Counted from the first letter of the stretch, positions 1 to 64,000 are shown. The stretch is DNA of 64,000 nt from Candidatus Latescibacterota bacterium (GCA_965248755.1 OZ252149.1:3776001-3840000), one strand, 5' to 3'. The notes: generated by a model not told the origin, from the sequence alone. Numbers and translations: made by a program.

Positions 1-1
1 T

Positions 2-751
2 TCCACGGCATCTGCTCAGGTCACCTTGAGTATCCCTGAGGTTGCTGTGATGCCGGGGGATAAGGGAGTCGTTATCCCGATTCAGATGGATAACAGTTCA
101 GGAACTGTCAAAGGGATTCAGGTGTTCTTGGAGTTCGATAGTATGAGTATAGATATAACTGATGTGCAAGTATCCCAGAGAGTTGAACATATATCGAGTT
201 TCTTGTTTAATGTCCTGCCAAACGAGTTGAGGTTAGTTATCCTGGATTTCGGAGGAAATGTCGTGGATGAGGGAGCAGGACCGATAGCCTTTATGGTCAT
301 CGATGTATCGGACCGCCTGACGGGGAATCGAAAGATACCTCTCGGGTTCATAAGACAGACGCCTGCTGTGACTGTGGTGATAGACGAGCACAACGAGGAA
401 TACGACCTGATTTTGATAGATGGGGGATTGAATGTACTGAGTACGGATGTAGTTGAAAAAGACGATGAACCCATGAAATATGCACTGTCGCAGAACTATC
501 CGAATCCGTTTAATCCAGGGACAGTGATTCGTTACAGCATCGCTGAGGATAACTATGTGAAGCTGGACGTTTACGATATTTTGGGACGTCTGGTAGTTAC
601 TCTGGTGGATTCTTACATAACCGCGGGATTCTACAGCGTCAATTGGGATGGGAAAGATAGTTGGGGGAAGGATGTGGCAAGTGGCGTCTATATATATAGA
701 ATACGATCCGGGTATTTTCTGTCTGTGCGGAGGATGACGCTCGTAAGGTAG
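2..751 (+). CDS. Cohesin-domain protein with T9SS type-A/FlgD-Ig C-terminal domain (5'-partial)
   Basis: Frame is open from base 2 (STASAQVTLSIP...). Cohesin-like pattern VVIPIQMDN..GIQVFLEFD...LIDGGLNV, then CTD SQNYPNPFNP...WDGKD..G..VASGVYIY. Confidence 0.8.
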   Translation, partial: STASAQVTLSIPEVAVMPGDKGVVIPIQMDNSSGTVKGIQVFLEFDSMSIDITDVQVSQRVEHISSFLFNVLPNELRLVILDFGGNVVDEGAGPIAFMVIDVSDRLTGNRKIPLGFIRQTPAVTVVIDEHNEEYDLILIDGGLNVLSTDVVEKDDEPMKYALSQNYPNPFNPGTVIRYSIAEDNYVKLDVYDILGRLVVTLVDSYITAGFYSVNWDGKDSWGKDVASGVYIYRIRSGYFLSVRRMTLVR

Positions 752-759
752 TCGGGAAC

Positions 760-1908
760 ATGGATAAGATAAAGATCCTGCATCTTATAAATAGCTCAGA
801 GGTCGGCGGGGGCCCCAGACACGTGCAGTTGTTGATCCGTGGTATGGACGGCAGAAGGTTCGAGAATATAGTCGGGTGCTCAGACGACGGGCCTATGGTC
901 GCTGTGTTTAAGGAGATGGATGTGGAGGTCAGCGTTATAGATTTTGTGGATGGCCTCCATCCCGGAATGGGAAGAATGCAGCTCTGGATACTGGTGTCTG
1001 ATGTGCTCAGCGTAATCAGGAGCCAGAAAGTAGATCTGGTGCACGCGCACGGAACCAGGACGGGCATTTACGGGGGAATCGCTGCGAGGATAGCGGGGAT
1101 CAGGTGCATCTATACAGTGCACGCTTTGTCCGTGAGCTCTAAGAGGAGTGCTTTGGGAAAGATCCTGTGCTGGTTCATTGAGAGGACCTGCTGTTTTCTT
1201 GTGGATTTTGTGATTTCTGTCTCGGAAGTGAACAGACAGATTATGGTCAAGTGGAAAATTGTAAGAGAGGATAAGATCCAGACGATTAGGAACGGCATAG
1301 ACATAGACGAGCTGACCCCCGATTTAATCGGGGGGGACTTCGTGCCTACTGGAGATTTTGCGGATGGGAGAGCTGTTGTGGGGACTGTGGGAAGACTTGT
1401 ACCTCAAAAGGGGCAGGAGTATTTTATCCGGGCGGCAAAGATGGTGTTAGATGTCTATCCGGGCGTGGAGTTCCTGGTGGTGGGAGAGGGACCTTTAGAA
1501 GGGAGATTGAAGGGGATAGCAGTGGAGTTGAAAATTGACGACAAAGTCAAGTTTGCGGGCACAAGGAAAGATATAGCTGACGTGCTGAGGAAGATGGACA
1601 TTGTGGTGATGCCCTCTCTGTGGGAAGGGTTGCCGTATGTGGCTTTAGAGGCTTTAGGCGCAGGAAAGGCGCTGGTGGCGTCGGATGTAGGTGAAATCAG
1701 GGAGGTGGTTGAAGATGAGAGGACGGGGCTGCTTGTTAAGCCGAAGGATGTAAAGGGTCTGGCCGATGCCCTGATAGGTCTTTTGAAGGATAGAGATAGG
1801 ATAAACATACTAGGGACCGGGGGCAGAAACGCTGTAAGCGAGCGGTTCGATGTGAATGATGCGATAAAAGGGACTGTGGGGGTGTACGAGAGGGTTCTGG
1901 AATTGTAG
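760..1908 (+). CDS. Glycosyltransferase family 4 (GT-B)
   Basis: GGGPRHV N-terminus, VHAH, GRLVPQKG, PSLWEGLPYVALEA (EX7E) motifs. Confidence 0.92.
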   Translation: MDKIKILHLINSSEVGGGPRHVQLLIRGMDGRRFENIVGCSDDGPMVAVFKEMDVEVSVIDFVDGLHPGMGRMQLWILVSDVLSVIRSQKVDLVHAHGTRTGIYGGIAARIAGIRCIYTVHALSVSSKRSALGKILCWFIERTCCFLVDFVISVSEVNRQIMVKWKIVREDKIQTIRNGIDIDELTPDLIGGDFVPTGDFADGRAVVGTVGRLVPQKGQEYFIRAAKMVLDVYPGVEFLVVGEGPLEGRLKGIAVELKIDDKVKFAGTRKDIADVLRKMDIVVMPSLWEGLPYVALEALGAGKALVASDVGEIREVVEDERTGLLVKPKDVKGLADALIGLLKDRDRINILGTGGRNAVSERFDVNDAIKGTVGVYERVLEL

Positions 1909-1930
1909 ATCTAAGAATGTAAGGGTTTAC

Positions 1931-2022
1931 GCTGAAGGAAAATCCTTCAGAGATACTGTTGAAGGAAAATCCTGCTGAAGGAAAATCCTTCAGAGATACG
2001 TTGAAGGAAAATCCTTCAGAGA
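1931..2022. repeat. Four tandem copies of the palindromic unit (C/T)TGAAGGAAAATCCTTCAG(AGATAC)
   Basis: Copies at about 1932, 1959 (truncated), 1975 and 2001. CTGAAGGA-AAA-TCCTTCAG is an inverted repeat. Confidence 0.9.
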
Positions 2023-2033
2023 GAGAGGGAACG

Positions 2034-3512
2034 ATGCGGCAGGTAATTCTTATTCTATGGATTGAATTATTTGCCATTTTTTTTAGTATTTTTGTAGCGA
2101 ACGCTGCCGTGCATGAGTTTAGGGCGTCGGTGCGGATTCCGCTTCATCACTGGTCTTATGACGTCCTTGAAAGGTTGGCTACCGAGGGGCTTGTAGATAG
2201 GATGATGATTGGACATAAGCCTCTGAGGAGACGTGATGTGGCAAGAACTGTTCTGAATCTTTCAACTATAAAGGACGAAATATCAAAGGGAAACAGTGTC
2301 CTGGTGAGGAACTTGGAGAGGGAGTTCAGGGTTGAGATTGAGGGTATCAGAGCCGAAAAGGAGAGCTTTCTTGGGGAATTTCATATAAGGCCTCAGTTTA
2401 CAGTAGGCGGATGGACTAGAGATTTTGTGAATAATCTGGACAGTTATCGGCTATTCGATTTTCAGGAGGGGACGAATCTAGGGCTGGAGATACCTTTAGG
2501 GTTGAATATCGGGGATAGGACTTCGATTTTCCTGTCGCCTTATGTATTGTGGAACGAGGACACAACAGAGGCCAGGCTTAGAACGGCTTATGTGGATGTA
2601 GACCTCTGGGGTATGGATATTGAGGTGGGGATAGACGAGTTGTGGTGGGGTCCCGGGTATCACGGCGATTTTGTCATAACGGATAATGCTGACCCGTTTT
2701 TTTTGGGGCGAGTTTCCAGGATGTTTGAAGAGATCAGGGCCACAGTTGTAGTAGGAGCGGTTAAGACTGCACAGGAAGGTAGGGGGGATGTAAATGCGAC
2801 TCTGGGTGGGATGAGGGTGGAGTGGTCGTACAGAAATAGACTATTTTTGGAGGCGAGCCTGGGATCGGTCTTCGGGGGAGGGAGTGCAAATCAGGTCGGT
2901 GAGTTCGGAGGTGCCTGGTACGTTGCAAATGGCGTGAAGATATACGCAATAAGCGGGGGAGACGATCTGTGGGAGTCGGGTGTGAAGAGGAGGTCTTTCC
3001 CCTGGGGCAAAAAAAACGGTCGCATATCAGGGATATATCTGAGCGATCCTCTGCAGGACGGGAAGACGGATTTCAGGGTGGAGCTGGCGGTGTTGGAGGA
3101 ATTGGAAGGAAGGGAGGATAATTGGTACTTTGAAAGGGGAAGGGATTACTTTCATAAAGGGAGTATTTTGGGACATCACCTGGGCAGGAGAGGAATTGGG
3201 GGCACAAGGAGGAGGAATGAGCGGGATTTCTTTTTGAAGATAGGACATCAGTTATCGAGCGATTTGAGGGTAGAGGCGCAGTACAACAGGGAGTCGTCGG
3301 ATGTATCGGTTACACAGCCCATAGAGATAGAGTTCAGAGAATTTATAAGCTTCCTTTCGTTGGATGTTATGTATCAATCGAGCCGGAAGGTGAATCTGTA
3401 TTTTGCTGGGAGGTTCTTCCCAGTTTTAAGGCAGGTGCTGCAAACAGGGGCAGTGGATGTGGACCAGAAAGATTTCATGTACACTATTACCGCAGAGTAT
3501 ATGCTCTTTTAG
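2034..3512 (+). CDS. wzi: Capsule assembly Wzi-family outer-membrane beta-barrel
   Basis: Signal peptide from ATG 2034; the upstream ORF extension is the tandem repeat. HWSYDVLERL N-terminal motif, WWGPGYHGDFVITDNA motif, C-terminal aromatic residue. Confidence 0.7.
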   Translation: MRQVILILWIELFAIFFSIFVANAAVHEFRASVRIPLHHWSYDVLERLATEGLVDRMMIGHKPLRRRDVARTVLNLSTIKDEISKGNSVLVRNLEREFRVEIEGIRAEKESFLGEFHIRPQFTVGGWTRDFVNNLDSYRLFDFQEGTNLGLEIPLGLNIGDRTSIFLSPYVLWNEDTTEARLRTAYVDVDLWGMDIEVGIDELWWGPGYHGDFVITDNADPFFLGRVSRMFEEIRATVVVGAVKTAQEGRGDVNATLGGMRVEWSYRNRLFLEASLGSVFGGGSANQVGEFGGAWYVANGVKIYAISGGDDLWESGVKRRSFPWGKKNGRISGIYLSDPLQDGKTDFRVELAVLEELEGREDNWYFERGRDYFHKGSILGHHLGRRGIGGTRRRNERDFFLKIGHQLSSDLRVEAQYNRESSDVSVTQPIEIEFREFISFLSLDVMYQSSRKVNLYFAGRFFPVLRQVLQTGAVDVDQKDFMYTITAEYMLF

Positions 3513-3760
3513 CCCGATTAATTCATAAACTTGGTGGAGTCATTGCGAGGCGCAAAGCGGTCCCCGATTGAGTCTATCGGGGAAGCAATCTCAAGGTTTT
3601 ATAGTGGTCTCCTATGAGAGCCGGAGAGTATTACATCTGCCACAGAATCGGGATTGCTTCGCCTTCGGCTCGCAATGACACCGAAGGTGGTTAAACGGCA
3701 TAACTATAATATAATACAATCCCTTAATTAATACACGGCTTTTTTTGTGAATTATTGGGG
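3513..3760. mobile_element. MITE-like element, copy 1 (contains a REP-like pair and an inserted short palindrome)
   Basis: TIRs CCCGATTAATTCA / TGAATTATTGGGG, flanked by TTAG / TTAA. Near-identical inverted copy at 53830-54058. Confidence 0.85.
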
Positions 3761-3816
3761 TTAAAGGCGATTGGCTATCTATTTTTTATTTTTTGCATAA
3801 TTAGGGGATTTTTTTG

Positions 3817-3860
3817 TTGACATCTGGTTTATTTTATCTTATCTTGTGACTTGTATCACA
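3817..3860 (+). promoter_or_regulatory. Sigma70-type promoter with overlapping CRP/FNR-family-like operator (copy 1)
   Basis: TTGACA(3817-22)-N17-TATCTT(3840-45); TGTGA-N6-TCACA at 3845-3860. Confidence 0.7.
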
Positions 3861-3932
3861 GCACAGATGTCGGGGTTTGGTTATCTTTAAGATGTGCAGG
3901 TTATATTTTTTGCCAAATTCGGGATTTTTTTG

Positions 3933-3976
3933 TTGACATCTGGTTTATTTTATCTTATCTTGTGACCTGTATCACA
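3933..3976 (+). promoter_or_regulatory. Sigma70-type promoter with overlapping CRP/FNR-family-like operator (copy 2)
   Basis: TTGACA(3933-38)-N17-TATCTT(3956-61); TGTGA-CCTGTA-TCACA at 3961-3976. Confidence 0.7.
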
Positions 3977-4058
3977 GCACAGATGTCGGGGTGTAGTTAT
4001 ATTTTGTGGACAATCACTCAAAGTTAGATAATGTTCTATCACGAAGGGAGGAGAGAAC

Positions 4059-4295
4059 ATGCGCAAAAAGGTAAAGATCCTGAAAGATTCTGGGTTGATC
4101 TTAGCTCTTAGCATCTTTATAGGTGCTTGGGAGGCGTCGGCCGGTCAGATCCCTGAGGAGACTATGGATTCTATAACCGATACAATCTCCTTTGACGCTG
4201 TGGGGGACAGGGCAGCAATTCAGATTGGGATAGATACGGTTGCGGTTAACTCAGGGGCGACATTGAGAGATAGTCTGTTGTCTGTGAGCTATTAT
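4059..4295 (+). pseudogene. N-terminal fragment (signal peptide) of a secreted dockerin-like protein interrupted by insertion
   Basis: GGAG RBS and signal peptide MRKKVK...WEASA. Joins in frame to 6906-7514 across the ATTAT direct repeat. Confidence 0.75.
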
Positions 4296-4576
4296 TGTCT
4301 ATTTATCTCCTTTTCAGGACTATAATCTGTGCGGCTTTTGCTCCCAGCGTGATAGCCGCGGCTTGTTCTAGCCGCCGTATTGCAGATATAAACTGCTTGG
4401 GTGAACAGCTCTTCAGTTCCTGACCATAGTAACACCCCCGAGTTTCTTCATAGGTCTACCCAGGTCTTTTCCAAGATCTTGTCCCAGGCACTTTTATTGA
4501 GAGTATAAAAGAAATTTCTACTTAACCTATGATTCAAGAGGAGAGATACGCTAACATCTATCGAGTATATCAATTC

Positions 4577-4665
4577 TGGTGCCGAAGCCGGGAGTCGAAC
4601 CCGGATGGACGTTAAAGCCCGCGGGATTTTGAGCCCCGTGTGTCTACCAGTTTCACCACTTCGGA
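4577..4665 (-). tRNA. tRNA-Leu (anticodon CAA), CCA encoded, with a U1-C72 mismatch
   Basis: Minus strand TCCGAAGTGGTGAAACTGGTAGACACACGGGGCT-CAA-AATCCCG, long variable arm, CCGGGTTCGACTCCCGG, CTTCGGC-A-CCA. Confidence 0.92.
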
Positions 4666-4740
4666 ACCTGTATTCAGATCGTCCAAATATGCGGGTAAGC
4701 AGCCAGCGCCAGACTGGAATGTCTGACGCGACACTTTGAA

Positions 4741-5232
4741 TCAAAAACTATCAGCCCGATCATATCCAGGGGCGTTTGCCTTGCACGGTCCTATGATCTC
4801 TGAGAAGACGACCGCTTGTACTACGGATTTAGAGTTGAATCAAATCGGCAGACGCACAGGAGCTTTATAATCTCCTTTTTCTGCCCTTCCCCACTCGGGA
4901 GACTTGGCAGGTTTTGAAGGTGCAGCGTGCACAGCGGGTCGAACGACCACTTCGGATTGTCCACTCGATTCTGGCTGAACATACCCTACAGTCTCTAACT
5001 TTTTAGTCCTCTCCCGCGCTAAAGTCTCCTGCTTGTGTATCTGATCTTCAGCTTCAAAATCGTATTCTTCTTCCATTTCATCCGCCGGCATTATATCCCG
5101 CTGTGCCCTGGCAATAGGAACAGCAGGCGGACCAGCTGCGGAATCTTCCTTCGCCTTTCTCTCCGCCTGCCGGATCTTGCTGAATATATAGGATATTACG
5201 ATGAGAATGATGACAAACCAGAAACTATCCAT
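4741..5232 (-). pseudogene. YqfB-like membrane-anchored protein with an in-frame TGA at 4840-4842
   Basis: N-terminal TM segment and charged linker. After the TGA the frame continues FNSKSVVQAVVFSEIIGPCKA..., resembling the 'SEIlgpP.A' C-terminus of YqfB-like proteins. Confidence 0.6.
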
Positions 5233-5274
5233 TACACGATCTTTCTTTTTTGAACTGCTTGTTACAGAGTCAAC

Positions 5275-6900
5275 CCGACATTCCCCATATCACATTCATG
5301 AGGGATTATATTTCGATACATTCTTGTTTCTGAATTAATATTACCACTTTTACATTTTTCAACAAGTACTTTTTTCAATTAAAATAGTATTTTCCTCTGA
5401 ATTATCACTTTCTTTGTGTTTAAATCCTCCAATTAGAGACACCTCTCCATCGACTCACAAAAAAATGTGGCAGTTTAAACAGAATAACATCGCAATCGTT
5501 CAATCCGGGATAATATTTCGGCAAATAACCTCTTGTCTATCCCAACCTCAGCCATTTGAAACGTAATATATCCGCTGTGTCTGACAATCTTCGCTCCGAT
5601 TTTGATAAATTTCACGAGGAGGCTGCGTAGTGACCAGTGTTTGATTTTCTTCGGAAGAACAAAACGTCGCAGGAAGTTGCCCAAGTTGTAAGCCAGAACA
5701 AACAGCCAGAGCCTCACCTGATTGGAGACGAAACGCTTGCATGAGAGTCGGGTCCAGTTCAGAGCATACTTGCCCTCCTTAATCCACTGCTCAGCTCTGC
5801 CACGGCCATTGTAGAAGTGTACCACGCCTTCTGGCTTGGCGCTCATGTTGGTCACGATAAATCCCACTCTTGGGAATAACTCCCCTTGGTGCCATTCAAC
5901 CTTGGCGACCACTCGCCTCGATTGATCCCAACTGGCCGCTTTATATTGAAATTCATATAACGATACAATCGGTTTCCTCGGCGGTCGTCCAACTGGCCGA
6001 GTCAGCAGGTATCGTATCTTTTCATAGAGTATCTCATTTGCGGGAAGCCGAATGGCATACAAATAGCCGTTTCCCTCCAGATAATCATAAATCTCAGGCT
6101 TTGCGAATGCAGCATCGCCTCGAAAGTATTTCCTATTCTTCTTGCTCTCGTATCTCTTGACGATCGGTTCCAGAACTTCCTTCCAACGATCAGCACTGTG
6201 AACATTACCAGAGCGAAGTAGGACTCCTTCACAATCCCCGAACTGATTGAAGCAGAACACTGGATGAAAACAGGTACATCCGAAATGACCGTTGTAAGCT
6301 GATCCTTCCTGCTGGCCATGTACCGGACTCTCCGAACTGTCCATGTCCAGAATGATTCGTTGATGCTGTGTTTTACTCATCGCTTTTTGAACCCACTTGC
6401 CATTGATATCTGACAAGTTTCTGAGATTGTCATGCTGAGTCAGTATATCAGTTTCAAAACGTCCTATCGTGTTGGAGCTGGCAGCTTGCCTGCCTTTGTC
6501 CTTCTTTCCGGTAATCGCTCGCATGACGGGATCAACGGATAATCGCTCGGCGTCATTTACATCTTCATATCCTGCAAGACGGCTGTATATCGATTGACGC
6601 AGGAGAGTAGATATATCATGTTGGATATTACGGCCTGTGCGTTTATCGGTAAAAACCGCTGATACCGAATCAAATAATCCCAGTGCGTAATCAAGGTCAC
6701 GATACGCAAGAAGTCCACCGTTTGATGTCACCTTTGCACCATGAAATTCAAGCTTTATTCCTCCATCAAAACCTACTTTCATTCTTTCACCCTCTGGATG
6801 ATCAATATTTATCCGCCATTTATGAGTCTTATTTATTGTAATATAACATGTTCTGGCGACTTTGACAACCATTTTTCGGGTCTAATATGGCGAATGGGGG
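5275..6900 (-). mobile_element. IS1380-family insertion sequence, 1626 bp
   Basis: Imperfect 16-bp IRs CCGACATTCCCCATAT (5275-90) and ATATGGCGAATGGGGG (6885-6900), 13/16 match, enclosing the transposase. Confidence 0.88.
5475..6782 (-). CDS. tnp: IS1380-family DDE transposase (ORF open upstream to 6872)
   Basis: LEFHGAKVTSNGGLL, GYEDVND, ILDMDSS, HGQQEGSAYNGHF, RGDAAF, YNGRGRAEQWIKEGK. Confidence 0.93.
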   Translation of the reverse strand: MKVGFDGGIKLEFHGAKVTSNGGLLAYRDLDYALGLFDSVSAVFTDKRTGRNIQHDISTLLRQSIYSRLAGYEDVNDAERLSVDPVMRAITGKKDKGRQAASSNTIGRFETDILTQHDNLRNLSDINGKWVQKAMSKTQHQRIILDMDSSESPVHGQQEGSAYNGHFGCTCFHPVFCFNQFGDCEGVLLRSGNVHSADRWKEVLEPIVKRYESKKNRKYFRGDAAFAKPEIYDYLEGNGYLYAIRLPANEILYEKIRYLLTRPVGRPPRKPIVSLYEFQYKAASWDQSRRVVAKVEWHQGELFPRVGFIVTNMSAKPEGVVHFYNGRGRAEQWIKEGKYALNWTRLSCKRFVSNQVRLWLFVLAYNLGNFLRRFVLPKKIKHWSLRSLLVKFIKIGAKIVRHSGYITFQMAEVGIDKRLFAEILSRIERLRCYSV

Positions 6901-6905
6901 ATTAT

Positions 6906-7514
6906 GTCGTTGGTGTGCTTAATCCGTTTCTTGCCAAGGTCTTTGATCTAAGCGGTAGTGAACCGGGCGCGGAGTTGGTAAGTAAGACGATAGATCCTGC
7001 TGGAGGTCTCAGTCAGCTCACAGCGTCCGGATGGACAAGGTTTGAGGATGGCAGAGTCTCCTTGGGAATTACAAAGAATCAGCAACTGTTTCCAGCTATG
7101 GAGTTGTCCTCCGCTACGGGTCCTTCAATAGGTGGGATTAGCAGTCTTGACGCCGACGCAAGCTGGACCTACGATGACATCGCAGGGACGACTAAGTGGA
7201 GACGGGGCTCCGATTTTGTGGGGATCGCAGGGGACGGAGGATTTATGATACGGGCACTGACGGGTATCATGGGAGATGTGACGAAATTCGCGGGTCTTGA
7301 AAGGGGCACAGCAGACGGCGAGGTTGGGACGGAGGATCTGGACTTCGTAGTGGATGTAATCCTTCAGAGGACTTCAGCAACTGGTGTATCTGATGTACTG
7401 TCAGGGGCAGATGGGGTTACGCGGTTCCTTATGGATCCGGTGGACGGTGCAGGTGGAGGGGCTGACGGTACGATCAATCTCTTTGATGTCTTGTTAGTTG
7501 TAGATAGGCTCTAA
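6906..7514 (+). pseudogene. C-terminal fragment of the interrupted secreted protein, ending in a dockerin-like duplicated Ca-binding motif
   Basis: ADGEVGTEDLDFVVDVIL ... ADGTINLFDVLLVVDRL. The 5' part of track ORF 6741 is IS sequence. Confidence 0.7.
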
Positions 7515-7569
7515 TTTCTAAAAGTTTACTTAAGGAGTTCCATCCAATTCTCTTTAGGAGGTAATCGCT

Positions 7570-8385
7570 ATGAAAAGATCGGTCAGAATGTTCGGTTGCG
7601 CTTTGATGATTCTTGCGGGATTTGTCTATTCTGCAGAGGCAGCAGACGTAAGTTTGAGCCTTCCTGATGTATCTGTGGAGCCCGGAGGAGTGGGAACCGC
7701 GGCAATTAAGATGGAAAATCTGGAAAGTGAGGTCTTGGGGGTTCAGATAGTTTTAAAATACGATCCTAATGTGGTAAAGACGATAAAGATTCAGAAGGCA
7801 GGTCGCACCGATCACATGGACGTTTTGGAAAGCAACGTAGTGGAGCCGGGGATTTTGAAGCTGCTGGTGTTTGATCTGGAGGGGGAGTCTATCTCAAAGG
7901 GCGAGGGAGATATAGTAAATGTGGAGTTTACCGTCTCACCGGATGCGTCGCTCGGAGGGGTGAGTCCGTTGGAAATTATCTTTACAGAGGATAACACCAA
8001 TACCACCCTGGCTGATCTGGATAGGTTGGCGATTAAGTCCCTACAGATTAAGGACGGTGCAATTACGATAGGTCAGTCGGAGGAAGCGGATGGGGAGGGC
8101 ATACCGGGCAGCTCTTCGCTTTTACAAAACTTTCCGAATCCCTGGAACCCTTCTACCGTCATCAAGTATCACATAGCCCAGGATGGGCACGTGAATTTAA
8201 GTATATATAACATTGCAGGACAGCTTGTTCGGAATCTGGTGGATGATACTAAAAAGGCTGGAAAGTACGATGTGCAATGGGACGGGAAGGACAATAGTGG
8301 CAGAGTTGTGACAAGCGGAGTCTATTTCTATAAGATCGCTGCTGAAAATTTTAAGTCCACAAGGAAGATGATACTTTTGAGATAA
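7570..8385 (+). CDS. Secreted single-cohesin protein with T9SS/FlgD-like CTD
   Basis: AGGAGG RBS, signal peptide (..AEA/A), cohesin pattern GVQIVLKYDPNVV...IKDGAITI, CTD QNFPNPWNP...SGVYFY. Confidence 0.85.
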   Translation: MKRSVRMFGCALMILAGFVYSAEAADVSLSLPDVSVEPGGVGTAAIKMENLESEVLGVQIVLKYDPNVVKTIKIQKAGRTDHMDVLESNVVEPGILKLLVFDLEGESISKGEGDIVNVEFTVSPDASLGGVSPLEIIFTEDNTNTTLADLDRLAIKSLQIKDGAITIGQSEEADGEGIPGSSSLLQNFPNPWNPSTVIKYHIAQDGHVNLSIYNIAGQLVRNLVDDTKKAGKYDVQWDGKDNSGRVVTSGVYFYKIAAENFKSTRKMILLR

Positions 8386-8666
8386 CTCACGTGTGGTTCT
8401 ATCCGAAGACAGAGCGCTGGAGAGTGGGGGGAGTTTGATTGAGCGTTATCACTTCGGGGGTCGATAAACCTGAAAGGATTCAATTTACCAATTGAGTCTG
8501 GCTCTTGCCTTTGTAATTCTGCTCTGTGGATCGCTTCAGGATAGTCTACGGGGGTACGTTACGGAAGTTTCTGGGATTGGAAACAGGGCAGCATGCTGAT
8601 TTTGTTAAGAGAGGTAAGAAGCCAGATTTGTTATTTACCTTCGTTGTTCAGGGAGGTTACACCCTT

Positions 8667-11600
8667 ATGAAAAAAATCGTATTTATGGCTGTCCTTTTGC
8701 CTTTATTAAGTTTGGCGGCCGGCGCCTACGGACAAAATGCTGTGTTGATAATTGAGGACGTGCAGTTAGGCGCTTCAACGGTTAGTTCGGTGGATGTTCC
8801 TGTAGTGTTCAGTAACATAGATGCAGGCCCATCGAGGGGATTCCAGGCTTTAGTAGAGTTTGATACGACTGCCTTCTCTGTAGATACTGTCCTTATAGCT
8901 TCTTCCCGGTTGACTGATCTAAGTTTTGATGCACTATTTAACGTTCAGGATAACGGCCGTCTAAACATCTTAGTCTTCAGCGCTATCTCCAGCGACCTCA
9001 TAGCTGTAGGGGTTGATACTGCGGTAACTATAAGGTTCGAAGTGCTTGCCGGGGCTGCGTTCCCTGAAAATGTGGATTTTGTGGGCGATGGCACCTTTGT
9101 CTCGGATGCTTCGGGCATTAAGACCTCTGTCATATTGGACAACGGTGTTATCTTTGCCGCTCCTGCTTCTTTGAGTATTCCTGATGTGCAGTTGACTTCC
9201 GGGGATACCGCCGTCGGGGTTCCTGTAGTCTTTGACAATATCAATGCGGGTCCGTCCAGGGGGTTTCAGGCTTTTGTGAAGTACGATACGACCAAGCTTT
9301 CTGTAGCTACTGTGACAGTGATTTCTAACAGGCTGAGTGATGCTGGTTTTGACGTTCAGTTTAACGTTCAAAGCGATGGGATTTTGAATATTCTGGTGTT
9401 TAGTCCTGAGGCGGACAGTTTGATAGCCACAGGCTCCGACACTGCGGTGAACGTAAGTTTTGATATAGTTTCAGGTGCAGCATTTCCTGACAGCGTTAAG
9501 TTTGCCGATGGGACGGTTGTGTCTGATGCTAATGAGCGCAGTATTCCCGTCATACTGGACAACGGTGCTATCCTGCCACCTGGGGTTTTGCTGACTATTC
9601 CCGATGTGACTCTGGCTACGAGGACGGCCACTACTGTAGATGTGCCTATAGAGTTTGATAACACAGATGGGGACTCCTCAAGGGGCATGGAGTTAGTCCT
9701 GGAATTTGATACTGCGAAATTGTCAGTTGGTACTGTGACCATAGTTTCAGAAAGGTTGACTCCACTGAGCTTTATCGTGGACTTCCAGACTCAGGCTGAC
9801 GGCAGGCTGAAGATATTGTTATTCAGCCCGATCAGCGCTGAGGTAATATCGGTGGGGTCGGACACTCTATTGAATGTGAAGTTTGACATACTTTCTGGGG
9901 CGACCTTCCCCGATAGTGTGAAGTTTGCCGATGGGACTACTGTATCCGGGTCCACCGGACTTGCGGTGCCCGTGGTGACAGACAACGGGGCTATCTTACC
10001 CGCTGTCCTTATTCCTGCTTCTTTAACTATTCCCGATGTTCAATTGGTTTCTGGAGATACAATAGTTGATGTCCCTATAGTATTTGACAATATCGCTGCG
10101 GGTCCGTCGAGGGGGTTTCAGGCCTTTGTGCAGTACGATACGACCAAGCTTTCGGTGGATAGCATGACTGTGGTTTCCAGCAGGTTGACGGACGCCCTTT
10201 TTGATGCGCAGTTTAACGTTCAGGCCGATGGGGTCTTAAATATTGTTGTGTTCAGCCCTGAGGCGGACAGTTTGATAGCAGCAGGTTCGGACACTGCGTT
10301 GACAATAAGTTTTGCTATACGTGCGGGTGCCGTATTTCCTGACAGCGTGAAGTTTGCCGATGGGACGATCGTGTCCGATGCTGATGGGCTCAGTATCCCC
10401 GTCATATTGGATAACGGGGCTATCCTACCGCCTGTGCCTACGGTAGCGGTGAGTCCTGCAGCGATAGATTTCGATAGTGTGACGGTGGGAACTACGAAGA
10501 AGGATACTCTTATCGTGATCAGCACAGGGACCGGTACGCTTCAGTTGGACAGCCTTGTGTTATCCGGTAATTCGGTCTTTTCGGCTCCTTCTGGTCCGTT
10601 TGCCATAGCTCCCGGCGAAAGTCTTGAGGTAGAGGTGACGTTTACTCCCGATACAACGAGGGTTTTTAGCGACACTTTGACTTTATTCAGCAATGCGACT
10701 AACGATCCCAGCGTGAAGGTGCCTTTAGCGGGAACAGGTTCAGGCTTCCCGGCCATAGACGCTGCGCCCGATACGCTGAACTTTGGGAATGTGGCCGTGA
10801 ATTCCTCAAAGAGGGATACCGTCGTGGTCAAGAGTGTGGGCTCGATTTTGCCTCTTGAGATTGACAGTATAGCCGTGACGTCTGGAGATGCTGTGTTCTC
10901 GATTGCTGGGATTGTGGACATAGGGGACAGCAGTATAGCTGTCGGAGATAGTTTCAAGGTTGCGGTCGCTTATAGTCCGACAGAGACCGGTCTTGATGCG
11001 GGAGCTTTGACTATATTCAGCAATTCCGTTAGCGATCCGAACTTGGAAGTGAGATTGACGGGAACCGGTGTAGCCCCAGACATAAATGTGTCTCCTCTTG
11101 CTATCGATTTTGGTTCTGTGGAGGTTGGCAGCACTTCGGATAGTCTGGTGGTGATCAGTAACCTGGGGGATGCGGATCTGACGCTTGGGACTCTAATAGT
11201 GGCCGATAGTGTCAATTACTCCTTCAGTCCTGATCTTTCGGGGGCAATTATTCCTCCTTCGGGGAGCGATACCTTGGTCGTGACGTTCAAGCCTCAGAGC
11301 ATAGGGGCATTTCCCGCGGTGTTGGCGATCCCAAGCGATGATCCTGACGCTCTTGAGGATACTGTGTTAGTGAATCTGACGGGTGTGGGTCTTGCACCTG
11401 ACATAGATGTATCTCCTGTTGCCATAGATTTTGATACTGTTGTGGTTGGGGGTTTGAAAAAAGATACGCTGATCATTGCAAATACAGGTAATGACACTTT
11501 GGTTTTGGGCACTCTGTCCAAGATCGGCGCCAATCCGCTTGCTTTCACCTTTGCTCCTATTCTTGCTAATGTTTCCGGTTCGGCTGTTGCCCCTGGTGAG

Positions 11601-14600
11601 AGCATCTCAGTGGTTGCCAATTTCAGCCCTGGTGCTCCGGGGCCTAAGAGCGCCACTTTGGTTATTCCGAGCAACGATCCTGATGCTGTAGAGGATACAA
11701 TATTTGTGAGTCTTACTGGTTTTGCGCTGGGATTTGCTCGTGTGGCGGTGGATCGTGATACAGTTGATTTCGGCGATGTGGTGAAGATAGATACGACAAG
11801 GGTGGAGACGGTCTTTGTGAAGAATGTAGGCGTAAGCATCAATCTGGCTCTGGATCCTGATAACCTGACGATAGACAATCCTGTGTTCAGAGTTGTCTCT
11901 ATTTCCAAGTCTTCTGTGGCTCCTGGGGACAGCGCTGCAGTGGCTGTAAGAGTGGGTCCTGGAGCTGCCGCAGGTCCCGTCTCCGGTGTTTTGACGATAA
12001 GTAGCAATGCGGACAACAGCCCGAATCTGGTGACTCTCGAGGCCAATCTTTTGGGGTTTGCGGCTGTGGAGACTATCCCTGATACGGTGGACTTTGGGAA
12101 TATAGTAATTTTGTTTACGCCGAGGACGGATACCGTCGTGGTGAAAAATGCGGGAATGGATTTGGTCCTTATTATAGATAGTTTAGTGGTGACGAGGGCG
12201 GATTCTGTCTATTCGATTGTCGAAGTTATAGGGGATAGCAGCATAGCTGAAGTCGATGACAGTCTCATGGTTGTGGTCAAGTATAGTCCGAAAGGTCTCG
12301 GTCCTGACGAGGGGACGTTGACTATATTCAGCAACGCTTTTGGGACTCCGGCTGAGGAAGTGACGTTGTTGGGGAGCGCCGGAGGTTTTGCCGATATTGA
12401 TGTAGATCCCGATACTCTGAACTTCGGGAATGTGCGGTTCGGTCAGTCGAAGATAGACAGTGTTCAAATAATAAGTGCCGGCGTGGATACGTCTTTGACG
12501 ATAGATAGTGTGGCTGTGAGTGGTGATCCTGATTTCTTGCTTGTTGCGCCTGTTACGGGCGCGGTCCTTTCCGATGGAAGTAGTCTGTTCGCGGTCGTCC
12601 AATATACTCCCGATGATGTCGGTGCAGATAGCGGTGTCTTGACTGTATTCAGCAATGCGATCGCTGATTCGGTCTTGGGTGTTCCACTGAAGGGTAGGGG
12701 TATAGCACCAGATATCGATGTATCTCCTGATAGTATAGATTACGGTGGTGTGGCAGTAGGTGAAAGTGCGGATGATACGGTAACGATTAGGAACTTAGGC
12801 GATGCGGATCTGTTGCTGGGGACTCTGTCTCTTACAGGCGTTGATACGAGTGAGTTTTCTATTTTGGCTCCTGATCCTTCCGATTCGACTGTTGCTCCGG
12901 GTGATAGCACTGAGGCTGTTGTGAGGTTTTCGCCTTCGTCGGCTGGTGCAAAGTTTGCCACTTTAGTCATACCGAGCGATGATCCTGATGAGGCTACTGT
13001 ATCTGTGTCTTTGACAGGTGTCGGTCTTGTGCCTGATATAGATGTATCTCCTGATAGTATAGGTTTCGGTGGTGTAGCAGTAAGCCAGAATGCGGATGAT
13101 ACGGTAACGATTAGGAACTTAGGCGATGCGGATCTGTTGCTGGAGACTCTGTCTCTTACAGGCGTTGATACGAGTGAGTTTTCTATTTTGGCTCCTGATC
13201 CTTCCGATTCGACTGTTGCTCCGGGTGATAGCACTGAGGCTGTTGTGAGGTTTTCGCCTTCGTCGGCTGGTGCAAAGTTTGCTACTTTGGTCATACCGAG
13301 CGATGATTCTGATGAGGCTACAGTATCTGTGTCTTTAACAGGTGTGGGTCTTGTGTCTATAAAAGAGGTTTCAAGGGATTCAATAGATTTTGGGGATGTG
13401 CCTAAGGATAGCCTGAAGGTGGATTCTGTGTTTGTGAGGAATGTGGGTGATGCGCCTGCGAAGATCATATCTGTAAAGACGGGGACACTTGCTTTTACGG
13501 TCTTTACGCCTTCCTTTGGTGACAGCCTAATAAGTCCGAGCGACTCTTTGAGGATAGATGTTGCGTTTTCCCCCGATACTACGGGGGTATTTGAGGATAC
13601 CCTGATAGTTATAAACGGGCTTCCTTCTGCGCCCGACACGCTTAAGGTGCCTTTAGTGGGTAGGGGTGTATTGATTAACGTGTTAGATGTGGGCAATGCT
13701 CAGGCTTATGCGGGCGACGTGGGCGTGGAAGTGCCGCTCACAATATTGAACAACGATACTTTGAGCGGTGTGCAGTTCGATCTGGTGTTCGACGCGAGTT
13801 CTCTGACGCTTGTGGACGTAAAGCCCAGATTTGGACTGCCTACGTCGTTTACGCCTCCTGACGTTGTTGCCGGAACAAATACGGCGACTGTGGCGATTCT
13901 GGATATTCCTCCGAGCACCAATACCATTCCGATTAATGCCGATCTCGACACTTTAGCTATCCTCGTGTTCGATGTGAAGCCCGGCATTCCCGCCGGGATT
14001 GTGCCTCTGGATCTTGCAGACGTCAAGTTCGTAGGGGCGGAAGGTGATACTTTGCAGCCTGACGCTGTGGCTTTAGATGGTTCGATCCAGATTCTCTTCG
14101 GGACGAATATAGATGTGGCGCCGGATACACTAATCTTCGCCGGGTCGCCGCCCAACGATACCTCTCTTGCGGCTCTGAGAGTGTTTAACGTGGGGAATAG
14201 GGACAGCCTGATCGTAAACCAGATAATTTCCTCGAATCCCTCTGTCTTCTCGGTGGTAGATCCTCTGCCCTCGGGTCCGATAGCTAAGGTGGACAGCCTG
14301 GACATTACGTTCAGGTTCACGCCGCCCGATACGGGACTCTTTATTGCGACTGCGACGATTGTCAGCAACGACGCCAACGGCGATACGGTCATCGTGCGCC
14401 TTGAGGGTCAAGGGAGGATACCCAACGTTGTGGACATCAGCGCTGGTGGGAGCGGATTTGCGGGAGACAGGAGGAGACCTGTTGCTCTGGTTGTTGCTGC
14501 AGACGATACTATTATAGGATTACAATTTGAACTTGCGTTCAACACAAATTCCCTTTCGCTTGTGGATATAACGTCGAATGTGCCCGCTACGTTTACGCCC

Positions 14601-16403
14601 GATTCTGTGCTCTCTGCTGGCGTGGATACCGTCACCATAGTCTTGCTGGATACGGACGCGGAAAACCCGCCGCTTCTGGTGATCCCTGGTATCAGGGATA
14701 CGGTGGCGACGCTGTTCTTCGATGTGGCTCCGGGTACACCGGCAGGTTTGCTTGCTTTAGTCATATTAGAAAACAACGTGCAGTTCTCGGATCTGGATGG
14801 CAATCCCCTCTCGCCCTCAATAGGCATAGCTGGCGAATTTGAGGTGCTTGCGGGTCCGAACATAGTGGTTTCCCCTGTGCCCATAGATTTAGACACTGTG
14901 TCTACGAACGAGTCGAAGGACACTCTGTTAGTCATAACTAATGTGGGAAATCTGGCTCTAAATCTGGATACGCTGACGCTGGCTGGGAACTCAGCCAGGG
15001 ATACAGTGTTTGCTATTGATCTTTCGGGCATAGCTTTGCCCGATGCCCCGCTGGCAGTAGGGGAGTCCGATACGGTCGTTGTAACGTTCACACCAGTGGA
15101 TACGGTGTCATATGCAGCGGTTATCACAGTTGTGAGCAACGACCCCGATGCGGACAGCGTGTTTGTGGACTTGACAGGTATTGGAGAGATTGCAGGGTTT
15201 AATATTTCTGGTTCTGTAAAATACTTCTCAGATCTTGCTAAGAGTGTACCTGATGTAGTAATCAGCCTTGACGAACAGCCCGGAGGGACTTTTGTCGATG
15301 CGGATACTACTCTTACCGACGGAACCTACGAGTTGCTTCTGGTGCCTGCTGGGGTAGATTATAGGGCTACGCCTTTGAAGACTGATTTGCCGGGTTCTGA
15401 TCCTGTCTCCATTAACGATGCGGTGTTTGTTCTGCAGAAATTGGGAGGTTTAAAGGTATTTGATGTTGCGACTTCCCTTTCGGCTGACACCGATGGCGAT
15501 GCTGTTGTCTCCATTAACGATGCAGTATTTATTCTACAGAAATTGGGGGGTCTCAAGACTCTGCCGTTCGCGCCGGGGTTGTGGGGATTTGTCCCAGCAA
15601 ACATAGACTATTTGGCCTTGAGCGCTGATCAGTCCGGGCAGGACTATATCGGAGTTATTGTAGGCGATGTAGATGGTGATTTCAAAAATCAACTTCCGCC
15701 TGCTGCTAAGTCGATTGAACCGCAACCGTCCAGCATAAGGCTATCCTTAGATGACTTTGAACGCGGAAGCGGCAAGACGTGGACGGTTCGGCTGGCCATC
15801 AACAGGCCAGATAGCATATTCGGAGTGGATGTCGGAATAGAATATCCTGTTGGGGTTATCGATGTGCAAGAGGTCAGAAAGATTAAAGATAATAGCAATC
15901 GTCTATTCGTGTCTAATTTAGAAAATGAGGGTCAGATAGATATAGCTATGGCCAGTGCTATGCCGATTGAAGGTGATGGCTCGCTGTTTGAAATAGAGTT
16001 TGAGATTATAGGCGAACCCAATGAGCCAGGTTTCACGCTCACAAGGGGAATGATTTCTGATGCTATAAGAGTGATAGATCTGCGCCCTGCGAATGAAAGA
16101 TTTGCGATATTGCCGAAGGAAGCATCTTTGAGTCAGAACTATCCCAACCCATTTAACCCGGAAACTACCATCGAATATGCTGTTCCTACAGGCTCCGGAG
16201 CAGTACCTGTGAAGTTGAGCATATATAACGCTATTGGACAGCAGATGAAGATTTTGGTTGATGAAAAGGTGAACCCAGGCTTCTATTCGGTCGTATGGGA
16301 TGGAAGAGATAATCAAGGGAGGCTCGTGGGTACTGGGGTCTACTTCTACAGGATTGTTGCTGGTAAGTTTGCCACTACAAAGAAAATGGTGTTCCTCAAA
16401 TAG
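8667..16403 (+). CDS. Giant scaffoldin-like protein (~2578 aa): signal peptide, ~7 cohesins, ~12 ASH/choice-of-anchor-D Ig domains, dockerin-like pair, CTD
   Basis: GGAGG RBS before ATG 8667. Four tandem N-terminal repeats (VPVVF.N...RGFQA...DNG.I), repeats P.I.V.P..IDFG.V...SDDPD...LTG.G, duplicated VSINDAVF.LQKLGGLK, CTD SQNYPNPFNP. Confidence 0.85.
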   Translation: MKKIVFMAVLLPLLSLAAGAYGQNAVLIIEDVQLGASTVSSVDVPVVFSNIDAGPSRGFQALVEFDTTAFSVDTVLIASSRLTDLSFDALFNVQDNGRLNILVFSAISSDLIAVGVDTAVTIRFEVLAGAAFPENVDFVGDGTFVSDASGIKTSVILDNGVIFAAPASLSIPDVQLTSGDTAVGVPVVFDNINAGPSRGFQAFVKYDTTKLSVATVTVISNRLSDAGFDVQFNVQSDGILNILVFSPEADSLIATGSDTAVNVSFDIVSGAAFPDSVKFADGTVVSDANERSIPVILDNGAILPPGVLLTIPDVTLATRTATTVDVPIEFDNTDGDSSRGMELVLEFDTAKLSVGTVTIVSERLTPLSFIVDFQTQADGRLKILLFSPISAEVISVGSDTLLNVKFDILSGATFPDSVKFADGTTVSGSTGLAVPVVTDNGAILPAVLIPASLTIPDVQLVSGDTIVDVPIVFDNIAAGPSRGFQAFVQYDTTKLSVDSMTVVSSRLTDALFDAQFNVQADGVLNIVVFSPEADSLIAAGSDTALTISFAIRAGAVFPDSVKFADGTIVSDADGLSIPVILDNGAILPPVPTVAVSPAAIDFDSVTVGTTKKDTLIVISTGTGTLQLDSLVLSGNSVFSAPSGPFAIAPGESLEVEVTFTPDTTRVFSDTLTLFSNATNDPSVKVPLAGTGSGFPAIDAAPDTLNFGNVAVNSSKRDTVVVKSVGSILPLEIDSIAVTSGDAVFSIAGIVDIGDSSIAVGDSFKVAVAYSPTETGLDAGALTIFSNSVSDPNLEVRLTGTGVAPDINVSPLAIDFGSVEVGSTSDSLVVISNLGDADLTLGTLIVADSVNYSFSPDLSGAIIPPSGSDTLVVTFKPQSIGAFPAVLAIPSDDPDALEDTVLVNLTGVGLAPDIDVSPVAIDFDTVVVGGLKKDTLIIANTGNDTLVLGTLSKIGANPLAFTFAPILANVSGSAVAPGESISVVANFSPGAPGPKSATLVIPSNDPDAVEDTIFVSLTGFALGFARVAVDRDTVDFGDVVKIDTTRVETVFVKNVGVSINLALDPDNLTIDNPVFRVVSISKSSVAPGDSAAVAVRVGPGAAAGPVSGVLTISSNADNSPNLVTLEANLLGFAAVETIPDTVDFGNIVILFTPRTDTVVVKNAGMDLVLIIDSLVVTRADSVYSIVEVIGDSSIAEVDDSLMVVVKYSPKGLGPDEGTLTIFSNAFGTPAEEVTLLGSAGGFADIDVDPDTLNFGNVRFGQSKIDSVQIISAGVDTSLTIDSVAVSGDPDFLLVAPVTGAVLSDGSSLFAVVQYTPDDVGADSGVLTVFSNAIADSVLGVPLKGRGIAPDIDVSPDSIDYGGVAVGESADDTVTIRNLGDADLLLGTLSLTGVDTSEFSILAPDPSDSTVAPGDSTEAVVRFSPSSAGAKFATLVIPSDDPDEATVSVSLTGVGLVPDIDVSPDSIGFGGVAVSQNADDTVTIRNLGDADLLLETLSLTGVDTSEFSILAPDPSDSTVAPGDSTEAVVRFSPSSAGAKFATLVIPSDDSDEATVSVSLTGVGLVSIKEVSRDSIDFGDVPKDSLKVDSVFVRNVGDAPAKIISVKTGTLAFTVFTPSFGDSLISPSDSLRIDVAFSPDTTGVFEDTLIVINGLPSAPDTLKVPLVGRGVLINVLDVGNAQAYAGDVGVEVPLTILNNDTLSGVQFDLVFDASSLTLVDVKPRFGLPTSFTPPDVVAGTNTATVAILDIPPSTNTIPINADLDTLAILVFDVKPGIPAGIVPLDLADVKFVGAEGDTLQPDAVALDGSIQILFGTNIDVAPDTLIFAGSPPNDTSLAALRVFNVGNRDSLIVNQIISSNPSVFSVVDPLPSGPIAKVDSLDITFRFTPPDTGLFIATATIVSNDANGDTVIVRLEGQGRIPNVVDISAGGSGFAGDRRRPVALVVAADDTIIGLQFELAFNTNSLSLVDITSNVPATFTPDSVLSAGVDTVTIVLLDTDAENPPLLVIPGIRDTVATLFFDVAPGTPAGLLALVILENNVQFSDLDGNPLSPSIGIAGEFEVLAGPNIVVSPVPIDLDTVSTNESKDTLLVITNVGNLALNLDTLTLAGNSARDTVFAIDLSGIALPDAPLAVGESDTVVVTFTPVDTVSYAAVITVVSNDPDADSVFVDLTGIGEIAGFNISGSVKYFSDLAKSVPDVVISLDEQPGGTFVDADTTLTDGTYELLLVPAGVDYRATPLKTDLPGSDPVSINDAVFVLQKLGGLKVFDVATSLSADTDGDAVVSINDAVFILQKLGGLKTLPFAPGLWGFVPANIDYLALSADQSGQDYIGVIVGDVDGDFKNQLPPAAKSIEPQPSSIRLSLDDFERGSGKTWTVRLAINRPDSIFGVDVGIEYPVGVIDVQEVRKIKDNSNRLFVSNLENEGQIDIAMASAMPIEGDGSLFEIEFEIIGEPNEPGFTLTRGMISDAIRVIDLRPANERFAILPKEASLSQNYPNPFNPETTIEYAVPTGSGAVPVKLSIYNAIGQQMKILVDEKVNPGFYSVVWDGRDNQGRLVGTGVYFYRIVAGKFATTKKMVFLK
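12708..13355 (+). repeat. Near-identical 324-bp (108-aa) intragenic tandem duplication of one Ig domain
   Basis: GATGTATCTCCTGATAGTATAG...GGTCTTGTG repeated at a 324-bp period with few substitutions. Confidence 0.92.
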
Positions 16404-16523
16404 AGTTTAGTTGCGTCTACCCCACGATTAAGGGAGGGATAGGCGTGAAAGAGACGTGTGAATAATAGGGATAATAACTGACTGAGATCCCTTTTAAAGT
16501 AACATAATAAGGAGAAAAACATT

Positions 16524-19500
16524 ATGAAGAACCTAAAACTGCTTTTAGCATCTGCTCTCCTTCTCGTCGTAGCGTGGGGCACTACCGCTGAAGCTCAAGT
16601 GACTGTGTCGGTTCCGGATACTGCGGGTGATCCAGGGGATCTGGTGAAAGTGAAGGTATACATGGAACTGCAGCCTGAGGCTACTCTCGGCTTGGCTGGA
16701 TTCGATATCAAGCTTAACATTGATCCGACAGTTATCAAAGTCGCGGGCACTTTCGTAAAAGATTTCACCTCTTTAATACCGACATTCAGTAATTTCGCTA
16801 CAGTCAGCAATAGCGACAGTACATTAAATCTTATTGGTGCTACGTCGCTAGGTCTTGCGCTGGGATTTGAGGACTTTGGGGTTCCTGCCAACCCTGCAGC
16901 TTTCTTTGAGATCGGTTTCAATGTAGTAGGAAGTCCAGGAGATGTCAGCCCGATCACTGTAAATCTGGTAACGTCGGGTGTTTCTACGGGCCCTCGTGGG
17001 ACCTCGGACACTGCACTTAATCCAGTAGATATCGTTGTAAATGGAAGCTTCAGTATACCTGTGGACATCTCCCAAACGACTGTAGTGGCGGCTCGCACGA
17101 CTCTTAAAGCAGACGGCGCTGATACTACGCTGATTACAGTGACTCCGAGAAAGGCCGACGGCAGTAAGATCAGCGCTACTCTAAATGTAAGCGTTAATAC
17201 AACAGCAGGCTCCGTGGGGAGTGTAACCGCAGAGACAGATAGCACTTATACTTCTACACTTACATCTTCAAACCTCGATGAAACGGCTGTGGTTACGGCT
17301 ACTATCGTGGGTTCAGTGGCTCCGGACTCTGCCGTGGTGGTTTTTGCTCCCTTTTCCGATATTGAAGTCACTCCGTTGAGTATAGATTATGGTATTGTGT
17401 TGACGCTAACCGGCAGTGCGGACAGTACAGTAACGATAGCCAACTTAGGGAATGGTCCCTTAGTCTTAGGGACTCTGTCTATTGAGGGTACTGATGCAAG
17501 TGAGTTTTCTATTGTAGCTCCAGATCCCTCCGGTACGACTGTCTCTCCGACTCTTAGTGCTGACGCTATTATAAGGTTCTCGCCTGTATCGGGAGGGCCC
17601 AAGTCCGCCACTTTACTCATTCCTAACAACGATCCTGACGCAGCTGATGATACTGTATCTGTGGCATTGGTAGGTGTGGGCGGAGAACCTAATATAACAG
17701 TGGTAGATACGGTGGATTTTGGAAGTGTAAGCACTATCGGTGCTCCCAAGGATATTGACTTAGAGATACTAAGTGACGGCGGTCTACAGTTGCAGATCAG
17801 TGCTGTGACTCTTACAGGCTCAGGCGCTGCGGCTTATACGTTGCTGGATAATCTGGATGGGGTTATACTCCCTGCACTAACGGGAAAGGATACACTGAGC
17901 ATAAGATTTGCCCCGACCAGTGTGGGTCCCTTCACAGCAGATGTGACTATCTTCAGCGATGATCCCGATACGTCTGAGAAGACAGTTACCTTACTTGGTA
18001 CTGGAATTGAGCCTGATATAGTTGTGACTCCGTTCGATTTCGGACCTGTGGAGGTGGACTCTCAGAAGACAGATACCCTGATAGTGAATAATGTGGGAAC
18101 GGACGACCTGAATATCGACTCCCTGCGCACAAATCTATTCCCTATTCCGTTTGATGCATTCCCTGCTGGTTCATTACCAGCAGCCGTCTCTCCGGGCGGA
18201 TTGCTCAAAGTAGTGATTCAGTTCCAACCCGATTCTGTGGGGGTCTTTAACGATACAGTGACTGTCTTCAGTGATGACCCGGACAGTCCTTCTTTCAAGG
18301 TTCCGCTGACCGGAATTGGCGTTGTACCAGATATTAATATTGCTCCTCTTGACACGCTTACGATTACGGATAGGATTGATACTTCAGGAGTTACGGGAAA
18401 GACGACTACTGGTGCCATAGCAGTAGTCAACCAGGGCGGCGTCGGTTCTGTTCTGGACGTGACCTACAGCCTGGAGAATATAACAGGTGGGGGGACCGCC
18501 ACGTTCTCCGTTGATGGCGCCTCTGCGCCGAGTCCTTCGCGGGTGCCTGACGGCTTGTCTATCAATATAGTTATAGCCTTTGCGTCCATAGATTCAGCCG
18601 ATACTCTCCAGCCCAGATTTGCAAGGGTCATAATCACAAGTGATGATCCCAACAGCGTAGATACAGTGATTGTACAGGGTATATCAGTGCTGGGCCCTTC
18701 ACCCAAGCCGAGGGCGGAGCCCGCTTCTCTGGATTATGATGGTGTTTTTGCAGGGACGACCAAGGACCTACAGGTCGTTATCGGAAACGGTCCTGGCGGA
18801 ACGACAGCAGATCCTGATGCTGACACGACTTTTGTCATAACAGAGACTGTTATTAGTGGGGATACTCTCTCTGACGGGAGCTTTGTCTTTTCAATTGTAG
18901 TGCCTCCTCCAGCAACTATCAATTTCGGGGACAGCGCTACTGTGACGGTGAAGTATAATGCTCCGGATGTTTTGAGTCCTGTCACGAATAATGGGACGTT
19001 GACGCTGAGGGATACAGTCAGCAACGCTGTGATAAGTATTCCTTTGAGTGGTAATACTGGCAATTCTATCGTAACACTTTCTGCACCTCCATTAGATTTC
19101 CCCGATCATAAGGTCGGAAGGTCTGGTCCGCCTGCGAGGGCTTTGGCTATACGAAACGATGCTGCCGCTACCGCAAATGCGAGGGTGGACAGTGTTATTG
19201 TTTCTGACATCATAGCGGGGAGCGTGCCCCAGTTTACGTTCAGTCCGAGCACTGGCTATCCACGCACTATCAGCAATGGAGACAGCTTGGTGTTGACCGT
19301 AACGTTTAATCCTCTGACTCCTACGGAGCCGGACAGCATCTTTAAGGACTTTGAGGCGTTGTTGGAAGTGAATAACACGGACACGGATAATCCCAGTCCT
19401 TCCGTCGATATGACTGGAAAAGGTCTTGCGCCTCAGCCCGAACTTATCGTGGACGATTTCTTGATCTTTGCACCTGCTCAATTGGATACGGGTCAGGCAA

Positions 19501-20837
19501 TTCGGTCTGCACCTTTCACAAGCCAGGCGACGTTGACGATCAGGAACAATGCCTTGCCCGGGAATCCACTAGAGGTCTTGAAGGTATTTGACGTTGTCGT
19601 TGCTCCGGGACTTAACACCGGTCCGCTTACCTTACTGGCTACATTTAAGCCACTTACAGCAAAACTGGACACTCTGCTCTTAGTTCCTACAGATACACTG
19701 GAGGTACTCCAGGGACAGACGGCGAGCTTTACGGTACAGTTCAGGCCGAGGGTCGAACCAACAGGTCCGTTGAGTCCGGCTTCGATTACGGCTAATCAGG
19801 ACTCTGTAGGGTACAGTGCGTTTCTTTCAATCGACAGCAACGATCCGACGGGCGGCAATCCGACTATAACGTTAACCGGTCAGGGCTTCATAAGACGCGC
19901 CGATGTAAACTTCAGCGGGTCGGTGAATGTGACTGACGCTGCGAAAATTATAGATGCTATTTTGTTGAATGTCCAATTGGCCCCTACTACAACTTTAGGG
20001 AGGGCCGTGTTTAATCTGAGAAGTGTGGTCACTCCTGCGTCCGATCCGGTCAACGACGATTTCCCCAATGTGCTGGATGTGGTCAGGACTGTGCTTACGA
20101 TTATAAACAAGGTTCTTCTGCCTAAAATCGTAACGGAAGGTCCGGAGGTCGCACAGGTTTTGATTGGGGACGTTCAGTCTGAGGATGGAAGGACAAGATT
20201 GCCTGTGATGGTGGAGAATTCGGGTCCGATATACGGGGCTCAGATGAATCTGAAGTACGACCCGAGGGCTTTATCTCTGTCTGATGTGAGATTGACAGAA
20301 CGCAGCCAGGATATGACCCTGGCTTACCGCATGATAGAAGAGGGCAAGGTGGTGGCGCTGTTATACAGCTTCGACGGAGGGGTTATCCTGCCCGTAGACG
20401 GTTCCATATTAGACGTGGAGTTTGATGCTATAAAGAGTGGGGAGGATGTGTCTTGGGAGGTGGAGATTCAGAATCTGATATTGTCCGACCTTTATGGGAA
20501 TTCGATAGCTCTGGATGGATTTGGCAGCGTAACAGCTCAGGTCCCGTCGTCTATACCTGACGAGTATTCGCTTTCGCAAAACTATCCCAATCCTTTCAAT
20601 CCCGGTACTACTATAGAGTTTGCTATTCCTGTGGACGGGAAGATCGTGATGGATGTGATCGACATTTCGGGTCAGAGGGTGAGGAGATTGGATGAGGGCT
20701 ACAAGCAGGCTGGGAGCTACTCTGTGGTATGGGATGGCTTGAATGAGAGAGGAATGAAAGTAGCAAGCGGGGTTTATTTCTACAGGATCAGGGCGGGGGA
20801 CTTCGTAAAGATGCGAAAAATGGTCCTGCTAAAATAG
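16524..20837 (+). CDS. Secreted adaptor-like protein (1437 aa): cohesin, invasin Big_1-like Ig, ~7 ASH-like Ig domains, dockerin, cohesin, CTD
   Basis: AAGGAG RBS, signal peptide, TLKADGADTTLITVT (Big_1-like), ADVNFSGSVNVTDAAKIID...PNVLDVV (dockerin-like), YGAQMNLKYDP (cohesin-like), CTD. Confidence 0.85.
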   Translation: MKNLKLLLASALLLVVAWGTTAEAQVTVSVPDTAGDPGDLVKVKVYMELQPEATLGLAGFDIKLNIDPTVIKVAGTFVKDFTSLIPTFSNFATVSNSDSTLNLIGATSLGLALGFEDFGVPANPAAFFEIGFNVVGSPGDVSPITVNLVTSGVSTGPRGTSDTALNPVDIVVNGSFSIPVDISQTTVVAARTTLKADGADTTLITVTPRKADGSKISATLNVSVNTTAGSVGSVTAETDSTYTSTLTSSNLDETAVVTATIVGSVAPDSAVVVFAPFSDIEVTPLSIDYGIVLTLTGSADSTVTIANLGNGPLVLGTLSIEGTDASEFSIVAPDPSGTTVSPTLSADAIIRFSPVSGGPKSATLLIPNNDPDAADDTVSVALVGVGGEPNITVVDTVDFGSVSTIGAPKDIDLEILSDGGLQLQISAVTLTGSGAAAYTLLDNLDGVILPALTGKDTLSIRFAPTSVGPFTADVTIFSDDPDTSEKTVTLLGTGIEPDIVVTPFDFGPVEVDSQKTDTLIVNNVGTDDLNIDSLRTNLFPIPFDAFPAGSLPAAVSPGGLLKVVIQFQPDSVGVFNDTVTVFSDDPDSPSFKVPLTGIGVVPDINIAPLDTLTITDRIDTSGVTGKTTTGAIAVVNQGGVGSVLDVTYSLENITGGGTATFSVDGASAPSPSRVPDGLSINIVIAFASIDSADTLQPRFARVIITSDDPNSVDTVIVQGISVLGPSPKPRAEPASLDYDGVFAGTTKDLQVVIGNGPGGTTADPDADTTFVITETVISGDTLSDGSFVFSIVVPPPATINFGDSATVTVKYNAPDVLSPVTNNGTLTLRDTVSNAVISIPLSGNTGNSIVTLSAPPLDFPDHKVGRSGPPARALAIRNDAAATANARVDSVIVSDIIAGSVPQFTFSPSTGYPRTISNGDSLVLTVTFNPLTPTEPDSIFKDFEALLEVNNTDTDNPSPSVDMTGKGLAPQPELIVDDFLIFAPAQLDTGQAIRSAPFTSQATLTIRNNALPGNPLEVLKVFDVVVAPGLNTGPLTLLATFKPLTAKLDTLLLVPTDTLEVLQGQTASFTVQFRPRVEPTGPLSPASITANQDSVGYSAFLSIDSNDPTGGNPTITLTGQGFIRRADVNFSGSVNVTDAAKIIDAILLNVQLAPTTTLGRAVFNLRSVVTPASDPVNDDFPNVLDVVRTVLTIINKVLLPKIVTEGPEVAQVLIGDVQSEDGRTRLPVMVENSGPIYGAQMNLKYDPRALSLSDVRLTERSQDMTLAYRMIEEGKVVALLYSFDGGVILPVDGSILDVEFDAIKSGEDVSWEVEIQNLILSDLYGNSIALDGFGSVTAQVPSSIPDEYSLSQNYPNPFNPGTTIEFAIPVDGKIVMDVIDISGQRVRRLDEGYKQAGSYSVVWDGLNERGMKVASGVYFYRIRAGDFVKMRKMVLLK

Positions 20838-20964
20838 CCTCTTTGTTATCTGACCCCAATCCCCTATAGACTCAATTGGGGATCGGGGACCTGATGTAGA
20901 TTTGTTAGCTATGACAGAGGCTAAAGGCTATATGAAAACTCATAACAAAGAGGGAAGATTTCTG

Positions 20965-23900
20965 ATGAAAAATAAACTGTTATTCCTGATGGGACTAGCT
21001 CTTGTGTATCTGCTTGCCCCCGGGATTACCCAGGCAAACGGTGGGGTGATTATAGATATCGGGGACGGTTTGGCCGCTGCGGGAGAGTCCAATGACGTGT
21101 TTATCTCTATTACTAACGATACAACTACTATTAATACGACTATAGCGGCGTTTCAGTTTGATGTGGTATTTGACAGCACCCAGCTTGAGCCTGTAACCGA
21201 TAGAGGTCTTTCTATATCGGTGGGAGATCCTGTACCTTTCTCAACGATCGATCTGAGGATGGAGACTCAATCGCCTGCCATGAAGACGGAGTTGATTGCG
21301 GCTAATACTATAAGGGTTGTGTTTGTTGATCTTACTACAAGTACTTTAGCAGGAGCAAGGAAAGTTTTGCCGGCAGGTAGAGGACCTATTATGTCTATAA
21401 GGTTCAAAGCAAAAGAAGGTGCGTCAGCAGGAAACAATAGTTTGTTCATAGAAACTAACGAGTTGTCGGATCTGAGAGGTGAGTCGATTCCTTCAGCTAC
21501 AGAACCAGGCACTTTCTCTGTGGTGACCCTGGGACTTGGCATTGGTCAGGGTCAGGCGGCTGTGGGACAGACGGGTCCTGCTCCCGTAATCTTGATAAAT
21601 GTGGATCCTATCGGTGGTGTTCAGTTCGATGTGGGTTTCGACAATAGTCTGCTGGAGTTCGTGGGGGTCGAACAGACAACCAGGAGTACAGGACTGATAC
21701 AGGTTGCGGGGGATACTCTACCGGGTCAGCCGGATGTAGTGCGCGTCGTTGCAGTGAGAGGGCGTCCAGGTAGAGCTATAGCCTCCGATACCAAGGGTGT
21801 AAACCCCGTATTTAATCTTCTGTTCAGGGTAAAGAAAGTGGCCGATCCTGACTCGATCTTGAGCTTTTCTTCACCTTTGACGTTAGCCAACTTGATAATT
21901 TCGGACGAACAGGGTGAAGAGACATTTTTGGATGCGGCTCCGGCCAGCGGGCTCTTTACTGTGGTGCGCGTAAAGGAGTCCCCGGTAGCGAATTTCACTG
22001 CGACTGTCGTAACGGGTACCAGAACAGTGAGGCTCAGGAACCGTTCAACGGGGCTTGCCGAATCTTTCGAGTGGGACCTAGGGGACGGCGGGAGCGCTAC
22101 AGTCGAGAACCTTAATCACACGTACGCACTTCCCGGGGCTTACCAGGTGACTCTGAGGGTGACAGGACCTACGCCCCCTGGGCTATTCGACACAGAGACC
22201 AAGCTTGTAGTTGTGGCGGCTCCTCGTCCGTCTGTCTCAAGTGTAATTCCAAGCAGAGTAGACAACGATGTGGAGAATGTCGTGACTGTCACCGGAGCTG
22301 AGTTCTTCGTGCAGGACGGGACACTTCCCGTCGTGGGGATAGACGGCTTCTTCCCGCCAGTCCAGTTTGTAAGTTCGAATCAGCTAAGGGTTACTATTCG
22401 GGCAGGAATTCCCATAGGTGTCTTTGATGTGCAGGTGACAAACCCCGATGAGCAGAGTGCCCTCGCGCCGCTGCCGAAGCTGACAATTGATCGTCCCGCC
22501 CCGGGAATAGACGCTGTCGATCCGAGCACTGTAACTGCGGGAATAGATGATATCGTTACTATTACGGGTTCTAATTTCTTCAACGATCCTCTGCCAATTT
22601 CGGTATCTATAGATGGGATTGCGCTGGCCGTTACGTTTGCTAACTCTACTACTTTGAGAGCGACGGTTGCAGGGACAGTGGCTCAGGGGACTTACGATGT
22701 GACGGTGACGAACTCCGATCCTGACGGCTCGCGTCCACTGGGCCCTCGGAGCGCGACTCTTGCTGGGGCTTTGACGGTGACCACACTTCCTCCAGACCCT
22801 CAGTCTGTGACTCCTGATACCGTCGTTGCAAGGGTGGATGCGCGCCTGACGATCAGCGGCCAGAACTTCAAGGAGGGGGCGACTGCGACTCTGGGAGGTG
22901 TGGATCTGGATGTCATCTTTATAAACAGAAGAGAATTGAGGGGAACGCTCTTAGGGACAGAATCTGTGGCGCTTGAAGGACCACAAGATCTGGTGGTGAC
23001 GAACCCTGATGATCTGAGCGGAACTTTAGAGGCAGCACTAGTGGTGCTTCAGCTGGCGGCGCCGAGTGTGACTGCTATCGATCCTAGTACAGTGGTGAAC
23101 GACAGGGACACGACATTTAGTATTACGGGTGCGAACTTCTTTGATCGCCCCACACCTCCCCAGGTAAGCGTGGACGGCGTGGCTTTGAGGGACGTGGAGT
23201 TCATAAGCAGTACAGAGCTGAGGGCCCTCGGCGGTCTTGGCCTTGACGTTGGTACAAGGAACGTGACTGTGACGAACCCTGACGGTCAAAGCGCCACAGG
23301 CGCCGGGATTTTAGATGTCATAGTGGGGCAGGTGATTCTGGCAGCCGTAGAACCGGCTATTGTCGTAAACGATTCAGCAAGGACTATAACGCTTTTGGGA
23401 GCTAACTTCGTGGCTCCTATTACAGTGGTGACAATAGACGGGACACCGCTGTCCGATGTTACTCCAGTAGATTTGAGGAGAGTGACGGCGACTGTCCCTG
23501 CGGGTCAGGCTCCGGATACCTACGATGTTACCATAAATGCGCTTCCGGGCAGTGCGACCCTTAGGAACGCTTTGACCGTAATTCTCCCGGCTCCGAGAGT
23601 AACGGTACTTGATCCCGACACCGTGTTTACGGAGACCGATGTCCTTTTAACGATTACGGGAGCTAATTTTGTAGATGGTGCATCCGCGCGGATAGACGAC
23701 GGAAGCGGAAACGTATTTCCTCTAACTCCTGTGGAGTTCGTAAGCGGCACGGAACTCCGGGCAACGATAAGCGGAATTTTCCCTGATCTCAGGTTTTATG
23801 ATGTTGTAGTTATAAATCCCGACGGTCAGAGAGGGGTGCTGGAGGACGGATTATGGATTACGGACTTTCCTGCTCCCCAGGTGGTGGGCATAAGCCCCGA

Positions 23901-26900
23901 TACGGTTGGAAATAATGTGGCGACAGATGTGGTCATCGAAGGAGCAAATTTCCGGGAGGGGGCTTTGGCGCGAATAGGCAGGGCTGATGCGGCGACTTTT
24001 GGATTGATAGGCATAGATGTCATAGACTCACGTTCAATTTCAGCTACTGTACCTGGAGGTTTAGATCCAGGGATCTACGATGTGATAGTGGTAAATCGCG
24101 ATCCGCTGGACAGGAAGGCAAGGCGCGGGATCGGAAGAGCAGAGGGAATCCTGGTGGTTCAGGACAGGGTCCGCCCATCGTTTAGACCCGCTCCGAGAAT
24201 TGTCGGCGCATCGGATAGCACTCTGACAGTCTTCTGGGGCGCAACCGAGCTGCATACGGGATTCGTGAGGTTTGAAAATACGGCTACCGGTGTTCTGGAC
24301 TCAGTGGCGACGCCGCCAGAACTCAAGATAGGTCATAGGCTTATTGTGGGCGGATTGGCGGCTAATATTAGATATAGAATAAGCGTGAGGATCTTCGACC
24401 TGGCGGGAAACCAGACCATAAGCCGAGACGTATTTGAGACGACTAAGAAGATTATACTGCCTTCGGTCAGGTTCGTTGAGGGTCCAACGGTGGTGAATAT
24501 TACTGACGTGACAGCAAACATAGTAGTAGGATTCAACAGGCTGGCGGAGGTGGAAGTACAGTTTTACAGCGTGGCGTCGCCTGAAGATACTAGAATAGTG
24601 GTGAGTGATCTGTCCAGAAGACACAACATCACCCTTTTCGACTTGACCTCAGACACTCTGATCGAATTGATAGTTACAGCTACCGATTTAGATGATAACG
24701 TTGTAATAAGCGGCATAATTCAAATTAGGACAGACCTGGGCCCGGACGTGACTTCACCGATCTTTACTTTGGGTCCGTTCGTGCGTGGGGTGACGACGAA
24801 CTCGGCCGGGATAGGGACGGTTACAAGCGAGAGTACGACTATCAGGATAGACTTTGGTACGTCCGCCGATTTCGGTCAAGTGCTCATTGGGGATGAGACG
24901 ACCGATAAGCATGCGAATAGATTGAGGGATCTTGATTTGACAACCACGTACTTCTTCCAGGTGACTGTGGCAGACCTTGCGGGCAACGAGACGGTTTCGG
25001 ACGTGGATTCTTTTGCGACTCTTTCACCTGTGCAGATCATACCTCTGGAGATAACTGAGCCTCCCTTCGCCTCCGGTATCGACACCAGTGAGGTTACGAT
25101 TGCCTATACAACTAACAAGATATCAGACACGAGGATATTGTATGGGACTGCACCGGATTCTTTGATTCAGTTGTTTGTGGACTCGGAAAACGTCTTAAAG
25201 CACAGCGGCGACTTGACAGGGCTGACTACGGCAACGGATTACTTTTACACGGTTACTTCAACTGCGCTGGACGGCGACGAGATAACCTCTGATATACTGA
25301 GGTTTAGGACGAGATCAGTAACTCTACCTCTCTTGATTACTGGGGGTCCTAATCTGGACTTTGCTGATACGAGCTCGGCTCAGATATCCTGGCTTACGAA
25401 TAAGCCTGGCAACTCGATAGTGGAATTCGGATTGACAGAAGGCCCACCTTTTGATGATAGAAAGATTGTATCGGAAAAAGTTGTGGATCACGTGGTGAGT
25501 CTTACCGATCTGCAGTCAGGAACTCAGTATTTCTACAGGGTGATCTCCGAGGGAAGCGACGTAACAAGCGTAGTCAAAATCTTTAACACGACGGATGCCG
25601 TAGATTTAACTCCGCCTTCGCTCACAAGAGGTCCGGTTCCTGCACGTGTCAGAGATAGGGCAGGCGTGGATGTTAATACGGTGACGATAAAATGGAGCAC
25701 GGACGATCCTTCTAATTTTGTTCTCCGATTCAAGGGTACTGACGATCCCAGAGCAGAGACCGACGTTGTAAGGAACAGGGATGTCAGGACAGTCTCGGAT
25801 CCAAACTTTACGAAGGATCATACGGCGATCTTGACGAATTTAACTTCCAATACAGTTTACTTTTATCTGATAGAGGCTCGAAATCCCACGGCACCGGATG
25901 CAGCTCTATTCAAGCCGAGAGTGGGAAAAACCTTTAAGTCCAAGACTCTCAGGGTGCGGGACGCGACTCCGCCTACGTTTGTGGATGGACGTCCGAGCGC
26001 GGGCTACACGAGCGCTACGAGGGCCGTATGGGTATGGAGGACCAACGAACCTTCTACGAGCGAGGTGTTTCTAAGGGAGGAGGGGTCTGTATCCTTCGAC
26101 TTTTTAGGGGATACCCGCTTTGTGACAGATCACTCCGTTCCGGTAACGGGTCTGACAGCGGGGACGACGTACGAAGTTATAATAATCTCGGCGGACAGGG
26201 CCGGGAACTTCGTGAGCTTTCCCGTACCAGGTATAAGGCCGAAATTTGCAAGGGAGAACGCTGCAAATGGAATCCTGGCAAAGGCAGTCTTCCAGCCTCC
26301 CGGAGGCAGGGGATCGTTTACGACATCTTTTATCGAAGATACAGACCCTCCCATCATTCTGACCGATCCATCGCTGCTGTCAACCACGCAGAACAGCGTC
26401 ACAATGAGCTGGCCTACGAATGAGCTTTCAGACAGTGTGTTAGAGTTCAGTCTGACTGATACTACTGTAGAGGGCAAGGTTTTTGGAGCTTTACAGGAAG
26501 AGCCGACGTTCGAGTTCCGGAAGGAGTTTGGCCAGGACGTCGTAGATCACATTGTGTTGGTGACAGATCTGCCTGAAGGGCAGACCTTCGACTTTCAAGT
26601 CTCTTCGACTGACCCGAACGACAATGGTCCGTCGTTCAGCAATCCTTCAATCTTTTCGACAGTGATAGAGCCAGATGTGACTCCTCCCAAGGTACTGGAC
26701 GTGAGTGTAGAAGGTAAAACGACGAATCAGGCGACCCTTGCGTGGAGGACAGATGAGCTTGCCAACAGTGTGGTGGAGTTCTTCACTGCGGGAGGGGATA
26801 CGCTCTTGAGAGAAGACGATAGAAATGTGATCGATCACAGGGTGACCTTGACGGGTTTGGAGCTAGGGACGGAATATACCACTTCGGTTTCTTCTACTGA

Positions 26901-28566
26901 CATAAGTGGCAACGGTCCTTCTTCATTTGCTACGACCTTTACGACGGCTACTGAGATTGACATTATACCCCCAGCAATAAGAGATGTTTCGGGAAGGGAA
27001 GGGGCGGAAGCTCAGTTTGTGACCTCTCTTTCCGATTCGACGGCGAGTTTAGAGTGGATTACGGATGAACTCTCCAACAGCTTTGTGGATTTCGACACCA
27101 CGCGGTCGACTCTGGAGTCAGGAGTGGGATTCAGTGTTGCAGGAAGCGCGGAGAACATCATAAGGCACAGAGTCACTTTGACGGGCTTGAGGAGCGGAAT
27201 TACATACTCCTACAAGGTTGGATCTGAAGATGTAACCGATCCCCCGAATGTGGCCCAGAGCGAAATACTCTCATTTGTGCCAGAGGCGGATGTGACTCCT
27301 CCCCAGAGGCCAGAAGAGGTAAAGTCCATAGGTGGAGACAGAGAGGTCTTTCTGAGTTGGAAGCAGAACGTAGATCTTGACTTTGCGTCTTATCAGGTCC
27401 TAAGGTCTGTGGGTGACGAAAGCTTTGCAAGCATAGCGACAGGTGTTACGGACACGACATTCCGTGATGTAGGGCTTGAGAACGGCTCGGAGTACGCATA
27501 TAAGGTGGTGGCGTTCGACAGGGCGGCCAACTCGGCAGAATCCGACATCGCTCAGGTGGATCCTATCCCGGCTGTTGGAAACGTTGCGACGGCTCCCGGG
27601 ATCATAGGTATAGGACCAGATCCTGATTTAGGACGTCCTATTGTCGGCGCAGAAGAGAATGTCAAGACTCAGACTCCCAACCTTTTGATAAGTCAGGCCT
27701 CTCCGGGACTGCGTGACACTCTATCTGTGTTGACTTACACGTTCACAGTCTATTCAGATTCAGCGCTGACCGACGTCGCAAGGTCTATTTCGGGGATTAC
27801 ACCGGCGGGACCCGATGATCCGATTCCAGGGAGCGGTTTCAGTCTGTTCTGGCATCTCACTCCTCCTTTGGACAAGGATATAGATCTTGCTACTGGCGAG
27901 TTCATTGCGACGACTTTCTGGTGGAGAGCAAGGGCTAACGATAGTATATTTAACGGCCAGTGGTCCGCAGCCGAGAAGTTTGTAGTCGATGCTGTGGCTG
28001 TGGTGGAGCTATCCAGCTTCACGGCCCTGGAAGACAGGGGAAGAGTAAGAGTAAACTGGGTCACGGCAAGCGAGAGGGAGAACGCCGGGTTCAACATCTA
28101 CAGGAGTATAACAAAAGACGGGGTCTACCATAGGTTGAACGATGAGCTGCTTGTGGGAGACAGTCCCTACATGTTCGTGGATGAGGATGTACAGATAGGA
28201 AGGACCTACTACTACAAGCTTGAGGCTCTTGATATAGTAGGGGAAGGAACCTTATTCGGCCCTGTTGCGACGACTCTGAGAGGGCCTATGAGCTATTCTC
28301 TTTCCCCAAACTATCCAAATCCTTTCAACCCTGAGACTACCATAAATTACGAGGTACCCAAGACAGGAAGATTGACGCTTAAGATATATAACGTCCTGGG
28401 TCAGGAGGTAAAGACGCTGGTGGATGAGAAGTTGGAGCCAGGTTATTATAGGGCGCTATGGGATGGAAAAGACAGCACAGGCAGACAGATGGCAAGCGGG
28501 GTCTATTTCTACCGTATAAAATCGGAGGGTTTTGCCAAGTCGCTGAAGATGATGCTTTTGAAGTAG
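20965..28566 (+). CDS. Giant secreted protein (~2533 aa): 2 cohesins, PKD, ~7 IPT/TIG, ~11 FN3-like domains, CTD
   Basis: Signal peptide from ATG 20965. AAFQFDVVFD / GGVQFDVGFD (cohesin), FEWDLGDG (PKD), repeated ITGANF...V.VTNPDG (IPT), W.T.E.S.S.V.F...H.V.LTGL (FN3), VELSSFTA and CTD. Confidence 0.85.
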   Translation: MKNKLLFLMGLALVYLLAPGITQANGGVIIDIGDGLAAAGESNDVFISITNDTTTINTTIAAFQFDVVFDSTQLEPVTDRGLSISVGDPVPFSTIDLRMETQSPAMKTELIAANTIRVVFVDLTTSTLAGARKVLPAGRGPIMSIRFKAKEGASAGNNSLFIETNELSDLRGESIPSATEPGTFSVVTLGLGIGQGQAAVGQTGPAPVILINVDPIGGVQFDVGFDNSLLEFVGVEQTTRSTGLIQVAGDTLPGQPDVVRVVAVRGRPGRAIASDTKGVNPVFNLLFRVKKVADPDSILSFSSPLTLANLIISDEQGEETFLDAAPASGLFTVVRVKESPVANFTATVVTGTRTVRLRNRSTGLAESFEWDLGDGGSATVENLNHTYALPGAYQVTLRVTGPTPPGLFDTETKLVVVAAPRPSVSSVIPSRVDNDVENVVTVTGAEFFVQDGTLPVVGIDGFFPPVQFVSSNQLRVTIRAGIPIGVFDVQVTNPDEQSALAPLPKLTIDRPAPGIDAVDPSTVTAGIDDIVTITGSNFFNDPLPISVSIDGIALAVTFANSTTLRATVAGTVAQGTYDVTVTNSDPDGSRPLGPRSATLAGALTVTTLPPDPQSVTPDTVVARVDARLTISGQNFKEGATATLGGVDLDVIFINRRELRGTLLGTESVALEGPQDLVVTNPDDLSGTLEAALVVLQLAAPSVTAIDPSTVVNDRDTTFSITGANFFDRPTPPQVSVDGVALRDVEFISSTELRALGGLGLDVGTRNVTVTNPDGQSATGAGILDVIVGQVILAAVEPAIVVNDSARTITLLGANFVAPITVVTIDGTPLSDVTPVDLRRVTATVPAGQAPDTYDVTINALPGSATLRNALTVILPAPRVTVLDPDTVFTETDVLLTITGANFVDGASARIDDGSGNVFPLTPVEFVSGTELRATISGIFPDLRFYDVVVINPDGQRGVLEDGLWITDFPAPQVVGISPDTVGNNVATDVVIEGANFREGALARIGRADAATFGLIGIDVIDSRSISATVPGGLDPGIYDVIVVNRDPLDRKARRGIGRAEGILVVQDRVRPSFRPAPRIVGASDSTLTVFWGATELHTGFVRFENTATGVLDSVATPPELKIGHRLIVGGLAANIRYRISVRIFDLAGNQTISRDVFETTKKIILPSVRFVEGPTVVNITDVTANIVVGFNRLAEVEVQFYSVASPEDTRIVVSDLSRRHNITLFDLTSDTLIELIVTATDLDDNVVISGIIQIRTDLGPDVTSPIFTLGPFVRGVTTNSAGIGTVTSESTTIRIDFGTSADFGQVLIGDETTDKHANRLRDLDLTTTYFFQVTVADLAGNETVSDVDSFATLSPVQIIPLEITEPPFASGIDTSEVTIAYTTNKISDTRILYGTAPDSLIQLFVDSENVLKHSGDLTGLTTATDYFYTVTSTALDGDEITSDILRFRTRSVTLPLLITGGPNLDFADTSSAQISWLTNKPGNSIVEFGLTEGPPFDDRKIVSEKVVDHVVSLTDLQSGTQYFYRVISEGSDVTSVVKIFNTTDAVDLTPPSLTRGPVPARVRDRAGVDVNTVTIKWSTDDPSNFVLRFKGTDDPRAETDVVRNRDVRTVSDPNFTKDHTAILTNLTSNTVYFYLIEARNPTAPDAALFKPRVGKTFKSKTLRVRDATPPTFVDGRPSAGYTSATRAVWVWRTNEPSTSEVFLREEGSVSFDFLGDTRFVTDHSVPVTGLTAGTTYEVIIISADRAGNFVSFPVPGIRPKFARENAANGILAKAVFQPPGGRGSFTTSFIEDTDPPIILTDPSLLSTTQNSVTMSWPTNELSDSVLEFSLTDTTVEGKVFGALQEEPTFEFRKEFGQDVVDHIVLVTDLPEGQTFDFQVSSTDPNDNGPSFSNPSIFSTVIEPDVTPPKVLDVSVEGKTTNQATLAWRTDELANSVVEFFTAGGDTLLREDDRNVIDHRVTLTGLELGTEYTTSVSSTDISGNGPSSFATTFTTATEIDIIPPAIRDVSGREGAEAQFVTSLSDSTASLEWITDELSNSFVDFDTTRSTLESGVGFSVAGSAENIIRHRVTLTGLRSGITYSYKVGSEDVTDPPNVAQSEILSFVPEADVTPPQRPEEVKSIGGDREVFLSWKQNVDLDFASYQVLRSVGDESFASIATGVTDTTFRDVGLENGSEYAYKVVAFDRAANSAESDIAQVDPIPAVGNVATAPGIIGIGPDPDLGRPIVGAEENVKTQTPNLLISQASPGLRDTLSVLTYTFTVYSDSALTDVARSISGITPAGPDDPIPGSGFSLFWHLTPPLDKDIDLATGEFIATTFWWRARANDSIFNGQWSAAEKFVVDAVAVVELSSFTALEDRGRVRVNWVTASERENAGFNIYRSITKDGVYHRLNDELLVGDSPYMFVDEDVQIGRTYYYKLEALDIVGEGTLFGPVATTLRGPMSYSLSPNYPNPFNPETTINYEVPKTGRLTLKIYNVLGQEVKTLVDEKLEPGYYRALWDGKDSTGRQMASGVYFYRIKSEGFAKSLKMMLLK

Positions 28567-28620
28567 AGCGAGCGTAAGGATTTGTTAGTTAGCAGGGAAA
28601 TAGTCTCAGGAGTTGGATTG

Positions 28621-28654
28621 AGCGGCAAAGTTAAGTTGATCTTTGCCGCTTTTT
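28621..28654 (+). terminator. Rho-independent terminator closing the cohesin cluster
   Basis: AGCGGCAAAG-N10-CTTTGCCGCT followed by a T tract. Confidence 0.85.
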
Positions 28655-28664
28655 ATATGGTAGT

Positions 28665-29170
28665 GGTTGAATATCAAATGAAATGAGAGCACTAGGCTGT
28701 TGTTCAGTTGTGATTCGGAAAGGTTGCTCTTCTCAAGAATTTGTACGCACATTGTACGACCTTCTTGCCCTTACAACCTGAAATTAAATGTAGGGAGTGA
28801 GGTTCACTCGCCCCAAGAGCAGGGTTACCCTGCCCCCCCACGAATACGCACGTGCGGCCAAAGGGTTCCTGGCAAAACTGAGACCAAAAATGTGTTGCCT
28901 TTCCGAATCACGGCTAAGATCTGCTTTATTAGGCAAGTTAGACAAGATATACAACAAGCAGATAAAGCCGTTATCGATGTCCTAAATGAAACAGTGCTTC
29001 TTCCCTCCTCTTACATCAATTACTTTGTCCTGGCTGAATGGAACTTAAAAGAAGAACAATTATGCATCCACTTTGAAAAGGACCAAAAACCAGAGGTTAT
29101 CAAAGAGCTAGCATTCAAAATTAATCCAAGATCGAATGAGAAGTGTTCTCATTTCATTTGATTTATAACC
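28665..29170 (+). mobile_element. Internally deleted IS remnant (506 bp) with a transposase C-terminal fragment, possibly IS481-like
   Basis: 29-bp IRs GGTTGAATATCAAATGAAATGAGAGCACT / AGTGTTCTCATTTCATTTGATTTATAACC (25/29). The residual ORF (KICFIRQVR...VLAEWNL) ends inside the right IR. Confidence 0.7.
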
Positions 29171-29542
29171 GGAAGGCTAAAGAGCATTGAATAGTTAGAC
29201 CAGTATTTACAAGGACTTAGGGGTTGTTCTTGACAGAACATCTTCCAAAAGGCAAAAGATCTGTAAATGAGCAACTTGACAACGTCGAATCTGCACTCAA
29301 GCTCAAGCATAGCAAGGAGGCTGCGGCTGCAACTCTATCGTAACTCTCTGACTGAGGCTTGTCAAAATCCCCCGGTATGGACTTCTCAAGAGGCCTTCTG
29401 CCTGTTACGGGAGTCCAAGATTCTCAAGGAGAGCCAAAAAATGAAATTGAATCCACTGACAGTCTCCTATTCGCTTAATGCTGGCGCGAAACCCTATGGA
29501 ACGCTCTCGATAGGCCCAGAACGGCATAAGGGTGTTTTTCCC

Positions 29543-29571
29543 TTGACAGATGAGGTTTTTTGTCGTACCTT
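29543..29571 (+). promoter_or_regulatory. Putative sigma70 promoter of the polysaccharide operon
   Basis: TTGACA-N17-TACCTT about 48 bp upstream of ATG 29619. Confidence 0.55.
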
Positions 29572-29618
29572 TTCAGGCTTGGGGATTATTACTCACGAAG
29601 AAGGGAATAGGGGATCGT

Positions 29619-30248
29619 ATGTGTAGGTTTGTTATCGGTATATTAGTCTTGGAGACGTTGTTTTTCTTTACCAGCTCATACGCTGAGGAGGAAAAGGGGA
29701 TAAGCGACTACAGGACAGATCTTGAGATGGTCAAGGAAACTCTATGGGGGGCTTCTGTCAGGGGACTTGAAGGGAGTCCCCTTTCAACGGGATTGAGTGT
29801 GAGTCTACACTCACTGAAGGAGGACGAAAGAGATTGGATTCTGATGGATGTTTTGACTGAAGTTCTCCTGGATAGAGGGTGTAATGTTGCGGCGAATATT
29901 ACCGATTCTCTCTCGGTAGGGAATGGAGATTATTCTCTTTATTTTCGGATCGCGTATATAAAGTTGAGCTGCCGTCCCAGGAGTTTTTTAAAGCTCTTCA
30001 AAAAGTCTTTGGAGAGGGATGTACAGGCTGATGTCCTCTTTAGGATTTCGGATAATAGCGACGGAGCCGTTGTGTGGACAAAATGGGTGAAGGGGCGAGA
30101 TAAAGACCTAATTCCGAATAAATACAATAAGCTTCTGGGGGACGAGGAGTCTATAGAGCGATATATGATCGAGAAAGAAGGGAAGTTGGTGGAGGCGTTG
30201 GTAGCTTTGGGGGTTATCTCAAGTATTGTGTTTGTGGCGTTCAGATAG
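29619..30248 (+). CDS. Hypothetical exported protein with C-terminal hydrophobic anchor
   Basis: Signal-like N-terminus from ATG 29619, C-terminal VEALVALGVISSIVFVAFR, first gene of the operon. Confidence 0.6.
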   Translation: MCRFVIGILVLETLFFFTSSYAEEEKGISDYRTDLEMVKETLWGASVRGLEGSPLSTGLSVSLHSLKEDERDWILMDVLTEVLLDRGCNVAANITDSLSVGNGDYSLYFRIAYIKLSCRPRSFLKLFKKSLERDVQADVLFRISDNSDGAVVWTKWVKGRDKDLIPNKYNKLLGDEESIERYMIEKEGKLVEALVALGVISSIVFVAFR

Positions 30249-30265
30249 GGCAGAAGAGGACATAA

Positions 30266-31594
30266 ATGAGAAGGATAGGCGTTATAGGGACCGGTTACGT
30301 GGGTTTGGTTACGGGGGCATGCCTGGTAGATTTCGGGAACTCTGTAGTATGCATGGACACGAATCAGGACAAGATCGAGGGGTTGAAAAGGGGAAGAATA
30401 CCGATATATGAGCCGGGTCTGAAGGAATTGATAGAGAGGAGTACCAAAAGGGGGAGGCTTGCGTTCTCCACAGATATAGCGCTCGGGATAAAGACTTCGG
30501 AGATAATATTTATAGCTGTGTGGACCCCTGCTTTGGAGGGGGGAGATGTGGATATCTCAGATGTGCTGGATGTGGCAGGGAAGATAGCGGAGTATATGGA
30601 AGATTATAAGATTATTGTGAACAAGAGCACAGTGTCTGTCGGGACCGGAGCGAAAGTCGAGAAACTGATAAGGGAAAAGCGAGGGAATGAGGTTAAGTTC
30701 GATGTAGTGTCTAACCCCGAATTTCTACGGGAGGGTTCGGCAATTGAGGATTTCATGCGTCCCAATAGGGTGGTGATAGGGGCGAGGACGGAGAAGGCAA
30801 TGGATATTATGGCCGACGTATATCGTCCACTGTATCTAAACGAGACGCCGATAGTAAGTACGGACGTCGAGACGGCAGAGATGATAAAGTACGCCTCTAA
30901 CGCCTTTCTAGCAGCGAAGATTTCGTTTATCAATGAGATTGCAAATATATGCGAGGGCTACGGTGCAGATGTAAAAATGGTGGCAAAAGCTATGGGGCTG
31001 GACGGCAGAATAGGTCCAAAGTTTCTGCATGCAGGCCCAGGTTTCGGGGGAAATTGCCTGCCGAAGGACGTGAGAGGATTGGCGAGAATAGCCGCCAAGG
31101 TGGGGGTTGAATCGCCATTGATTGATGGAATTATCGAATCCAATCAAGGCCAAAGTAAGTTGATGGTGGGGAAATTAAAGAAGCTTCTATGCGGGAGTTT
31201 CGAAGGAAAGAGAGTAGGTGTGCTCGGACTTTCTTTCAAGCCGAACACCGACGACATAAGAGAGGCCCCGGCTCTTGTTTTGATCGAAGCTCTTTTAAAG
31301 AGAGGAACAAGTGTAAGGGCATTTGATCCTGAGGCTATGGAGAACACTAAGAGGATATTTCCCCAGGTGGAGTACTGCAAGGACCCTTATGAAGCTGCGG
31401 TGGAGTGTGATGCGATTGTCCTGATGACCGAGTGGAACGAATTTAGGGATATTGACTTTGTGAGGTTAAAAAAGACTCTCAGGGCACCGAATTTCTTAGA
31501 TTGCAGGAACGTCTACGATCCGGATGAGATCAGAAAATTAGGATTTAACTATGTGGGCGTTGGAAGAGGATATAATAAAGTAGACAGTAGCTAG
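30266..31594 (+). CDS. ugd: UDP-glucose 6-dehydrogenase
   Basis: GTGYVG, NKSTV, SNPEFLREG, AEMIKYASNAFLA, GFGGNCLPKD, FKPNTDDIRE. Confidence 0.95.
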   Translation: MRRIGVIGTGYVGLVTGACLVDFGNSVVCMDTNQDKIEGLKRGRIPIYEPGLKELIERSTKRGRLAFSTDIALGIKTSEIIFIAVWTPALEGGDVDISDVLDVAGKIAEYMEDYKIIVNKSTVSVGTGAKVEKLIREKRGNEVKFDVVSNPEFLREGSAIEDFMRPNRVVIGARTEKAMDIMADVYRPLYLNETPIVSTDVETAEMIKYASNAFLAAKISFINEIANICEGYGADVKMVAKAMGLDGRIGPKFLHAGPGFGGNCLPKDVRGLARIAAKVGVESPLIDGIIESNQGQSKLMVGKLKKLLCGSFEGKRVGVLGLSFKPNTDDIREAPALVLIEALLKRGTSVRAFDPEAMENTKRIFPQVEYCKDPYEAAVECDAIVLMTEWNEFRDIDFVRLKKTLRAPNFLDCRNVYDPDEIRKLGFNYVGVGRGYNKVDSS

Positions 31595-31654
31595 TAGACA
31601 TTAATCTGGTGGGATGGGAGGCAGTACCCTGTCTACTAATCCTGGGAGGATGAG

Positions 31655-32668
31655 TTGAAAACTGTTCTCGTAACTGGCGGCGCGGGGTTTATTGGCAGCA
31701 ATTTCATAAGGCATGTTCTGGGGAAATATGAAGATTACAGGGTGTTGAATCTGGACAAGCTGACGTATGCGGGGAACCTTGAGAATCTGGAAGATATTGA
31801 GGACGATCCGCGCTATGAGTTCCATCTTGGAGATATTTGCGATCACAAAGTTGTGGACAGTCTGGTGGAAAGGTGCGACTTGGTGGTAAATTTTGCGGCG
31901 GAAAGTCACGTGGATCGCAGTATTGCAAGTCCGGGGGACTTTGTTCTGACGGATGTGTACGGGCCTTATACTCTTTTGGAGGCTGTGAGGAAGTATGATA
32001 TTCAGAGATACCTGCAGGTCTCCACAGATGAGGTGTACGGGTCTGTGGAAGAGGGGGCATCGGTTGAAGATGACGGTCTGGCCCCCAGAAGCCCTTACGC
32101 TGCTACTAAAGCGGGAGGTGAGCTTCTGGTCAGGGCTTATTATGAGACTTATGTAGTCCCTGCTGTGATCACCAGAGGGAGCAATAATATAGGTCCTTAT
32201 CAGTATCCTGAGAAAGCCACACCGCTTTTTATCACGAACGCCATAGACGATAAGCCTCTGCCGATTTACGGGGATGGGAAAGCGTTGAGGGATTACGTCT
32301 ATGTAAAAGATCACTGTGAGGCGATAGATCTGGTGATGCAGGTGGGCAAAGTTGGAGGGGCGTATAACATAGGGGGAGGGAATCAGGTAAATACTGTGGA
32401 GCTGGCCCAGAAGATCCTGGATATTCTGGAAAAGCCGAAAGATCTGATAAAGTTTGTGGAGGATCGTCCGGGACACGACAGGAGGTATTGTCTGGATTCA
32501 TCTGGAATGCTTAAACTCGGATGGAACCCTGAATACACCTTCGATGAAGCCTTGAGGATAACTGTTGAGTGGTACGTGGAGAATCAGAACTGGTGGAGGA
32601 GGATCAAGGAAAAAGAGAATTACAGAATCTATTATGAGGATCACTATAAGGAGCGCTTAGAAGGGTAG
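31655..32668 (+). CDS. rfbB: dTDP-glucose 4,6-dehydratase
   Basis: TGGAGFIGSNF, DKLTYAGN, AAESHVDRSI, STDEVYG, YAATK, DRPGHDRRY. TTG start after GGAGG. Confidence 0.95.
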   Translation: MKTVLVTGGAGFIGSNFIRHVLGKYEDYRVLNLDKLTYAGNLENLEDIEDDPRYEFHLGDICDHKVVDSLVERCDLVVNFAAESHVDRSIASPGDFVLTDVYGPYTLLEAVRKYDIQRYLQVSTDEVYGSVEEGASVEDDGLAPRSPYAATKAGGELLVRAYYETYVVPAVITRGSNNIGPYQYPEKATPLFITNAIDDKPLPIYGDGKALRDYVYVKDHCEAIDLVMQVGKVGGAYNIGGGNQVNTVELAQKILDILEKPKDLIKFVEDRPGHDRRYCLDSSGMLKLGWNPEYTFDEALRITVEWYVENQNWWRRIKEKENYRIYYEDHYKERLEG

Positions 32669-32669
32669 G

Positions 32670-33674
32670 ATGATACGAATAGGGCAAATAGGTGTGGGCT
32701 ATTGGGGTAAGAATCTGTTGAGGAACTTTTGGGGGGTCGCCGATTGCAACGTGGTGTGTTGCTGTGACTTGAACCTTTCTGTGCTAGAGAGCGTAAAGGA
32801 GAACTATCCTGGCGTAAGAACCACTCAGGATCCCCAGTCGGTGATCGGTGATGAGAGCGTGGACGCTGTTGTGATAGCGACTCCGTCTCCCACGCACTAT
32901 GAGCTTGCCAGGGGAGCATTGTATGCCGGCAAGGATGTATTTGTAGAGAAGCCGTTTGTTCTGGACGTAAGGGAAGGTGAGGAGCTGGTGGGGATCGCAA
33001 AGCAGAAGGGTAAGGTGTTGATGGTGGGGCATCTTATGGAGTATCACCCGTCCCTTTTGAGGTTGAAGGAATATGTCCAGAATAATGAATTAGGAGATGT
33101 GCACTATATATATTCGGCGCGTGTGAATTTGGGCAGAGTCAGAAGGGAGGAAAACGCGCTGTGGAGCTTTGCCCCTCACGATATCTCTATGGTCACCTTT
33201 CTTTTGGAGGATGAACCTATTTTGGTGAGTGCTGTGGGACAGGAGTACCTGCAAGATGGCGTGGAAGACGTAGTTTTTATGACCATGCACTTTAAAGATA
33301 GGGTTATGGCTCACATTCATGTGAGCTGGCTCGATCCTCACAGAATAAGGAAGTTGACGATTGTGGGGAGCAAGAAGATGGCTGTGTTTGACGACACGAA
33401 CGCCTCGGAGACGATCAGGATTTACGACAGGGGAGTAGATCAGAATCTTGAGTACGAAAGCTACGGAGAGGCCTTGAGCATAAGGGTAGGGGATATTGTT
33501 ATTCCGAGTGTGAAGGTCTCCGAGCCCTTAGGGGAGGAGTGCAGGCATTTCATAGATTGCGTTAAAGAGAGGAGGACCCCAAGAAGCGATGGGATAGACG
33601 GATTGCGGGTGGTAAGGATCCTCAATGCGGCACAAAGGTCTATGAGCGGAAAGGGAGTCCCTGTTCCTTTATGA
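32670..33674 (+). CDS. Gfo/Idh/MocA oxidoreductase (putative nucleotide-sugar dehydrogenase)
   Basis: GVGYWG, VFVEKP, MVGHL, WSFAPHD motifs; polysaccharide-locus context. Confidence 0.88.
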   Translation: MIRIGQIGVGYWGKNLLRNFWGVADCNVVCCCDLNLSVLESVKENYPGVRTTQDPQSVIGDESVDAVVIATPSPTHYELARGALYAGKDVFVEKPFVLDVREGEELVGIAKQKGKVLMVGHLMEYHPSLLRLKEYVQNNELGDVHYIYSARVNLGRVRREENALWSFAPHDISMVTFLLEDEPILVSAVGQEYLQDGVEDVVFMTMHFKDRVMAHIHVSWLDPHRIRKLTIVGSKKMAVFDDTNASETIRIYDRGVDQNLEYESYGEALSIRVGDIVIPSVKVSEPLGEECRHFIDCVKERRTPRSDGIDGLRVVRILNAAQRSMSGKGVPVPL

Positions 33675-35380
33675 TAGGCTGGACTATCTTCTGCGCTTTC
33701 TTGTTCTGGTCAGGGCCTCTGTGGGGATTTTCAAAAGATGCCTCTTCCAATGTTCCTCTGGATCACTGGTCTTACGACTTTATAGATCGGTTTGAGGCAA
33801 AGGGAGTCTTGAAGAATGTAGGAAACGGCATAAAGCCCTTTTCAAGGACGGAGATGGCAGAGGCCCTGGCCAGGATCGTAAGATGGGGCAATGAGGGTGG
33901 AGAATTGAGTCGGGTTGAAAGGGGGGAGTTGGGTGAGTTAAAGCGTGAGTTCAGGGAGGAGCTACAGGCCCTGGGAGTGGAGTCAGGCTACATTGCGGGA
34001 AAGAACTTCCTTGCCAGGTTTGTAAATGGAGAGAATCTCTTTTTCTGGGAGCAGGGGAGGAGCAATCTCTACTTTGATCTGCTGTTCAGGCAGAGGGGGA
34101 TCTTCAATTCAGGGGATTCGAATCGAAACACGGAGAGAATCTATCAGACGACTTCGGGTTTTGAGATAAGAGGGAATTTAGGGGGAACATTAGGGTTCAG
34201 GACAAGAATAAGAGATACGAGAGAGCAGGGGACAAGGAGATATTTTACCAGAGATGATGTCTTTGCAAGGCGACTTGAGTTTGTAACTTTAAGGGACGAT
34301 TTTGCGGATTTTAGGGAGGCAGATGCATATTTTGTATTTTCTCTACCCTGGTTTGATGTGGAGATCGGGAAGGACTCTGCAATTTGGGGGCCGGGGTTCA
34401 GGGAGAATTTAGCCCTGTCTGACAACGTCCCTTCGTTTGATATGGTAAGGTTAAGGGCGCAGTACGGCAGGTTCAAGCTCGTAAGCATCGCGGGATTTTT
34501 GAGGTCGAACGATCCTGATAGCACAAGGTCGTATGTGGTCGGAGGGTTTAACAGAGATATAGACAAGAGGAAGTACCTGGCTGCTCACAGAATAGAAATT
34601 GCCGTTTATCCCGGTGTAGATGTCGGCTTTCACGAGGTTGTGATATATGGCGACAGGGGGCTGGAACCGACGTACCTGAACCCCTTTATGCTCTACTGGG
34701 TGGCCGAGACCTACCTGGGGGATAAGGACAATACGACTCTGGGATTGGATGTGGACGTCAATTTAATAAGGGGTGTCAAGTTCTACGGGGCACTGTTTAT
34801 AGACGATCTTAAGAAGTTTAAGCTCGGAAAGGGCGCAATCGCCAATAAACTTGCCCTTCAGGGCGGTCTCTTCTGGAACGACCCTTTCGGGCTTCGGGAT
34901 ACAGATTTAAGGTTTGAGTACGCCAGACTGGAACCGTGGGTGTACACCCATAAGTTCCCTATAAATACGTTTATGCATTTTGGTTCGATCTTGGGGCATC
35001 AGCTGGGACCTAATGGAGATGACGTCTTTTTTAGGGCTGAACATAGATTCAGTAAGGATGTCTCTTTAGCGGTTTTGCTCCAAAGAGAAAGACAAGGGGA
35101 AAACGTAATTTCTGATGATGGAAAGGTGATAAGGAATGTGGGAGGTGATGTTGAAGTCGGGATCAAAAGGACGGACAATGTCTCTACAAAGAGGTTCCTT
35201 GACGGTGTGGTGGAAAAGAGAACGAGACTGGGATTTGAAGGGTCGTATGAGGTCATAAGGGATCTTTACCTTTTTTCGAGCTACAGAAGAACATTTTCCG
35301 ATAACGTAAAGGTGGAAAATGCCCGGACTGATCCTGTGGACAACGAGATTATTCTCTCGATCAGATATAACTATTTTTGA
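33671..35380 (+). CDS. wzi: Capsule assembly Wzi-family outer-membrane protein
   Basis: VPLDHWSYDFIDRF, WGPGFRENLALSDN, LGHQLGPN, C-terminal YNYF; directly upstream of the wza-like gene. Confidence 0.75.
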   Translation: MIGWTIFCAFLFWSGPLWGFSKDASSNVPLDHWSYDFIDRFEAKGVLKNVGNGIKPFSRTEMAEALARIVRWGNEGGELSRVERGELGELKREFREELQALGVESGYIAGKNFLARFVNGENLFFWEQGRSNLYFDLLFRQRGIFNSGDSNRNTERIYQTTSGFEIRGNLGGTLGFRTRIRDTREQGTRRYFTRDDVFARRLEFVTLRDDFADFREADAYFVFSLPWFDVEIGKDSAIWGPGFRENLALSDNVPSFDMVRLRAQYGRFKLVSIAGFLRSNDPDSTRSYVVGGFNRDIDKRKYLAAHRIEIAVYPGVDVGFHEVVIYGDRGLEPTYLNPFMLYWVAETYLGDKDNTTLGLDVDVNLIRGVKFYGALFIDDLKKFKLGKGAIANKLALQGGLFWNDPFGLRDTDLRFEYARLEPWVYTHKFPINTFMHFGSILGHQLGPNGDDVFFRAEHRFSKDVSLAVLLQRERQGENVISDDGKVIRNVGGDVEVGIKRTDNVSTKRFLDGVVEKRTRLGFEGSYEVIRDLYLFSSYRRTFSDNVKVENARTDPVDNEIILSIRYNYF

Positions 35381-35456
35381 GCTTTAAAAATGCGATAGTA
35401 ATCTGTCAATCTTTAGGGAGTTATCCTGTTAATTGTTAAACTAAGGAGCTGAGGTT

Positions 35457-37172
35457 ATGTTTAGGTTTAGGTTTAGAATTGTCATTATCCTAGCTATTAT
35501 CTTATCCCACCTCCCACCTGCGTTTTCACAAACCCTGAAGGGTTTGGTCAGTGAGTCGCAAGAGAGGGAAAGAAGGATGATCCCTTCTATGCCGGAGGCG
35601 ACACTGCCGGAGGTCGAACAGGAGGAGGAGGGGCCTCTTCTGCCGTTAGGCCGTCCGACGGAGTTTCAGAAGGCGCTCGACAGGAGGATAGACCCCAATG
35701 AATATATCGTGGGGCCTGACGATAAGTTCACGATCTATCTCTGGGGAGAGTTGGATCACGAACTGAAGCTTGTAGTGACCCCTGAGGGGATGCTCTTGAT
35801 ACCGACGGTGGGCGAGGTGGACGTGTCGGACAGGAGCTTGGCAAAGGCCAGAGACTTGATCATAAATGCGGTCAAAGCCCGATACGAAAGGGACGTAGAT
35901 GTATCTGTGGCTCTGACCGATCTTCGGTCTTTCAAAGTAGCCGTCAAGGGTTACGTCAGGAGGCCCGGTCCAGTCGTAGGCTACGCTATGGACAGGGTCT
36001 CAGACGTTATAGAAGCGTCGGGAGGGCTAATTGACGCGAGACCGTTCCCTTCGCCTGTAATTGAACCCGTTGCCGAAGCGCGCTCGTCGACGAGGAATAT
36101 AAAGGTCTACAGGCTCGACGGAACTGTCGTCAATGTGGATCTGGATATGTACTACCGAACGCATAGGATGGAGACAAATCCTTACGTCCGCATGGGAGAT
36201 GTAATCCACGTGCCTGTGGGGAAGAGTTACATGGACGTATTCGGGGCGGTGAACATCCCCGGCAAGTATGAACTGACGGGAGATGACAGCATCGAAAGTA
36301 TCATAGAACTGGCCGGGGGACTCCAGACAAATGCGTATTTAGACAGCGTGGAGATCGCCCGATTTGAGGAGGACGGCATCGGGGTACAGCATATATGGAT
36401 CGATCTGAACGAGCATCTGTCAGCGATGGGTGGGACGAGGAATTTCGATCTTATGCCTGACGACCGAGTACTCCTGCGTCGTATCCCAGACTGGAGGAAG
36501 AAAAGGTGGGTGAGAGTCAGGGATGAGGTGATGATGCCAGGGATCTACGTGATAGGTAAAAAGGGCGTAATGTTGACTGATCTTATAAGGCAAACGGGTG
36601 GATTTACGGAGGAGGCCTCGCTGGTCGATGCTGTAGTCTTTAGAGGTGAACTTTCACTGATAAGGGACGCCGAATATGAGCGGCTCAAGGAGATTCCCGT
36701 GGCGGATATGGATGAGGACGAGAGGAGGTATTTCGCGACGAAATCAAGGGAACGGCCGGGAAGGATGCTCGTTGATTTTCGTAAGTTATTCATAGAGGGC
36801 GACTTGTCTGAGGATCTGCTCCTGCTCTCGGAAGATGAAGTAAGGATTCCGAATAAGAGGGAAACTGTAGGCGTGAGTGGACGCGTCAAGACCCCCGGTC
36901 TAGTGGAGTTCGTCCCGGAAGCGGATGCGTATTACTATCTGTCTCAGGCAGGAGGGCTGACGTGGAACGCGGATAAGGGTCGGATGAAGGTGATCAAGTC
37001 CGAGGACGGACTTCTGCTTAAGCCCGAAGAAGTTGACGAGATACACCCGGGGGATACGGTCTGGATCCCCTCCAAAAGGGAGGTGGATTTCTGGGGTTTC
37101 TTCAAGAGTAGTATGTCAGTTCTGGCACAGGCAGCGACACTCGTTATTGTGGTAGATAGTGTCACTAAGTGA
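35457..37172 (+). CDS. wza: Polysaccharide export protein, Wza/KpsD-like with multiple SLBB domains
   Basis: YIVGPDD...VTPEG...PTVG Poly_export motif; repeated V.G.V..PG...AGG SLBB motifs. Confidence 0.88.
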   Translation: MFRFRFRIVIILAIILSHLPPAFSQTLKGLVSESQERERRMIPSMPEATLPEVEQEEEGPLLPLGRPTEFQKALDRRIDPNEYIVGPDDKFTIYLWGELDHELKLVVTPEGMLLIPTVGEVDVSDRSLAKARDLIINAVKARYERDVDVSVALTDLRSFKVAVKGYVRRPGPVVGYAMDRVSDVIEASGGLIDARPFPSPVIEPVAEARSSTRNIKVYRLDGTVVNVDLDMYYRTHRMETNPYVRMGDVIHVPVGKSYMDVFGAVNIPGKYELTGDDSIESIIELAGGLQTNAYLDSVEIARFEEDGIGVQHIWIDLNEHLSAMGGTRNFDLMPDDRVLLRRIPDWRKKRWVRVRDEVMMPGIYVIGKKGVMLTDLIRQTGGFTEEASLVDAVVFRGELSLIRDAEYERLKEIPVADMDEDERRYFATKSRERPGRMLVDFRKLFIEGDLSEDLLLLSEDEVRIPNKRETVGVSGRVKTPGLVEFVPEADAYYYLSQAGGLTWNADKGRMKVIKSEDGLLLKPEEVDEIHPGDTVWIPSKREVDFWGFFKSSMSVLAQAATLVIVVDSVTK

Positions 37173-37186
37173 GAGGAGGAGTGGAC

Positions 37187-38434
37187 ATGAGTAAAAAGGA
37201 GATGAACGTCCTGGATATATTCTACATCTTGGTAAAAAGATGGAAGGCTATATTTGGTATTGTGTCCTCGGTATTTGTTGTCTCGGCTGTAGTGAGTCTT
37301 CTGCTGCCCGAATGGTACAGGGCGACGGCGACGGTTCTGCCGCCCAAACGGCAAAGTCGAACTTACGGCTTCAGTGAGCTTATATCACAGCTTCCGGTTC
37401 CGTCCTTAAGATTGGGCGAAAGGGGAAGTCCTGCGGATATTTTCGTCGGCATCCTAAAGGGCGACGAGGTGGCAAATAAGATAATTGACAGGTTTAATCT
37501 AATGGAAGCCTACGAGCAGGAATACAGAGACAAGACACTGGAGATCTTGAGGGGCAACATCGAAGTAAGAAAAACGGATGATGGGTTGATCGCGGTAAGT
37601 GTACTGGATACATCACCTGTAACGGCCGCTAACATGGCAAACGCTTTTGTGCATTTCTTGGACAAGAAGAACCAGGAATTGTCCATACGGATGGCGTCCG
37701 AAAGAAAGGAGTTCATTGAGAGACAGATGGTCATACACACTCCCAAATTAGAGGCATCGCAGGTGGCCTTAAAGGAGTTTCAGGAGAAGCACAATGCTAT
37801 ATCTGTGCCCGATCAGGCCGAGGCCGCGATCCAGGTAGCGTCCAGGATACAGGCTGAGTTGATGGAGCTGGAACTGAAGTTGTGGACGTTCAAAAGCTCG
37901 ATGAACTTCGATCACCCTGAGGTCAGAAAAATCGAAAATAGTATAGGGTTTAGAAAGAGGCAGTTGAACCAGATGAAATTCGGAAGAAGGCCCCGGGGTT
38001 CCGATGGACAGTTTGAAGAGATAGGCTTGGGAGACTTCAGTGAGAACCTATTTCTGCCACTGGCGGATATTCCGGGTGTATCTTTGGAGTATTCCCAGTT
38101 AGGAAAGGATCTGATAATACAATCGGCTGTGGGTGAGTTTCTGCTTGAGGAGTTTGCAAGGGCAAGTATAGAGGAGACCAACACAACTCCCACGGTTCAG
38201 TTCTCGGACTATGCCGTTCCTCCGGATATAAAGGCCAAGCCCAAAAGAGCTGTAATAGTCTTGCTCTCTACGATTTTCAGTTGCGTCTTTATGATCATGG
38301 GTGTTCTCCTTATCGAGTACTTTAATGTCATAAGGGAGGCTGAGGACGAGGATTCTAAAAAGCTGGAAAAGATTTTGACCGAGTTAAAACGACTGAAACC
38401 GTGGGGAGAAGCGGAAGATAAGCAGGAGGCATAA
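37187..38434 (+). CDS. Polysaccharide co-polymerase (Wzz/Wzc N-terminal, GNVR) without kinase domain
   Basis: Two TM segments, YRATATVLPP, coiled coil with HPEV, AVPPDIKAKPKR; no Walker A motif. Confidence 0.85.
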   Translation: MSKKEMNVLDIFYILVKRWKAIFGIVSSVFVVSAVVSLLLPEWYRATATVLPPKRQSRTYGFSELISQLPVPSLRLGERGSPADIFVGILKGDEVANKIIDRFNLMEAYEQEYRDKTLEILRGNIEVRKTDDGLIAVSVLDTSPVTAANMANAFVHFLDKKNQELSIRMASERKEFIERQMVIHTPKLEASQVALKEFQEKHNAISVPDQAEAAIQVASRIQAELMELELKLWTFKSSMNFDHPEVRKIENSIGFRKRQLNQMKFGRRPRGSDGQFEEIGLGDFSENLFLPLADIPGVSLEYSQLGKDLIIQSAVGEFLLEEFARASIEETNTTPTVQFSDYAVPPDIKAKPKRAVIVLLSTIFSCVFMIMGVLLIEYFNVIREAEDEDSKKLEKILTELKRLKPWGEAEDKQEA

Positions 38435-38436
38435 AG

Positions 38437-39741
38437 TTGGGGAAAGCCGAGGAAATGTCATTTTCAAAGAGCTTTTCTCTGAGATTGGCTCGCGATGTGG
38501 GGGTGATAGTGATGGCGTTAGGGAACCACGTAATGCTGACGCGATTTTTAGGGGCTGAGGGCAGGGGCCAGTACGCTATACTGTCCACGACCGCTATTTT
38601 GCTTACTCTGTTTTTCGGCCAGATGATCTCGAGATCAAATTCGTATCTTGTCGGGAAAGATAGAAGTAGGGCTGGTGATCTATTTGCAAATAGCATGTTG
38701 TACAGTTTGGGAGTGGGACTTTTTCTAACTTTATGTTTTTTCCTACTGGTGAGTGGCTTTAGGGATCTGAGCATTGGGGGTCTTTTCGGCCTGGCGGTAG
38801 GTGTGGCTGCGGTGACTGTGCTGCTGCACGCGATATATTCTCTTTTCTTGGGCATGGACAGAATGATTGAGTTTAATACTGTTCCGCTGGTCGCGGCCTT
38901 TCTATATCTTTGTGGAAATGTATTCGTGCTGTGGGGATTGAAATTAGGGCTTAAATGGGTTATGTTGAACTGGTTGATAGCGTCGCTTTTTGCGTTTATT
39001 TTGGGATTTTGGTTATTGTTCAGATTAATCGGTATAACGAGGAGATTCTCTGGCGGGCTTTTCAGAGAGTCGCTGAAGGTAGGATCGAAGGGGACGGTTG
39101 TGAACGTATTGGTGGCTCTATTGTTCAGAGTGGACATCTTTCTTGTGGACTATTTCTTGGGACACGCCTCTGCGGGGGTCTATTCGATTGCGATAGTGTT
39201 CGCTGAGATGTTGATGAAGGTACCGAACGTGGCTGCGAATGTGTTATTCCCCAAGGTTTCCGCCGATAGTGTTGAGGGGGGGGATAGACTAACAGCTAAG
39301 GTGAACAGGCTGGTAATTTTGCTGACGGTGTGTATGGGTCTTTTAATGGTTCTTATAGGATGGTGGATTATACCCGCTATATTTGGAGTGGACTTTGAGG
39401 GAGCTTACATTCCGCTGGTGTTTATGATGCCGGGGATTTTAGCTGCGGCTTCGGGATCTATTATAGGGACGAACCTGTGGACCAAGGGGTATCCGAATGT
39501 TACGATGATAGCCGCAGGCTCTGGTTTGGCACTGAATGTGATTCTAAATTTAATACTGATTCCGAGATTCGGGCTCGTGGGAGCGGGTCTTGCGACCTCT
39601 GCGGCCTACATTCTGTGGTCGGGATCGATTTTCAGATATTTCGTACAGAACACTTCGGTTTCGTCCGGAAGCTTGATTTTCCCCAGGATGGAGGACTTCG
39701 CCTTTATGAGATTGAGTATCAAAAGGCATAGTGTAGCGTAG
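38437..39741 (+). CDS. wzx: Oligosaccharide flippase (Wzx/MOP family)
   Basis: LTRFLGAEGRGQY, RVDIFLV...GVYSIA, LNLILIPRFGLVGA; many TM segments. Confidence 0.9.
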   Translation: MGKAEEMSFSKSFSLRLARDVGVIVMALGNHVMLTRFLGAEGRGQYAILSTTAILLTLFFGQMISRSNSYLVGKDRSRAGDLFANSMLYSLGVGLFLTLCFFLLVSGFRDLSIGGLFGLAVGVAAVTVLLHAIYSLFLGMDRMIEFNTVPLVAAFLYLCGNVFVLWGLKLGLKWVMLNWLIASLFAFILGFWLLFRLIGITRRFSGGLFRESLKVGSKGTVVNVLVALLFRVDIFLVDYFLGHASAGVYSIAIVFAEMLMKVPNVAANVLFPKVSADSVEGGDRLTAKVNRLVILLTVCMGLLMVLIGWWIIPAIFGVDFEGAYIPLVFMMPGILAAASGSIIGTNLWTKGYPNVTMIAAGSGLALNVILNLILIPRFGLVGAGLATSAAYILWSGSIFRYFVQNTSVSSGSLIFPRMEDFAFMRLSIKRHSVA

Positions 39742-39763
39742 CGCCCTCAAAAACGGAGGTCTT

Positions 39764-41242
39764 ATGTTGCAGGCAGCGTTAGACAAGGATCTATCTTCGT
39801 TTGAGAAATGGGGCTTTCCTTTATTGTTTCTTGTGGCAATGTTTGTTGTGGTCGTTGGAATAGCCCTACCTGTTGAAGATGCTCTGGTTGTAGCAGGGGC
39901 GTTATTAGGGGCGTTACTTGTAGTGATTTTACCGATCTATCCACAGATTCTGTTTCCTTTAATGATAATAAGCACAGCCCTGGACTATACCGGGACGTTG
40001 GTAGATACGACCAAGTTGTTAGACGTCTATGAGGTCCCGATAACGGCGTTTCATATCACGGGCGGCGGGGCTTTGTTATTTTCTATGGCTAACGCCTTTC
40101 TGAGAGGTAGAACCCGCCTGCCACGACTTGAAATAAATCTCCCGCTGATATTGTTCTTAGCCGTGGTGGGGATCTCAGTTTCCTATTCCGTGGATAGATT
40201 AGAGGCGGCGGTCGATTTTGTCCGGCTCTTATTCTTGGCCGCTCTGATGTTTGCTACGGTGCTTTTGATCGAGAATAAAAGGGACGTGATATTTGTCACC
40301 GCGTCTGTGATAATCTGTACTGTCGCTGCGTCAGTGTTTGGGATATATCAGGCTCTGACTGAGGAATTTTACCTTCCTGCCCAGGTAGTTCAGTCTTTGG
40401 GAGCGACTGTACCGAGGGCCGCGGCGACGTTTCACAATCCGAACTACTTTGCGGTATTCTTGATGATAGGGCTCGTGCTGTCTACGGCAATATTTGTAAA
40501 TTTCAAGATGTCCCTGTGGAAGAGGGTTGTCCTTCTTTTGGGAATGGTGGCGCTAATGAGTGGGATCGTGATCAGTTTTTCGCGCACCAGTTGGCTGGCA
40601 ACGGTAGTGGGCGTGTGTTCTGTGGTCTTTCTCAGTCGCAAGATCAAGTTTTTATTTGTATTTGTGGGCGTGATTGTAATAATAGTATTATTCATAACCT
40701 TCGTCTCGGAAAATTTTGCAAATCTCGTGATAGGGCGTTTTACGTCTCTCTTTACGATTGTGGATGAGATGGGGTCTTCGGCCAGAGTTTCCAGTAGCGG
40801 CAGGATATATTTTATGATAGGGGCCTGGAGGATGTTTTTGGACAATCCGTTCTTGGGTGTAGGATTCAGATCTTTTCCGGTGCTGTTCGAGAGGGATTAC
40901 AGGTACAGGCCGATAGAGTTTCCGAACTGGTTCCGGGCAAGAGAGTCGCATACTCTGCCTGCGAACCTATTGGCGGAACTGGGAATTGTCGGGTTTACAA
41001 TTGCCGCTTGGCTGATGTTTGCGATTCTAATGGCAGGGATAAGGGGGATCAAAGAGATACAGGACGGATTCCATAAATCCATGCTCATAGGTTATGTCTC
41101 TGTATTCGTGGCTTTCCAGGCCAGCATGTTGTTCACCGCGGATATAAACAATAATTTCCTCTGGATTATGACGGGCATGCTGTTTGCTGTCAAGACGATA
41201 GGCACAGGCAAGACCGTAGCCCCCGATAGAACCCCCAATTGA
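39764..41242 (+). CDS. O-antigen ligase/Wzy-family polymerase
   Basis: RAAATFHNPNYFA, SFSRTSW, R...AWRMFLDNPFLGVG, H....AELGIVG; multi-TM. Confidence 0.88.
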   Translation: MLQAALDKDLSSFEKWGFPLLFLVAMFVVVVGIALPVEDALVVAGALLGALLVVILPIYPQILFPLMIISTALDYTGTLVDTTKLLDVYEVPITAFHITGGGALLFSMANAFLRGRTRLPRLEINLPLILFLAVVGISVSYSVDRLEAAVDFVRLLFLAALMFATVLLIENKRDVIFVTASVIICTVAASVFGIYQALTEEFYLPAQVVQSLGATVPRAAATFHNPNYFAVFLMIGLVLSTAIFVNFKMSLWKRVVLLLGMVALMSGIVISFSRTSWLATVVGVCSVVFLSRKIKFLFVFVGVIVIIVLFITFVSENFANLVIGRFTSLFTIVDEMGSSARVSSSGRIYFMIGAWRMFLDNPFLGVGFRSFPVLFERDYRYRPIEFPNWFRARESHTLPANLLAELGIVGFTIAAWLMFAILMAGIRGIKEIQDGFHKSMLIGYVSVFVAFQASMLFTADINNNFLWIMTGMLFAVKTIGTGKTVAPDRTPN

Positions 41243-41347
41243 ATCTTTTGGGGGTCGGGGGTAGACAGCATAGAGGGCATCCCTCTCGCTGGCCGTCTAC
41301 TATTCTTGGATCTCTATAGTGACTTCCAGACTAATTTTATGTGAAGT

Positions 41348-42544
41348 ATGAAGGTCCTTTTGACATCTCATCTGTTTCCGAATAAGTTCAGTACTATTTC
41401 AGGGATATTTGTAAAGGAGGAGGTGAGTTTTCTAAAGGAGTGGTGTGATCTTAAAGTTTTAGCTCCTGTGCCCTGGTTTCCGCCTTTGGGAGGCTTTGGA
41501 AGATGGAGCAGGCTGCGCCAGATCCCGAAAAGGGAGGCGGTGGATGGGATCGAAGTTTCGAGGCCAAGATACTTGACATTTCCGCGCATGATACTGTTTT
41601 GGATCGTAGGCCTCTTCTACTTTATCTCGCTTTTTAAGGAGACAAGGAGGCTGAAGTTCGATCTGATACATGCGCACGTCGCCTACCCGGACGGTTTCGG
41701 CGCTGTCCTGCTCGGTATAGTATTCAAGAGGCCTGTGGTGGTGACAGTTCATGGGAGCGACTTGAAACTCTTTCCAAGAAAATGGTTACTGAAGGGATTG
41801 ATCGGGTGGACGTTGAGAAGGGCGAACTTCGTTATAGCTGTGAGTGAGGATATGAAAAGATTGGCTGAGGCAATGGGTGTGAAAAAAGACAAGGTCGGGG
41901 TGATCTACAACGGGGTGAATACGAAGCTGTTTCGGATATGCGGCAAGGGCGAACGCAAGGTAGAAAACTACAAGGTCAAAAGGATCATATATGTAGGGAG
42001 ATTCGACAGAAGGAAGGGCTTAGGAGTTCTGCTTGCGGCATCGGCTCGTATATTCAAGATGAGGGAGGATGTGGAGTTGGTATTGTTAGGAAGGAACAAG
42101 GAGAGAAAAGACGATGAGGAGTTCCGCGTAATAGCCAAGAATTTGGGGATCGACGATAAGGTAAAATTCGTGGACGCCGTTCCTATAGACCAGGTGCCCT
42201 TATGGCTTTATGGATCAGATCTTATGGTGCTGCCCAGCTTTTCAGAAAGCTTTGGACTCTGTGTGATTGAGGCCCTGGCCTGTGGGAAGCCCGTCGTGTC
42301 AACGAGGTGCGGCGGACCTGAGGAGGTGGTGACGGAGGATGTGGGCATACTGGTGGAACCAAGGGATGTGGAGGGGCTTAAAGACGCTATGTTATACGTG
42401 TTGGATCATCCCCAAGAATATAAAGCTGAGAAAATAGCGCAATATGCAAAAAACAGGTTCGACCTGGAAGTTACGGCACAGAGGGTGCTGGAAGTCTATT
42501 CTTGTGTTCTGGATGCACGGAAGTCTTTCCATCCCGCAAGATAA
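41348..42544 (+). CDS. Glycosyltransferase family 4
   Basis: DLIHAH, TVHGSD, PSFSESFGLCVIEALACG. Confidence 0.92.
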   Translation: MKVLLTSHLFPNKFSTISGIFVKEEVSFLKEWCDLKVLAPVPWFPPLGGFGRWSRLRQIPKREAVDGIEVSRPRYLTFPRMILFWIVGLFYFISLFKETRRLKFDLIHAHVAYPDGFGAVLLGIVFKRPVVVTVHGSDLKLFPRKWLLKGLIGWTLRRANFVIAVSEDMKRLAEAMGVKKDKVGVIYNGVNTKLFRICGKGERKVENYKVKRIIYVGRFDRRKGLGVLLAASARIFKMREDVELVLLGRNKERKDDEEFRVIAKNLGIDDKVKFVDAVPIDQVPLWLYGSDLMVLPSFSESFGLCVIEALACGKPVVSTRCGGPEEVVTEDVGILVEPRDVEGLKDAMLYVLDHPQEYKAEKIAQYAKNRFDLEVTAQRVLEVYSCVLDARKSFHPAR

Positions 42545-42580
42545 GTAGGAGGAGAACATCAAAGCGGTCTCTCATCTCTT

Positions 42581-43741
42581 ATGAAAATATGTATCTTGAC
42601 TCTGGGACACAGCCCGTTCGACAGCAGGATTTTCTACAAGGAGGTTTTGTCGCTTGTAAAGGTCTATAAGGATATTACGCTTGCGGTGTGTTGGGGGGAA
42701 GATCGGGCGGTCAAGAAAGAAGATGTACAGGGTGTAAATGTTGTGCAAATGGAAGGGGGCACTGGGTTTTTGGGGAGGATGTCGCGCCTGTGGAGGTTGT
42801 ACAGCTTTGGGAAAAGAGAAAGAGCAGATATGTATCATGTACACGATTTTGAGCTGCTTGCCATAGGATTAGGGCTGAAGGTCTTTGGCAAATGCAGTTT
42901 AATTTACGACGCTCATGAGCATCAGCCTGACAGGATGAGGGACTCTGAAAAGATACCGAGGGGCTTACATTGTCTGTTGGCTTTTCTAGTAGATATTGTG
43001 GAGAGCGCGCTTAGTCGGTTTGCAGATTTTATCATCGCGGCGGACAAGGTTCTATGGAAAAGATACAGGAAATTTAATAGAAATGTCGTCCAAGTGGGGA
43101 ATCTTCCGCGGCTTGAGCTGTTTAGAGAGAATGGGAATGCCCTATCGGACTTGAAGAGCAAGTATGAAGGTTACGAGGTAGTTATATATGTAGGGGCGAT
43201 CCACAGGCCAAGGGGAGCCGTAAAGTTAGTGGAGGCTATAAGAGAGGTTAAGCGGGAAATTGAGAACATAAAGCTTCTGTTCGTGGGGCCACTAAGAGAC
43301 GCTGAGTGCAAAAGGGAAATGGAGAGATTAATCAAGGAGAACGAACTTGATGATAATGTGGAGCTTGCCGGGGTCGTGGATCACACAGAAGTGGCCGATT
43401 ACATAAGGGTGTCGAAGGTGGGAATGGCCACGCTTCTGCCGATCCCCAAGTTCTTTAAGAACGTTCCGACAAAACAGTTTGAGTACGCAGCGTGCGGGAT
43501 TCCGATTGTGGGGAGCAAGCTGCCACCTATCGAGGAGTTCGTGTCCAAGGAAGGTTGTGGAGTCGTGGTGAATCCCACAGAGCCGAAGGAGATCGCAGCT
43601 GCGATCTGTCATCTATTAGAAGATCGCAAAGAGGCTAAAAGGATGGGAGACAGAGGAAGGAAGGCTGTGGAGAAAAGGTATAATTGGGGAAGGATGGAGG
43701 GAAGACTCCTGGATGTATACTCTAAACTGGAGAGAAGATAA
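42581..43741 (+). CDS. Glycosyltransferase family 4
   Basis: H..FDSRIF, YDAHE, PTKQFEYAACGIP. Confidence 0.9.
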   Translation: MKICILTLGHSPFDSRIFYKEVLSLVKVYKDITLAVCWGEDRAVKKEDVQGVNVVQMEGGTGFLGRMSRLWRLYSFGKRERADMYHVHDFELLAIGLGLKVFGKCSLIYDAHEHQPDRMRDSEKIPRGLHCLLAFLVDIVESALSRFADFIIAADKVLWKRYRKFNRNVVQVGNLPRLELFRENGNALSDLKSKYEGYEVVIYVGAIHRPRGAVKLVEAIREVKREIENIKLLFVGPLRDAECKREMERLIKENELDDNVELAGVVDHTEVADYIRVSKVGMATLLPIPKFFKNVPTKQFEYAACGIPIVGSKLPPIEEFVSKEGCGVVVNPTEPKEIAAAICHLLEDRKEAKRMGDRGRKAVEKRYNWGRMEGRLLDVYSKLERR

Positions 43742-43744
43742 GAT

Positions 43745-45466
43745 ATGGTAGTATTGGGTATACATGGCTGGTCTGTTGACAATCGTGAGCTGATTCACGA
43801 TGCTGGGGCTGTGTTGATCGTAGATGGGGTGGTGAGGGCGGCTGTGAACGAGGAGCGCCTGACCAGGAACAAGAACGAGGGGCGTTTCCCCCTGAATTCA
43901 ATTGACCAAGTACTGAAGATGGAAGGGATCCAGCCATCGGATGTTGACGTGGTGGCTCTCAGTGGGTTAAATTGCAAAGATAGGGCTGTGAGGACCTTAA
44001 GATACTGCACAGATACGTTCATAAGGTCTAGGATCCCCCTTCCGAGGCGGATTGGGGGAGCGGTAAGAAATTTGATTTTAAACAGGAAGAGAAGACTACC
44101 CGGGGAGTTAGAGAACAAGAAGATCGTGTTTGTAGAGCATCATCTATCTCACGCTTCAAGCGCATATTATACCTGCCCCTGGGATGAAGCTTTGATCGTG
44201 ACGGTGGACGGGGTCGGAGATGAGCTTTGCGCAACTGTGAGTCTGGGTGCCGATGGGAACATCAGAAGGTTGATGGAGTGCAACGGTCACCATTCTCCGG
44301 GGATATTTTACAGTGCGATTACTTTAGGGCTTGGGTTTAAGAGGAATCGGCACGAAGTGAAGATCACAGGTCTTGCGGCCTACGGCGACCCTGATGTATG
44401 CAGGAATAGCTTCAACGGTGTGGTTATCTATAGAGACGGGGAGTTCCATTCTCGTGAGGTGCCGCTGCTCTTCAGGGATCTGAATAAGAATACGGAGTTT
44501 TTTACCAATCTGGCCAATTCGTATAAAAGAGAGGACGTGGCAGCTTCGGCTCAACGGGTTATTGAAGACGTTGTGTTAGGGTTGATAGGGGATGCCCTTG
44601 CCCGGACGAAAGTGTCGAACGTGTCGAATGTAGTCCTAACCGGGGGCGTGTTCGCAAATGTCAGGCTGAACCAGAAAATTATGGAGACAGAGGGTGTGGA
44701 TAATGTCTACGTGCATCCGAATATGGGAGATGGGGGACTGGCTATGGGAGCTGGCTTATGGGCTTACGTTCAGGAGAATAAAAAGGCTTACGTTCAGGAG
44801 AATAAAAAGAAGACTTTTCCCAGGTTTCTGGAGACGGTCTATCTGGGCCCTGAGTGGGGGGACAGGGAGTTGGAGCGGGCTCTTGAAAGGAGCGGGCTTA
44901 ATTATCGGCACTGTGAGGATGTGGAACAGGCGACGGCTGAATGGCTAGTCCGAGGGAAGATTGTGGGGAGATTTTCCGGCAGGATGGAATATGGTCCGAG
45001 GGCTTTGGGGAACAGATCCATTCTGGCAAGTCCTGTGGATACCACGATAAATAACTGGTTAAACAAGAGGCTGAATAGGACGGAGTTTATGCCCTTTGCT
45101 CCGAGCACGCTCGAGGAGAGGGCGGGGGAGTTTTACATCGGTTGGAATAAGGATCATGTGGCGTCAAGATTCATGACGATAACCTATGATGTTACAGCAA
45201 GGGGCAGGGAGCTTGCGCCTGCTGTGGTACACGTGGACGGGACCGCAAGGCCCCACGTGGTGAGAGAAGTTGATAATCCCAAGTATTACAGGATCATCAA
45301 ATTGTTTGAGCAAGAAACAGGGATTCCATCTATTGTAAATACGAGTTTCAATATGCACGAGGAGCCGATCGTGTGCTCTCCCCAAGATGTGATAAGGGCT
45401 TTCAAGGATGGTAGCGTGGATGTCCTGACGATGAATAATTTCGTGGTGGAAAACCTGAGTCAGTAG
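43745..45466 (+). CDS. Carbamoyltransferase, NodU/CmcH family
   Basis: HDAGA, EERLTR.K, EHHLSHA, DGVGD, KITGLAAYG, GRMEYGPRALGNRS, HVDGTAR, NTSFN. Confidence 0.93.
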   Translation: MVVLGIHGWSVDNRELIHDAGAVLIVDGVVRAAVNEERLTRNKNEGRFPLNSIDQVLKMEGIQPSDVDVVALSGLNCKDRAVRTLRYCTDTFIRSRIPLPRRIGGAVRNLILNRKRRLPGELENKKIVFVEHHLSHASSAYYTCPWDEALIVTVDGVGDELCATVSLGADGNIRRLMECNGHHSPGIFYSAITLGLGFKRNRHEVKITGLAAYGDPDVCRNSFNGVVIYRDGEFHSREVPLLFRDLNKNTEFFTNLANSYKREDVAASAQRVIEDVVLGLIGDALARTKVSNVSNVVLTGGVFANVRLNQKIMETEGVDNVYVHPNMGDGGLAMGAGLWAYVQENKKAYVQENKKKTFPRFLETVYLGPEWGDRELERALERSGLNYRHCEDVEQATAEWLVRGKIVGRFSGRMEYGPRALGNRSILASPVDTTINNWLNKRLNRTEFMPFAPSTLEERAGEFYIGWNKDHVASRFMTITYDVTARGRELAPAVVHVDGTARPHVVREVDNPKYYRIIKLFEQETGIPSIVNTSFNMHEEPIVCSPQDVIRAFKDGSVDVLTMNNFVVENLSQ

Positions 45467-45777
45467 CAGTAGACGGGCACCGCCTTGCCATAAACTGTCA
45501 TTGAAGAAAAGGGCACCTTGAAAAGTATTGAATAACTTTATAGAAAAAATCCCAGCAATCTATGAGTTTGCTTCGCGTATCATCCCTTTATATGACTCAT
45601 CGCAAGTGCGGACGATTACAGAGGGCCTCGATAGTTAGTAGACTGTGTCAATTGCCACCCCCGCCCCCGATTGAATATATCGGGGTCAATCGGTCGATGG
45701 AAGAAATCTCTTAAGTGGGCAGCTGACAGGAGATAGTAGACAGAGATTGCAGCTTTTTTCATCTCCCCTATTGTGCT

Positions 45778-46578
45778 GTGGTTATGATGACTTCTGATAA
45801 AAAGGAGAGATTACGGGCTGAGGAGGGCTTCTCCCTTGAGGCGGATATGAGGAGGAGGTATGAGAGGGGTTTTTACAAGGGTAAAATGCGTCAGGTGGTA
45901 TTTGACTATCTTTCTTCGATAGTTGGGAATTTAAAGGATATGAGAGTGCTGGACTACGGCTGTGGCGATGGGAAGCTCGGACTGTCACTGGCAGATGGGG
46001 GAGCAGGGATCGTGATAGGGGTTGACCTTTCAGCTCACAGGCTGGATGAGGCTGCAAGGAAAGCGGCGTGCGCGGGTTTGAACGGCAGGATGGCGTTCTT
46101 CAGGATGGATTCTGAGGTATTAGCTTTTAAGGACGGGTCTTTTGATCTGGTTGTAGGGTCTGGAATCCTGCATCATCTGGACACAGAAAGCGCGGCAGCG
46201 GAGATAAGGAGAGTCTTGAAAGACGGTGGGAAAGCGGCATTTATGGAGGCTATGGGACATAATCTACTTGTAAATCTCTACAGGCGGTTGACTCCATGGG
46301 CAAGGACTCAAGACGAGCATCCACTGGTCATGGACGACATACGTGTTATGGAAGGATATTTAGGGAAGGTCAGCCTAAAGGGGTTCCATCTTTTTACCCT
46401 CTTTCCGATGTTCTTAAGGGCATTAACAAGGAGCGATGGAATATTCGATCGGATATTTGGTCCCTTTTATCGCCTGGATCAGTGGCTCTTTGAGAGGTTT
46501 CTGTTTTTGGAGCGCAACTGCTGGATTTGTGTGATCGCTGCCCAGAAAGAGAGGCAAGACTCGGATGGGATCAAGTAA
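45778..46578 (+). CDS. Class I SAM-dependent methyltransferase
   Basis: VLDYGCGDG, GVDLS, SFDLV....ILHH. Start may be ATG 45784/45787. Confidence 0.88.
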   Translation: MVMMTSDKKERLRAEEGFSLEADMRRRYERGFYKGKMRQVVFDYLSSIVGNLKDMRVLDYGCGDGKLGLSLADGGAGIVIGVDLSAHRLDEAARKAACAGLNGRMAFFRMDSEVLAFKDGSFDLVVGSGILHHLDTESAAAEIRRVLKDGGKAAFMEAMGHNLLVNLYRRLTPWARTQDEHPLVMDDIRVMEGYLGKVSLKGFHLFTLFPMFLRALTRSDGIFDRIFGPFYRLDQWLFERFLFLERNCWICVIAAQKERQDSDGIK

Positions 46579-47587
46579 AATTTTTGTGTCTATTGTGATT
46601 CCTATGCGAAACGAGGAGTCTTATATAGGAGAGTGTCTGGATTCTCTTTTGAGTCAGGATTACCCAAAGGACTTGTATGAAGTGATCGTGGCCGATGGCA
46701 TGTCCGACGACGGGTCGAGGGAAATTGTGCTAGAGCATGCGCAGAAGAACGGAAATATCAAATTAGTGGAAAATAAGGATCAGATCACACCGATGGGGCT
46801 AAATGCAGCGGTGAAGGCAGCCGCTGGAGATGTAATAAATTATCTGGTCTCGCACAGTTATGTGCCAGAAAACTATATAAGCCAGGTTGTAGAGCATTTG
46901 GGGAAAACCGATGCTGACTGTATAGCCCCAAGCGTTATAGCTATGGGAAAGACGTTTAAGGCCAGTGCGATAGCTTTAGCTATGCGGTCAAAGTTCGGTG
47001 TGGGAAATTCTCCTTGCAGGATAGCAAGGAAATCGGGATATGTGGATACCGGGTGGTTCGGGACGTACAGGAAAGAGGTGTTCGACAGGATAGGGTACTA
47101 TGATAATGACTTGATAAGGAACCAGGACTACGAGTTCAACAGGAGATTGATAAATTCCGGTGGTAAGATCTTTCTGGTTTCACAGATAAAGGCTTACTAT
47201 TACTCCAGGGATACGCTCTGGAAGCTGTTCAAGCAGTATTTCGGTTACGGATACTGGAAGTTAGATGCCTTAAAGAAGCTTTCGGGAGCCTTCTTGTTCA
47301 GGTTTCAGATCCCTGTGCTTTTTGTATTGAGCTTGGTGATTTTGGGGATTTTAGGCTTTTTCAGTAAGACAATGTTCATTTTGTTTCATTCTTTGTTGTT
47401 AGTCTACGTATTGGCTCTTCTGGGAACCAGCTTTCTGGTGTGTTTTAGAGAGAGGGACCTCAGGTATTTCCCAGTGCTCCCGCTTGCTTTTATGGCTCTG
47501 CACTTTGGATTCGGTCTGGGATTTGGTTACTCTCTTTTAAAACATGGAATAGGAAAGCTCAAGAACATCTTGAGGAGTGGAAAATAG
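46565..47587 (+). CDS. Glycosyltransferase family 2
   Basis: VSIVIPMRNE, DGMSDDGS, NQDYEFN, C-terminal TM segments. Confidence 0.9.
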   Translation: MGSSKIFVSIVIPMRNEESYIGECLDSLLSQDYPKDLYEVIVADGMSDDGSREIVLEHAQKNGNIKLVENKDQITPMGLNAAVKAAAGDVINYLVSHSYVPENYISQVVEHLGKTDADCIAPSVIAMGKTFKASAIALAMRSKFGVGNSPCRIARKSGYVDTGWFGTYRKEVFDRIGYYDNDLIRNQDYEFNRRLINSGGKIFLVSQIKAYYYSRDTLWKLFKQYFGYGYWKLDALKKLSGAFLFRFQIPVLFVLSLVILGILGFFSKTMFILFHSLLLVYVLALLGTSFLVCFRERDLRYFPVLPLAFMALHFGFGLGFGYSLLKHGIGKLKNILRSGK

Positions 47588-47761
47588 GGGTTTTCGGAAT
47601 TCTTTAAGAATATGTCTGGAAGGATACTTGAGGATTCTGCAGTTGTAGTGTGAAAAGATCGGTTATCCCTGATCTCCCCGACCCCCGATAGAGTCAATCG
47701 GGGGTAGACTCTATCGGGGACTGACCTTTCAAATGCGGTTCAATGACCAGGGAGGAGGACT

Positions 47762-49168
47762 GTGACTAAGTTTTGGGAGACCTTTTTCACCCTTGTAGCT
47801 GATATATGTGCGGTAAATCTATCTTTCCTTTTTGCTCATTGGATGGCTTTTAAGAGTGGGTTTGGAGGGAATAGGGAGCCGTTTTGGCTTTCCGAGTCGT
47901 GGGACGTTGCTGTGGCCCTTTCCTGCTACTGGATCTTTTTGTTGTTCTTTTTCGGGCTCTACAGATCGTGGAAGTATCAGTCGAGGTTAGATGAGATCGT
48001 CTCTGTAAGCAAGGCGGTGTTGTTCGGGGTACTGTTAGCCTTTGCAGTGACGTTTGAGTCAGACAATCCGGATCCCCTGCCCAGAACAAGGGTAGTGTTG
48101 TTCTCATATATGGCGTTTATGGTAGGGGCTGTAAGTGTGGGAAGGCTGGCGATTGCGAGTTTCCAGAGGTGTCTTCTGAATAAGGGGATAGGCACCAGAA
48201 GGTCGGTAATAGTCGGCAGAGGGAAAAGGGGAAGAAACCTCCTTGCCGATGTTCGATCCTTTCCTGCTCTGGGATATCACGTAATGGGCTTTGTTGCCGG
48301 ACATAATGAGGAAGGAAGCGGTGATCTGATAGACGGTGTTCCTGTCCTTGGAAAGATGGAAAGACTGCCGGAGATTATAAGCGACTATAAGATAGAGGAG
48401 GTGCTGATAGTAGGGTCGGAGTCCAGAGATGAGGCCCTGGAGATCGTCTCTTCGTGCGACGGATCTCCCGTGAAGATGAGCATAGTTCCTGATCTGTACG
48501 ATATTATGAGCGGACACGCCAGAACGAATCAGCTTTACGGTTTTCCACTAATGGAACTCCTGCCGGAGCTGATGCCGGCATGGGAGAAGAAGGCAAAAAG
48601 GATTTTAGATATATTGGTGTCTGTGGTATTCTTGGTGGGTTTTGCCCCGCTGTGGGTTATCATAGCTGTCTTGATCAAGCTGGATTCTAAGGGGCCTGTG
48701 TTTTTCAGCCAAAAGAGGGTCGGCAAAGGAGGGAAAATATTTACTACTTACAAGTTCCGGTCTATGGTGGAGGGAGCAGAGAGTATGACAGGTCCGGTAT
48801 GGGCAAAGAAAGATGATCCTCGCGTGACACGGATAGGGAGAGTATTAAGGAAGATGAGGTTAGATGAGATCCCTCAGTTCCTGAACGTTTTGGACGGGGA
48901 TATGAGCTTTGTCGGACCGAGACCAGAAAGGCCGTTCTTTGTGGAACAATTGAAAAAGGAGGTCTCCTTATATAGTAAGCGCCTGAACGTGCAGCCGGGA
49001 ATAACAGGGTGGGCGCAGATCAAGCACACCTATGACAGGAACCTGAACGACGTGGTGGAGAAGCTAAAATACGATCTCTATTACATTGAGAACATGTCTT
49101 TGAGAATGGATCTGAAGATTCTGTTAAGGACGATATGGGTTATGTTAAGGAGGAAAGGGGCACATTAG
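47762..49168 (+). CDS. Priming undecaprenyl-phosphate glycosyl-1-phosphate transferase (WcaJ/WbaP-like)
   Basis: KRILD, KFRSM, DDPRVT, LDEIPQF.NVL.GDMSFVGPRPE, PGITGWAQ, DLYYIEN. Confidence 0.93.
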   Translation: MTKFWETFFTLVADICAVNLSFLFAHWMAFKSGFGGNREPFWLSESWDVAVALSCYWIFLLFFFGLYRSWKYQSRLDEIVSVSKAVLFGVLLAFAVTFESDNPDPLPRTRVVLFSYMAFMVGAVSVGRLAIASFQRCLLNKGIGTRRSVIVGRGKRGRNLLADVRSFPALGYHVMGFVAGHNEEGSGDLIDGVPVLGKMERLPEIISDYKIEEVLIVGSESRDEALEIVSSCDGSPVKMSIVPDLYDIMSGHARTNQLYGFPLMELLPELMPAWEKKAKRILDILVSVVFLVGFAPLWVIIAVLIKLDSKGPVFFSQKRVGKGGKIFTTYKFRSMVEGAESMTGPVWAKKDDPRVTRIGRVLRKMRLDEIPQFLNVLDGDMSFVGPRPERPFFVEQLKKEVSLYSKRLNVQPGITGWAQIKHTYDRNLNDVVEKLKYDLYYIENMSLRMDLKILLRTIWVMLRRKGAH

Positions 49169-49274
49169 ACATAAGTAGAGAGTAAACAGTAAATAGCGTG
49201 GAGGTCATCCCTTCCTCTTCCCGTCTGCTTCCCACTGTTTACTTTCCTGCTGTGTTAAGAAAGATTACTAAAAA

Positions 49275-50204
49275 ATGCTAAGTAAGTTCATAGACGCTTT
49301 GAAAAATGGTTTAGAAAAGACCAGAAATAACGTCTTCGGGAAAATTGCGGGCGTAGTGCAGCGGAAGTACGGAATTGATGACGAGATGTTGGATGAAATA
49401 GAGGAGATCTTGATAGGCGCGGATATGGGTGTAGAAACGAGCCTGAAGGTCATTGAGACTGTAAAAGAGAAGGTCAAAGAGAGGAAGTTGGGGAATAGTC
49501 CCGAGATGATCAGTCCGCTCTTGAGGGAGACGATTGTAGATATTCTGGATCGCTCTAATAATAAGGATAATGAGGTCAAACCGGAGGCAATGAAGCCATT
49601 CGTAGTGTTGGTGGTGGGCGTGAACGGTGTGGGCAAGACCACAACAATAGGGAAGCTATCTGAGCAGTACAGAAATCAGGGAAAGAAGGTTATGGTCGCG
49701 GCGTGTGACACGTTTCGCGCCGCAGCGATTGAGCAGCTGGAGGTCTGGGCAAAGAGAACGAAGGCGGACCTGGTGAAGCATCAGATGGGAGCAGACGCTG
49801 CGTCCGTTGCATTCGATGCATTAAATGCTGCAGTGGCAAGGGATGTGGACGTTCTGATCATCGATACCGCAGGGCGACTTCATACCAAGATAAATCTAAT
49901 GGAGGAGCTGAAGAAGATAAAGCGCACTTTAGAAAGGAAAATGGAGGGTGCTCCGCACGAGACGCTCCTTGTTCTGGATGCGACAACGGGTCAAAATGCA
50001 ATTGCGCAAGTATCTCAATTCGACAAAGATATTCAACTGACCGGGATGATATTGGCAAAGTTAGATGGGACAGCCAAGGGAGGGATAGTTGTGGCTGTGG
50101 CAGATAAGTTCAATATCCCTCTGAAAATGATAGGGATAGGTGAAAAACTGGACGATCTGAGGGACTTCGACAGAGAGGAGTTCGCAGAGGCGTTGTTTGG
50201 GTAA
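49275..50204 (+). CDS. ftsY: Signal recognition particle receptor
   Basis: GVNGVGKTTTIGKL, DTFRAAA, DTAGRL, DATTGQN, KLDGTAKGG. Confidence 0.97.
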   Translation: MLSKFIDALKNGLEKTRNNVFGKIAGVVQRKYGIDDEMLDEIEEILIGADMGVETSLKVIETVKEKVKERKLGNSPEMISPLLRETIVDILDRSNNKDNEVKPEAMKPFVVLVVGVNGVGKTTTIGKLSEQYRNQGKKVMVAACDTFRAAAIEQLEVWAKRTKADLVKHQMGADAASVAFDALNAAVARDVDVLIIDTAGRLHTKINLMEELKKIKRTLERKMEGAPHETLLVLDATTGQNAIAQVSQFDKDIQLTGMILAKLDGTAKGGIVVAVADKFNIPLKMIGIGEKLDDLRDFDREEFAEALFG

Positions 50205-50243
50205 AATTGCAGGAGGAGGGTAGTGACCTGTTTACTGTCTTTT

Positions 50244-50344
50244 GAGATCGCTTCCCCCCGATAGATTCAATCGGGGGTCGCTGGCAATGACTATCTGTTT
50301 GAGACCCTTGGTCATTGCCAGGGATGAAATCCTGAAACAATCTC
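50244..50344. repeat. REP-like inverted pair with an inserted 23-bp palindrome (50255-50277)
   Basis: GAGATCGCTTC...CTGGCAATGAC and GTCATTGCCAG...GAAACAATCTC between convergent genes. Confidence 0.75.
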
Positions 50345-50382
50345 AAAGGGGGAAGTGGTGCCCTAGACTACTGTCTAGTTAC

Positions 50383-53300
50383 TTAAAAGTCTCTTCCCAC
50401 CGAGAAGTAGTATCTGGGCGAGGACGTGGTGTTCAGGTCGGTTTTCCATCCGACGTCGAATTTGAGAACGAAGAATCCAAGATCGGTTCTGGAACCTACC
50501 CCGTAGCCAGCTATGAGGTCTTCAAGTACTGGGAGACCGTTTTCCGAACGGAATGGACTAAAGGAGCGATCTTTGTCCAAGACTCCTCCTATGTCGAAGA
50601 AAAGAACTCCTTCTATGTTGCGGAAGGAGAAGGGAAGGGGCCATCCGAGCGAGAGTTGCTGTACAAGTGGGAATCGAAATTCTATGTTGGCAAGCCCAAA
50701 GCCATCACCGACGAATTCGAGGAAGTCTGTGCCTCTTAGTGGACCTTCGAAACTGGAAAAGAAGATATCTTTAATTTCAAGGTCTGCAATTTCGCTGCCT
50801 TCGGCAAAGACGGGATTGATCTCGTTGGTGACTCCCCCTAGGAAGAACTGTTGCGGCGTCTTACCGAAGCTCTTTCCACCGGAAAATTTAAGAACGAAGT
50901 TGTAATTCTTGAGAACACGGTAATATTTTCTCCAGTCGAAGGATACGCTGGTAAACCCCAGTCCGTCTTTTTGTATCGGAGGGCTGTATTCGAGTTTGAG
51001 TATAGATCTTGAGCCGTCTATGGGACCGAGCCGTCCGTGCAGCACTGTATCGTTGACGAGGTTAGCTTCGACGACGAAGGCTTTTTTGCTTTCTATCTTT
51101 TCGTTGGTTGTTCCTCTGACGGCCCCTGCAAAGAATCCGCCTCTTACGCTTCGAAAGATCCTTGTGGAGAGCTTCTCCCTGTCTATGGCGATAAACGTGC
51201 CTCCAGCTTCAACTCTCGTGAATTTGCTTGAGGGGCGGGAGGCAATGAAGCTTAAGCCGTAGACCCTGTCTGCAATGAGGCTGCCATCGTTTGAAAAGAA
51301 GAAGCTCCTGGTGTGGAAGAGACTTGCTCCGTAGTCTGTCCTTTTGGGAAGGTAAATGTACGAGGCGAATAGATCGCTGTTTTTGATGGAGAAGTTCAGA
51401 TCGCTTGCAAAGATGAGGCGGTGGTTCCCAAGGACGTCTGTAAAGGATATTTGGGTAAGTCCGCTAAACCCGAAGAAAGAGGAGAATCTGGCGTTTGCAA
51501 CGAATATTTCAGGAGCGAAGTTGAGTTTGTAGTCCTTTTCTTCAGGGTGCTCGGACAATGGCCTATATGTCCCTCTTGTTCCCACGATCGTGTCCTGGTG
51601 AGTTTGGTGGTGAAGGACTTCTGCGGCCAGTTCTTGAGATGTTGCCTCAGGATCGGATTGTAGAGTATCTTGAAGTGCTACCCTTTGCTGGTTAGTCTTT
51701 TGTTCTTTGTTCTGATTCTCCGAAACGTCCTTGTATGTATCCCTTATGAAGAGCGTGGGTTCTATCTCTTCCATATCTTTTTTTTGGGACAGGGGGGATT
51801 TAAGCGTGTAAATGTCATATCCGCCCTTGTGGAAGGATGAAAAGGCTATCCTGTCTCCGTCAGGGGACCAATCGAGGTCCTTTACACTGGTTACGAGGTC
51901 GGTTATGGGATAGATGACTGACGTGTCGAGGTGGGCTATGAAGATGTTTCCTATTCCGGTTCTGTATGAGACGAAGGCGATCTTATCCGATTCGGGGCCC
52001 CAGGTTGGAGAAAGGTCGTCAGATGGATCGCTGGTTATACGTCTCATCTTTGAACCGTCGGGGGTGATGGTGAAAATATCATAGTGTCCATATTTGAATC
52101 CATCTTCCCATACCTGATCGCTGGGTATTGTAGTTTCGTCGGGTCTGTCGGATGAGAAGACAATGTATTTGCCGTCGGGGGACCACTCAAGGTGTTGCTC
52201 GTCGTAGGGATCGTGAGTTATTCTCTTGATGCCATCGTCCTTAAGACTCACAACGTAGATGTCGGATTCACCGTCTTTAAGTCCTGCTACAGCGATCCTG
52301 TGTCCATCAGGGGACCACGTAGGACTGAACATTCCGTCAAGTTCTAATTTGAGCTTTTTGACGACGTCTTTTTTCCTGACCTCCAGTATATAAAGGGCGT
52401 TTCTGTCGCCGCTCTTTGCCGCAAAGGAGATTTTTGTTCCATCCGGAGACCAGGTTATACCGGGGCGCAAAAGGAGCAGGGACTCAAAGTCGTCTTTTTT
52501 TTCGCCTTCGACTAATAGGTCAAGGATCTGACCGTCTATGCCGGACATAAGGTAAATGTCTGAGTAGTCTCTTCTGGTGGACACGAAGGCTATCTTGCCG
52601 CCCTTCGGCGAGAATGAAGGGCCGATGTTGAGGAAGGCTCCTTCTTTTTTGTGATCGGTGAGCTTCTTGGATATCTCTTCGGGATCTTTTCTTTTAGCAA
52701 GTTCCGGCCAGTGTTCTTTTTTAAGTTCCTTGCTCCAAGCTTCGGAAAGTTCGTCCACTGTGATCCCTATGGAGGATTTAAGGGCGGCTTCGACGCTTTT
52801 GGAGGTCTTGAGGTTGGAGAGGAACTCTGTAATCTTCCGATCGCCGTATTCTTGGGCTATGAATCTGAATATGGACTGTCCGCCTTTGTAGGCAAATAGG
52901 CCGCCGTAGATGGACTCTATGTCAGGAAGGTATCCGGATATTGCAGCATCGCGCATGAAGTTGTCTGCCTCCATGTCCCATCCCATGGATAGGTATTCGG
53001 CCAATCCCTCTGCGACCCATAAGGGGGGTTGGGTGGCTTGTCCACTTATAAGGGCGGGAAGGCCCTTCCCGTCGGTAAGCATATCGAACATCACAGCGTG
53101 AGTAAGTTCGTGGTGTATTACGTGCCTGAATTTGCCGTACGAGCCTTCGTAGGGTATGACAACTCTGTTTTGGGCAAATTCTGTGAATCCACCCACCCCT
53201 TCGGTCAGAAGTTCATATATGACGTTGGTTTCAAGGAATCTGTTATGGGAGTTATAGACTATAAGGGGTATTCTGTCGGTGAGAGTATGATCTAACGCTT

Positions 53301-53532
53301 TCTGGATGGAGATTAGGGCCTCTTCGGCCGCCGTGGCTGTGAACAGGGCGATTTTCTTGGAACCCTCAGCGTAGTAGATCTCGAAGTGCTCTGACTCGAT
53401 GTAGGAGAATCTATAGTCTTTATAGTTGACTTTGTTTTTGCCGAAGGTCTGAGAAAACACTAAACTTGAAACAAAAAGGGACGCTACAAGTATTACCACC
53501 GCTATGTTGAGTGCTTTGTGAAGGGTCTTCAT
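50383..53532 (-). CDS. Omp85-superfamily protein with N-terminal zinc-peptidase-like domain and PD40/TolB-like propeller
   Basis: Signal peptide; HELTH and WVAEGLAEY (gluzincin-like); repeated P.WSPDG..IAF; PLRG loop motif and C-terminal YFSVGRDF beta-signal. Confidence 0.82.
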   Translation of the reverse strand: MKTLHKALNIAVVILVASLFVSSLVFSQTFGKNKVNYKDYRFSYIESEHFEIYYAEGSKKIALFTATAAEEALISIQKALDHTLTDRIPLIVYNSHNRFLETNVIYELLTEGVGGFTEFAQNRVVIPYEGSYGKFRHVIHHELTHAVMFDMLTDGKGLPALISGQATQPPLWVAEGLAEYLSMGWDMEADNFMRDAAISGYLPDIESIYGGLFAYKGGQSIFRFIAQEYGDRKITEFLSNLKTSKSVEAALKSSIGITVDELSEAWSKELKKEHWPELAKRKDPEEISKKLTDHKKEGAFLNIGPSFSPKGGKIAFVSTRRDYSDIYLMSGIDGQILDLLVEGEKKDDFESLLLLRPGITWSPDGTKISFAAKSGDRNALYILEVRKKDVVKKLKLELDGMFSPTWSPDGHRIAVAGLKDGESDIYVVSLKDDGIKRITHDPYDEQHLEWSPDGKYIVFSSDRPDETTIPSDQVWEDGFKYGHYDIFTITPDGSKMRRITSDPSDDLSPTWGPESDKIAFVSYRTGIGNIFIAHLDTSVIYPITDLVTSVKDLDWSPDGDRIAFSSFHKGGYDIYTLKSPLSQKKDMEEIEPTLFIRDTYKDVSENQNKEQKTNQQRVALQDTLQSDPEATSQELAAEVLHHQTHQDTIVGTRGTYRPLSEHPEEKDYKLNFAPEIFVANARFSSFFGFSGLTQISFTDVLGNHRLIFASDLNFSIKNSDLFASYIYLPKRTDYGASLFHTRSFFFSNDGSLIADRVYGLSFIASRPSSKFTRVEAGGTFIAIDREKLSTRIFRSVRGGFFAGAVRGTTNEKIESKKAFVVEANLVNDTVLHGRLGPIDGSRSILKLEYSPPIQKDGLGFTSVSFDWRKYYRVLKNYNFVLKFSGGKSFGKTPQQFFLGGVTNEINPVFAEGSEIADLEIKDIFFSSFEGPLRGTDFLEFVGDGFGLANIEFRFPLVQQLSLGWPLPFSFRNIEGVLFFDIGGVLDKDRSFSPFRSENGLPVLEDLIAGYGVGSRTDLGFFVLKFDVGWKTDLNTTSSPRYYFSVGRDF

Positions 53533-53829
53533 AGTGTAGTTTCATCAGGTTGACGATGGACAGCGTATCAGAAGAATAGTTCACGCAATATTTTTGAACA
53601 TAGAGTGATCTGCGTGGACGGGAAGGAAATTGACTTTAGCATGCAGGTATCGTGTCATAATTGTCCGTACAAGCTTATAGAGATCCAAAATAGTAGAAAG
53701 CTTACAGCGGGGTGAGGAGTCTGTCTACTTGCCCATCTACATAGGTTTCATACTTAATATAACAAAGTATATTCTGTTTTCCAAGCCTCTTCTTTTGAGA
53801 CGTTTGGGTTTTTATAACGTTGCATTTAG

Positions 53830-54058
53830 CCCGAATAATTCACAAAAAAAGCCCTATATTAATTAAGGGATTGTATTATATTATAGTTATGGCGTTTAAC
53901 CACCTTCGGTGTCCTTGCGAGCAGAAGGCGAAGCAATCTCGATTCTGTGGTAGATGTAACACTCTACAACTCTCATAGGAGACCACTATAAAACCTTAGA
54001 GATTGCTTCGTCGCTTTGCTCCTCGCAATGACTCCACTAAGTTTATGAATTAATCGGG
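53830..54058. mobile_element. MITE-like element, copy 2 (inverted relative to copy 1)
   Basis: TIRs CCCGAATAATTCA / TGAATTAATCGGG with a perfect TTAG direct repeat on both sides. Confidence 0.88.
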
Positions 54059-54179
54059 TTAGTAAGTCAAAGTCCGACATGCTTTATCACAGATTTGTAT
54101 GCTCTTTTATATGCTTTCGGGGAGGCCGATAGATAGTGACAAATAACCGCGTAGTTACACAGAAAGAAAGGAGCAGGAT

Positions 54180-55025
54180 ATGAAGTCCCCAATAGGTATC
54201 CTTATATCTTCCACATGCCTCATCATTTTCTGCGCAATTCAGATGGATGCGGCGCCTTCAAGATGGGGAGAGGACCCTATCTGGGACGACGGTCAGGCGG
54301 AGGTGGCAAAATACGATGCAGAGCGCGTTATATACGGCAAGGTTCGCAAGTACCAAGCTGTGCTTATCACTGTCAAGGAGGACTTCAATGGCAAATTCTA
54401 TGCTAAGGCTGACCCTCCTTATGAGCAAAAGGAACTGCTGCCTATCTTGAAGCTGAACATCGTATCAGAGATAGAGACCGAAAATTACCCTTATCGGTTC
54501 TTAACGAGCGTCTTTGTGGATAGGAGGGATGTCTTCCATCTTGTGAAGATGACGGTCGGGAGCCAGGAGTGGTGCGGAAATACGTTTAAAGAGTTTAAAG
54601 GCTGGACAGAAAGGCCGAGGCTTGTCTTTCATTCTTACTGGGACGGTCAGGGGGATGGAAGCTACGACCTGGATATGAAAGCGGGAGATCTGGTGGAGGA
54701 TCAGCTTCCGATCTCTTTGAGAGGGTTGCCTTTTTACCCCGGGTATAGCCTGAATACACGGATTCTGGAATCTCAGATCCATAACAAGGCATCCGAGCCC
54801 AAGATTCGGGATGCTGCCATACGGGTAACAGAGGGCCAAAAGATAGCGTCAAAGGCAGGGAAAATCGATTGCTGGAAGGTGGAAGTAGAGATGGGAGATA
54901 TGACCCATTACTACTGGTTTGAGAGGGAGTATCCCAACATCCTTGTCAAGTTCGATGCTCCGGACGGTCGCAAACTCCTGCTCAAAGACAGGGTCCGGCG
55001 CAAATACTGGGTAAATCCTCAGTGA
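54180..55025 (+). CDS. Hypothetical exported protein
   Basis: AAGGAG RBS, signal peptide, WDDGQAEVAKY and SQEWCGN motifs; stop overlaps the next start. Confidence 0.7.
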   Translation: MKSPIGILISSTCLIIFCAIQMDAAPSRWGEDPIWDDGQAEVAKYDAERVIYGKVRKYQAVLITVKEDFNGKFYAKADPPYEQKELLPILKLNIVSEIETENYPYRFLTSVFVDRRDVFHLVKMTVGSQEWCGNTFKEFKGWTERPRLVFHSYWDGQGDGSYDLDMKAGDLVEDQLPISLRGLPFYPGYSLNTRILESQIHNKASEPKIRDAAIRVTEGQKIASKAGKIDCWKVEVEMGDMTHYYWFEREYPNILVKFDAPDGRKLLLKDRVRRKYWVNPQ

Positions 55026-55717
55026 GGGTGACGCTAACAGACATCTTCAATAGGCTTTCGGATCATTTTGGCCCGATGCACTGGTGGCCTGCCGATTCCC
55101 GCTTTGAGGTGATGGTCGGGGCGATATTGACTCAGAATACCTCATGGAAGAACGTTGAGAAGGCTATCGCCAATCTCAAAAGACAGGACTTGATGTCTCC
55201 CTCTGCGATATATCGGCTCGATACGGACAAATTGTCTGAAGTCATAAAACCTGCGGGGTACTTCAGGGTCAAGGCAAAGAGGCTGGCGAACTTCCTGAAC
55301 TACTTTATCGAACGATACGGGGGCGATGTCGAAGAGATGGGGAAGATGGAGATGGGCCGCTTGAGGTGCCAACTTCTAAAAATAAACGGAATAGGCCCTG
55401 AGACGGCGGACAGCATCCTCCTTTACGCCTTGGATAAACCTGTCTTCGTCGTGGATGCCTACACTCAAAGAATACTTGGAAGGGTCGGTATTACAAACGG
55501 AAAAGCCGACTATGATCAGATACAGCAGCTATTTCACAGCGCTCTTTCAAGGGATGCACAGCTTTTCAACGAATATCACGCTCTCCTTGTAAAGTTGGGC
55601 AACACCACCTGCAAAAGTGTCCCCATATGTTCAAAATGTCCCATTCAAGAGAGATGCCGCTTTGGTTCCTCTTCCAACCAGACAGTGGACAGTAGAACAG
55701 ATATTCTGTCTGGTTAG
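55022..55717 (+). CDS. HhH-GPD endonuclease III-related DNA glycosylase with [4Fe-4S] motif
   Basis: GAILTQNTSW.NV, GIGPETADSILLYA, VVDAY, C-X6-C-X2-C-X5-C. Confidence 0.9.
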   Translation: MRVTLTDIFNRLSDHFGPMHWWPADSRFEVMVGAILTQNTSWKNVEKAIANLKRQDLMSPSAIYRLDTDKLSEVIKPAGYFRVKAKRLANFLNYFIERYGGDVEEMGKMEMGRLRCQLLKINGIGPETADSILLYALDKPVFVVDAYTQRILGRVGITNGKADYDQIQQLFHSALSRDAQLFNEYHALLVKLGNTTCKSVPICSKCPIQERCRFGSSSNQTVDSRTDILSG

Positions 55718-55748
55718 ACAGTAGACAGGGATCACCTTCCATCCTCCA

Positions 55749-55886
55749 AGATTGCTTCGGACTGAATCCCCTCGCAATGACCAAAGGAGACGTAAACTGT
55801 CATTGGAAGTCCCCTAAACTGTTATTGCGAACTGAAGCCCAGAGCCTTTCGCCTAGAGCGAAGCGAAGGGTCTGCGAAGCAATCTC
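55749..55886. repeat. REP-like inverted pair
   Basis: AGATTGCTTCG...CTCGCAATGAC and GTTATTGCGA...CGAAGCAATCTC; same family as the MITE interior. Confidence 0.7.
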
Positions 55887-55958
55887 TGTTTGCTGTCTGC
55901 TATCTATTAACATGTTCCAGATCAGTAGGCTGTAGCCGAATGTGAAGGCGCTCAGGAT

Positions 55959-56630
55959 ATGCTAAACTATCTCTTAAGATCTCTATCGAAAAGAGAATCG
56001 TCCCATATTGTGTTTAACCAGTATCAAGATCAGGACATTCGGGATAATCTGAGATTATACTTCGACTATCTACTTCGAAACAGGCACGAGGTGTTTATAG
56101 TAGGCGAAGCTCCCGGATATAATGGCTGTAGACTGACGGGGATACCTTTTACAAGTGGGGTTTCTATAGGGGAGTCCGCGGGCAAGATATTCAAAGAGAT
56201 TGAAGGTAAAATTAAACTGCACGAGGTTGCCTCCGAAAGGACAGCGACAATCTTCTGGGAATTACTGGGGGACGACGGGCCGGTTCCCATTTTGTGGAAT
56301 GCCTTTCCGTTTCATCCCTATATTAGCGGCATAGCCAGGAGCAACACAAAGCCTGACACTTTGGAGATAGAAGAAGGAAAGGAGTATTTGAGAATTGTCT
56401 ACGAGTTGTTTAAGCCGAAGAGGTTTTGCTCTCTCGGTCGGGTGGGTGAGGCGACACTAATGGAACTATTTCCTGACGAGAAAATAATCTACATTCGGCA
56501 TCCCTCTCACGGCGGTAAGAAAGATTTTATCAGAGGGATGCAAATGGTTCTGCAGTCACCTCGTATAATAGTGAGCATGACGGCTCAGCTTGAACGCCGC
56601 GCATGCACTGCAATCACATCACCGATGTAG
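55959..56630 (+). CDS. Uracil-DNA glycosylase superfamily protein
   Basis: GEAPGYNGCRLTGIPFT, WNAFPFHP, IRHPSHGG. Confidence 0.88.
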   Translation: MLNYLLRSLSKRESSHIVFNQYQDQDIRDNLRLYFDYLLRNRHEVFIVGEAPGYNGCRLTGIPFTSGVSIGESAGKIFKEIEGKIKLHEVASERTATIFWELLGDDGPVPILWNAFPFHPYISGIARSNTKPDTLEIEEGKEYLRIVYELFKPKRFCSLGRVGEATLMELFPDEKIIYIRHPSHGGKKDFIRGMQMVLQSPRIIVSMTAQLERRACTAITSPM

Positions 56631-57159
56631 AGATGGACATACCGGTCTTCCTGTCCGACTATGAGATCTATTGGACCCGTCTTGAACCGATCGGCGTGCG
56701 CGAGATTTGCAGCGTGTCCACTGTCTATCGTTAGCTCCCTGCCGTTGACCCTTAGCTAGACCTTCTTGAAGAAGGCCGGAAACTCGTCGTTCCCGGCGTC
56801 TTCAAAGTGCAAGATCCTGCTGCCATCGTATGATCGTTGTTGGTCGTCGAAAGATACAAAACGCCATCGTTGTTCCAAACCACAGCCACATATCTTGTCC
56901 TTCCACCCCTTTGAAGTTCACTTGACATTGACAAGGACTCCAAGAATTGCTATCTTTAGTGAATTCCAGTGCTGCACCTGCAGTAAAAATAATTGAAGAA
57001 TCCTTTTGAGGTCAGGTGAGCATCAGTTCTTCCAAGCTGCAAAGTCGCATAACTAAAGATAAGAAGCTATTTATTGTACAGGAACTGGTGAACACCTCCG
57101 TCCGGAGGGCATACACTATCACGTCGAGGAGCGTCGTCTGCAAAAAAGGAGATTAGAGA

Positions 57160-58653
57160 ATGTCCGAGTTAGATTTTGATCTGTTCGTGATCGGCTCCGG
57201 CCCGGCTGGACAGCGAGCAGCGATCCAGGCTGCCAAGCTGGGCAAACGCGTGGCGATCGCGGAGTTTAAAGCGATGATCGGAGGCGTCTGTATTAATATC
57301 GGCACAATCCCCAGCAAGACCCTGCGCGAAGCAGTGTTGTACCTGTCCGGATACCGATTACGGGGGTTGTACGGCGCATCTTACACAGTTAAGCAAGAAA
57401 TCACAATGGAGGATCTGTTGTTTCGGGTGGACCACGTAACACGCAATGAGCGTGACGTAACAAGTCATCAATTGATGCGTAACCAAGTCGAGGTGATTAC
57501 AGCAAAAGCCTCATTCGTGGATCAACACACCATACTCCTGGATTATGTGACTGATCGTGGTCAGCGCTCGGACAGGAGAGTATCCAATCTTCCCAGCACT
57601 GAGGGCGTGCAGGATAGACGTTCAGGTGAGAATAGGAGATCCGGAACAGGTATCAGGGAAGTGACTGCCGCCAGCACTGTTCTTGCCACAGGGACAGAAG
57701 TAACCCGGGGTCCCAATATCCCCTTTGATGAGAAGCTCATTTTTACCAGCGACGACATCCTTAAGCTTGACCGCGTTCCTCGCACACTGGCGGTTGTCGG
57801 TGGAGGGGTGATCGGCTGCGAATACGCCAGTATTTTCGCTGCGCTCGGCGTCCGGGTAACGTTGATAGACAAAAGGCCTCGCCTGTTGGACTTCATAGAT
57901 TCCGAGATCGTGGATGCGTTGATCTACCACCTGCGTCAGAATCGCCTCACGCTACGCTTGGGCGAGGAGGTCAGCGGCATCGAGCCTATCACCGAAGGAC
58001 GTGGCGAACAGGTGAAGATCCACCTGGACAGCGGCAAGCAAATCATCACCGAGAAAGCACTGTATAGCATCGGTCGCACCGGTGCAACACAAAAATTGAA
58101 CTTAGAAGCTGTGGGAATAAAGCCCGATAAGCGCGGTCGCCTCAAGGTAGATGAAAATTACCAGACGGAGCTTCCGCATATTTACGCTGTTGGCGATGTG
58201 ATCGGTTTCCCCAGCTTGGCCTCCACATCGATGGAGCAGGGCCGTTTAGCCGCCTGCCACGCTTTCGGTGTCGAGGCAGAGAGTATGCCAGAGCTTTTCC
58301 CGTACGGCATCTACACCATTCCTGAAATTTCGACCGTGGGCTCTAACGAAGAAGAGCTAACCGAACAGGATATCCCCTACGAAGTGGGAAAGGCACAGTA
58401 CCGAGAGATCGCACGCGGGCAGATCATCGGTGACACCACCGGATTATTGAAACTAATCTTTCACCTTGAAACGCGTCAACTTTTGGGCGTCCACATTATT
58501 GGCGAGGGAGCCAGCGAACTTATCCACATCGGGCAGGCTGTCATGGCGTTCGGTGGCAAAGTGGACTACTTCGAGAACACGGTATTTAACTACCCCACGC
58601 TGGCCGAGTGTTACAAGACCGCGGCGTTCGATGGAATCAATCGGCTGGCGTGA
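57160..58653 (+). CDS. sthA: Soluble pyridine nucleotide transhydrogenase
   Basis: GSGPAG, GGVCINIGTIPSK (single Cys), GGGVIGCEYA, GDVIGFPSLAS, FNYPTLAE. Confidence 0.92.
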   Translation: MSELDFDLFVIGSGPAGQRAAIQAAKLGKRVAIAEFKAMIGGVCINIGTIPSKTLREAVLYLSGYRLRGLYGASYTVKQEITMEDLLFRVDHVTRNERDVTSHQLMRNQVEVITAKASFVDQHTILLDYVTDRGQRSDRRVSNLPSTEGVQDRRSGENRRSGTGIREVTAASTVLATGTEVTRGPNIPFDEKLIFTSDDILKLDRVPRTLAVVGGGVIGCEYASIFAALGVRVTLIDKRPRLLDFIDSEIVDALIYHLRQNRLTLRLGEEVSGIEPITEGRGEQVKIHLDSGKQIITEKALYSIGRTGATQKLNLEAVGIKPDKRGRLKVDENYQTELPHIYAVGDVIGFPSLASTSMEQGRLAACHAFGVEAESMPELFPYGIYTIPEISTVGSNEEELTEQDIPYEVGKAQYREIARGQIIGDTTGLLKLIFHLETRQLLGVHIIGEGASELIHIGQAVMAFGGKVDYFENTVFNYPTLAECYKTAAFDGINRLA

Positions 58654-58757
58654 CCCGCAACCAGTGGGAACTTGCAGGATGGATAATCGAGACTACTTCT
58701 GGGAAAGTCCCTCAGCGGCAGGCGCCGGAAATCGGTCGTGACAAAGGAATCCCTGAA

Positions 58758-60161
58758 ATGAGATGGAAAGCCTCCCACATAGCTCTGATCCTTTTAGTTG
58801 CTTTGAATGCGCCTGTCCATGCACAGGACCTTTTTGCACACAAGACTGACTTTACGGTTGAGGATCTCTCACCTTCAGCTTTCAGTACTGACTGGCATGC
58901 AGATAATGACCATGCTATGGTCAGCAAGGACAGCCAGCATGTGTCAGTGTCGTGGAATCTGTCCCACCTTGCTGAGTTCTCCGGCCTGGTAGGAGATTTC
59001 GACGGCGACAACGAAGTAGGTCTGTCCGACTTTGTCCTTTTTCTGGATCTTTTTGGCGCAACGGCCAGCTCGGCCGACTGGGATCCCAGATTCGATCTGG
59101 ATAGTAATGGCGAGGTAGGTCTATCTGACTTTGTGCTTTTTCTGGATAACTTCGGCAGGACAGCGACCGCAAACAGTCCTCCCGTGGCGGATGCAGGTCC
59201 TGATCAGGCTGTACCCGTAGGTTCGACAGTCCAGGTGGACGGGAGTGGGAGCACAGATGCCGAGGGGGATCAGTTGAGTTATAGCTGGATAGCCCCTGAG
59301 GGGGTTACGTTGAGTGATTCTACCCGTGCGCGGCCCACTTTTACGGCTTCGGTTGGGGGAAGGTATCGCATCAGTCTGGTGGTCAATGATGGTATAGCTA
59401 ATAGTGAACCAGATGAAGTAGTTGTGACAGTCGGATTTATTATACAGAACGTCAGCTTCTCCACAGAAGACAATCTTATCCTATCTGGAGGGTGGACCCT
59501 TCCCAATATAGATAGCGAAACATTCCCTGTGGTAATCCTCCTCCACTCGCTGGGCTCCAACCGCGACAATTGGCTACTCAGTCCCCTCACAGTCGAGCTC
59601 CTTGAGGAAGGATACGCTGTGCTTTGGATAGACTTCCGAGGCCACGGACATAGCGAAGATCCCGGCGGGCGTTCGTGCGATTTGTCATCTTGTACCCTGA
59701 CTATCCAGGATCTGGAAAACATGCCTTTGGATGTTAAAGGGGCTTTAGCGTGGCTTTCTGCCCAATCGGAGGTAGATACAAGCAGAATCGCCCTGATCGG
59801 CGAGGATTTAGGAGCCAATATCGCCTATATAAGTTCAGGGTCTTTCAGCCAGATCAAGACTACTGTTTCAATTTCACCTATAGCTTTGCAGAACACAAGT
59901 ACTGGAGAGACTCTACTACTGACTCCCCGGTTTGTGGGAGCTGATGTTGAGAGCTTCAGTCCTAATTCGATTTTCTTTGTGGCGTCTCGAAATGATACTG
60001 CCTCCGTATTTATGGCCAGCATTATGTTCCAGCGTACATCTCGACCGAGGACTTCAGGAACGGTTCGCAATACCGATGCCCACGGCATCCAGATAACGTT
60101 GATTAGCACAGAGAGCAGGAATGGGATTAGAGACTGGATAAGGTTAAGATTAGGGGAGTAA
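58758..60161 (+). CDS. Secreted dockerin + PKD/Ig + alpha/beta-hydrolase protein
   Basis: Signal peptide from ATG 58758; GDFDGDNEVGLSDFVLF / FDLDSNGEVGLSDFVLF; PVADAGPDQ; VILLH, DFRGHG, IGEDLGA. Confidence 0.82.
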   Translation: MRWKASHIALILLVALNAPVHAQDLFAHKTDFTVEDLSPSAFSTDWHADNDHAMVSKDSQHVSVSWNLSHLAEFSGLVGDFDGDNEVGLSDFVLFLDLFGATASSADWDPRFDLDSNGEVGLSDFVLFLDNFGRTATANSPPVADAGPDQAVPVGSTVQVDGSGSTDAEGDQLSYSWIAPEGVTLSDSTRARPTFTASVGGRYRISLVVNDGIANSEPDEVVVTVGFIIQNVSFSTEDNLILSGGWTLPNIDSETFPVVILLHSLGSNRDNWLLSPLTVELLEEGYAVLWIDFRGHGHSEDPGGRSCDLSSCTLTIQDLENMPLDVKGALAWLSAQSEVDTSRIALIGEDLGANIAYISSGSFSQIKTTVSISPIALQNTSTGETLLLTPRFVGADVESFSPNSIFFVASRNDTASVFMASIMFQRTSRPRTSGTVRNTDAHGIQITLISTESRNGIRDWIRLRLGE

Positions 60162-60255
60162 CAGAGATCTCTTGGGTACTTCAAATTTAAAGGTAGATCG
60201 TATAACATACTGAATATACAAAGAAATACGATTAAACTACGCAGGGGAATTCTAA

Positions 60256-61110
60256 ATGAAGAACCAAGATTTCGGGCTGACAGAACAGCAAATCAATTTC
60301 TTCGGTACTTTTGGCTATATTAGTTTTCCCAGCCTGGTAGAAGATCGCAGCGCGGAGATTGATAGGGAGTTTGAAGCAGTTTGGGATACACACGGAGGAG
60401 GGCATGACGGGAAGCCGCATGATGGGAAAGCCCGCTCCTGTATCGTTCCATTCATAGATCAAAGTGCGATCCTCTCTTCTCTGTTGGACGACCCCCGTAT
60501 CTTGGGAATTGCGACCAGCCTGTTGGGAGATGATTTCAACTATATGGGCAGCGATGGAAAATACTACGTGGGGGACACGCATTGGCATTCCGATGGAGCG
60601 CATAGGGCAGAAGACCCCATGCACCTCAAAATAGCCTTTTACCTTGACCCCCCACCCGTGACACGGGAGCCCTTAGCGTGATTCTGGGCAGTCATCTCTT
60701 TGGAGATCGTTATGCTGACGGACTTCAAGAGCAGATTGGGCAGTCAGTGTCTTGAACGATGGGGTACGCACGACAAGGACGTACCGGCAATAGCATTAGA
60801 GACACAGTTAGGGGATGTGGTTTGACTTAACCACAATACAAAGCACGCCTCATTAGGCGGTGGGCGTCGCGGGCGGATGTTTACCATTAAACTATGCCAA
60901 CGCTATCCTTACGACCGTTTGGAAGATGTGCGTACCTATATCGAAAGATCGGCCCGCTTCTGGATTGATCGAAATTATGGCGAGCAAATGGTTCGGACGG
61001 CTGGCCCGGAACGGATGCGGCATCTGGAGCAGGTGATGGCGAACGATGGGCATCTTGCTGTAATGTCCCGCAAATTAAAAGAGAAAATGACTGAGCCATC
61101 GCGAGAGTAA
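60256..61110 (+). pseudogene. Phytanoyl-CoA dioxygenase (PhyH)-family pseudogene
   Basis: LTEQQINFF.TFGY and WHSD motifs; frame breaks near 60650-60830; C-terminal remnant ORF 60877-61110. Confidence 0.75.
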
Positions 61111-61407
61111 ACAAATCGATGTTGCACAGCCCTGAAGTTGAGCGGATGTTAAGGGAGCAGACGGTAGTCGGTAGCCCTGATCCTCGATAAAATCAATCGG
61201 GGACAATCGGGGATTCAATCGCGCATAGACAGGGCACCGTCTCCCATCCCCGCGTGCTGTCTACTAATTGTATCGCTATAGTCTGTCCGGACTATTTTGA
61301 CGTGGCACTTACTGTAAAGATTGGCTCAGGTTCTACATAGGTGTCATTATTAGGAACGAAGTGATTGTAGAGGTAATAAGGAAGCCAGATAAGATGAGGG
61401 AAGCAGA

Positions 61408-62427
61408 ATGCCGGTAGAGGTCCTAGTCATAGGTGTCGGCTCTATTGGCGAGCGCCACGTGCGATGCTTCGGGGCCACCGGCCGTGCTGACGTGTCCTTA
61501 TGCGAGATAGACGACGAACTTCGCCAGAGAATCGCCGACCGCTACGGGGTAATGCGGACCTACTCAAATCTCGACTCTGCGCTGGGTGGCGTCTTCGATT
61601 CCCCGATAGGTGCAATGGGGGGCAAGGCGGCTGTTGTGGCCACCCCGGCTCACCTGCACGTGCCTATAGCTGCTCGTCTGGCTGGAGCGGGGTATCATCT
61701 CCTGATCGAAAAGCCGCTGGCCACGAGCCTTGAAGGGGTCGAACAGTTGCGCCAGTTAGTCTTAGAGAAGGGGATCGTTGCGGCCGTAGGATATAACCAC
61801 CGCGCGCACCCGTCGCTTGCGGAGATGAAGCGGGCGGTCGGCAGCGGGCGCTTTGGTGCCCCCGTTCAGATCGTGGTCGTATCAGGTCAAAACTTTCCCA
61901 CGTACCGCCCCGCCTATCGCGAGATCTACTATGCGGATCGGGCCACCGGAGGTGGCGCCATCCAGGATGGGTTGACCCACTTGGTCAATGCCGGTGAATG
62001 GCTGGTCGGTCCGGTGGATCGTGTCGTCGCTGATGCGGCGCACCAGGTGCTGGACGGCGTCGAAGTGGAAGACACCGTCGGTGTCCTAACGCGGCAGGGG
62101 TCGGTGCTGGGCAGTTACAACTACAATCAACATCAGGCCCCCAATGAAACGACCATAACTGTGGTCTGTAGTCAGGGAATCGCCCGCTTCGAGTCGCACC
62201 GACATCGGTGGCGTTGGATGACAGAGCCGGACGCAGGCTGGACTGATGAACCTTGCGACCCGCTGGAACGCGATACACTTTTTATACGTCAGGCCAATGT
62301 TTTTCTTGACGCAGTTGAGATGGGTACCAAGCCTTTGTGCTCGCTCGACGAAGGAATACAGACCCTGAGGGTAAACCTGGCGATCTTGGAGTCAGCGACT
62401 AATGCGTCGAGCCTCAGGGAGCTTTAA
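61408..62427 (+). CDS. Gfo/Idh/MocA oxidoreductase
   Basis: GVGSIG, ATPAHLH, LIEKP, GGGAIQD..H. Confidence 0.88.
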   Translation: MPVEVLVIGVGSIGERHVRCFGATGRADVSLCEIDDELRQRIADRYGVMRTYSNLDSALGGVFDSPIGAMGGKAAVVATPAHLHVPIAARLAGAGYHLLIEKPLATSLEGVEQLRQLVLEKGIVAAVGYNHRAHPSLAEMKRAVGSGRFGAPVQIVVVSGQNFPTYRPAYREIYYADRATGGGAIQDGLTHLVNAGEWLVGPVDRVVADAAHQVLDGVEVEDTVGVLTRQGSVLGSYNYNQHQAPNETTITVVCSQGIARFESHRHRWRWMTEPDAGWTDEPCDPLERDTLFIRQANVFLDAVEMGTKPLCSLDEGIQTLRVNLAILESATNASSLREL

Positions 62428-62515
62428 AGAAGAGGACCCGATGACGTCATTTGCGGTTCGATCTGACCGGGAAAGTGACACTTTTCAGCTGCGCTGGAGC
62501 AACGGAACACAACCT

Positions 62516-64000
62516 ATGACCATTTTCTATCGCCCCTCTGACGGTGTGGCTGCCGATTTCATCCCCTTTTACTGGAGAGGTGACTACCATCTCTTTTACC
62601 TGAAGGATTATCGGGACGAGACCGGGCACGGGCAGGCAACGCCGTGGTTTCACCTGGTGACGCGTGATTTTGTGCACTTCCAGGACTGGGGTAAGGCGTT
62701 GCCGCGCGGAGCCACCGGCTCGCAGGATGTATGGGTTTACACCGGCTCTGTCATTGAGCAGAACAGAACTTTCCACATCTTCTACACCGGGCATAACTCC
62801 AACTTCAGAGACGTCGGAAAACCGGTGCAGGCAGTTATGCACGCTGTCAGTCCGGATATGTGCACCTGGGCGAAAGACACCGGGTTTCTGTTCTTCGCGC
62901 CGGAGGGCTAAGAGAAGAACGATTGGCGGGATCCATTCGTCTTTTGGAACGAGGAGAGTCTGCCGAATACTGGATGTTGTTGGCTGCGCGGAAAACGGTT
63001 GGTCCCAGCCGCAACCGCGGTTGCATTGCCATGGCAGCGAGCCCGGACTTGCGAACGTGGGAAGTGCGTGAGCCTTTCTGGGAACCGGATGAGTACTACA
63101 CTCATGAGTGCCCTGACCTCTTCCAGATCGGCAGCTGGTGGTACCTGGTCTACTCTACCTTCAGCAAACGTTGGGTTACCCACTACCGTATGAGCCGCAG
63201 CCTTCGGGGCCCATGGTTAGCTCCGGCCAACGACACTTTTGATGGACGCGCTTATTATGCGGCAAAGACTGCCGGCGATGGTAATCGACACTTTGTTTTC
63301 GGCTGGTTGCCCACTAGAGTCGATGAGAAAGATGACGGTGGCTGGAAGTGGGGCGGTAATCTGGTGATCCACCAGATCGAACAGCACTCTGAAGGCATAC
63401 TTACGGTACGCATGCCAGACAATATGGCGGCGCACTTCTCTCAGTCAGCAAAGTTAGCCCCAGAACCCGTTCTTGGACCGTTGACGGTGGAAAATGACAC
63501 TATCACAGCTTCTGCTGCAGGTCGTTTCTCGGCACTCACGTTAGGCATGATACCCGACAGGTACCTGATTGAAACAACCATCACCTGTGCCGAAGGGACT
63601 GCTAACTGTGGGTTACTGCTGCGTACGGATGATGACTTGAATTCCTACTACCAGGTACGCCTGGAGCTCCCAAACCAGAGGCTGGTCATTGACCGCTGGC
63701 CGCGTGCGGGGCGACCAGCCCTTCATGCTTGAACGTCCGCTGGCCATAGCACCTGACCACCCAGTCACCCTGCGTGCCATCGCCGACGGCACGTGTTTGG
63801 TAGTATACGCCAACGAACAGGTGGCACTTTCCTGCCGGATGTATGACCATCGTATGGGAAAGTTAGGACTGTTCGTCACCGAAGGTAAGGCAAGCTTTCG
63901 AAACTCATGCATCAAGACTATGGCTGATGTTACTGTAATGCCTCAGGAGATAACAGCGTATGCGATGGCTACTGAGTGGAGCAGTTCACCGTTCGAAAGA
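62516..64000 (+). pseudogene. GH32-family glycoside hydrolase pseudogene (last frame runs to window end)
   Basis: D.IPFY..GDYHLFYL, TGSV, WRDPFVFW and ECPDLF split by an in-frame TAA (62909-62911) and frameshifts near 62960 and 63715. Confidence 0.82.

What the first reader, a model, noticed from the sequence alone, without database searches (positions are those of the whole stretch)
2..28566. Cellulosome-like cohesin/dockerin scaffold system with T9SS-type sorting domains in a diderm, with no catalytic modules
Seen: six clustered co-oriented genes encode about 13 cohesin-like and 3 dockerin-like modules. They include a 7-cohesin scaffoldin, a cohesin+dockerin adaptor, single-cohesin proteins and a cohesin-tipped IPT/FN3 stalk; five share one CTD; none has a recognisable GH/CBM domain. 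Known: multi-cohesin scaffoldins are best characterised in Firmicutes cellulosomes, anchored by SLH/sortase; cohesins and dockerins occur elsewhere but are poorly characterised. Inference: a hierarchical, outer-membrane-exported modular surface scaffold (primary/adaptor/anchor) that displays dockerin cargo encoded elsewhere or builds an adhesive matrix.
Basis: partly seen in the sequence, partly recalled or inferred. Interest (0 to 1): 0.88.

Follow-up and report, generated by a model that had tools for sequence, protein, structure and literature searches.

The report
Type IX-anchored cohesin scaffold gene island
Five neighbouring genes of an uncultured outer-membrane-bearing bacterium encode surface proteins carrying 13 cohesin "sockets" and type IX secretion tails, and they likely hold dockerin-tagged adhesin-like proteins and a few enzymes on the cell surface; this kind of non-cellulose-degrading system has been predicted before but never tested.

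Summary
The observation mostly holds. Window 2-28566 has five intact co-oriented genes (A, C, D, E, F) with 13 cohesin modules (1, 1, 7, 2, 2). They are supported by Pfam, by a profile that hits only solved cohesins, and by a predicted fold with Z 19 to cohesins. All five end in a T9SS type A sorting domain, and none has a GH or CBM.

The "dockerins" are weaker. D and E carry divergent dockerin-like modules inside dockerin-cohesin-CTD cassettes. The sixth gene (B) is a pseudogene split by an insertion and has no convincing dockerin.

Genome-wide I count 61 cohesins, about 25 internal dockerins and about 26 C-terminal dockerins. The latter sit on tail-less β-propeller proteins and a few proteases, a phosphatase and a lyase-like protein. 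SprA, PorU and PorV are present; GldLMN were not detected.

The cluster lies in a strain-variable island beside a conserved exopolysaccharide locus. No binding is shown.

This scan already noted cohesin-dockerin-T9SS proteins elsewhere in this genome and in many others. A T9SS-tailed scaffoldin was inferred in print for Cloacimonadota. I therefore file it as a new, unusually cohesin-rich member of a known but untested kind.

The parts
1..751 (+). Gene A (starts 140 nt upstream of the window; 296-aa ORF): signal peptide, one cohesin (nt 20-424), T9SS type A CTD (nt 497-748).
   Evidence: Own cohesin HMM 9e-16. TIGR04183 38.8 bits against cut-off 23. Full ORF and signal-like N-terminus.
760..3512 (+). 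GT4 glycosyltransferase (760-1908) and Wzi-like capsule-assembly protein (1959-3512), interleaved with the cohesin genes.
   Evidence: Pfam Glyco_trans_1_4 7.5e-38 and Caps_assemb_Wzi 1.7e-26.
4059..7514 (+). Gene B, a pseudogene. The 5' piece with a signal peptide is at 4059-4325 and the 3' piece at ~6894-7514. They are separated by a ~2.6-kb insertion that includes a 1626-1630-bp IS (5275-6900; transposase 5475-6872 on the minus strand). B has no cohesin. Its C-terminal ~200-aa domain has no family and ends in a dockerin-like helix.
   Evidence: IS with about 48 near-identical copies. Intact 789-aa paralog L145 joins both pieces. The domain recurs at the C-terminus of 4 other ORFs. No Pfam or NCBIfam hit. 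DDE_Tnp_1_4 2.4e-128.
7570..8385 (+). Gene C (271 aa): signal peptide, cohesin (7648-8070), T9SS CTD (8131-8385).
   Evidence: Pfam Cohesin 4.1e-12. TIGR04183 44.6 bits. AF2 model pLDDT 87 and cohesin fold at Z 19.2.
8526..16403 (+). Gene D (2625 aa; probable start at Met48, nt 8667), the 7-cohesin scaffoldin. Cohesins: D1 8739-9158, D2 9165-9578, D3 9585-10001, D4 10017-10430, D5 13677-14093, D6 14427-14846, D7 15735-16097. Choice-of-anchor D / ASH Ig domains: ten at 10437-13667, one at 14103-14414, one at 14856-15185. Divergent dockerin-like module at 15378-15560. CTD at 16137-16400.
   Evidence: Pfam Cohesin 4e-37 in 6 stretches and HYDIN/ASH. Own HMM finds 7 modules. NF012200 461.9 bits in 11 stretches. 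Twelve Ig repeats by jackhmmer. The C-terminal 385 aa are 37% identical (5e-74) to the dockerin-cohesin-CTD protein L019. Dockerin-like module: own HMM 1.4e-5, Pfam 13.5 bits, three helices at pLDDT 66-85.
16524..20837 (+). Gene E (1437 aa). Cohesin E1 16599-17024. Invasin_D3-like Ig 17067-17345. Seven ASH/choice-of-anchor D Ig domains 17355-19886. Divergent dockerin-like module 19893-20123. Cohesin E2 20151-20531. CTD 20580-20834.
   Evidence: Pfam Cohesin 1.9e-10 in 2 stretches. Own HMM 9e-23 and 9e-29. Pfam Dockerin_1 19.3 bits, below the cut-off, at 19893-19964. The C-terminal 357 aa are 41% identical (1e-68) to the C-terminus of L038. TIGR04183 39.0 bits.
20902..28566 (+). Gene F (2554 aa; probable start nt 20965), the cohesin-tipped stalk. 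Cohesins F1 21046-21522 and F2 21529-21963. PKD 21979-22167. Seven IPT/TIG domains 22228-24117. Ten FN3-like domains 24184-27291. CTD 28309-28563.
   Evidence: Pfam Cohesin 3e-12, TIG, Pur_ac_phosph_N, fn3 and PKD. Repeat map. TIGR04183 39.2 bits. Ortholog at 87% aa identity in the same-genus genome G001.
29550..49168 (+). Adjacent exopolysaccharide/capsule locus: UDP-glucose dehydrogenase, epimerase, Wzi, Wza-like exporter, Wzz, Wzy, glycosyltransferases, carbamoyltransferase and the priming sugar transferase.
   Evidence: Pfam. Window 28601-48600, which covers this locus up to nt 48600, is 96% identical in DNA and collinear in G001.
58608..60161 (+). PKD + alpha/beta-hydrolase protein with an internal type-Y dockerin (nt 58974-59162), a candidate cargo encoded in the window.
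   Evidence: Pfam. Own docY HMM. A2 profile 118 bits at C1:3834974-3835162.

Best explanation
Window 2-28566 encodes five intact type IX-secretion substrates (A, C, D, E, F) that together carry 13 genuine cohesin modules. They likely act as outer-membrane-anchored sockets on which dockerin-tagged proteins encoded elsewhere in the genome are displayed.

SHOWN.
- The modules are cohesins by sequence and by predicted fold.
- Each protein has a signal peptide-like N-terminus and a T9SS type A C-terminal domain.
- The genome encodes SprA/Sov, PorU and a PorV-family protein.
- The proteins contain only cohesins and Ig-like stalk domains (choice-of-anchor D/ASH, IPT/TIG, FN3-like, PKD), with no enzyme or CBM.
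- The genome holds two dockerin classes. Type X is internal, always beside a cohesin and in front of a CTD. Type Y is highly conserved and lies at the extreme C-terminus of CTD-less proteins, about half of which have a recognisable signal peptide. These are mostly FG-GAP, NHL and PD40 propellers with TIG domains, plus an M6 protease, a heparinase II/III-like protein, a phosphatase fragment and a hydrolase.

INFERRED.
- After Sec export the five proteins pass SprA. PorU would remove the CTD and attach them to the cell surface.
- Their cohesins, mostly of a clade never found next to a dockerin, would bind dockerins in a Ca-dependent way. The tail-less type-Y proteins are the most plausible partners.
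- The long Ig stalks of D, E and F would hold the sockets away from the membrane, through or above the exopolysaccharide made by the neighbouring locus.
- D and E additionally end in a divergent copy of the genome's dockerin-cohesin-CTD cassette, which could link scaffold proteins to each other.
For: COHESIN IDENTITY. Searches (32 of 32 PDB hits are cohesins; pLDDT 87.2; top 20 rows all cohesins, Z 19.2-12.8).

SORTING DOMAIN. TIGR04183 is above its cut-off in 5 of 5 proteins.

MACHINERY. SprA TIGR04189 766 bits (cut-off 200). PorU NF033707 712 bits (cut-off 420). The adjacent PorV/PorQ-family protein scores 243.7 bits (cut-off 90).

GENOME CENSUS (my own HMMs on 15,933 six-frame ORFs). 61 cohesins in 34 ORFs, type-X dockerins in 25 ORFs, type-Y dockerins in 26 ORFs, CTDs in 101 ORFs. 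There are 24 ORFs with a type-Y dockerin and no CTD. There are 10 coh-docX-coh-CTD and 8 docX-coh-CTD proteins.

TYPE-Y DOCKERINS. 18 aligned copies show 67% mean column identity and two DxDxD/N...D loops. The best PDB profile hits are dockerins (2b59_B at 2e-6). A hydrophobic signal-like N-terminus is present in 10 of 19 C-terminal type-Y proteins of at least 180 aa.

COHESIN TREE. A, C, D1-D6, E2, F1 and F2 form a clade with other cohesin-only proteins. D7 falls with the cohesins that lie between a dockerin and a CTD.

CASSETTE HOMOLOGY..

RELATIVES. In genus g7 (0 of 20 genomes) and family f13 (0 of 9 genomes) no type-X dockerin was found. In the complete genomes of these groups about 35-59 type-Y matches were counted (capped at 59), against 1-3 Pfam cohesins. 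Cohesin regions were sampled from four of these genomes. Five of the eight cohesin-bearing ORFs there end in docY-cohesin-CTD, and the other three carry cohesin plus CTD without a detected dockerin. This fits 'few anchored sockets, many plugs'.
Against: - No binding is shown for any pair.
- The window's own dockerin-like modules are below Pfam's cut-off.
- In relatives that have only type-Y dockerins, the cohesins are mostly orthologs of a different G000 cohesin (L023, docY-coh-CTD), not of the window's clade. Only one of eight sampled falls near D5/D6/F. The pairing of window cohesins with type-Y dockerins is therefore a guess.
- Type-Y proteins lack a CTD, and their route across the outer membrane is unexplained. 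Only one secretin gene was found.
- GldL, GldM and GldN were not detected. The controls for GldM and GldN did not ring, so this is inconclusive.
- D, E, C and A have no orthologs even in a same-genus genome that is 96% identical in the flanking DNA. They are therefore dispensable and fast-changing.
- No RNA evidence is available.
Confidence: 0.55

Rival explanations
1. Self-assembling surface matrix. The cohesins mainly bind the internal type-X dockerins of other CTD-anchored cassette proteins, including the divergent dockerins of D and E. This would cross-link surface proteins of one cell or of neighbouring cells into a protein mesh within the exopolysaccharide (biofilm or aggregate glue) rather than displaying free cargo.
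For: About 20 proteins carry a dockerin-cohesin-CTD cassette, and D and E end in divergent copies of it. The cluster is interleaved with EPS genes (Wzy, glycosyltransferases, Wzi, Wza) over about 70 kb. Passengers are mostly propeller and Ig adhesin-like domains. Earlier scan note e1-4843203 reached a similar reading for the cassette.
Against: The window's cohesins, except D7 and E1, belong to a clade never found next to a dockerin. The 24 tail-less type-Y dockerin proteins would be left without a role. No binding has been tested.
Confidence: 0.22
2. The cohesin-fold modules here do not bind dockerins at all. They would serve as beta-sandwich adhesin or spacer modules that bind, for example, glycans or the cell's own polysaccharide, on variable surface proteins whose diversity serves surface variation.
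For: The island differs completely between two genomes with 96% identical flanks, apart from F. D1-D4 are found only in one other assembly (97% identity) among the candidates scored from 5.8 billion proteins. Five IS copies lie within about 45 kb. Cohesin modules in the window are only 18-30% identical to each other.
Against: Cohesins and dockerins co-occur across the phylum: cohesins in 81 of 101 genomes and type-Y dockerins in 83 of 101. They are fused in one cassette. The family's only established function is dockerin binding (established knowledge of the family, recalled).
Confidence: 0.15
3. A true cellulosome analogue: scaffoldins that organise dockerin-bearing glycoside hydrolases for plant or algal polysaccharide breakdown.
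For: It has a multi-cohesin scaffoldin architecture. One type-Y protein has a heparinase II/III-like domain (L126), and one PKD protein matches the Sde0182 C-terminal domain (L008). PMC7081726 (passage seen) cites Farag et al. 2017 for 'cellulosome-affiliated enzymes' in Latescibacteria.
Against: 0 of the 50 dockerin-bearing ORFs scanned (of 51 found) has a glycoside hydrolase catalytic family at the thresholds used. There is no CBM on A-F. The enzymes that were found are proteases (S8, M23, M6), GSDH, a phosphatase and a hydrolase.
Confidence: 0.04

Closest known systems
Scaffoldin-like protein of 'Ca. Stygibacter' (Cloacimonadota), Williams et al. 2021, PMC8542988 (abstract and passages seen)
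   Same: A large non-catalytic protein with tandem cohesins and a T9SS-type C-terminal domain, in an uncultured FCB-group diderm. Dockerins sit on secreted enzymes, including an S8 peptidase. The inference is from sequence only.
   Different: That protein has CBM2/CBM3 modules and its cargo includes GH18 and GH57. Here there is no CBM and no GH. Most dockerin proteins are beta-propeller/Ig proteins. There are five separately anchored cohesin proteins, two dockerin classes, and a position in a strain-variable island next to an EPS locus.
Clostridial and ruminococcal cellulosome scaffoldins (e.g. cohesins in PDB 5nrk, 6kgc, 2vn5, 1ohz)
   Same: The cohesin fold matches at Z 17-19 and rmsd 1.6-2.0 A over 130-134 residues, and the modules fall in the same sequence family. 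Both have multi-cohesin proteins and duplicated Ca-loop dockerins.
   Different: Those systems belong to Gram-positive bacteria, are anchored by SLH or sortase, carry CBM3 and display GH cargo. Here the anchor is a T9SS CTD in a diderm, with no CBM and no GH cargo.
Non-cellulosomal cohesins and dockerins (Peer et al. 2009, FEMS Microbiol Lett; not held, known only from the reference list of PMC8542988 and from recall), e.g. Archaeoglobus fulgidus cohesin 2xdh
   Same: Cohesin and dockerin modules in non-cellulolytic organisms, often both in one protein. 2xdh_A matches the model at Z 17.6.
   Different: Those cases usually have one or a few modules per genome. This genome has 61 cohesins, 13 of them in one island, combined with T9SS sorting.
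Earlier notes of this scan: e1-4843203 and e1-356780 (same genome), e1-1116300 (Calditrichaeota 8-cohesin T9SS scaffoldin), e1-5318176 (SAR406 dockerins replacing CTDs)
   Same: The same theme: cohesin plus T9SS CTD anchors, with dockerin-tagged tail-less proteins. A word search returned 141 notes in at least 124 genomes.
   Different: This locus is the genome's main set of cohesin-only scaffoldins, holding 13 of 61 modules, and sits in a variable island beside the EPS locus.

Membership tests
Cohesin (Pfam PF00963) | Sequence match above the curated cut-off | tested here: met
   C 46.9, D 127.9, E 41.5 and F 47.3 bits against a cut-off of 24.1. A is found only by the genome-trained HMM at 9e-16. 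The profile of the 13 modules hits 32 of 32 cohesin chains in the PDB.
Cohesin (Pfam PF00963) | Nine-stranded beta-sandwich (jelly-roll) cohesin fold | tested here: met
   AF2 model of C's cohesin has pLDDT 87.2. VIA-align finds 5nrk_A at Z 19.2, rmsd 1.7 A over 134 residues. The top 20 rows are all cohesins and the next fold is at Z 10.6. Only this one module was modelled on its own.
Cohesin (Pfam PF00963) | Specific, Ca-dependent binding of a dockerin | not testable with these tools
   This needs a binding assay.
Dockerin (Pfam PF00404), window modules in D, E and B | Sequence match above the curated cut-off (22.9 bits) | tested here: not met
   E 19.3 bits (half model), D 13.5 bits, B no match at E<=1.
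Dockerin (Pfam PF00404), window modules in D, E and B | Duplicated Ca-binding loop plus helix, homologous to canonical dockerins | tested here: inconclusive
   D and E align in register with type-X dockerins of homologous cassettes, with three invariant Asp columns. D's second loop is intact and its first is degenerate (sequence). The AF2 model gives three helices at pLDDT 66-85. B has only a terminal helix-like stretch (own HMM E 0.026).
T9SS type A sorting domain (TIGR04183 / PF18962) | C-terminal domain above the curated cut-off | tested here: met
   C 44.6, D 32.7 (27.8 on the whole protein), E 39.0, F 39.2 and A 38.8 bits against a cut-off of 23.
Type IX secretion system (machinery in the genome) | SprA/Sov translocon, PorU sortase, PorV shuttle | tested here: met
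   TIGR04189 766 bits (cut-off 200). NF033707 712 bits (cut-off 420). PorV/PorQ family NF033709 243.7 bits (cut-off 90), though the PorV equivalog reaches only 174 of 250 bits. The PorV-family gene is adjacent to porU.
Type IX secretion system (machinery in the genome) | GldK/L/M/N (PorK/L/M/N) trans-envelope motor | tested here: inconclusive
   No match for TIGR03517, PF12081, TIGR03513 or TIGR03523. GldK gives only sub-cut-off FGE-sulfatase-like hits (88.9 of 350 bits). For GldM (TIGR03517) and GldN no control genome rang.
Cellulosome | Dockerin-bearing glycoside hydrolases as cargo | tested here: not met
   0 of 50 dockerin ORFs scanned with Pfam (51 found; a 64-aa ORF was not scanned) has a GH catalytic family. 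No dedicated CAZyme database was available.
Cellulosome | Substrate-targeting CBM on the scaffoldin, and SLH or sortase anchoring | tested here: not met
   No CBM or SLH family appears in A-F at E<=0.01. Anchoring is by T9SS CTD instead.
Choice-of-anchor D domain (NF012200) stalk | Match above the cut-off | tested here: met
   D 461.9 bits in 11 stretches and E 128.9 bits in 3 stretches, against a cut-off of 45.

The most novel reading that the evidence does not exclude
The cohesin island may be a strain-variable surface-identity module of the capsule/EPS locus. Each strain would carry its own set of T9SS-anchored sockets. The roughly 25 tail-less type-Y dockerin proteins would reach the surface only by docking onto these cohesins in the periplasm and riding through the SprA translocon as folded complexes (piggyback type IX secretion). 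That would explain why dockerins replace sorting tails across this phylum.
Probability: 0.1. Interest if true: 0.8.

Novelty: new member of a known kind. Interest (0 to 1): 0.42.

Why it matters
Cohesin-dockerin assembly is understood almost only from Gram-positive cellulosomes. Here an uncultured diderm spends 13 cohesins in one island, and 61 in the genome, on surface proteins exported by type IX secretion, with mostly non-enzymatic propeller and Ig cargo.

If the predicted pairs bind, several things would follow:
- The plug-and-socket principle would be a general way of building bacterial outer surfaces: adhesion, particle attachment, and display of proteases and phosphatases.
- It would give a testable answer to how secreted proteins without a sorting tail are retained on, or even reach, the surface in FCB-group bacteria.
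- It would supply many new orthogonal cohesin-dockerin pairs for protein engineering.

The finding is not new in kind. The same theme has been inferred in print for Cloacimonadota and noted repeatedly in this scan.

Tried and rejected
COMPLEX PREDICTION. I submitted D2 cohesin (alignment A3) with the type-Y dockerin of the neighbouring FG-GAP protein (alignment A2). The result was 'no answer' with score 0.02 against a mark of 0.32, and the controls were not run. This is evidence neither for nor against binding.

EXPRESSION. No RNA holder was listed for window 7570-16403. This says nothing about expression.

TAXONOMY AND RELATIVES.
- A genome-contig scan with D1-D4 found no relative; the window's own lineage may be left out of that collection.
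- An FtsY scan gave only 48-57% identical MAGs of Bacteroidota, Ignavibacteria, KSB1, Desulfobacterota and others, so it did not settle the phylum. 'Latescibacterota' comes only from earlier scan notes.

PROMOTERS AND TERMINATORS. The scans were not above the shuffled expectation.

FOLDSEEK. The 'pdb' library was busy twice, so I used pdb_via_wide instead.

LITERATURE.
- A search for 'Latescibacteria + cohesin + dockerin' found 0 papers.
- A search for 'candidate phylum Latescibacteria + dockerin' found 0 papers.
- Youssef et al. 2015 (PMC4454575) contains none of cohesin, dockerin, cellulosom or scaffoldin. My recollection that it reported them was wrong.
- Farag et al. 2017 and Peer et al. 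2009 are not held.

REJECTED READINGS.
- ORF 6741-7514 is not a dockerin adaptor. It is the 3' remnant of a split gene.
- E is not conserved. No full-length match was found in 40 relatives.
- D1-D4 gave no match in the same-genus genome G001.

Full report
WHAT IS THERE

The window is C1:3776001-3840000 of a complete 4.54-Mb single-contig genome that is 98% complete.

On the + strand between nt 2 and 28566 lie, in this order:
- gene A (2-751; it starts 140 nt before the window);
- a GT4 glycosyltransferase (760-1908);
- a Wzi-like gene (1959-3512);
- a disrupted gene B (4059-4325 and ~6894-7514);
- gene C (7570-8385);
- gene D (8526-16403, 2625 aa);
- gene E (16524-20837, 1437 aa);
- gene F (20902-28566, 2554 aa).

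Downstream, 29.5-49 kb is an exopolysaccharide/capsule locus. It encodes UDP-glucose dehydrogenase, an epimerase, Wzi, a Wza-like exporter, Wzz, Wzy, glycosyltransferases, a carbamoyltransferase and the priming transferase.

The 20 kb upstream holds, in order:
- another cohesin/dockerin/Ig gene cut by a copy of the same IS;
- a Wzy-TPR protein;
- a glycosyltransferase;
- FG-GAP proteins, one of which ends in a dockerin;
- a CN-hydrolase;
- a GT4.

Cohesin genes and polysaccharide genes are therefore interleaved over roughly 70 kb.

ARE THE MODULES COHESINS?

Yes.
- Pfam Cohesin is above its 24.1-bit cut-off in C, D (6 stretches), E and F.
- An HMM trained on the genome's 43 Pfam matches finds 13 modules in the window: A 1, C 1, D 7, E 2, F 2. 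Three of them were not among its seeds: A at 9e-16, D6 at 6e-9, D7 at 1.5e-14.
- The modules are only 18-30% identical to C's cohesin, and D1-D4 are 48-78% identical to each other.
- A profile of the 13 modules hits 32 distinct PDB sequences at E<=0.01. All are cohesins, and the best is 6kgc_A at 2e-13.
- An AlphaFold2 model of C's cohesin (pLDDT 87.2, pTM 0.81) was aligned to 48,161 PDB representatives. The first 20 rows are all cohesins, at Z 19.2 to 12.8. Examples are 5nrk_A (Z 19.2, rmsd 1.7 A over 134 residues) and the non-cellulosomal Archaeoglobus cohesin 2xdh_A (Z 17.6). The first other fold is at Z 10.6.

REST OF THE ARCHITECTURES

Sources are the jackhmmer maps, Pfam and NCBIfam.
- D: signal peptide, 4 tandem cohesins, 10 choice-of-anchor D/ASH Ig domains, cohesin, Ig, cohesin, Ig, a dockerin-like module, cohesin, CTD.
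- E: signal peptide, cohesin, an invasin-D3-like Ig, 7 ASH Ig domains, a dockerin-like module, cohesin, CTD.
- F: signal peptide, 2 cohesins, PKD, 7 IPT/TIG domains (choice-of-anchor Z), 10 FN3-like domains, about 340 aa without a family, CTD.
- A and C: signal peptide, cohesin, CTD.
- No GH, CBM or other catalytic family appears at E<=0.01.

SORTING DOMAIN AND MACHINERY

- All five C-termini exceed the cut-off of TIGR04183 (T9SS type A sorting domain), with 27.8-44.6 bits against 23.
- The genome encodes SprA/Sov (766 bits, cut-off 200) and PorU (712 bits, cut-off 420).
- Next to porU lies a PorV/PorQ-family protein (243.7 bits, cut-off 90). It reaches only 174 of 250 bits on the PorV equivalog model.
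- GldL, GldM and GldN were not detected, and GldK gave only sub-cut-off sulfatase-modifying-like hits. For GldM and GldN no control genome rang, so this is not evidence of absence.
- My CTD HMM finds 101 ORFs with this tail.

DOCKERINS

The window's 'three dockerins' are the weak part of the observation.
- Pfam Dockerin_1 gives 19.3 bits on half the model in E and 13.5 bits in D. It gives nothing in B. The cut-off is 22.9 bits.
- D's last 385 residues are nonetheless 37% identical (5e-74) to a free-standing dockerin-cohesin-CTD protein, L019.
- E's last 357 residues are 41% identical (1e-68) to the C-terminus of L038.
- In an alignment of 12 such cassettes, the D and E segments stand in register with canonical dockerins, with three invariant Asp columns.
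- D's second Ca loop looks intact and its first looks degenerate (sequence).
- An AF2 model of D residues 2270-2530 gives three helices at pLDDT 66-85 before a confident cohesin.

D and E thus end in divergent copies of a cassette that is common in this genome.

B is different.
- Its reading frame enters a 1626-1630-bp IS, which has about 48 near-identical copies in the genome.
- An intact 789-aa paralog (alkaline phosphatase + TIG + a ~200-aa C-terminal domain) shows that ORF 4059-4325 (signal peptide) and ~6894-7514 are two pieces of one gene split by ~2.6 kb.
- The C-terminal domain has no Pfam or NCBIfam match.

GENOME-WIDE PICTURE

Pfam on the six-frame genome gives 43 cohesin matches, 42 of them over the cut-off. 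It gives 36 dockerin matches at E<=1, 17 of them over the cut-off.

My own HMMs on 15,933 ORFs give the following:
- 61 cohesins in 34 ORFs;
- 'type X' dockerins in 25 ORFs. These are internal, always next to a cohesin and before a CTD; there are 10 coh-docX-coh-CTD and 8 docX-coh-CTD proteins;
- 'type Y' dockerins in 26 ORFs; in 24 of them the dockerin is the only module detected and there is no CTD.

In 18 aligned type-Y proteins the dockerin forms the last 70 residues. The copies are very alike, with 67% mean column identity over these 18, and they have two regular Ca loops. Their profile's best PDB hits are dockerins (2b59_B at 2e-6).

I scanned 50 of the 51 dockerin ORFs with Pfam.
- Passengers are mostly FG-GAP, NHL and PD40 propellers, TIG, PKD/cadherin and ASH Ig domains.
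- Enzymes are a subtilase (L036), M23 + beta-helix (L035), M6 (L029, L120), GSDH (L022), a heparinase II/III-like domain (L126), an alkaline phosphatase fragment (L129) and an alpha/beta hydrolase in the window (58608-60161).
- None has a GH catalytic family.

Ten of the 19 C-terminal type-Y proteins of at least 180 aa have a clear hydrophobic signal-like N-terminus. Several of the rest look truncated.

WHICH COHESINS ARE IN THE WINDOW?

In a tree of the 61 modules (FastTree, midpoint-rooted, supports not inspected), the modules group as follows:
- A, C, D1-D6, E2, F1 and F2 group with other cohesin-only proteins, in a clade never adjacent to a dockerin.
- E1 groups with the cohesins that precede type-X dockerins and with those of a second scaffoldin (L039, 5 cohesins).
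- D7 groups with the cohesins that lie between a dockerin and the CTD.

The window thus holds the genome's main set of 'free' sockets: 13 of 61 modules.

RELATIVES

Cohesins occur in 81 of 101 sampled genomes of the phylum, but at 1-8 matches each. G000 has 34 and its congener G001 has 23 at the same threshold. The genus therefore shows an expansion.

Type-Y dockerins occur in 83 of 101 genomes and type X in 26 of 101.

In genus g7 (0 of 20 genomes) and family f13 (0 of 9 genomes) no type X was found. The complete genomes of these groups show about 35-59 type-Y matches (capped at 59) against 1-3 cohesins.

I sampled cohesin regions in four of these genomes. Five of the eight cohesin-bearing ORFs there end in docY-cohesin-CTD, and the other three carry cohesin and CTD without a detected dockerin. 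Six of eight sampled cohesin modules are orthologous to one G000 protein, L023. One falls near D5/D6/F.

This supports the general model of few CTD-anchored sockets and many tail-less plugs. It does not show that the window's cohesin clade is the type-Y receptor.

VARIABILITY

The EPS locus (window 28601-48600) is collinear and 96% identical in DNA in G001.

F has an ortholog there, at 87% aa identity, split near its 3' end by another transposase gene.

A, C, D and E have none. G001 instead carries three different cohesin/dockerin genes on the other strand.

Further evidence of low conservation:
- E has no full-length match in 40 relatives.
- D1-D4 give no match in G001.
- Among the candidates scored from 5.8 billion proteins, D1-D4 match only one other protein, at 97% identity.

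Five copies of the IS lie within about 45 kb around the cluster. The cluster is therefore a fast-turning-over island beside a conserved polysaccharide locus.

MECHANISM

I commit to surface display. The steps are:
1. Sec export.
2. Passage through SprA.
3. CTD removal and attachment by PorU (inferred from what is known of T9SS in Bacteroidota, recalled).
4. Cohesins held out on Ig stalks.
5. Ca-dependent capture of dockerin-tagged proteins.

The tail-less type-Y set is the most plausible cargo. I put this at about 0.55.

The main rival, at about 0.22, is a cross-linked protein mesh built through the internal dockerins. The two are not exclusive.

An unsolved point is how CTD-less type-Y proteins cross the outer membrane. 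Only one secretin gene was found. This leaves room for the bolder piggyback reading.

COMPARISON WITH WHAT IS KNOWN

The closest case in print is the scaffoldin-like protein of 'Ca. Stygibacter' (Cloacimonadota). It has tandem cohesins, CBMs and a T9SS CTD, and was inferred from MAGs (PMC8542988, abstract and passages seen).

PMC7081726 (passage seen) cites Farag et al. 2017 for cellulosome-affiliated enzymes in Latescibacteria. I could not read that paper.

My searches found no experimental study of a T9SS-anchored scaffoldin:
- 'cohesin + dockerin + type IX secretion': 10 papers;
- 'scaffoldin + T9SS': 37 papers, 10 listed;
- 'Latescibacteria + cohesin + dockerin': 0 papers.

I saw only listings for most of these.

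This scan has already noted cohesin-dockerin-CTD proteins at two other places in this genome. A word search returned 141 such notes in at least 124 genomes.

The phylum name Latescibacterota comes from those notes only. My FtsY scan did not settle it.

VERDICT

This is a real, well-supported cohesin scaffold island, but of a kind already predicted. I file it as a new member of a known, experimentally untested kind.

Its particular features are:
- the number of cohesins;
- the absence of GH and CBM modules;
- mostly non-enzymatic cargo;
- two dockerin classes;
- strain variability;
- linkage to an EPS locus.

Noticed in passing
window 5275-6900 (transposase 5475-6872, minus strand): An IS of 1626-1630 bp with a DDE_Tnp_1_4 transposase has about 48 copies at 99.8-100% identity across the genome. 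Five of them lie within about 45 kb around this cluster, so the element is very recently active. Several cohesin/dockerin genes are cut by it.
   Followed up: partly
window ~6894-7514; loci L145, L146, L147, L148: A ~200-aa C-terminal domain without any Pfam or NCBIfam family ends five proteins. Their passengers are alkaline phosphatase+TIG, PD40+TIG and NHL+TIG. In the same kinds of passenger proteins it takes the place of the dockerin or the CTD, so it may be a third surface-retention module.
   Followed up: partly
window ~28916-29176: A ~255-bp repeat just after gene F matches more than 35 places in the same-genus genome G001 at 82-83% identity. It looks like a MITE-like element.
   Followed up: no
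window 4326-5274: The stretch between B's 5' piece and the IS is 91% identical to C1:499365-499840, which includes a small ORF. The insertion that split B is therefore composite.
   Followed up: no
window 50383-53532 (minus strand): A 1049-aa protein combines Peptidase_MA_2, PD40 propeller repeats and a C-terminal Omp85 barrel domain. This is an unusual fusion for an Omp85-family protein.
   Followed up: no
Five of the eight cohesin-bearing ORFs sampled from four of these genomes end in docY-cohesin-CTD. This is an extreme plug-to-socket ratio.
   Followed up: partly
G001:C8 ~1336000-1346000 (locus L157): The ortholog of gene F in the same-genus genome is split near its 3' end by a 476-aa transposase gene of a second IS family, which has 13 homologs in G000.
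   Followed up: partly
window 62402-63732: A GH32 N-terminal domain ORF (62402-62911) overlaps a following 290-aa ORF without a family. This may be a frameshifted GH32 gene.
   Followed up: no
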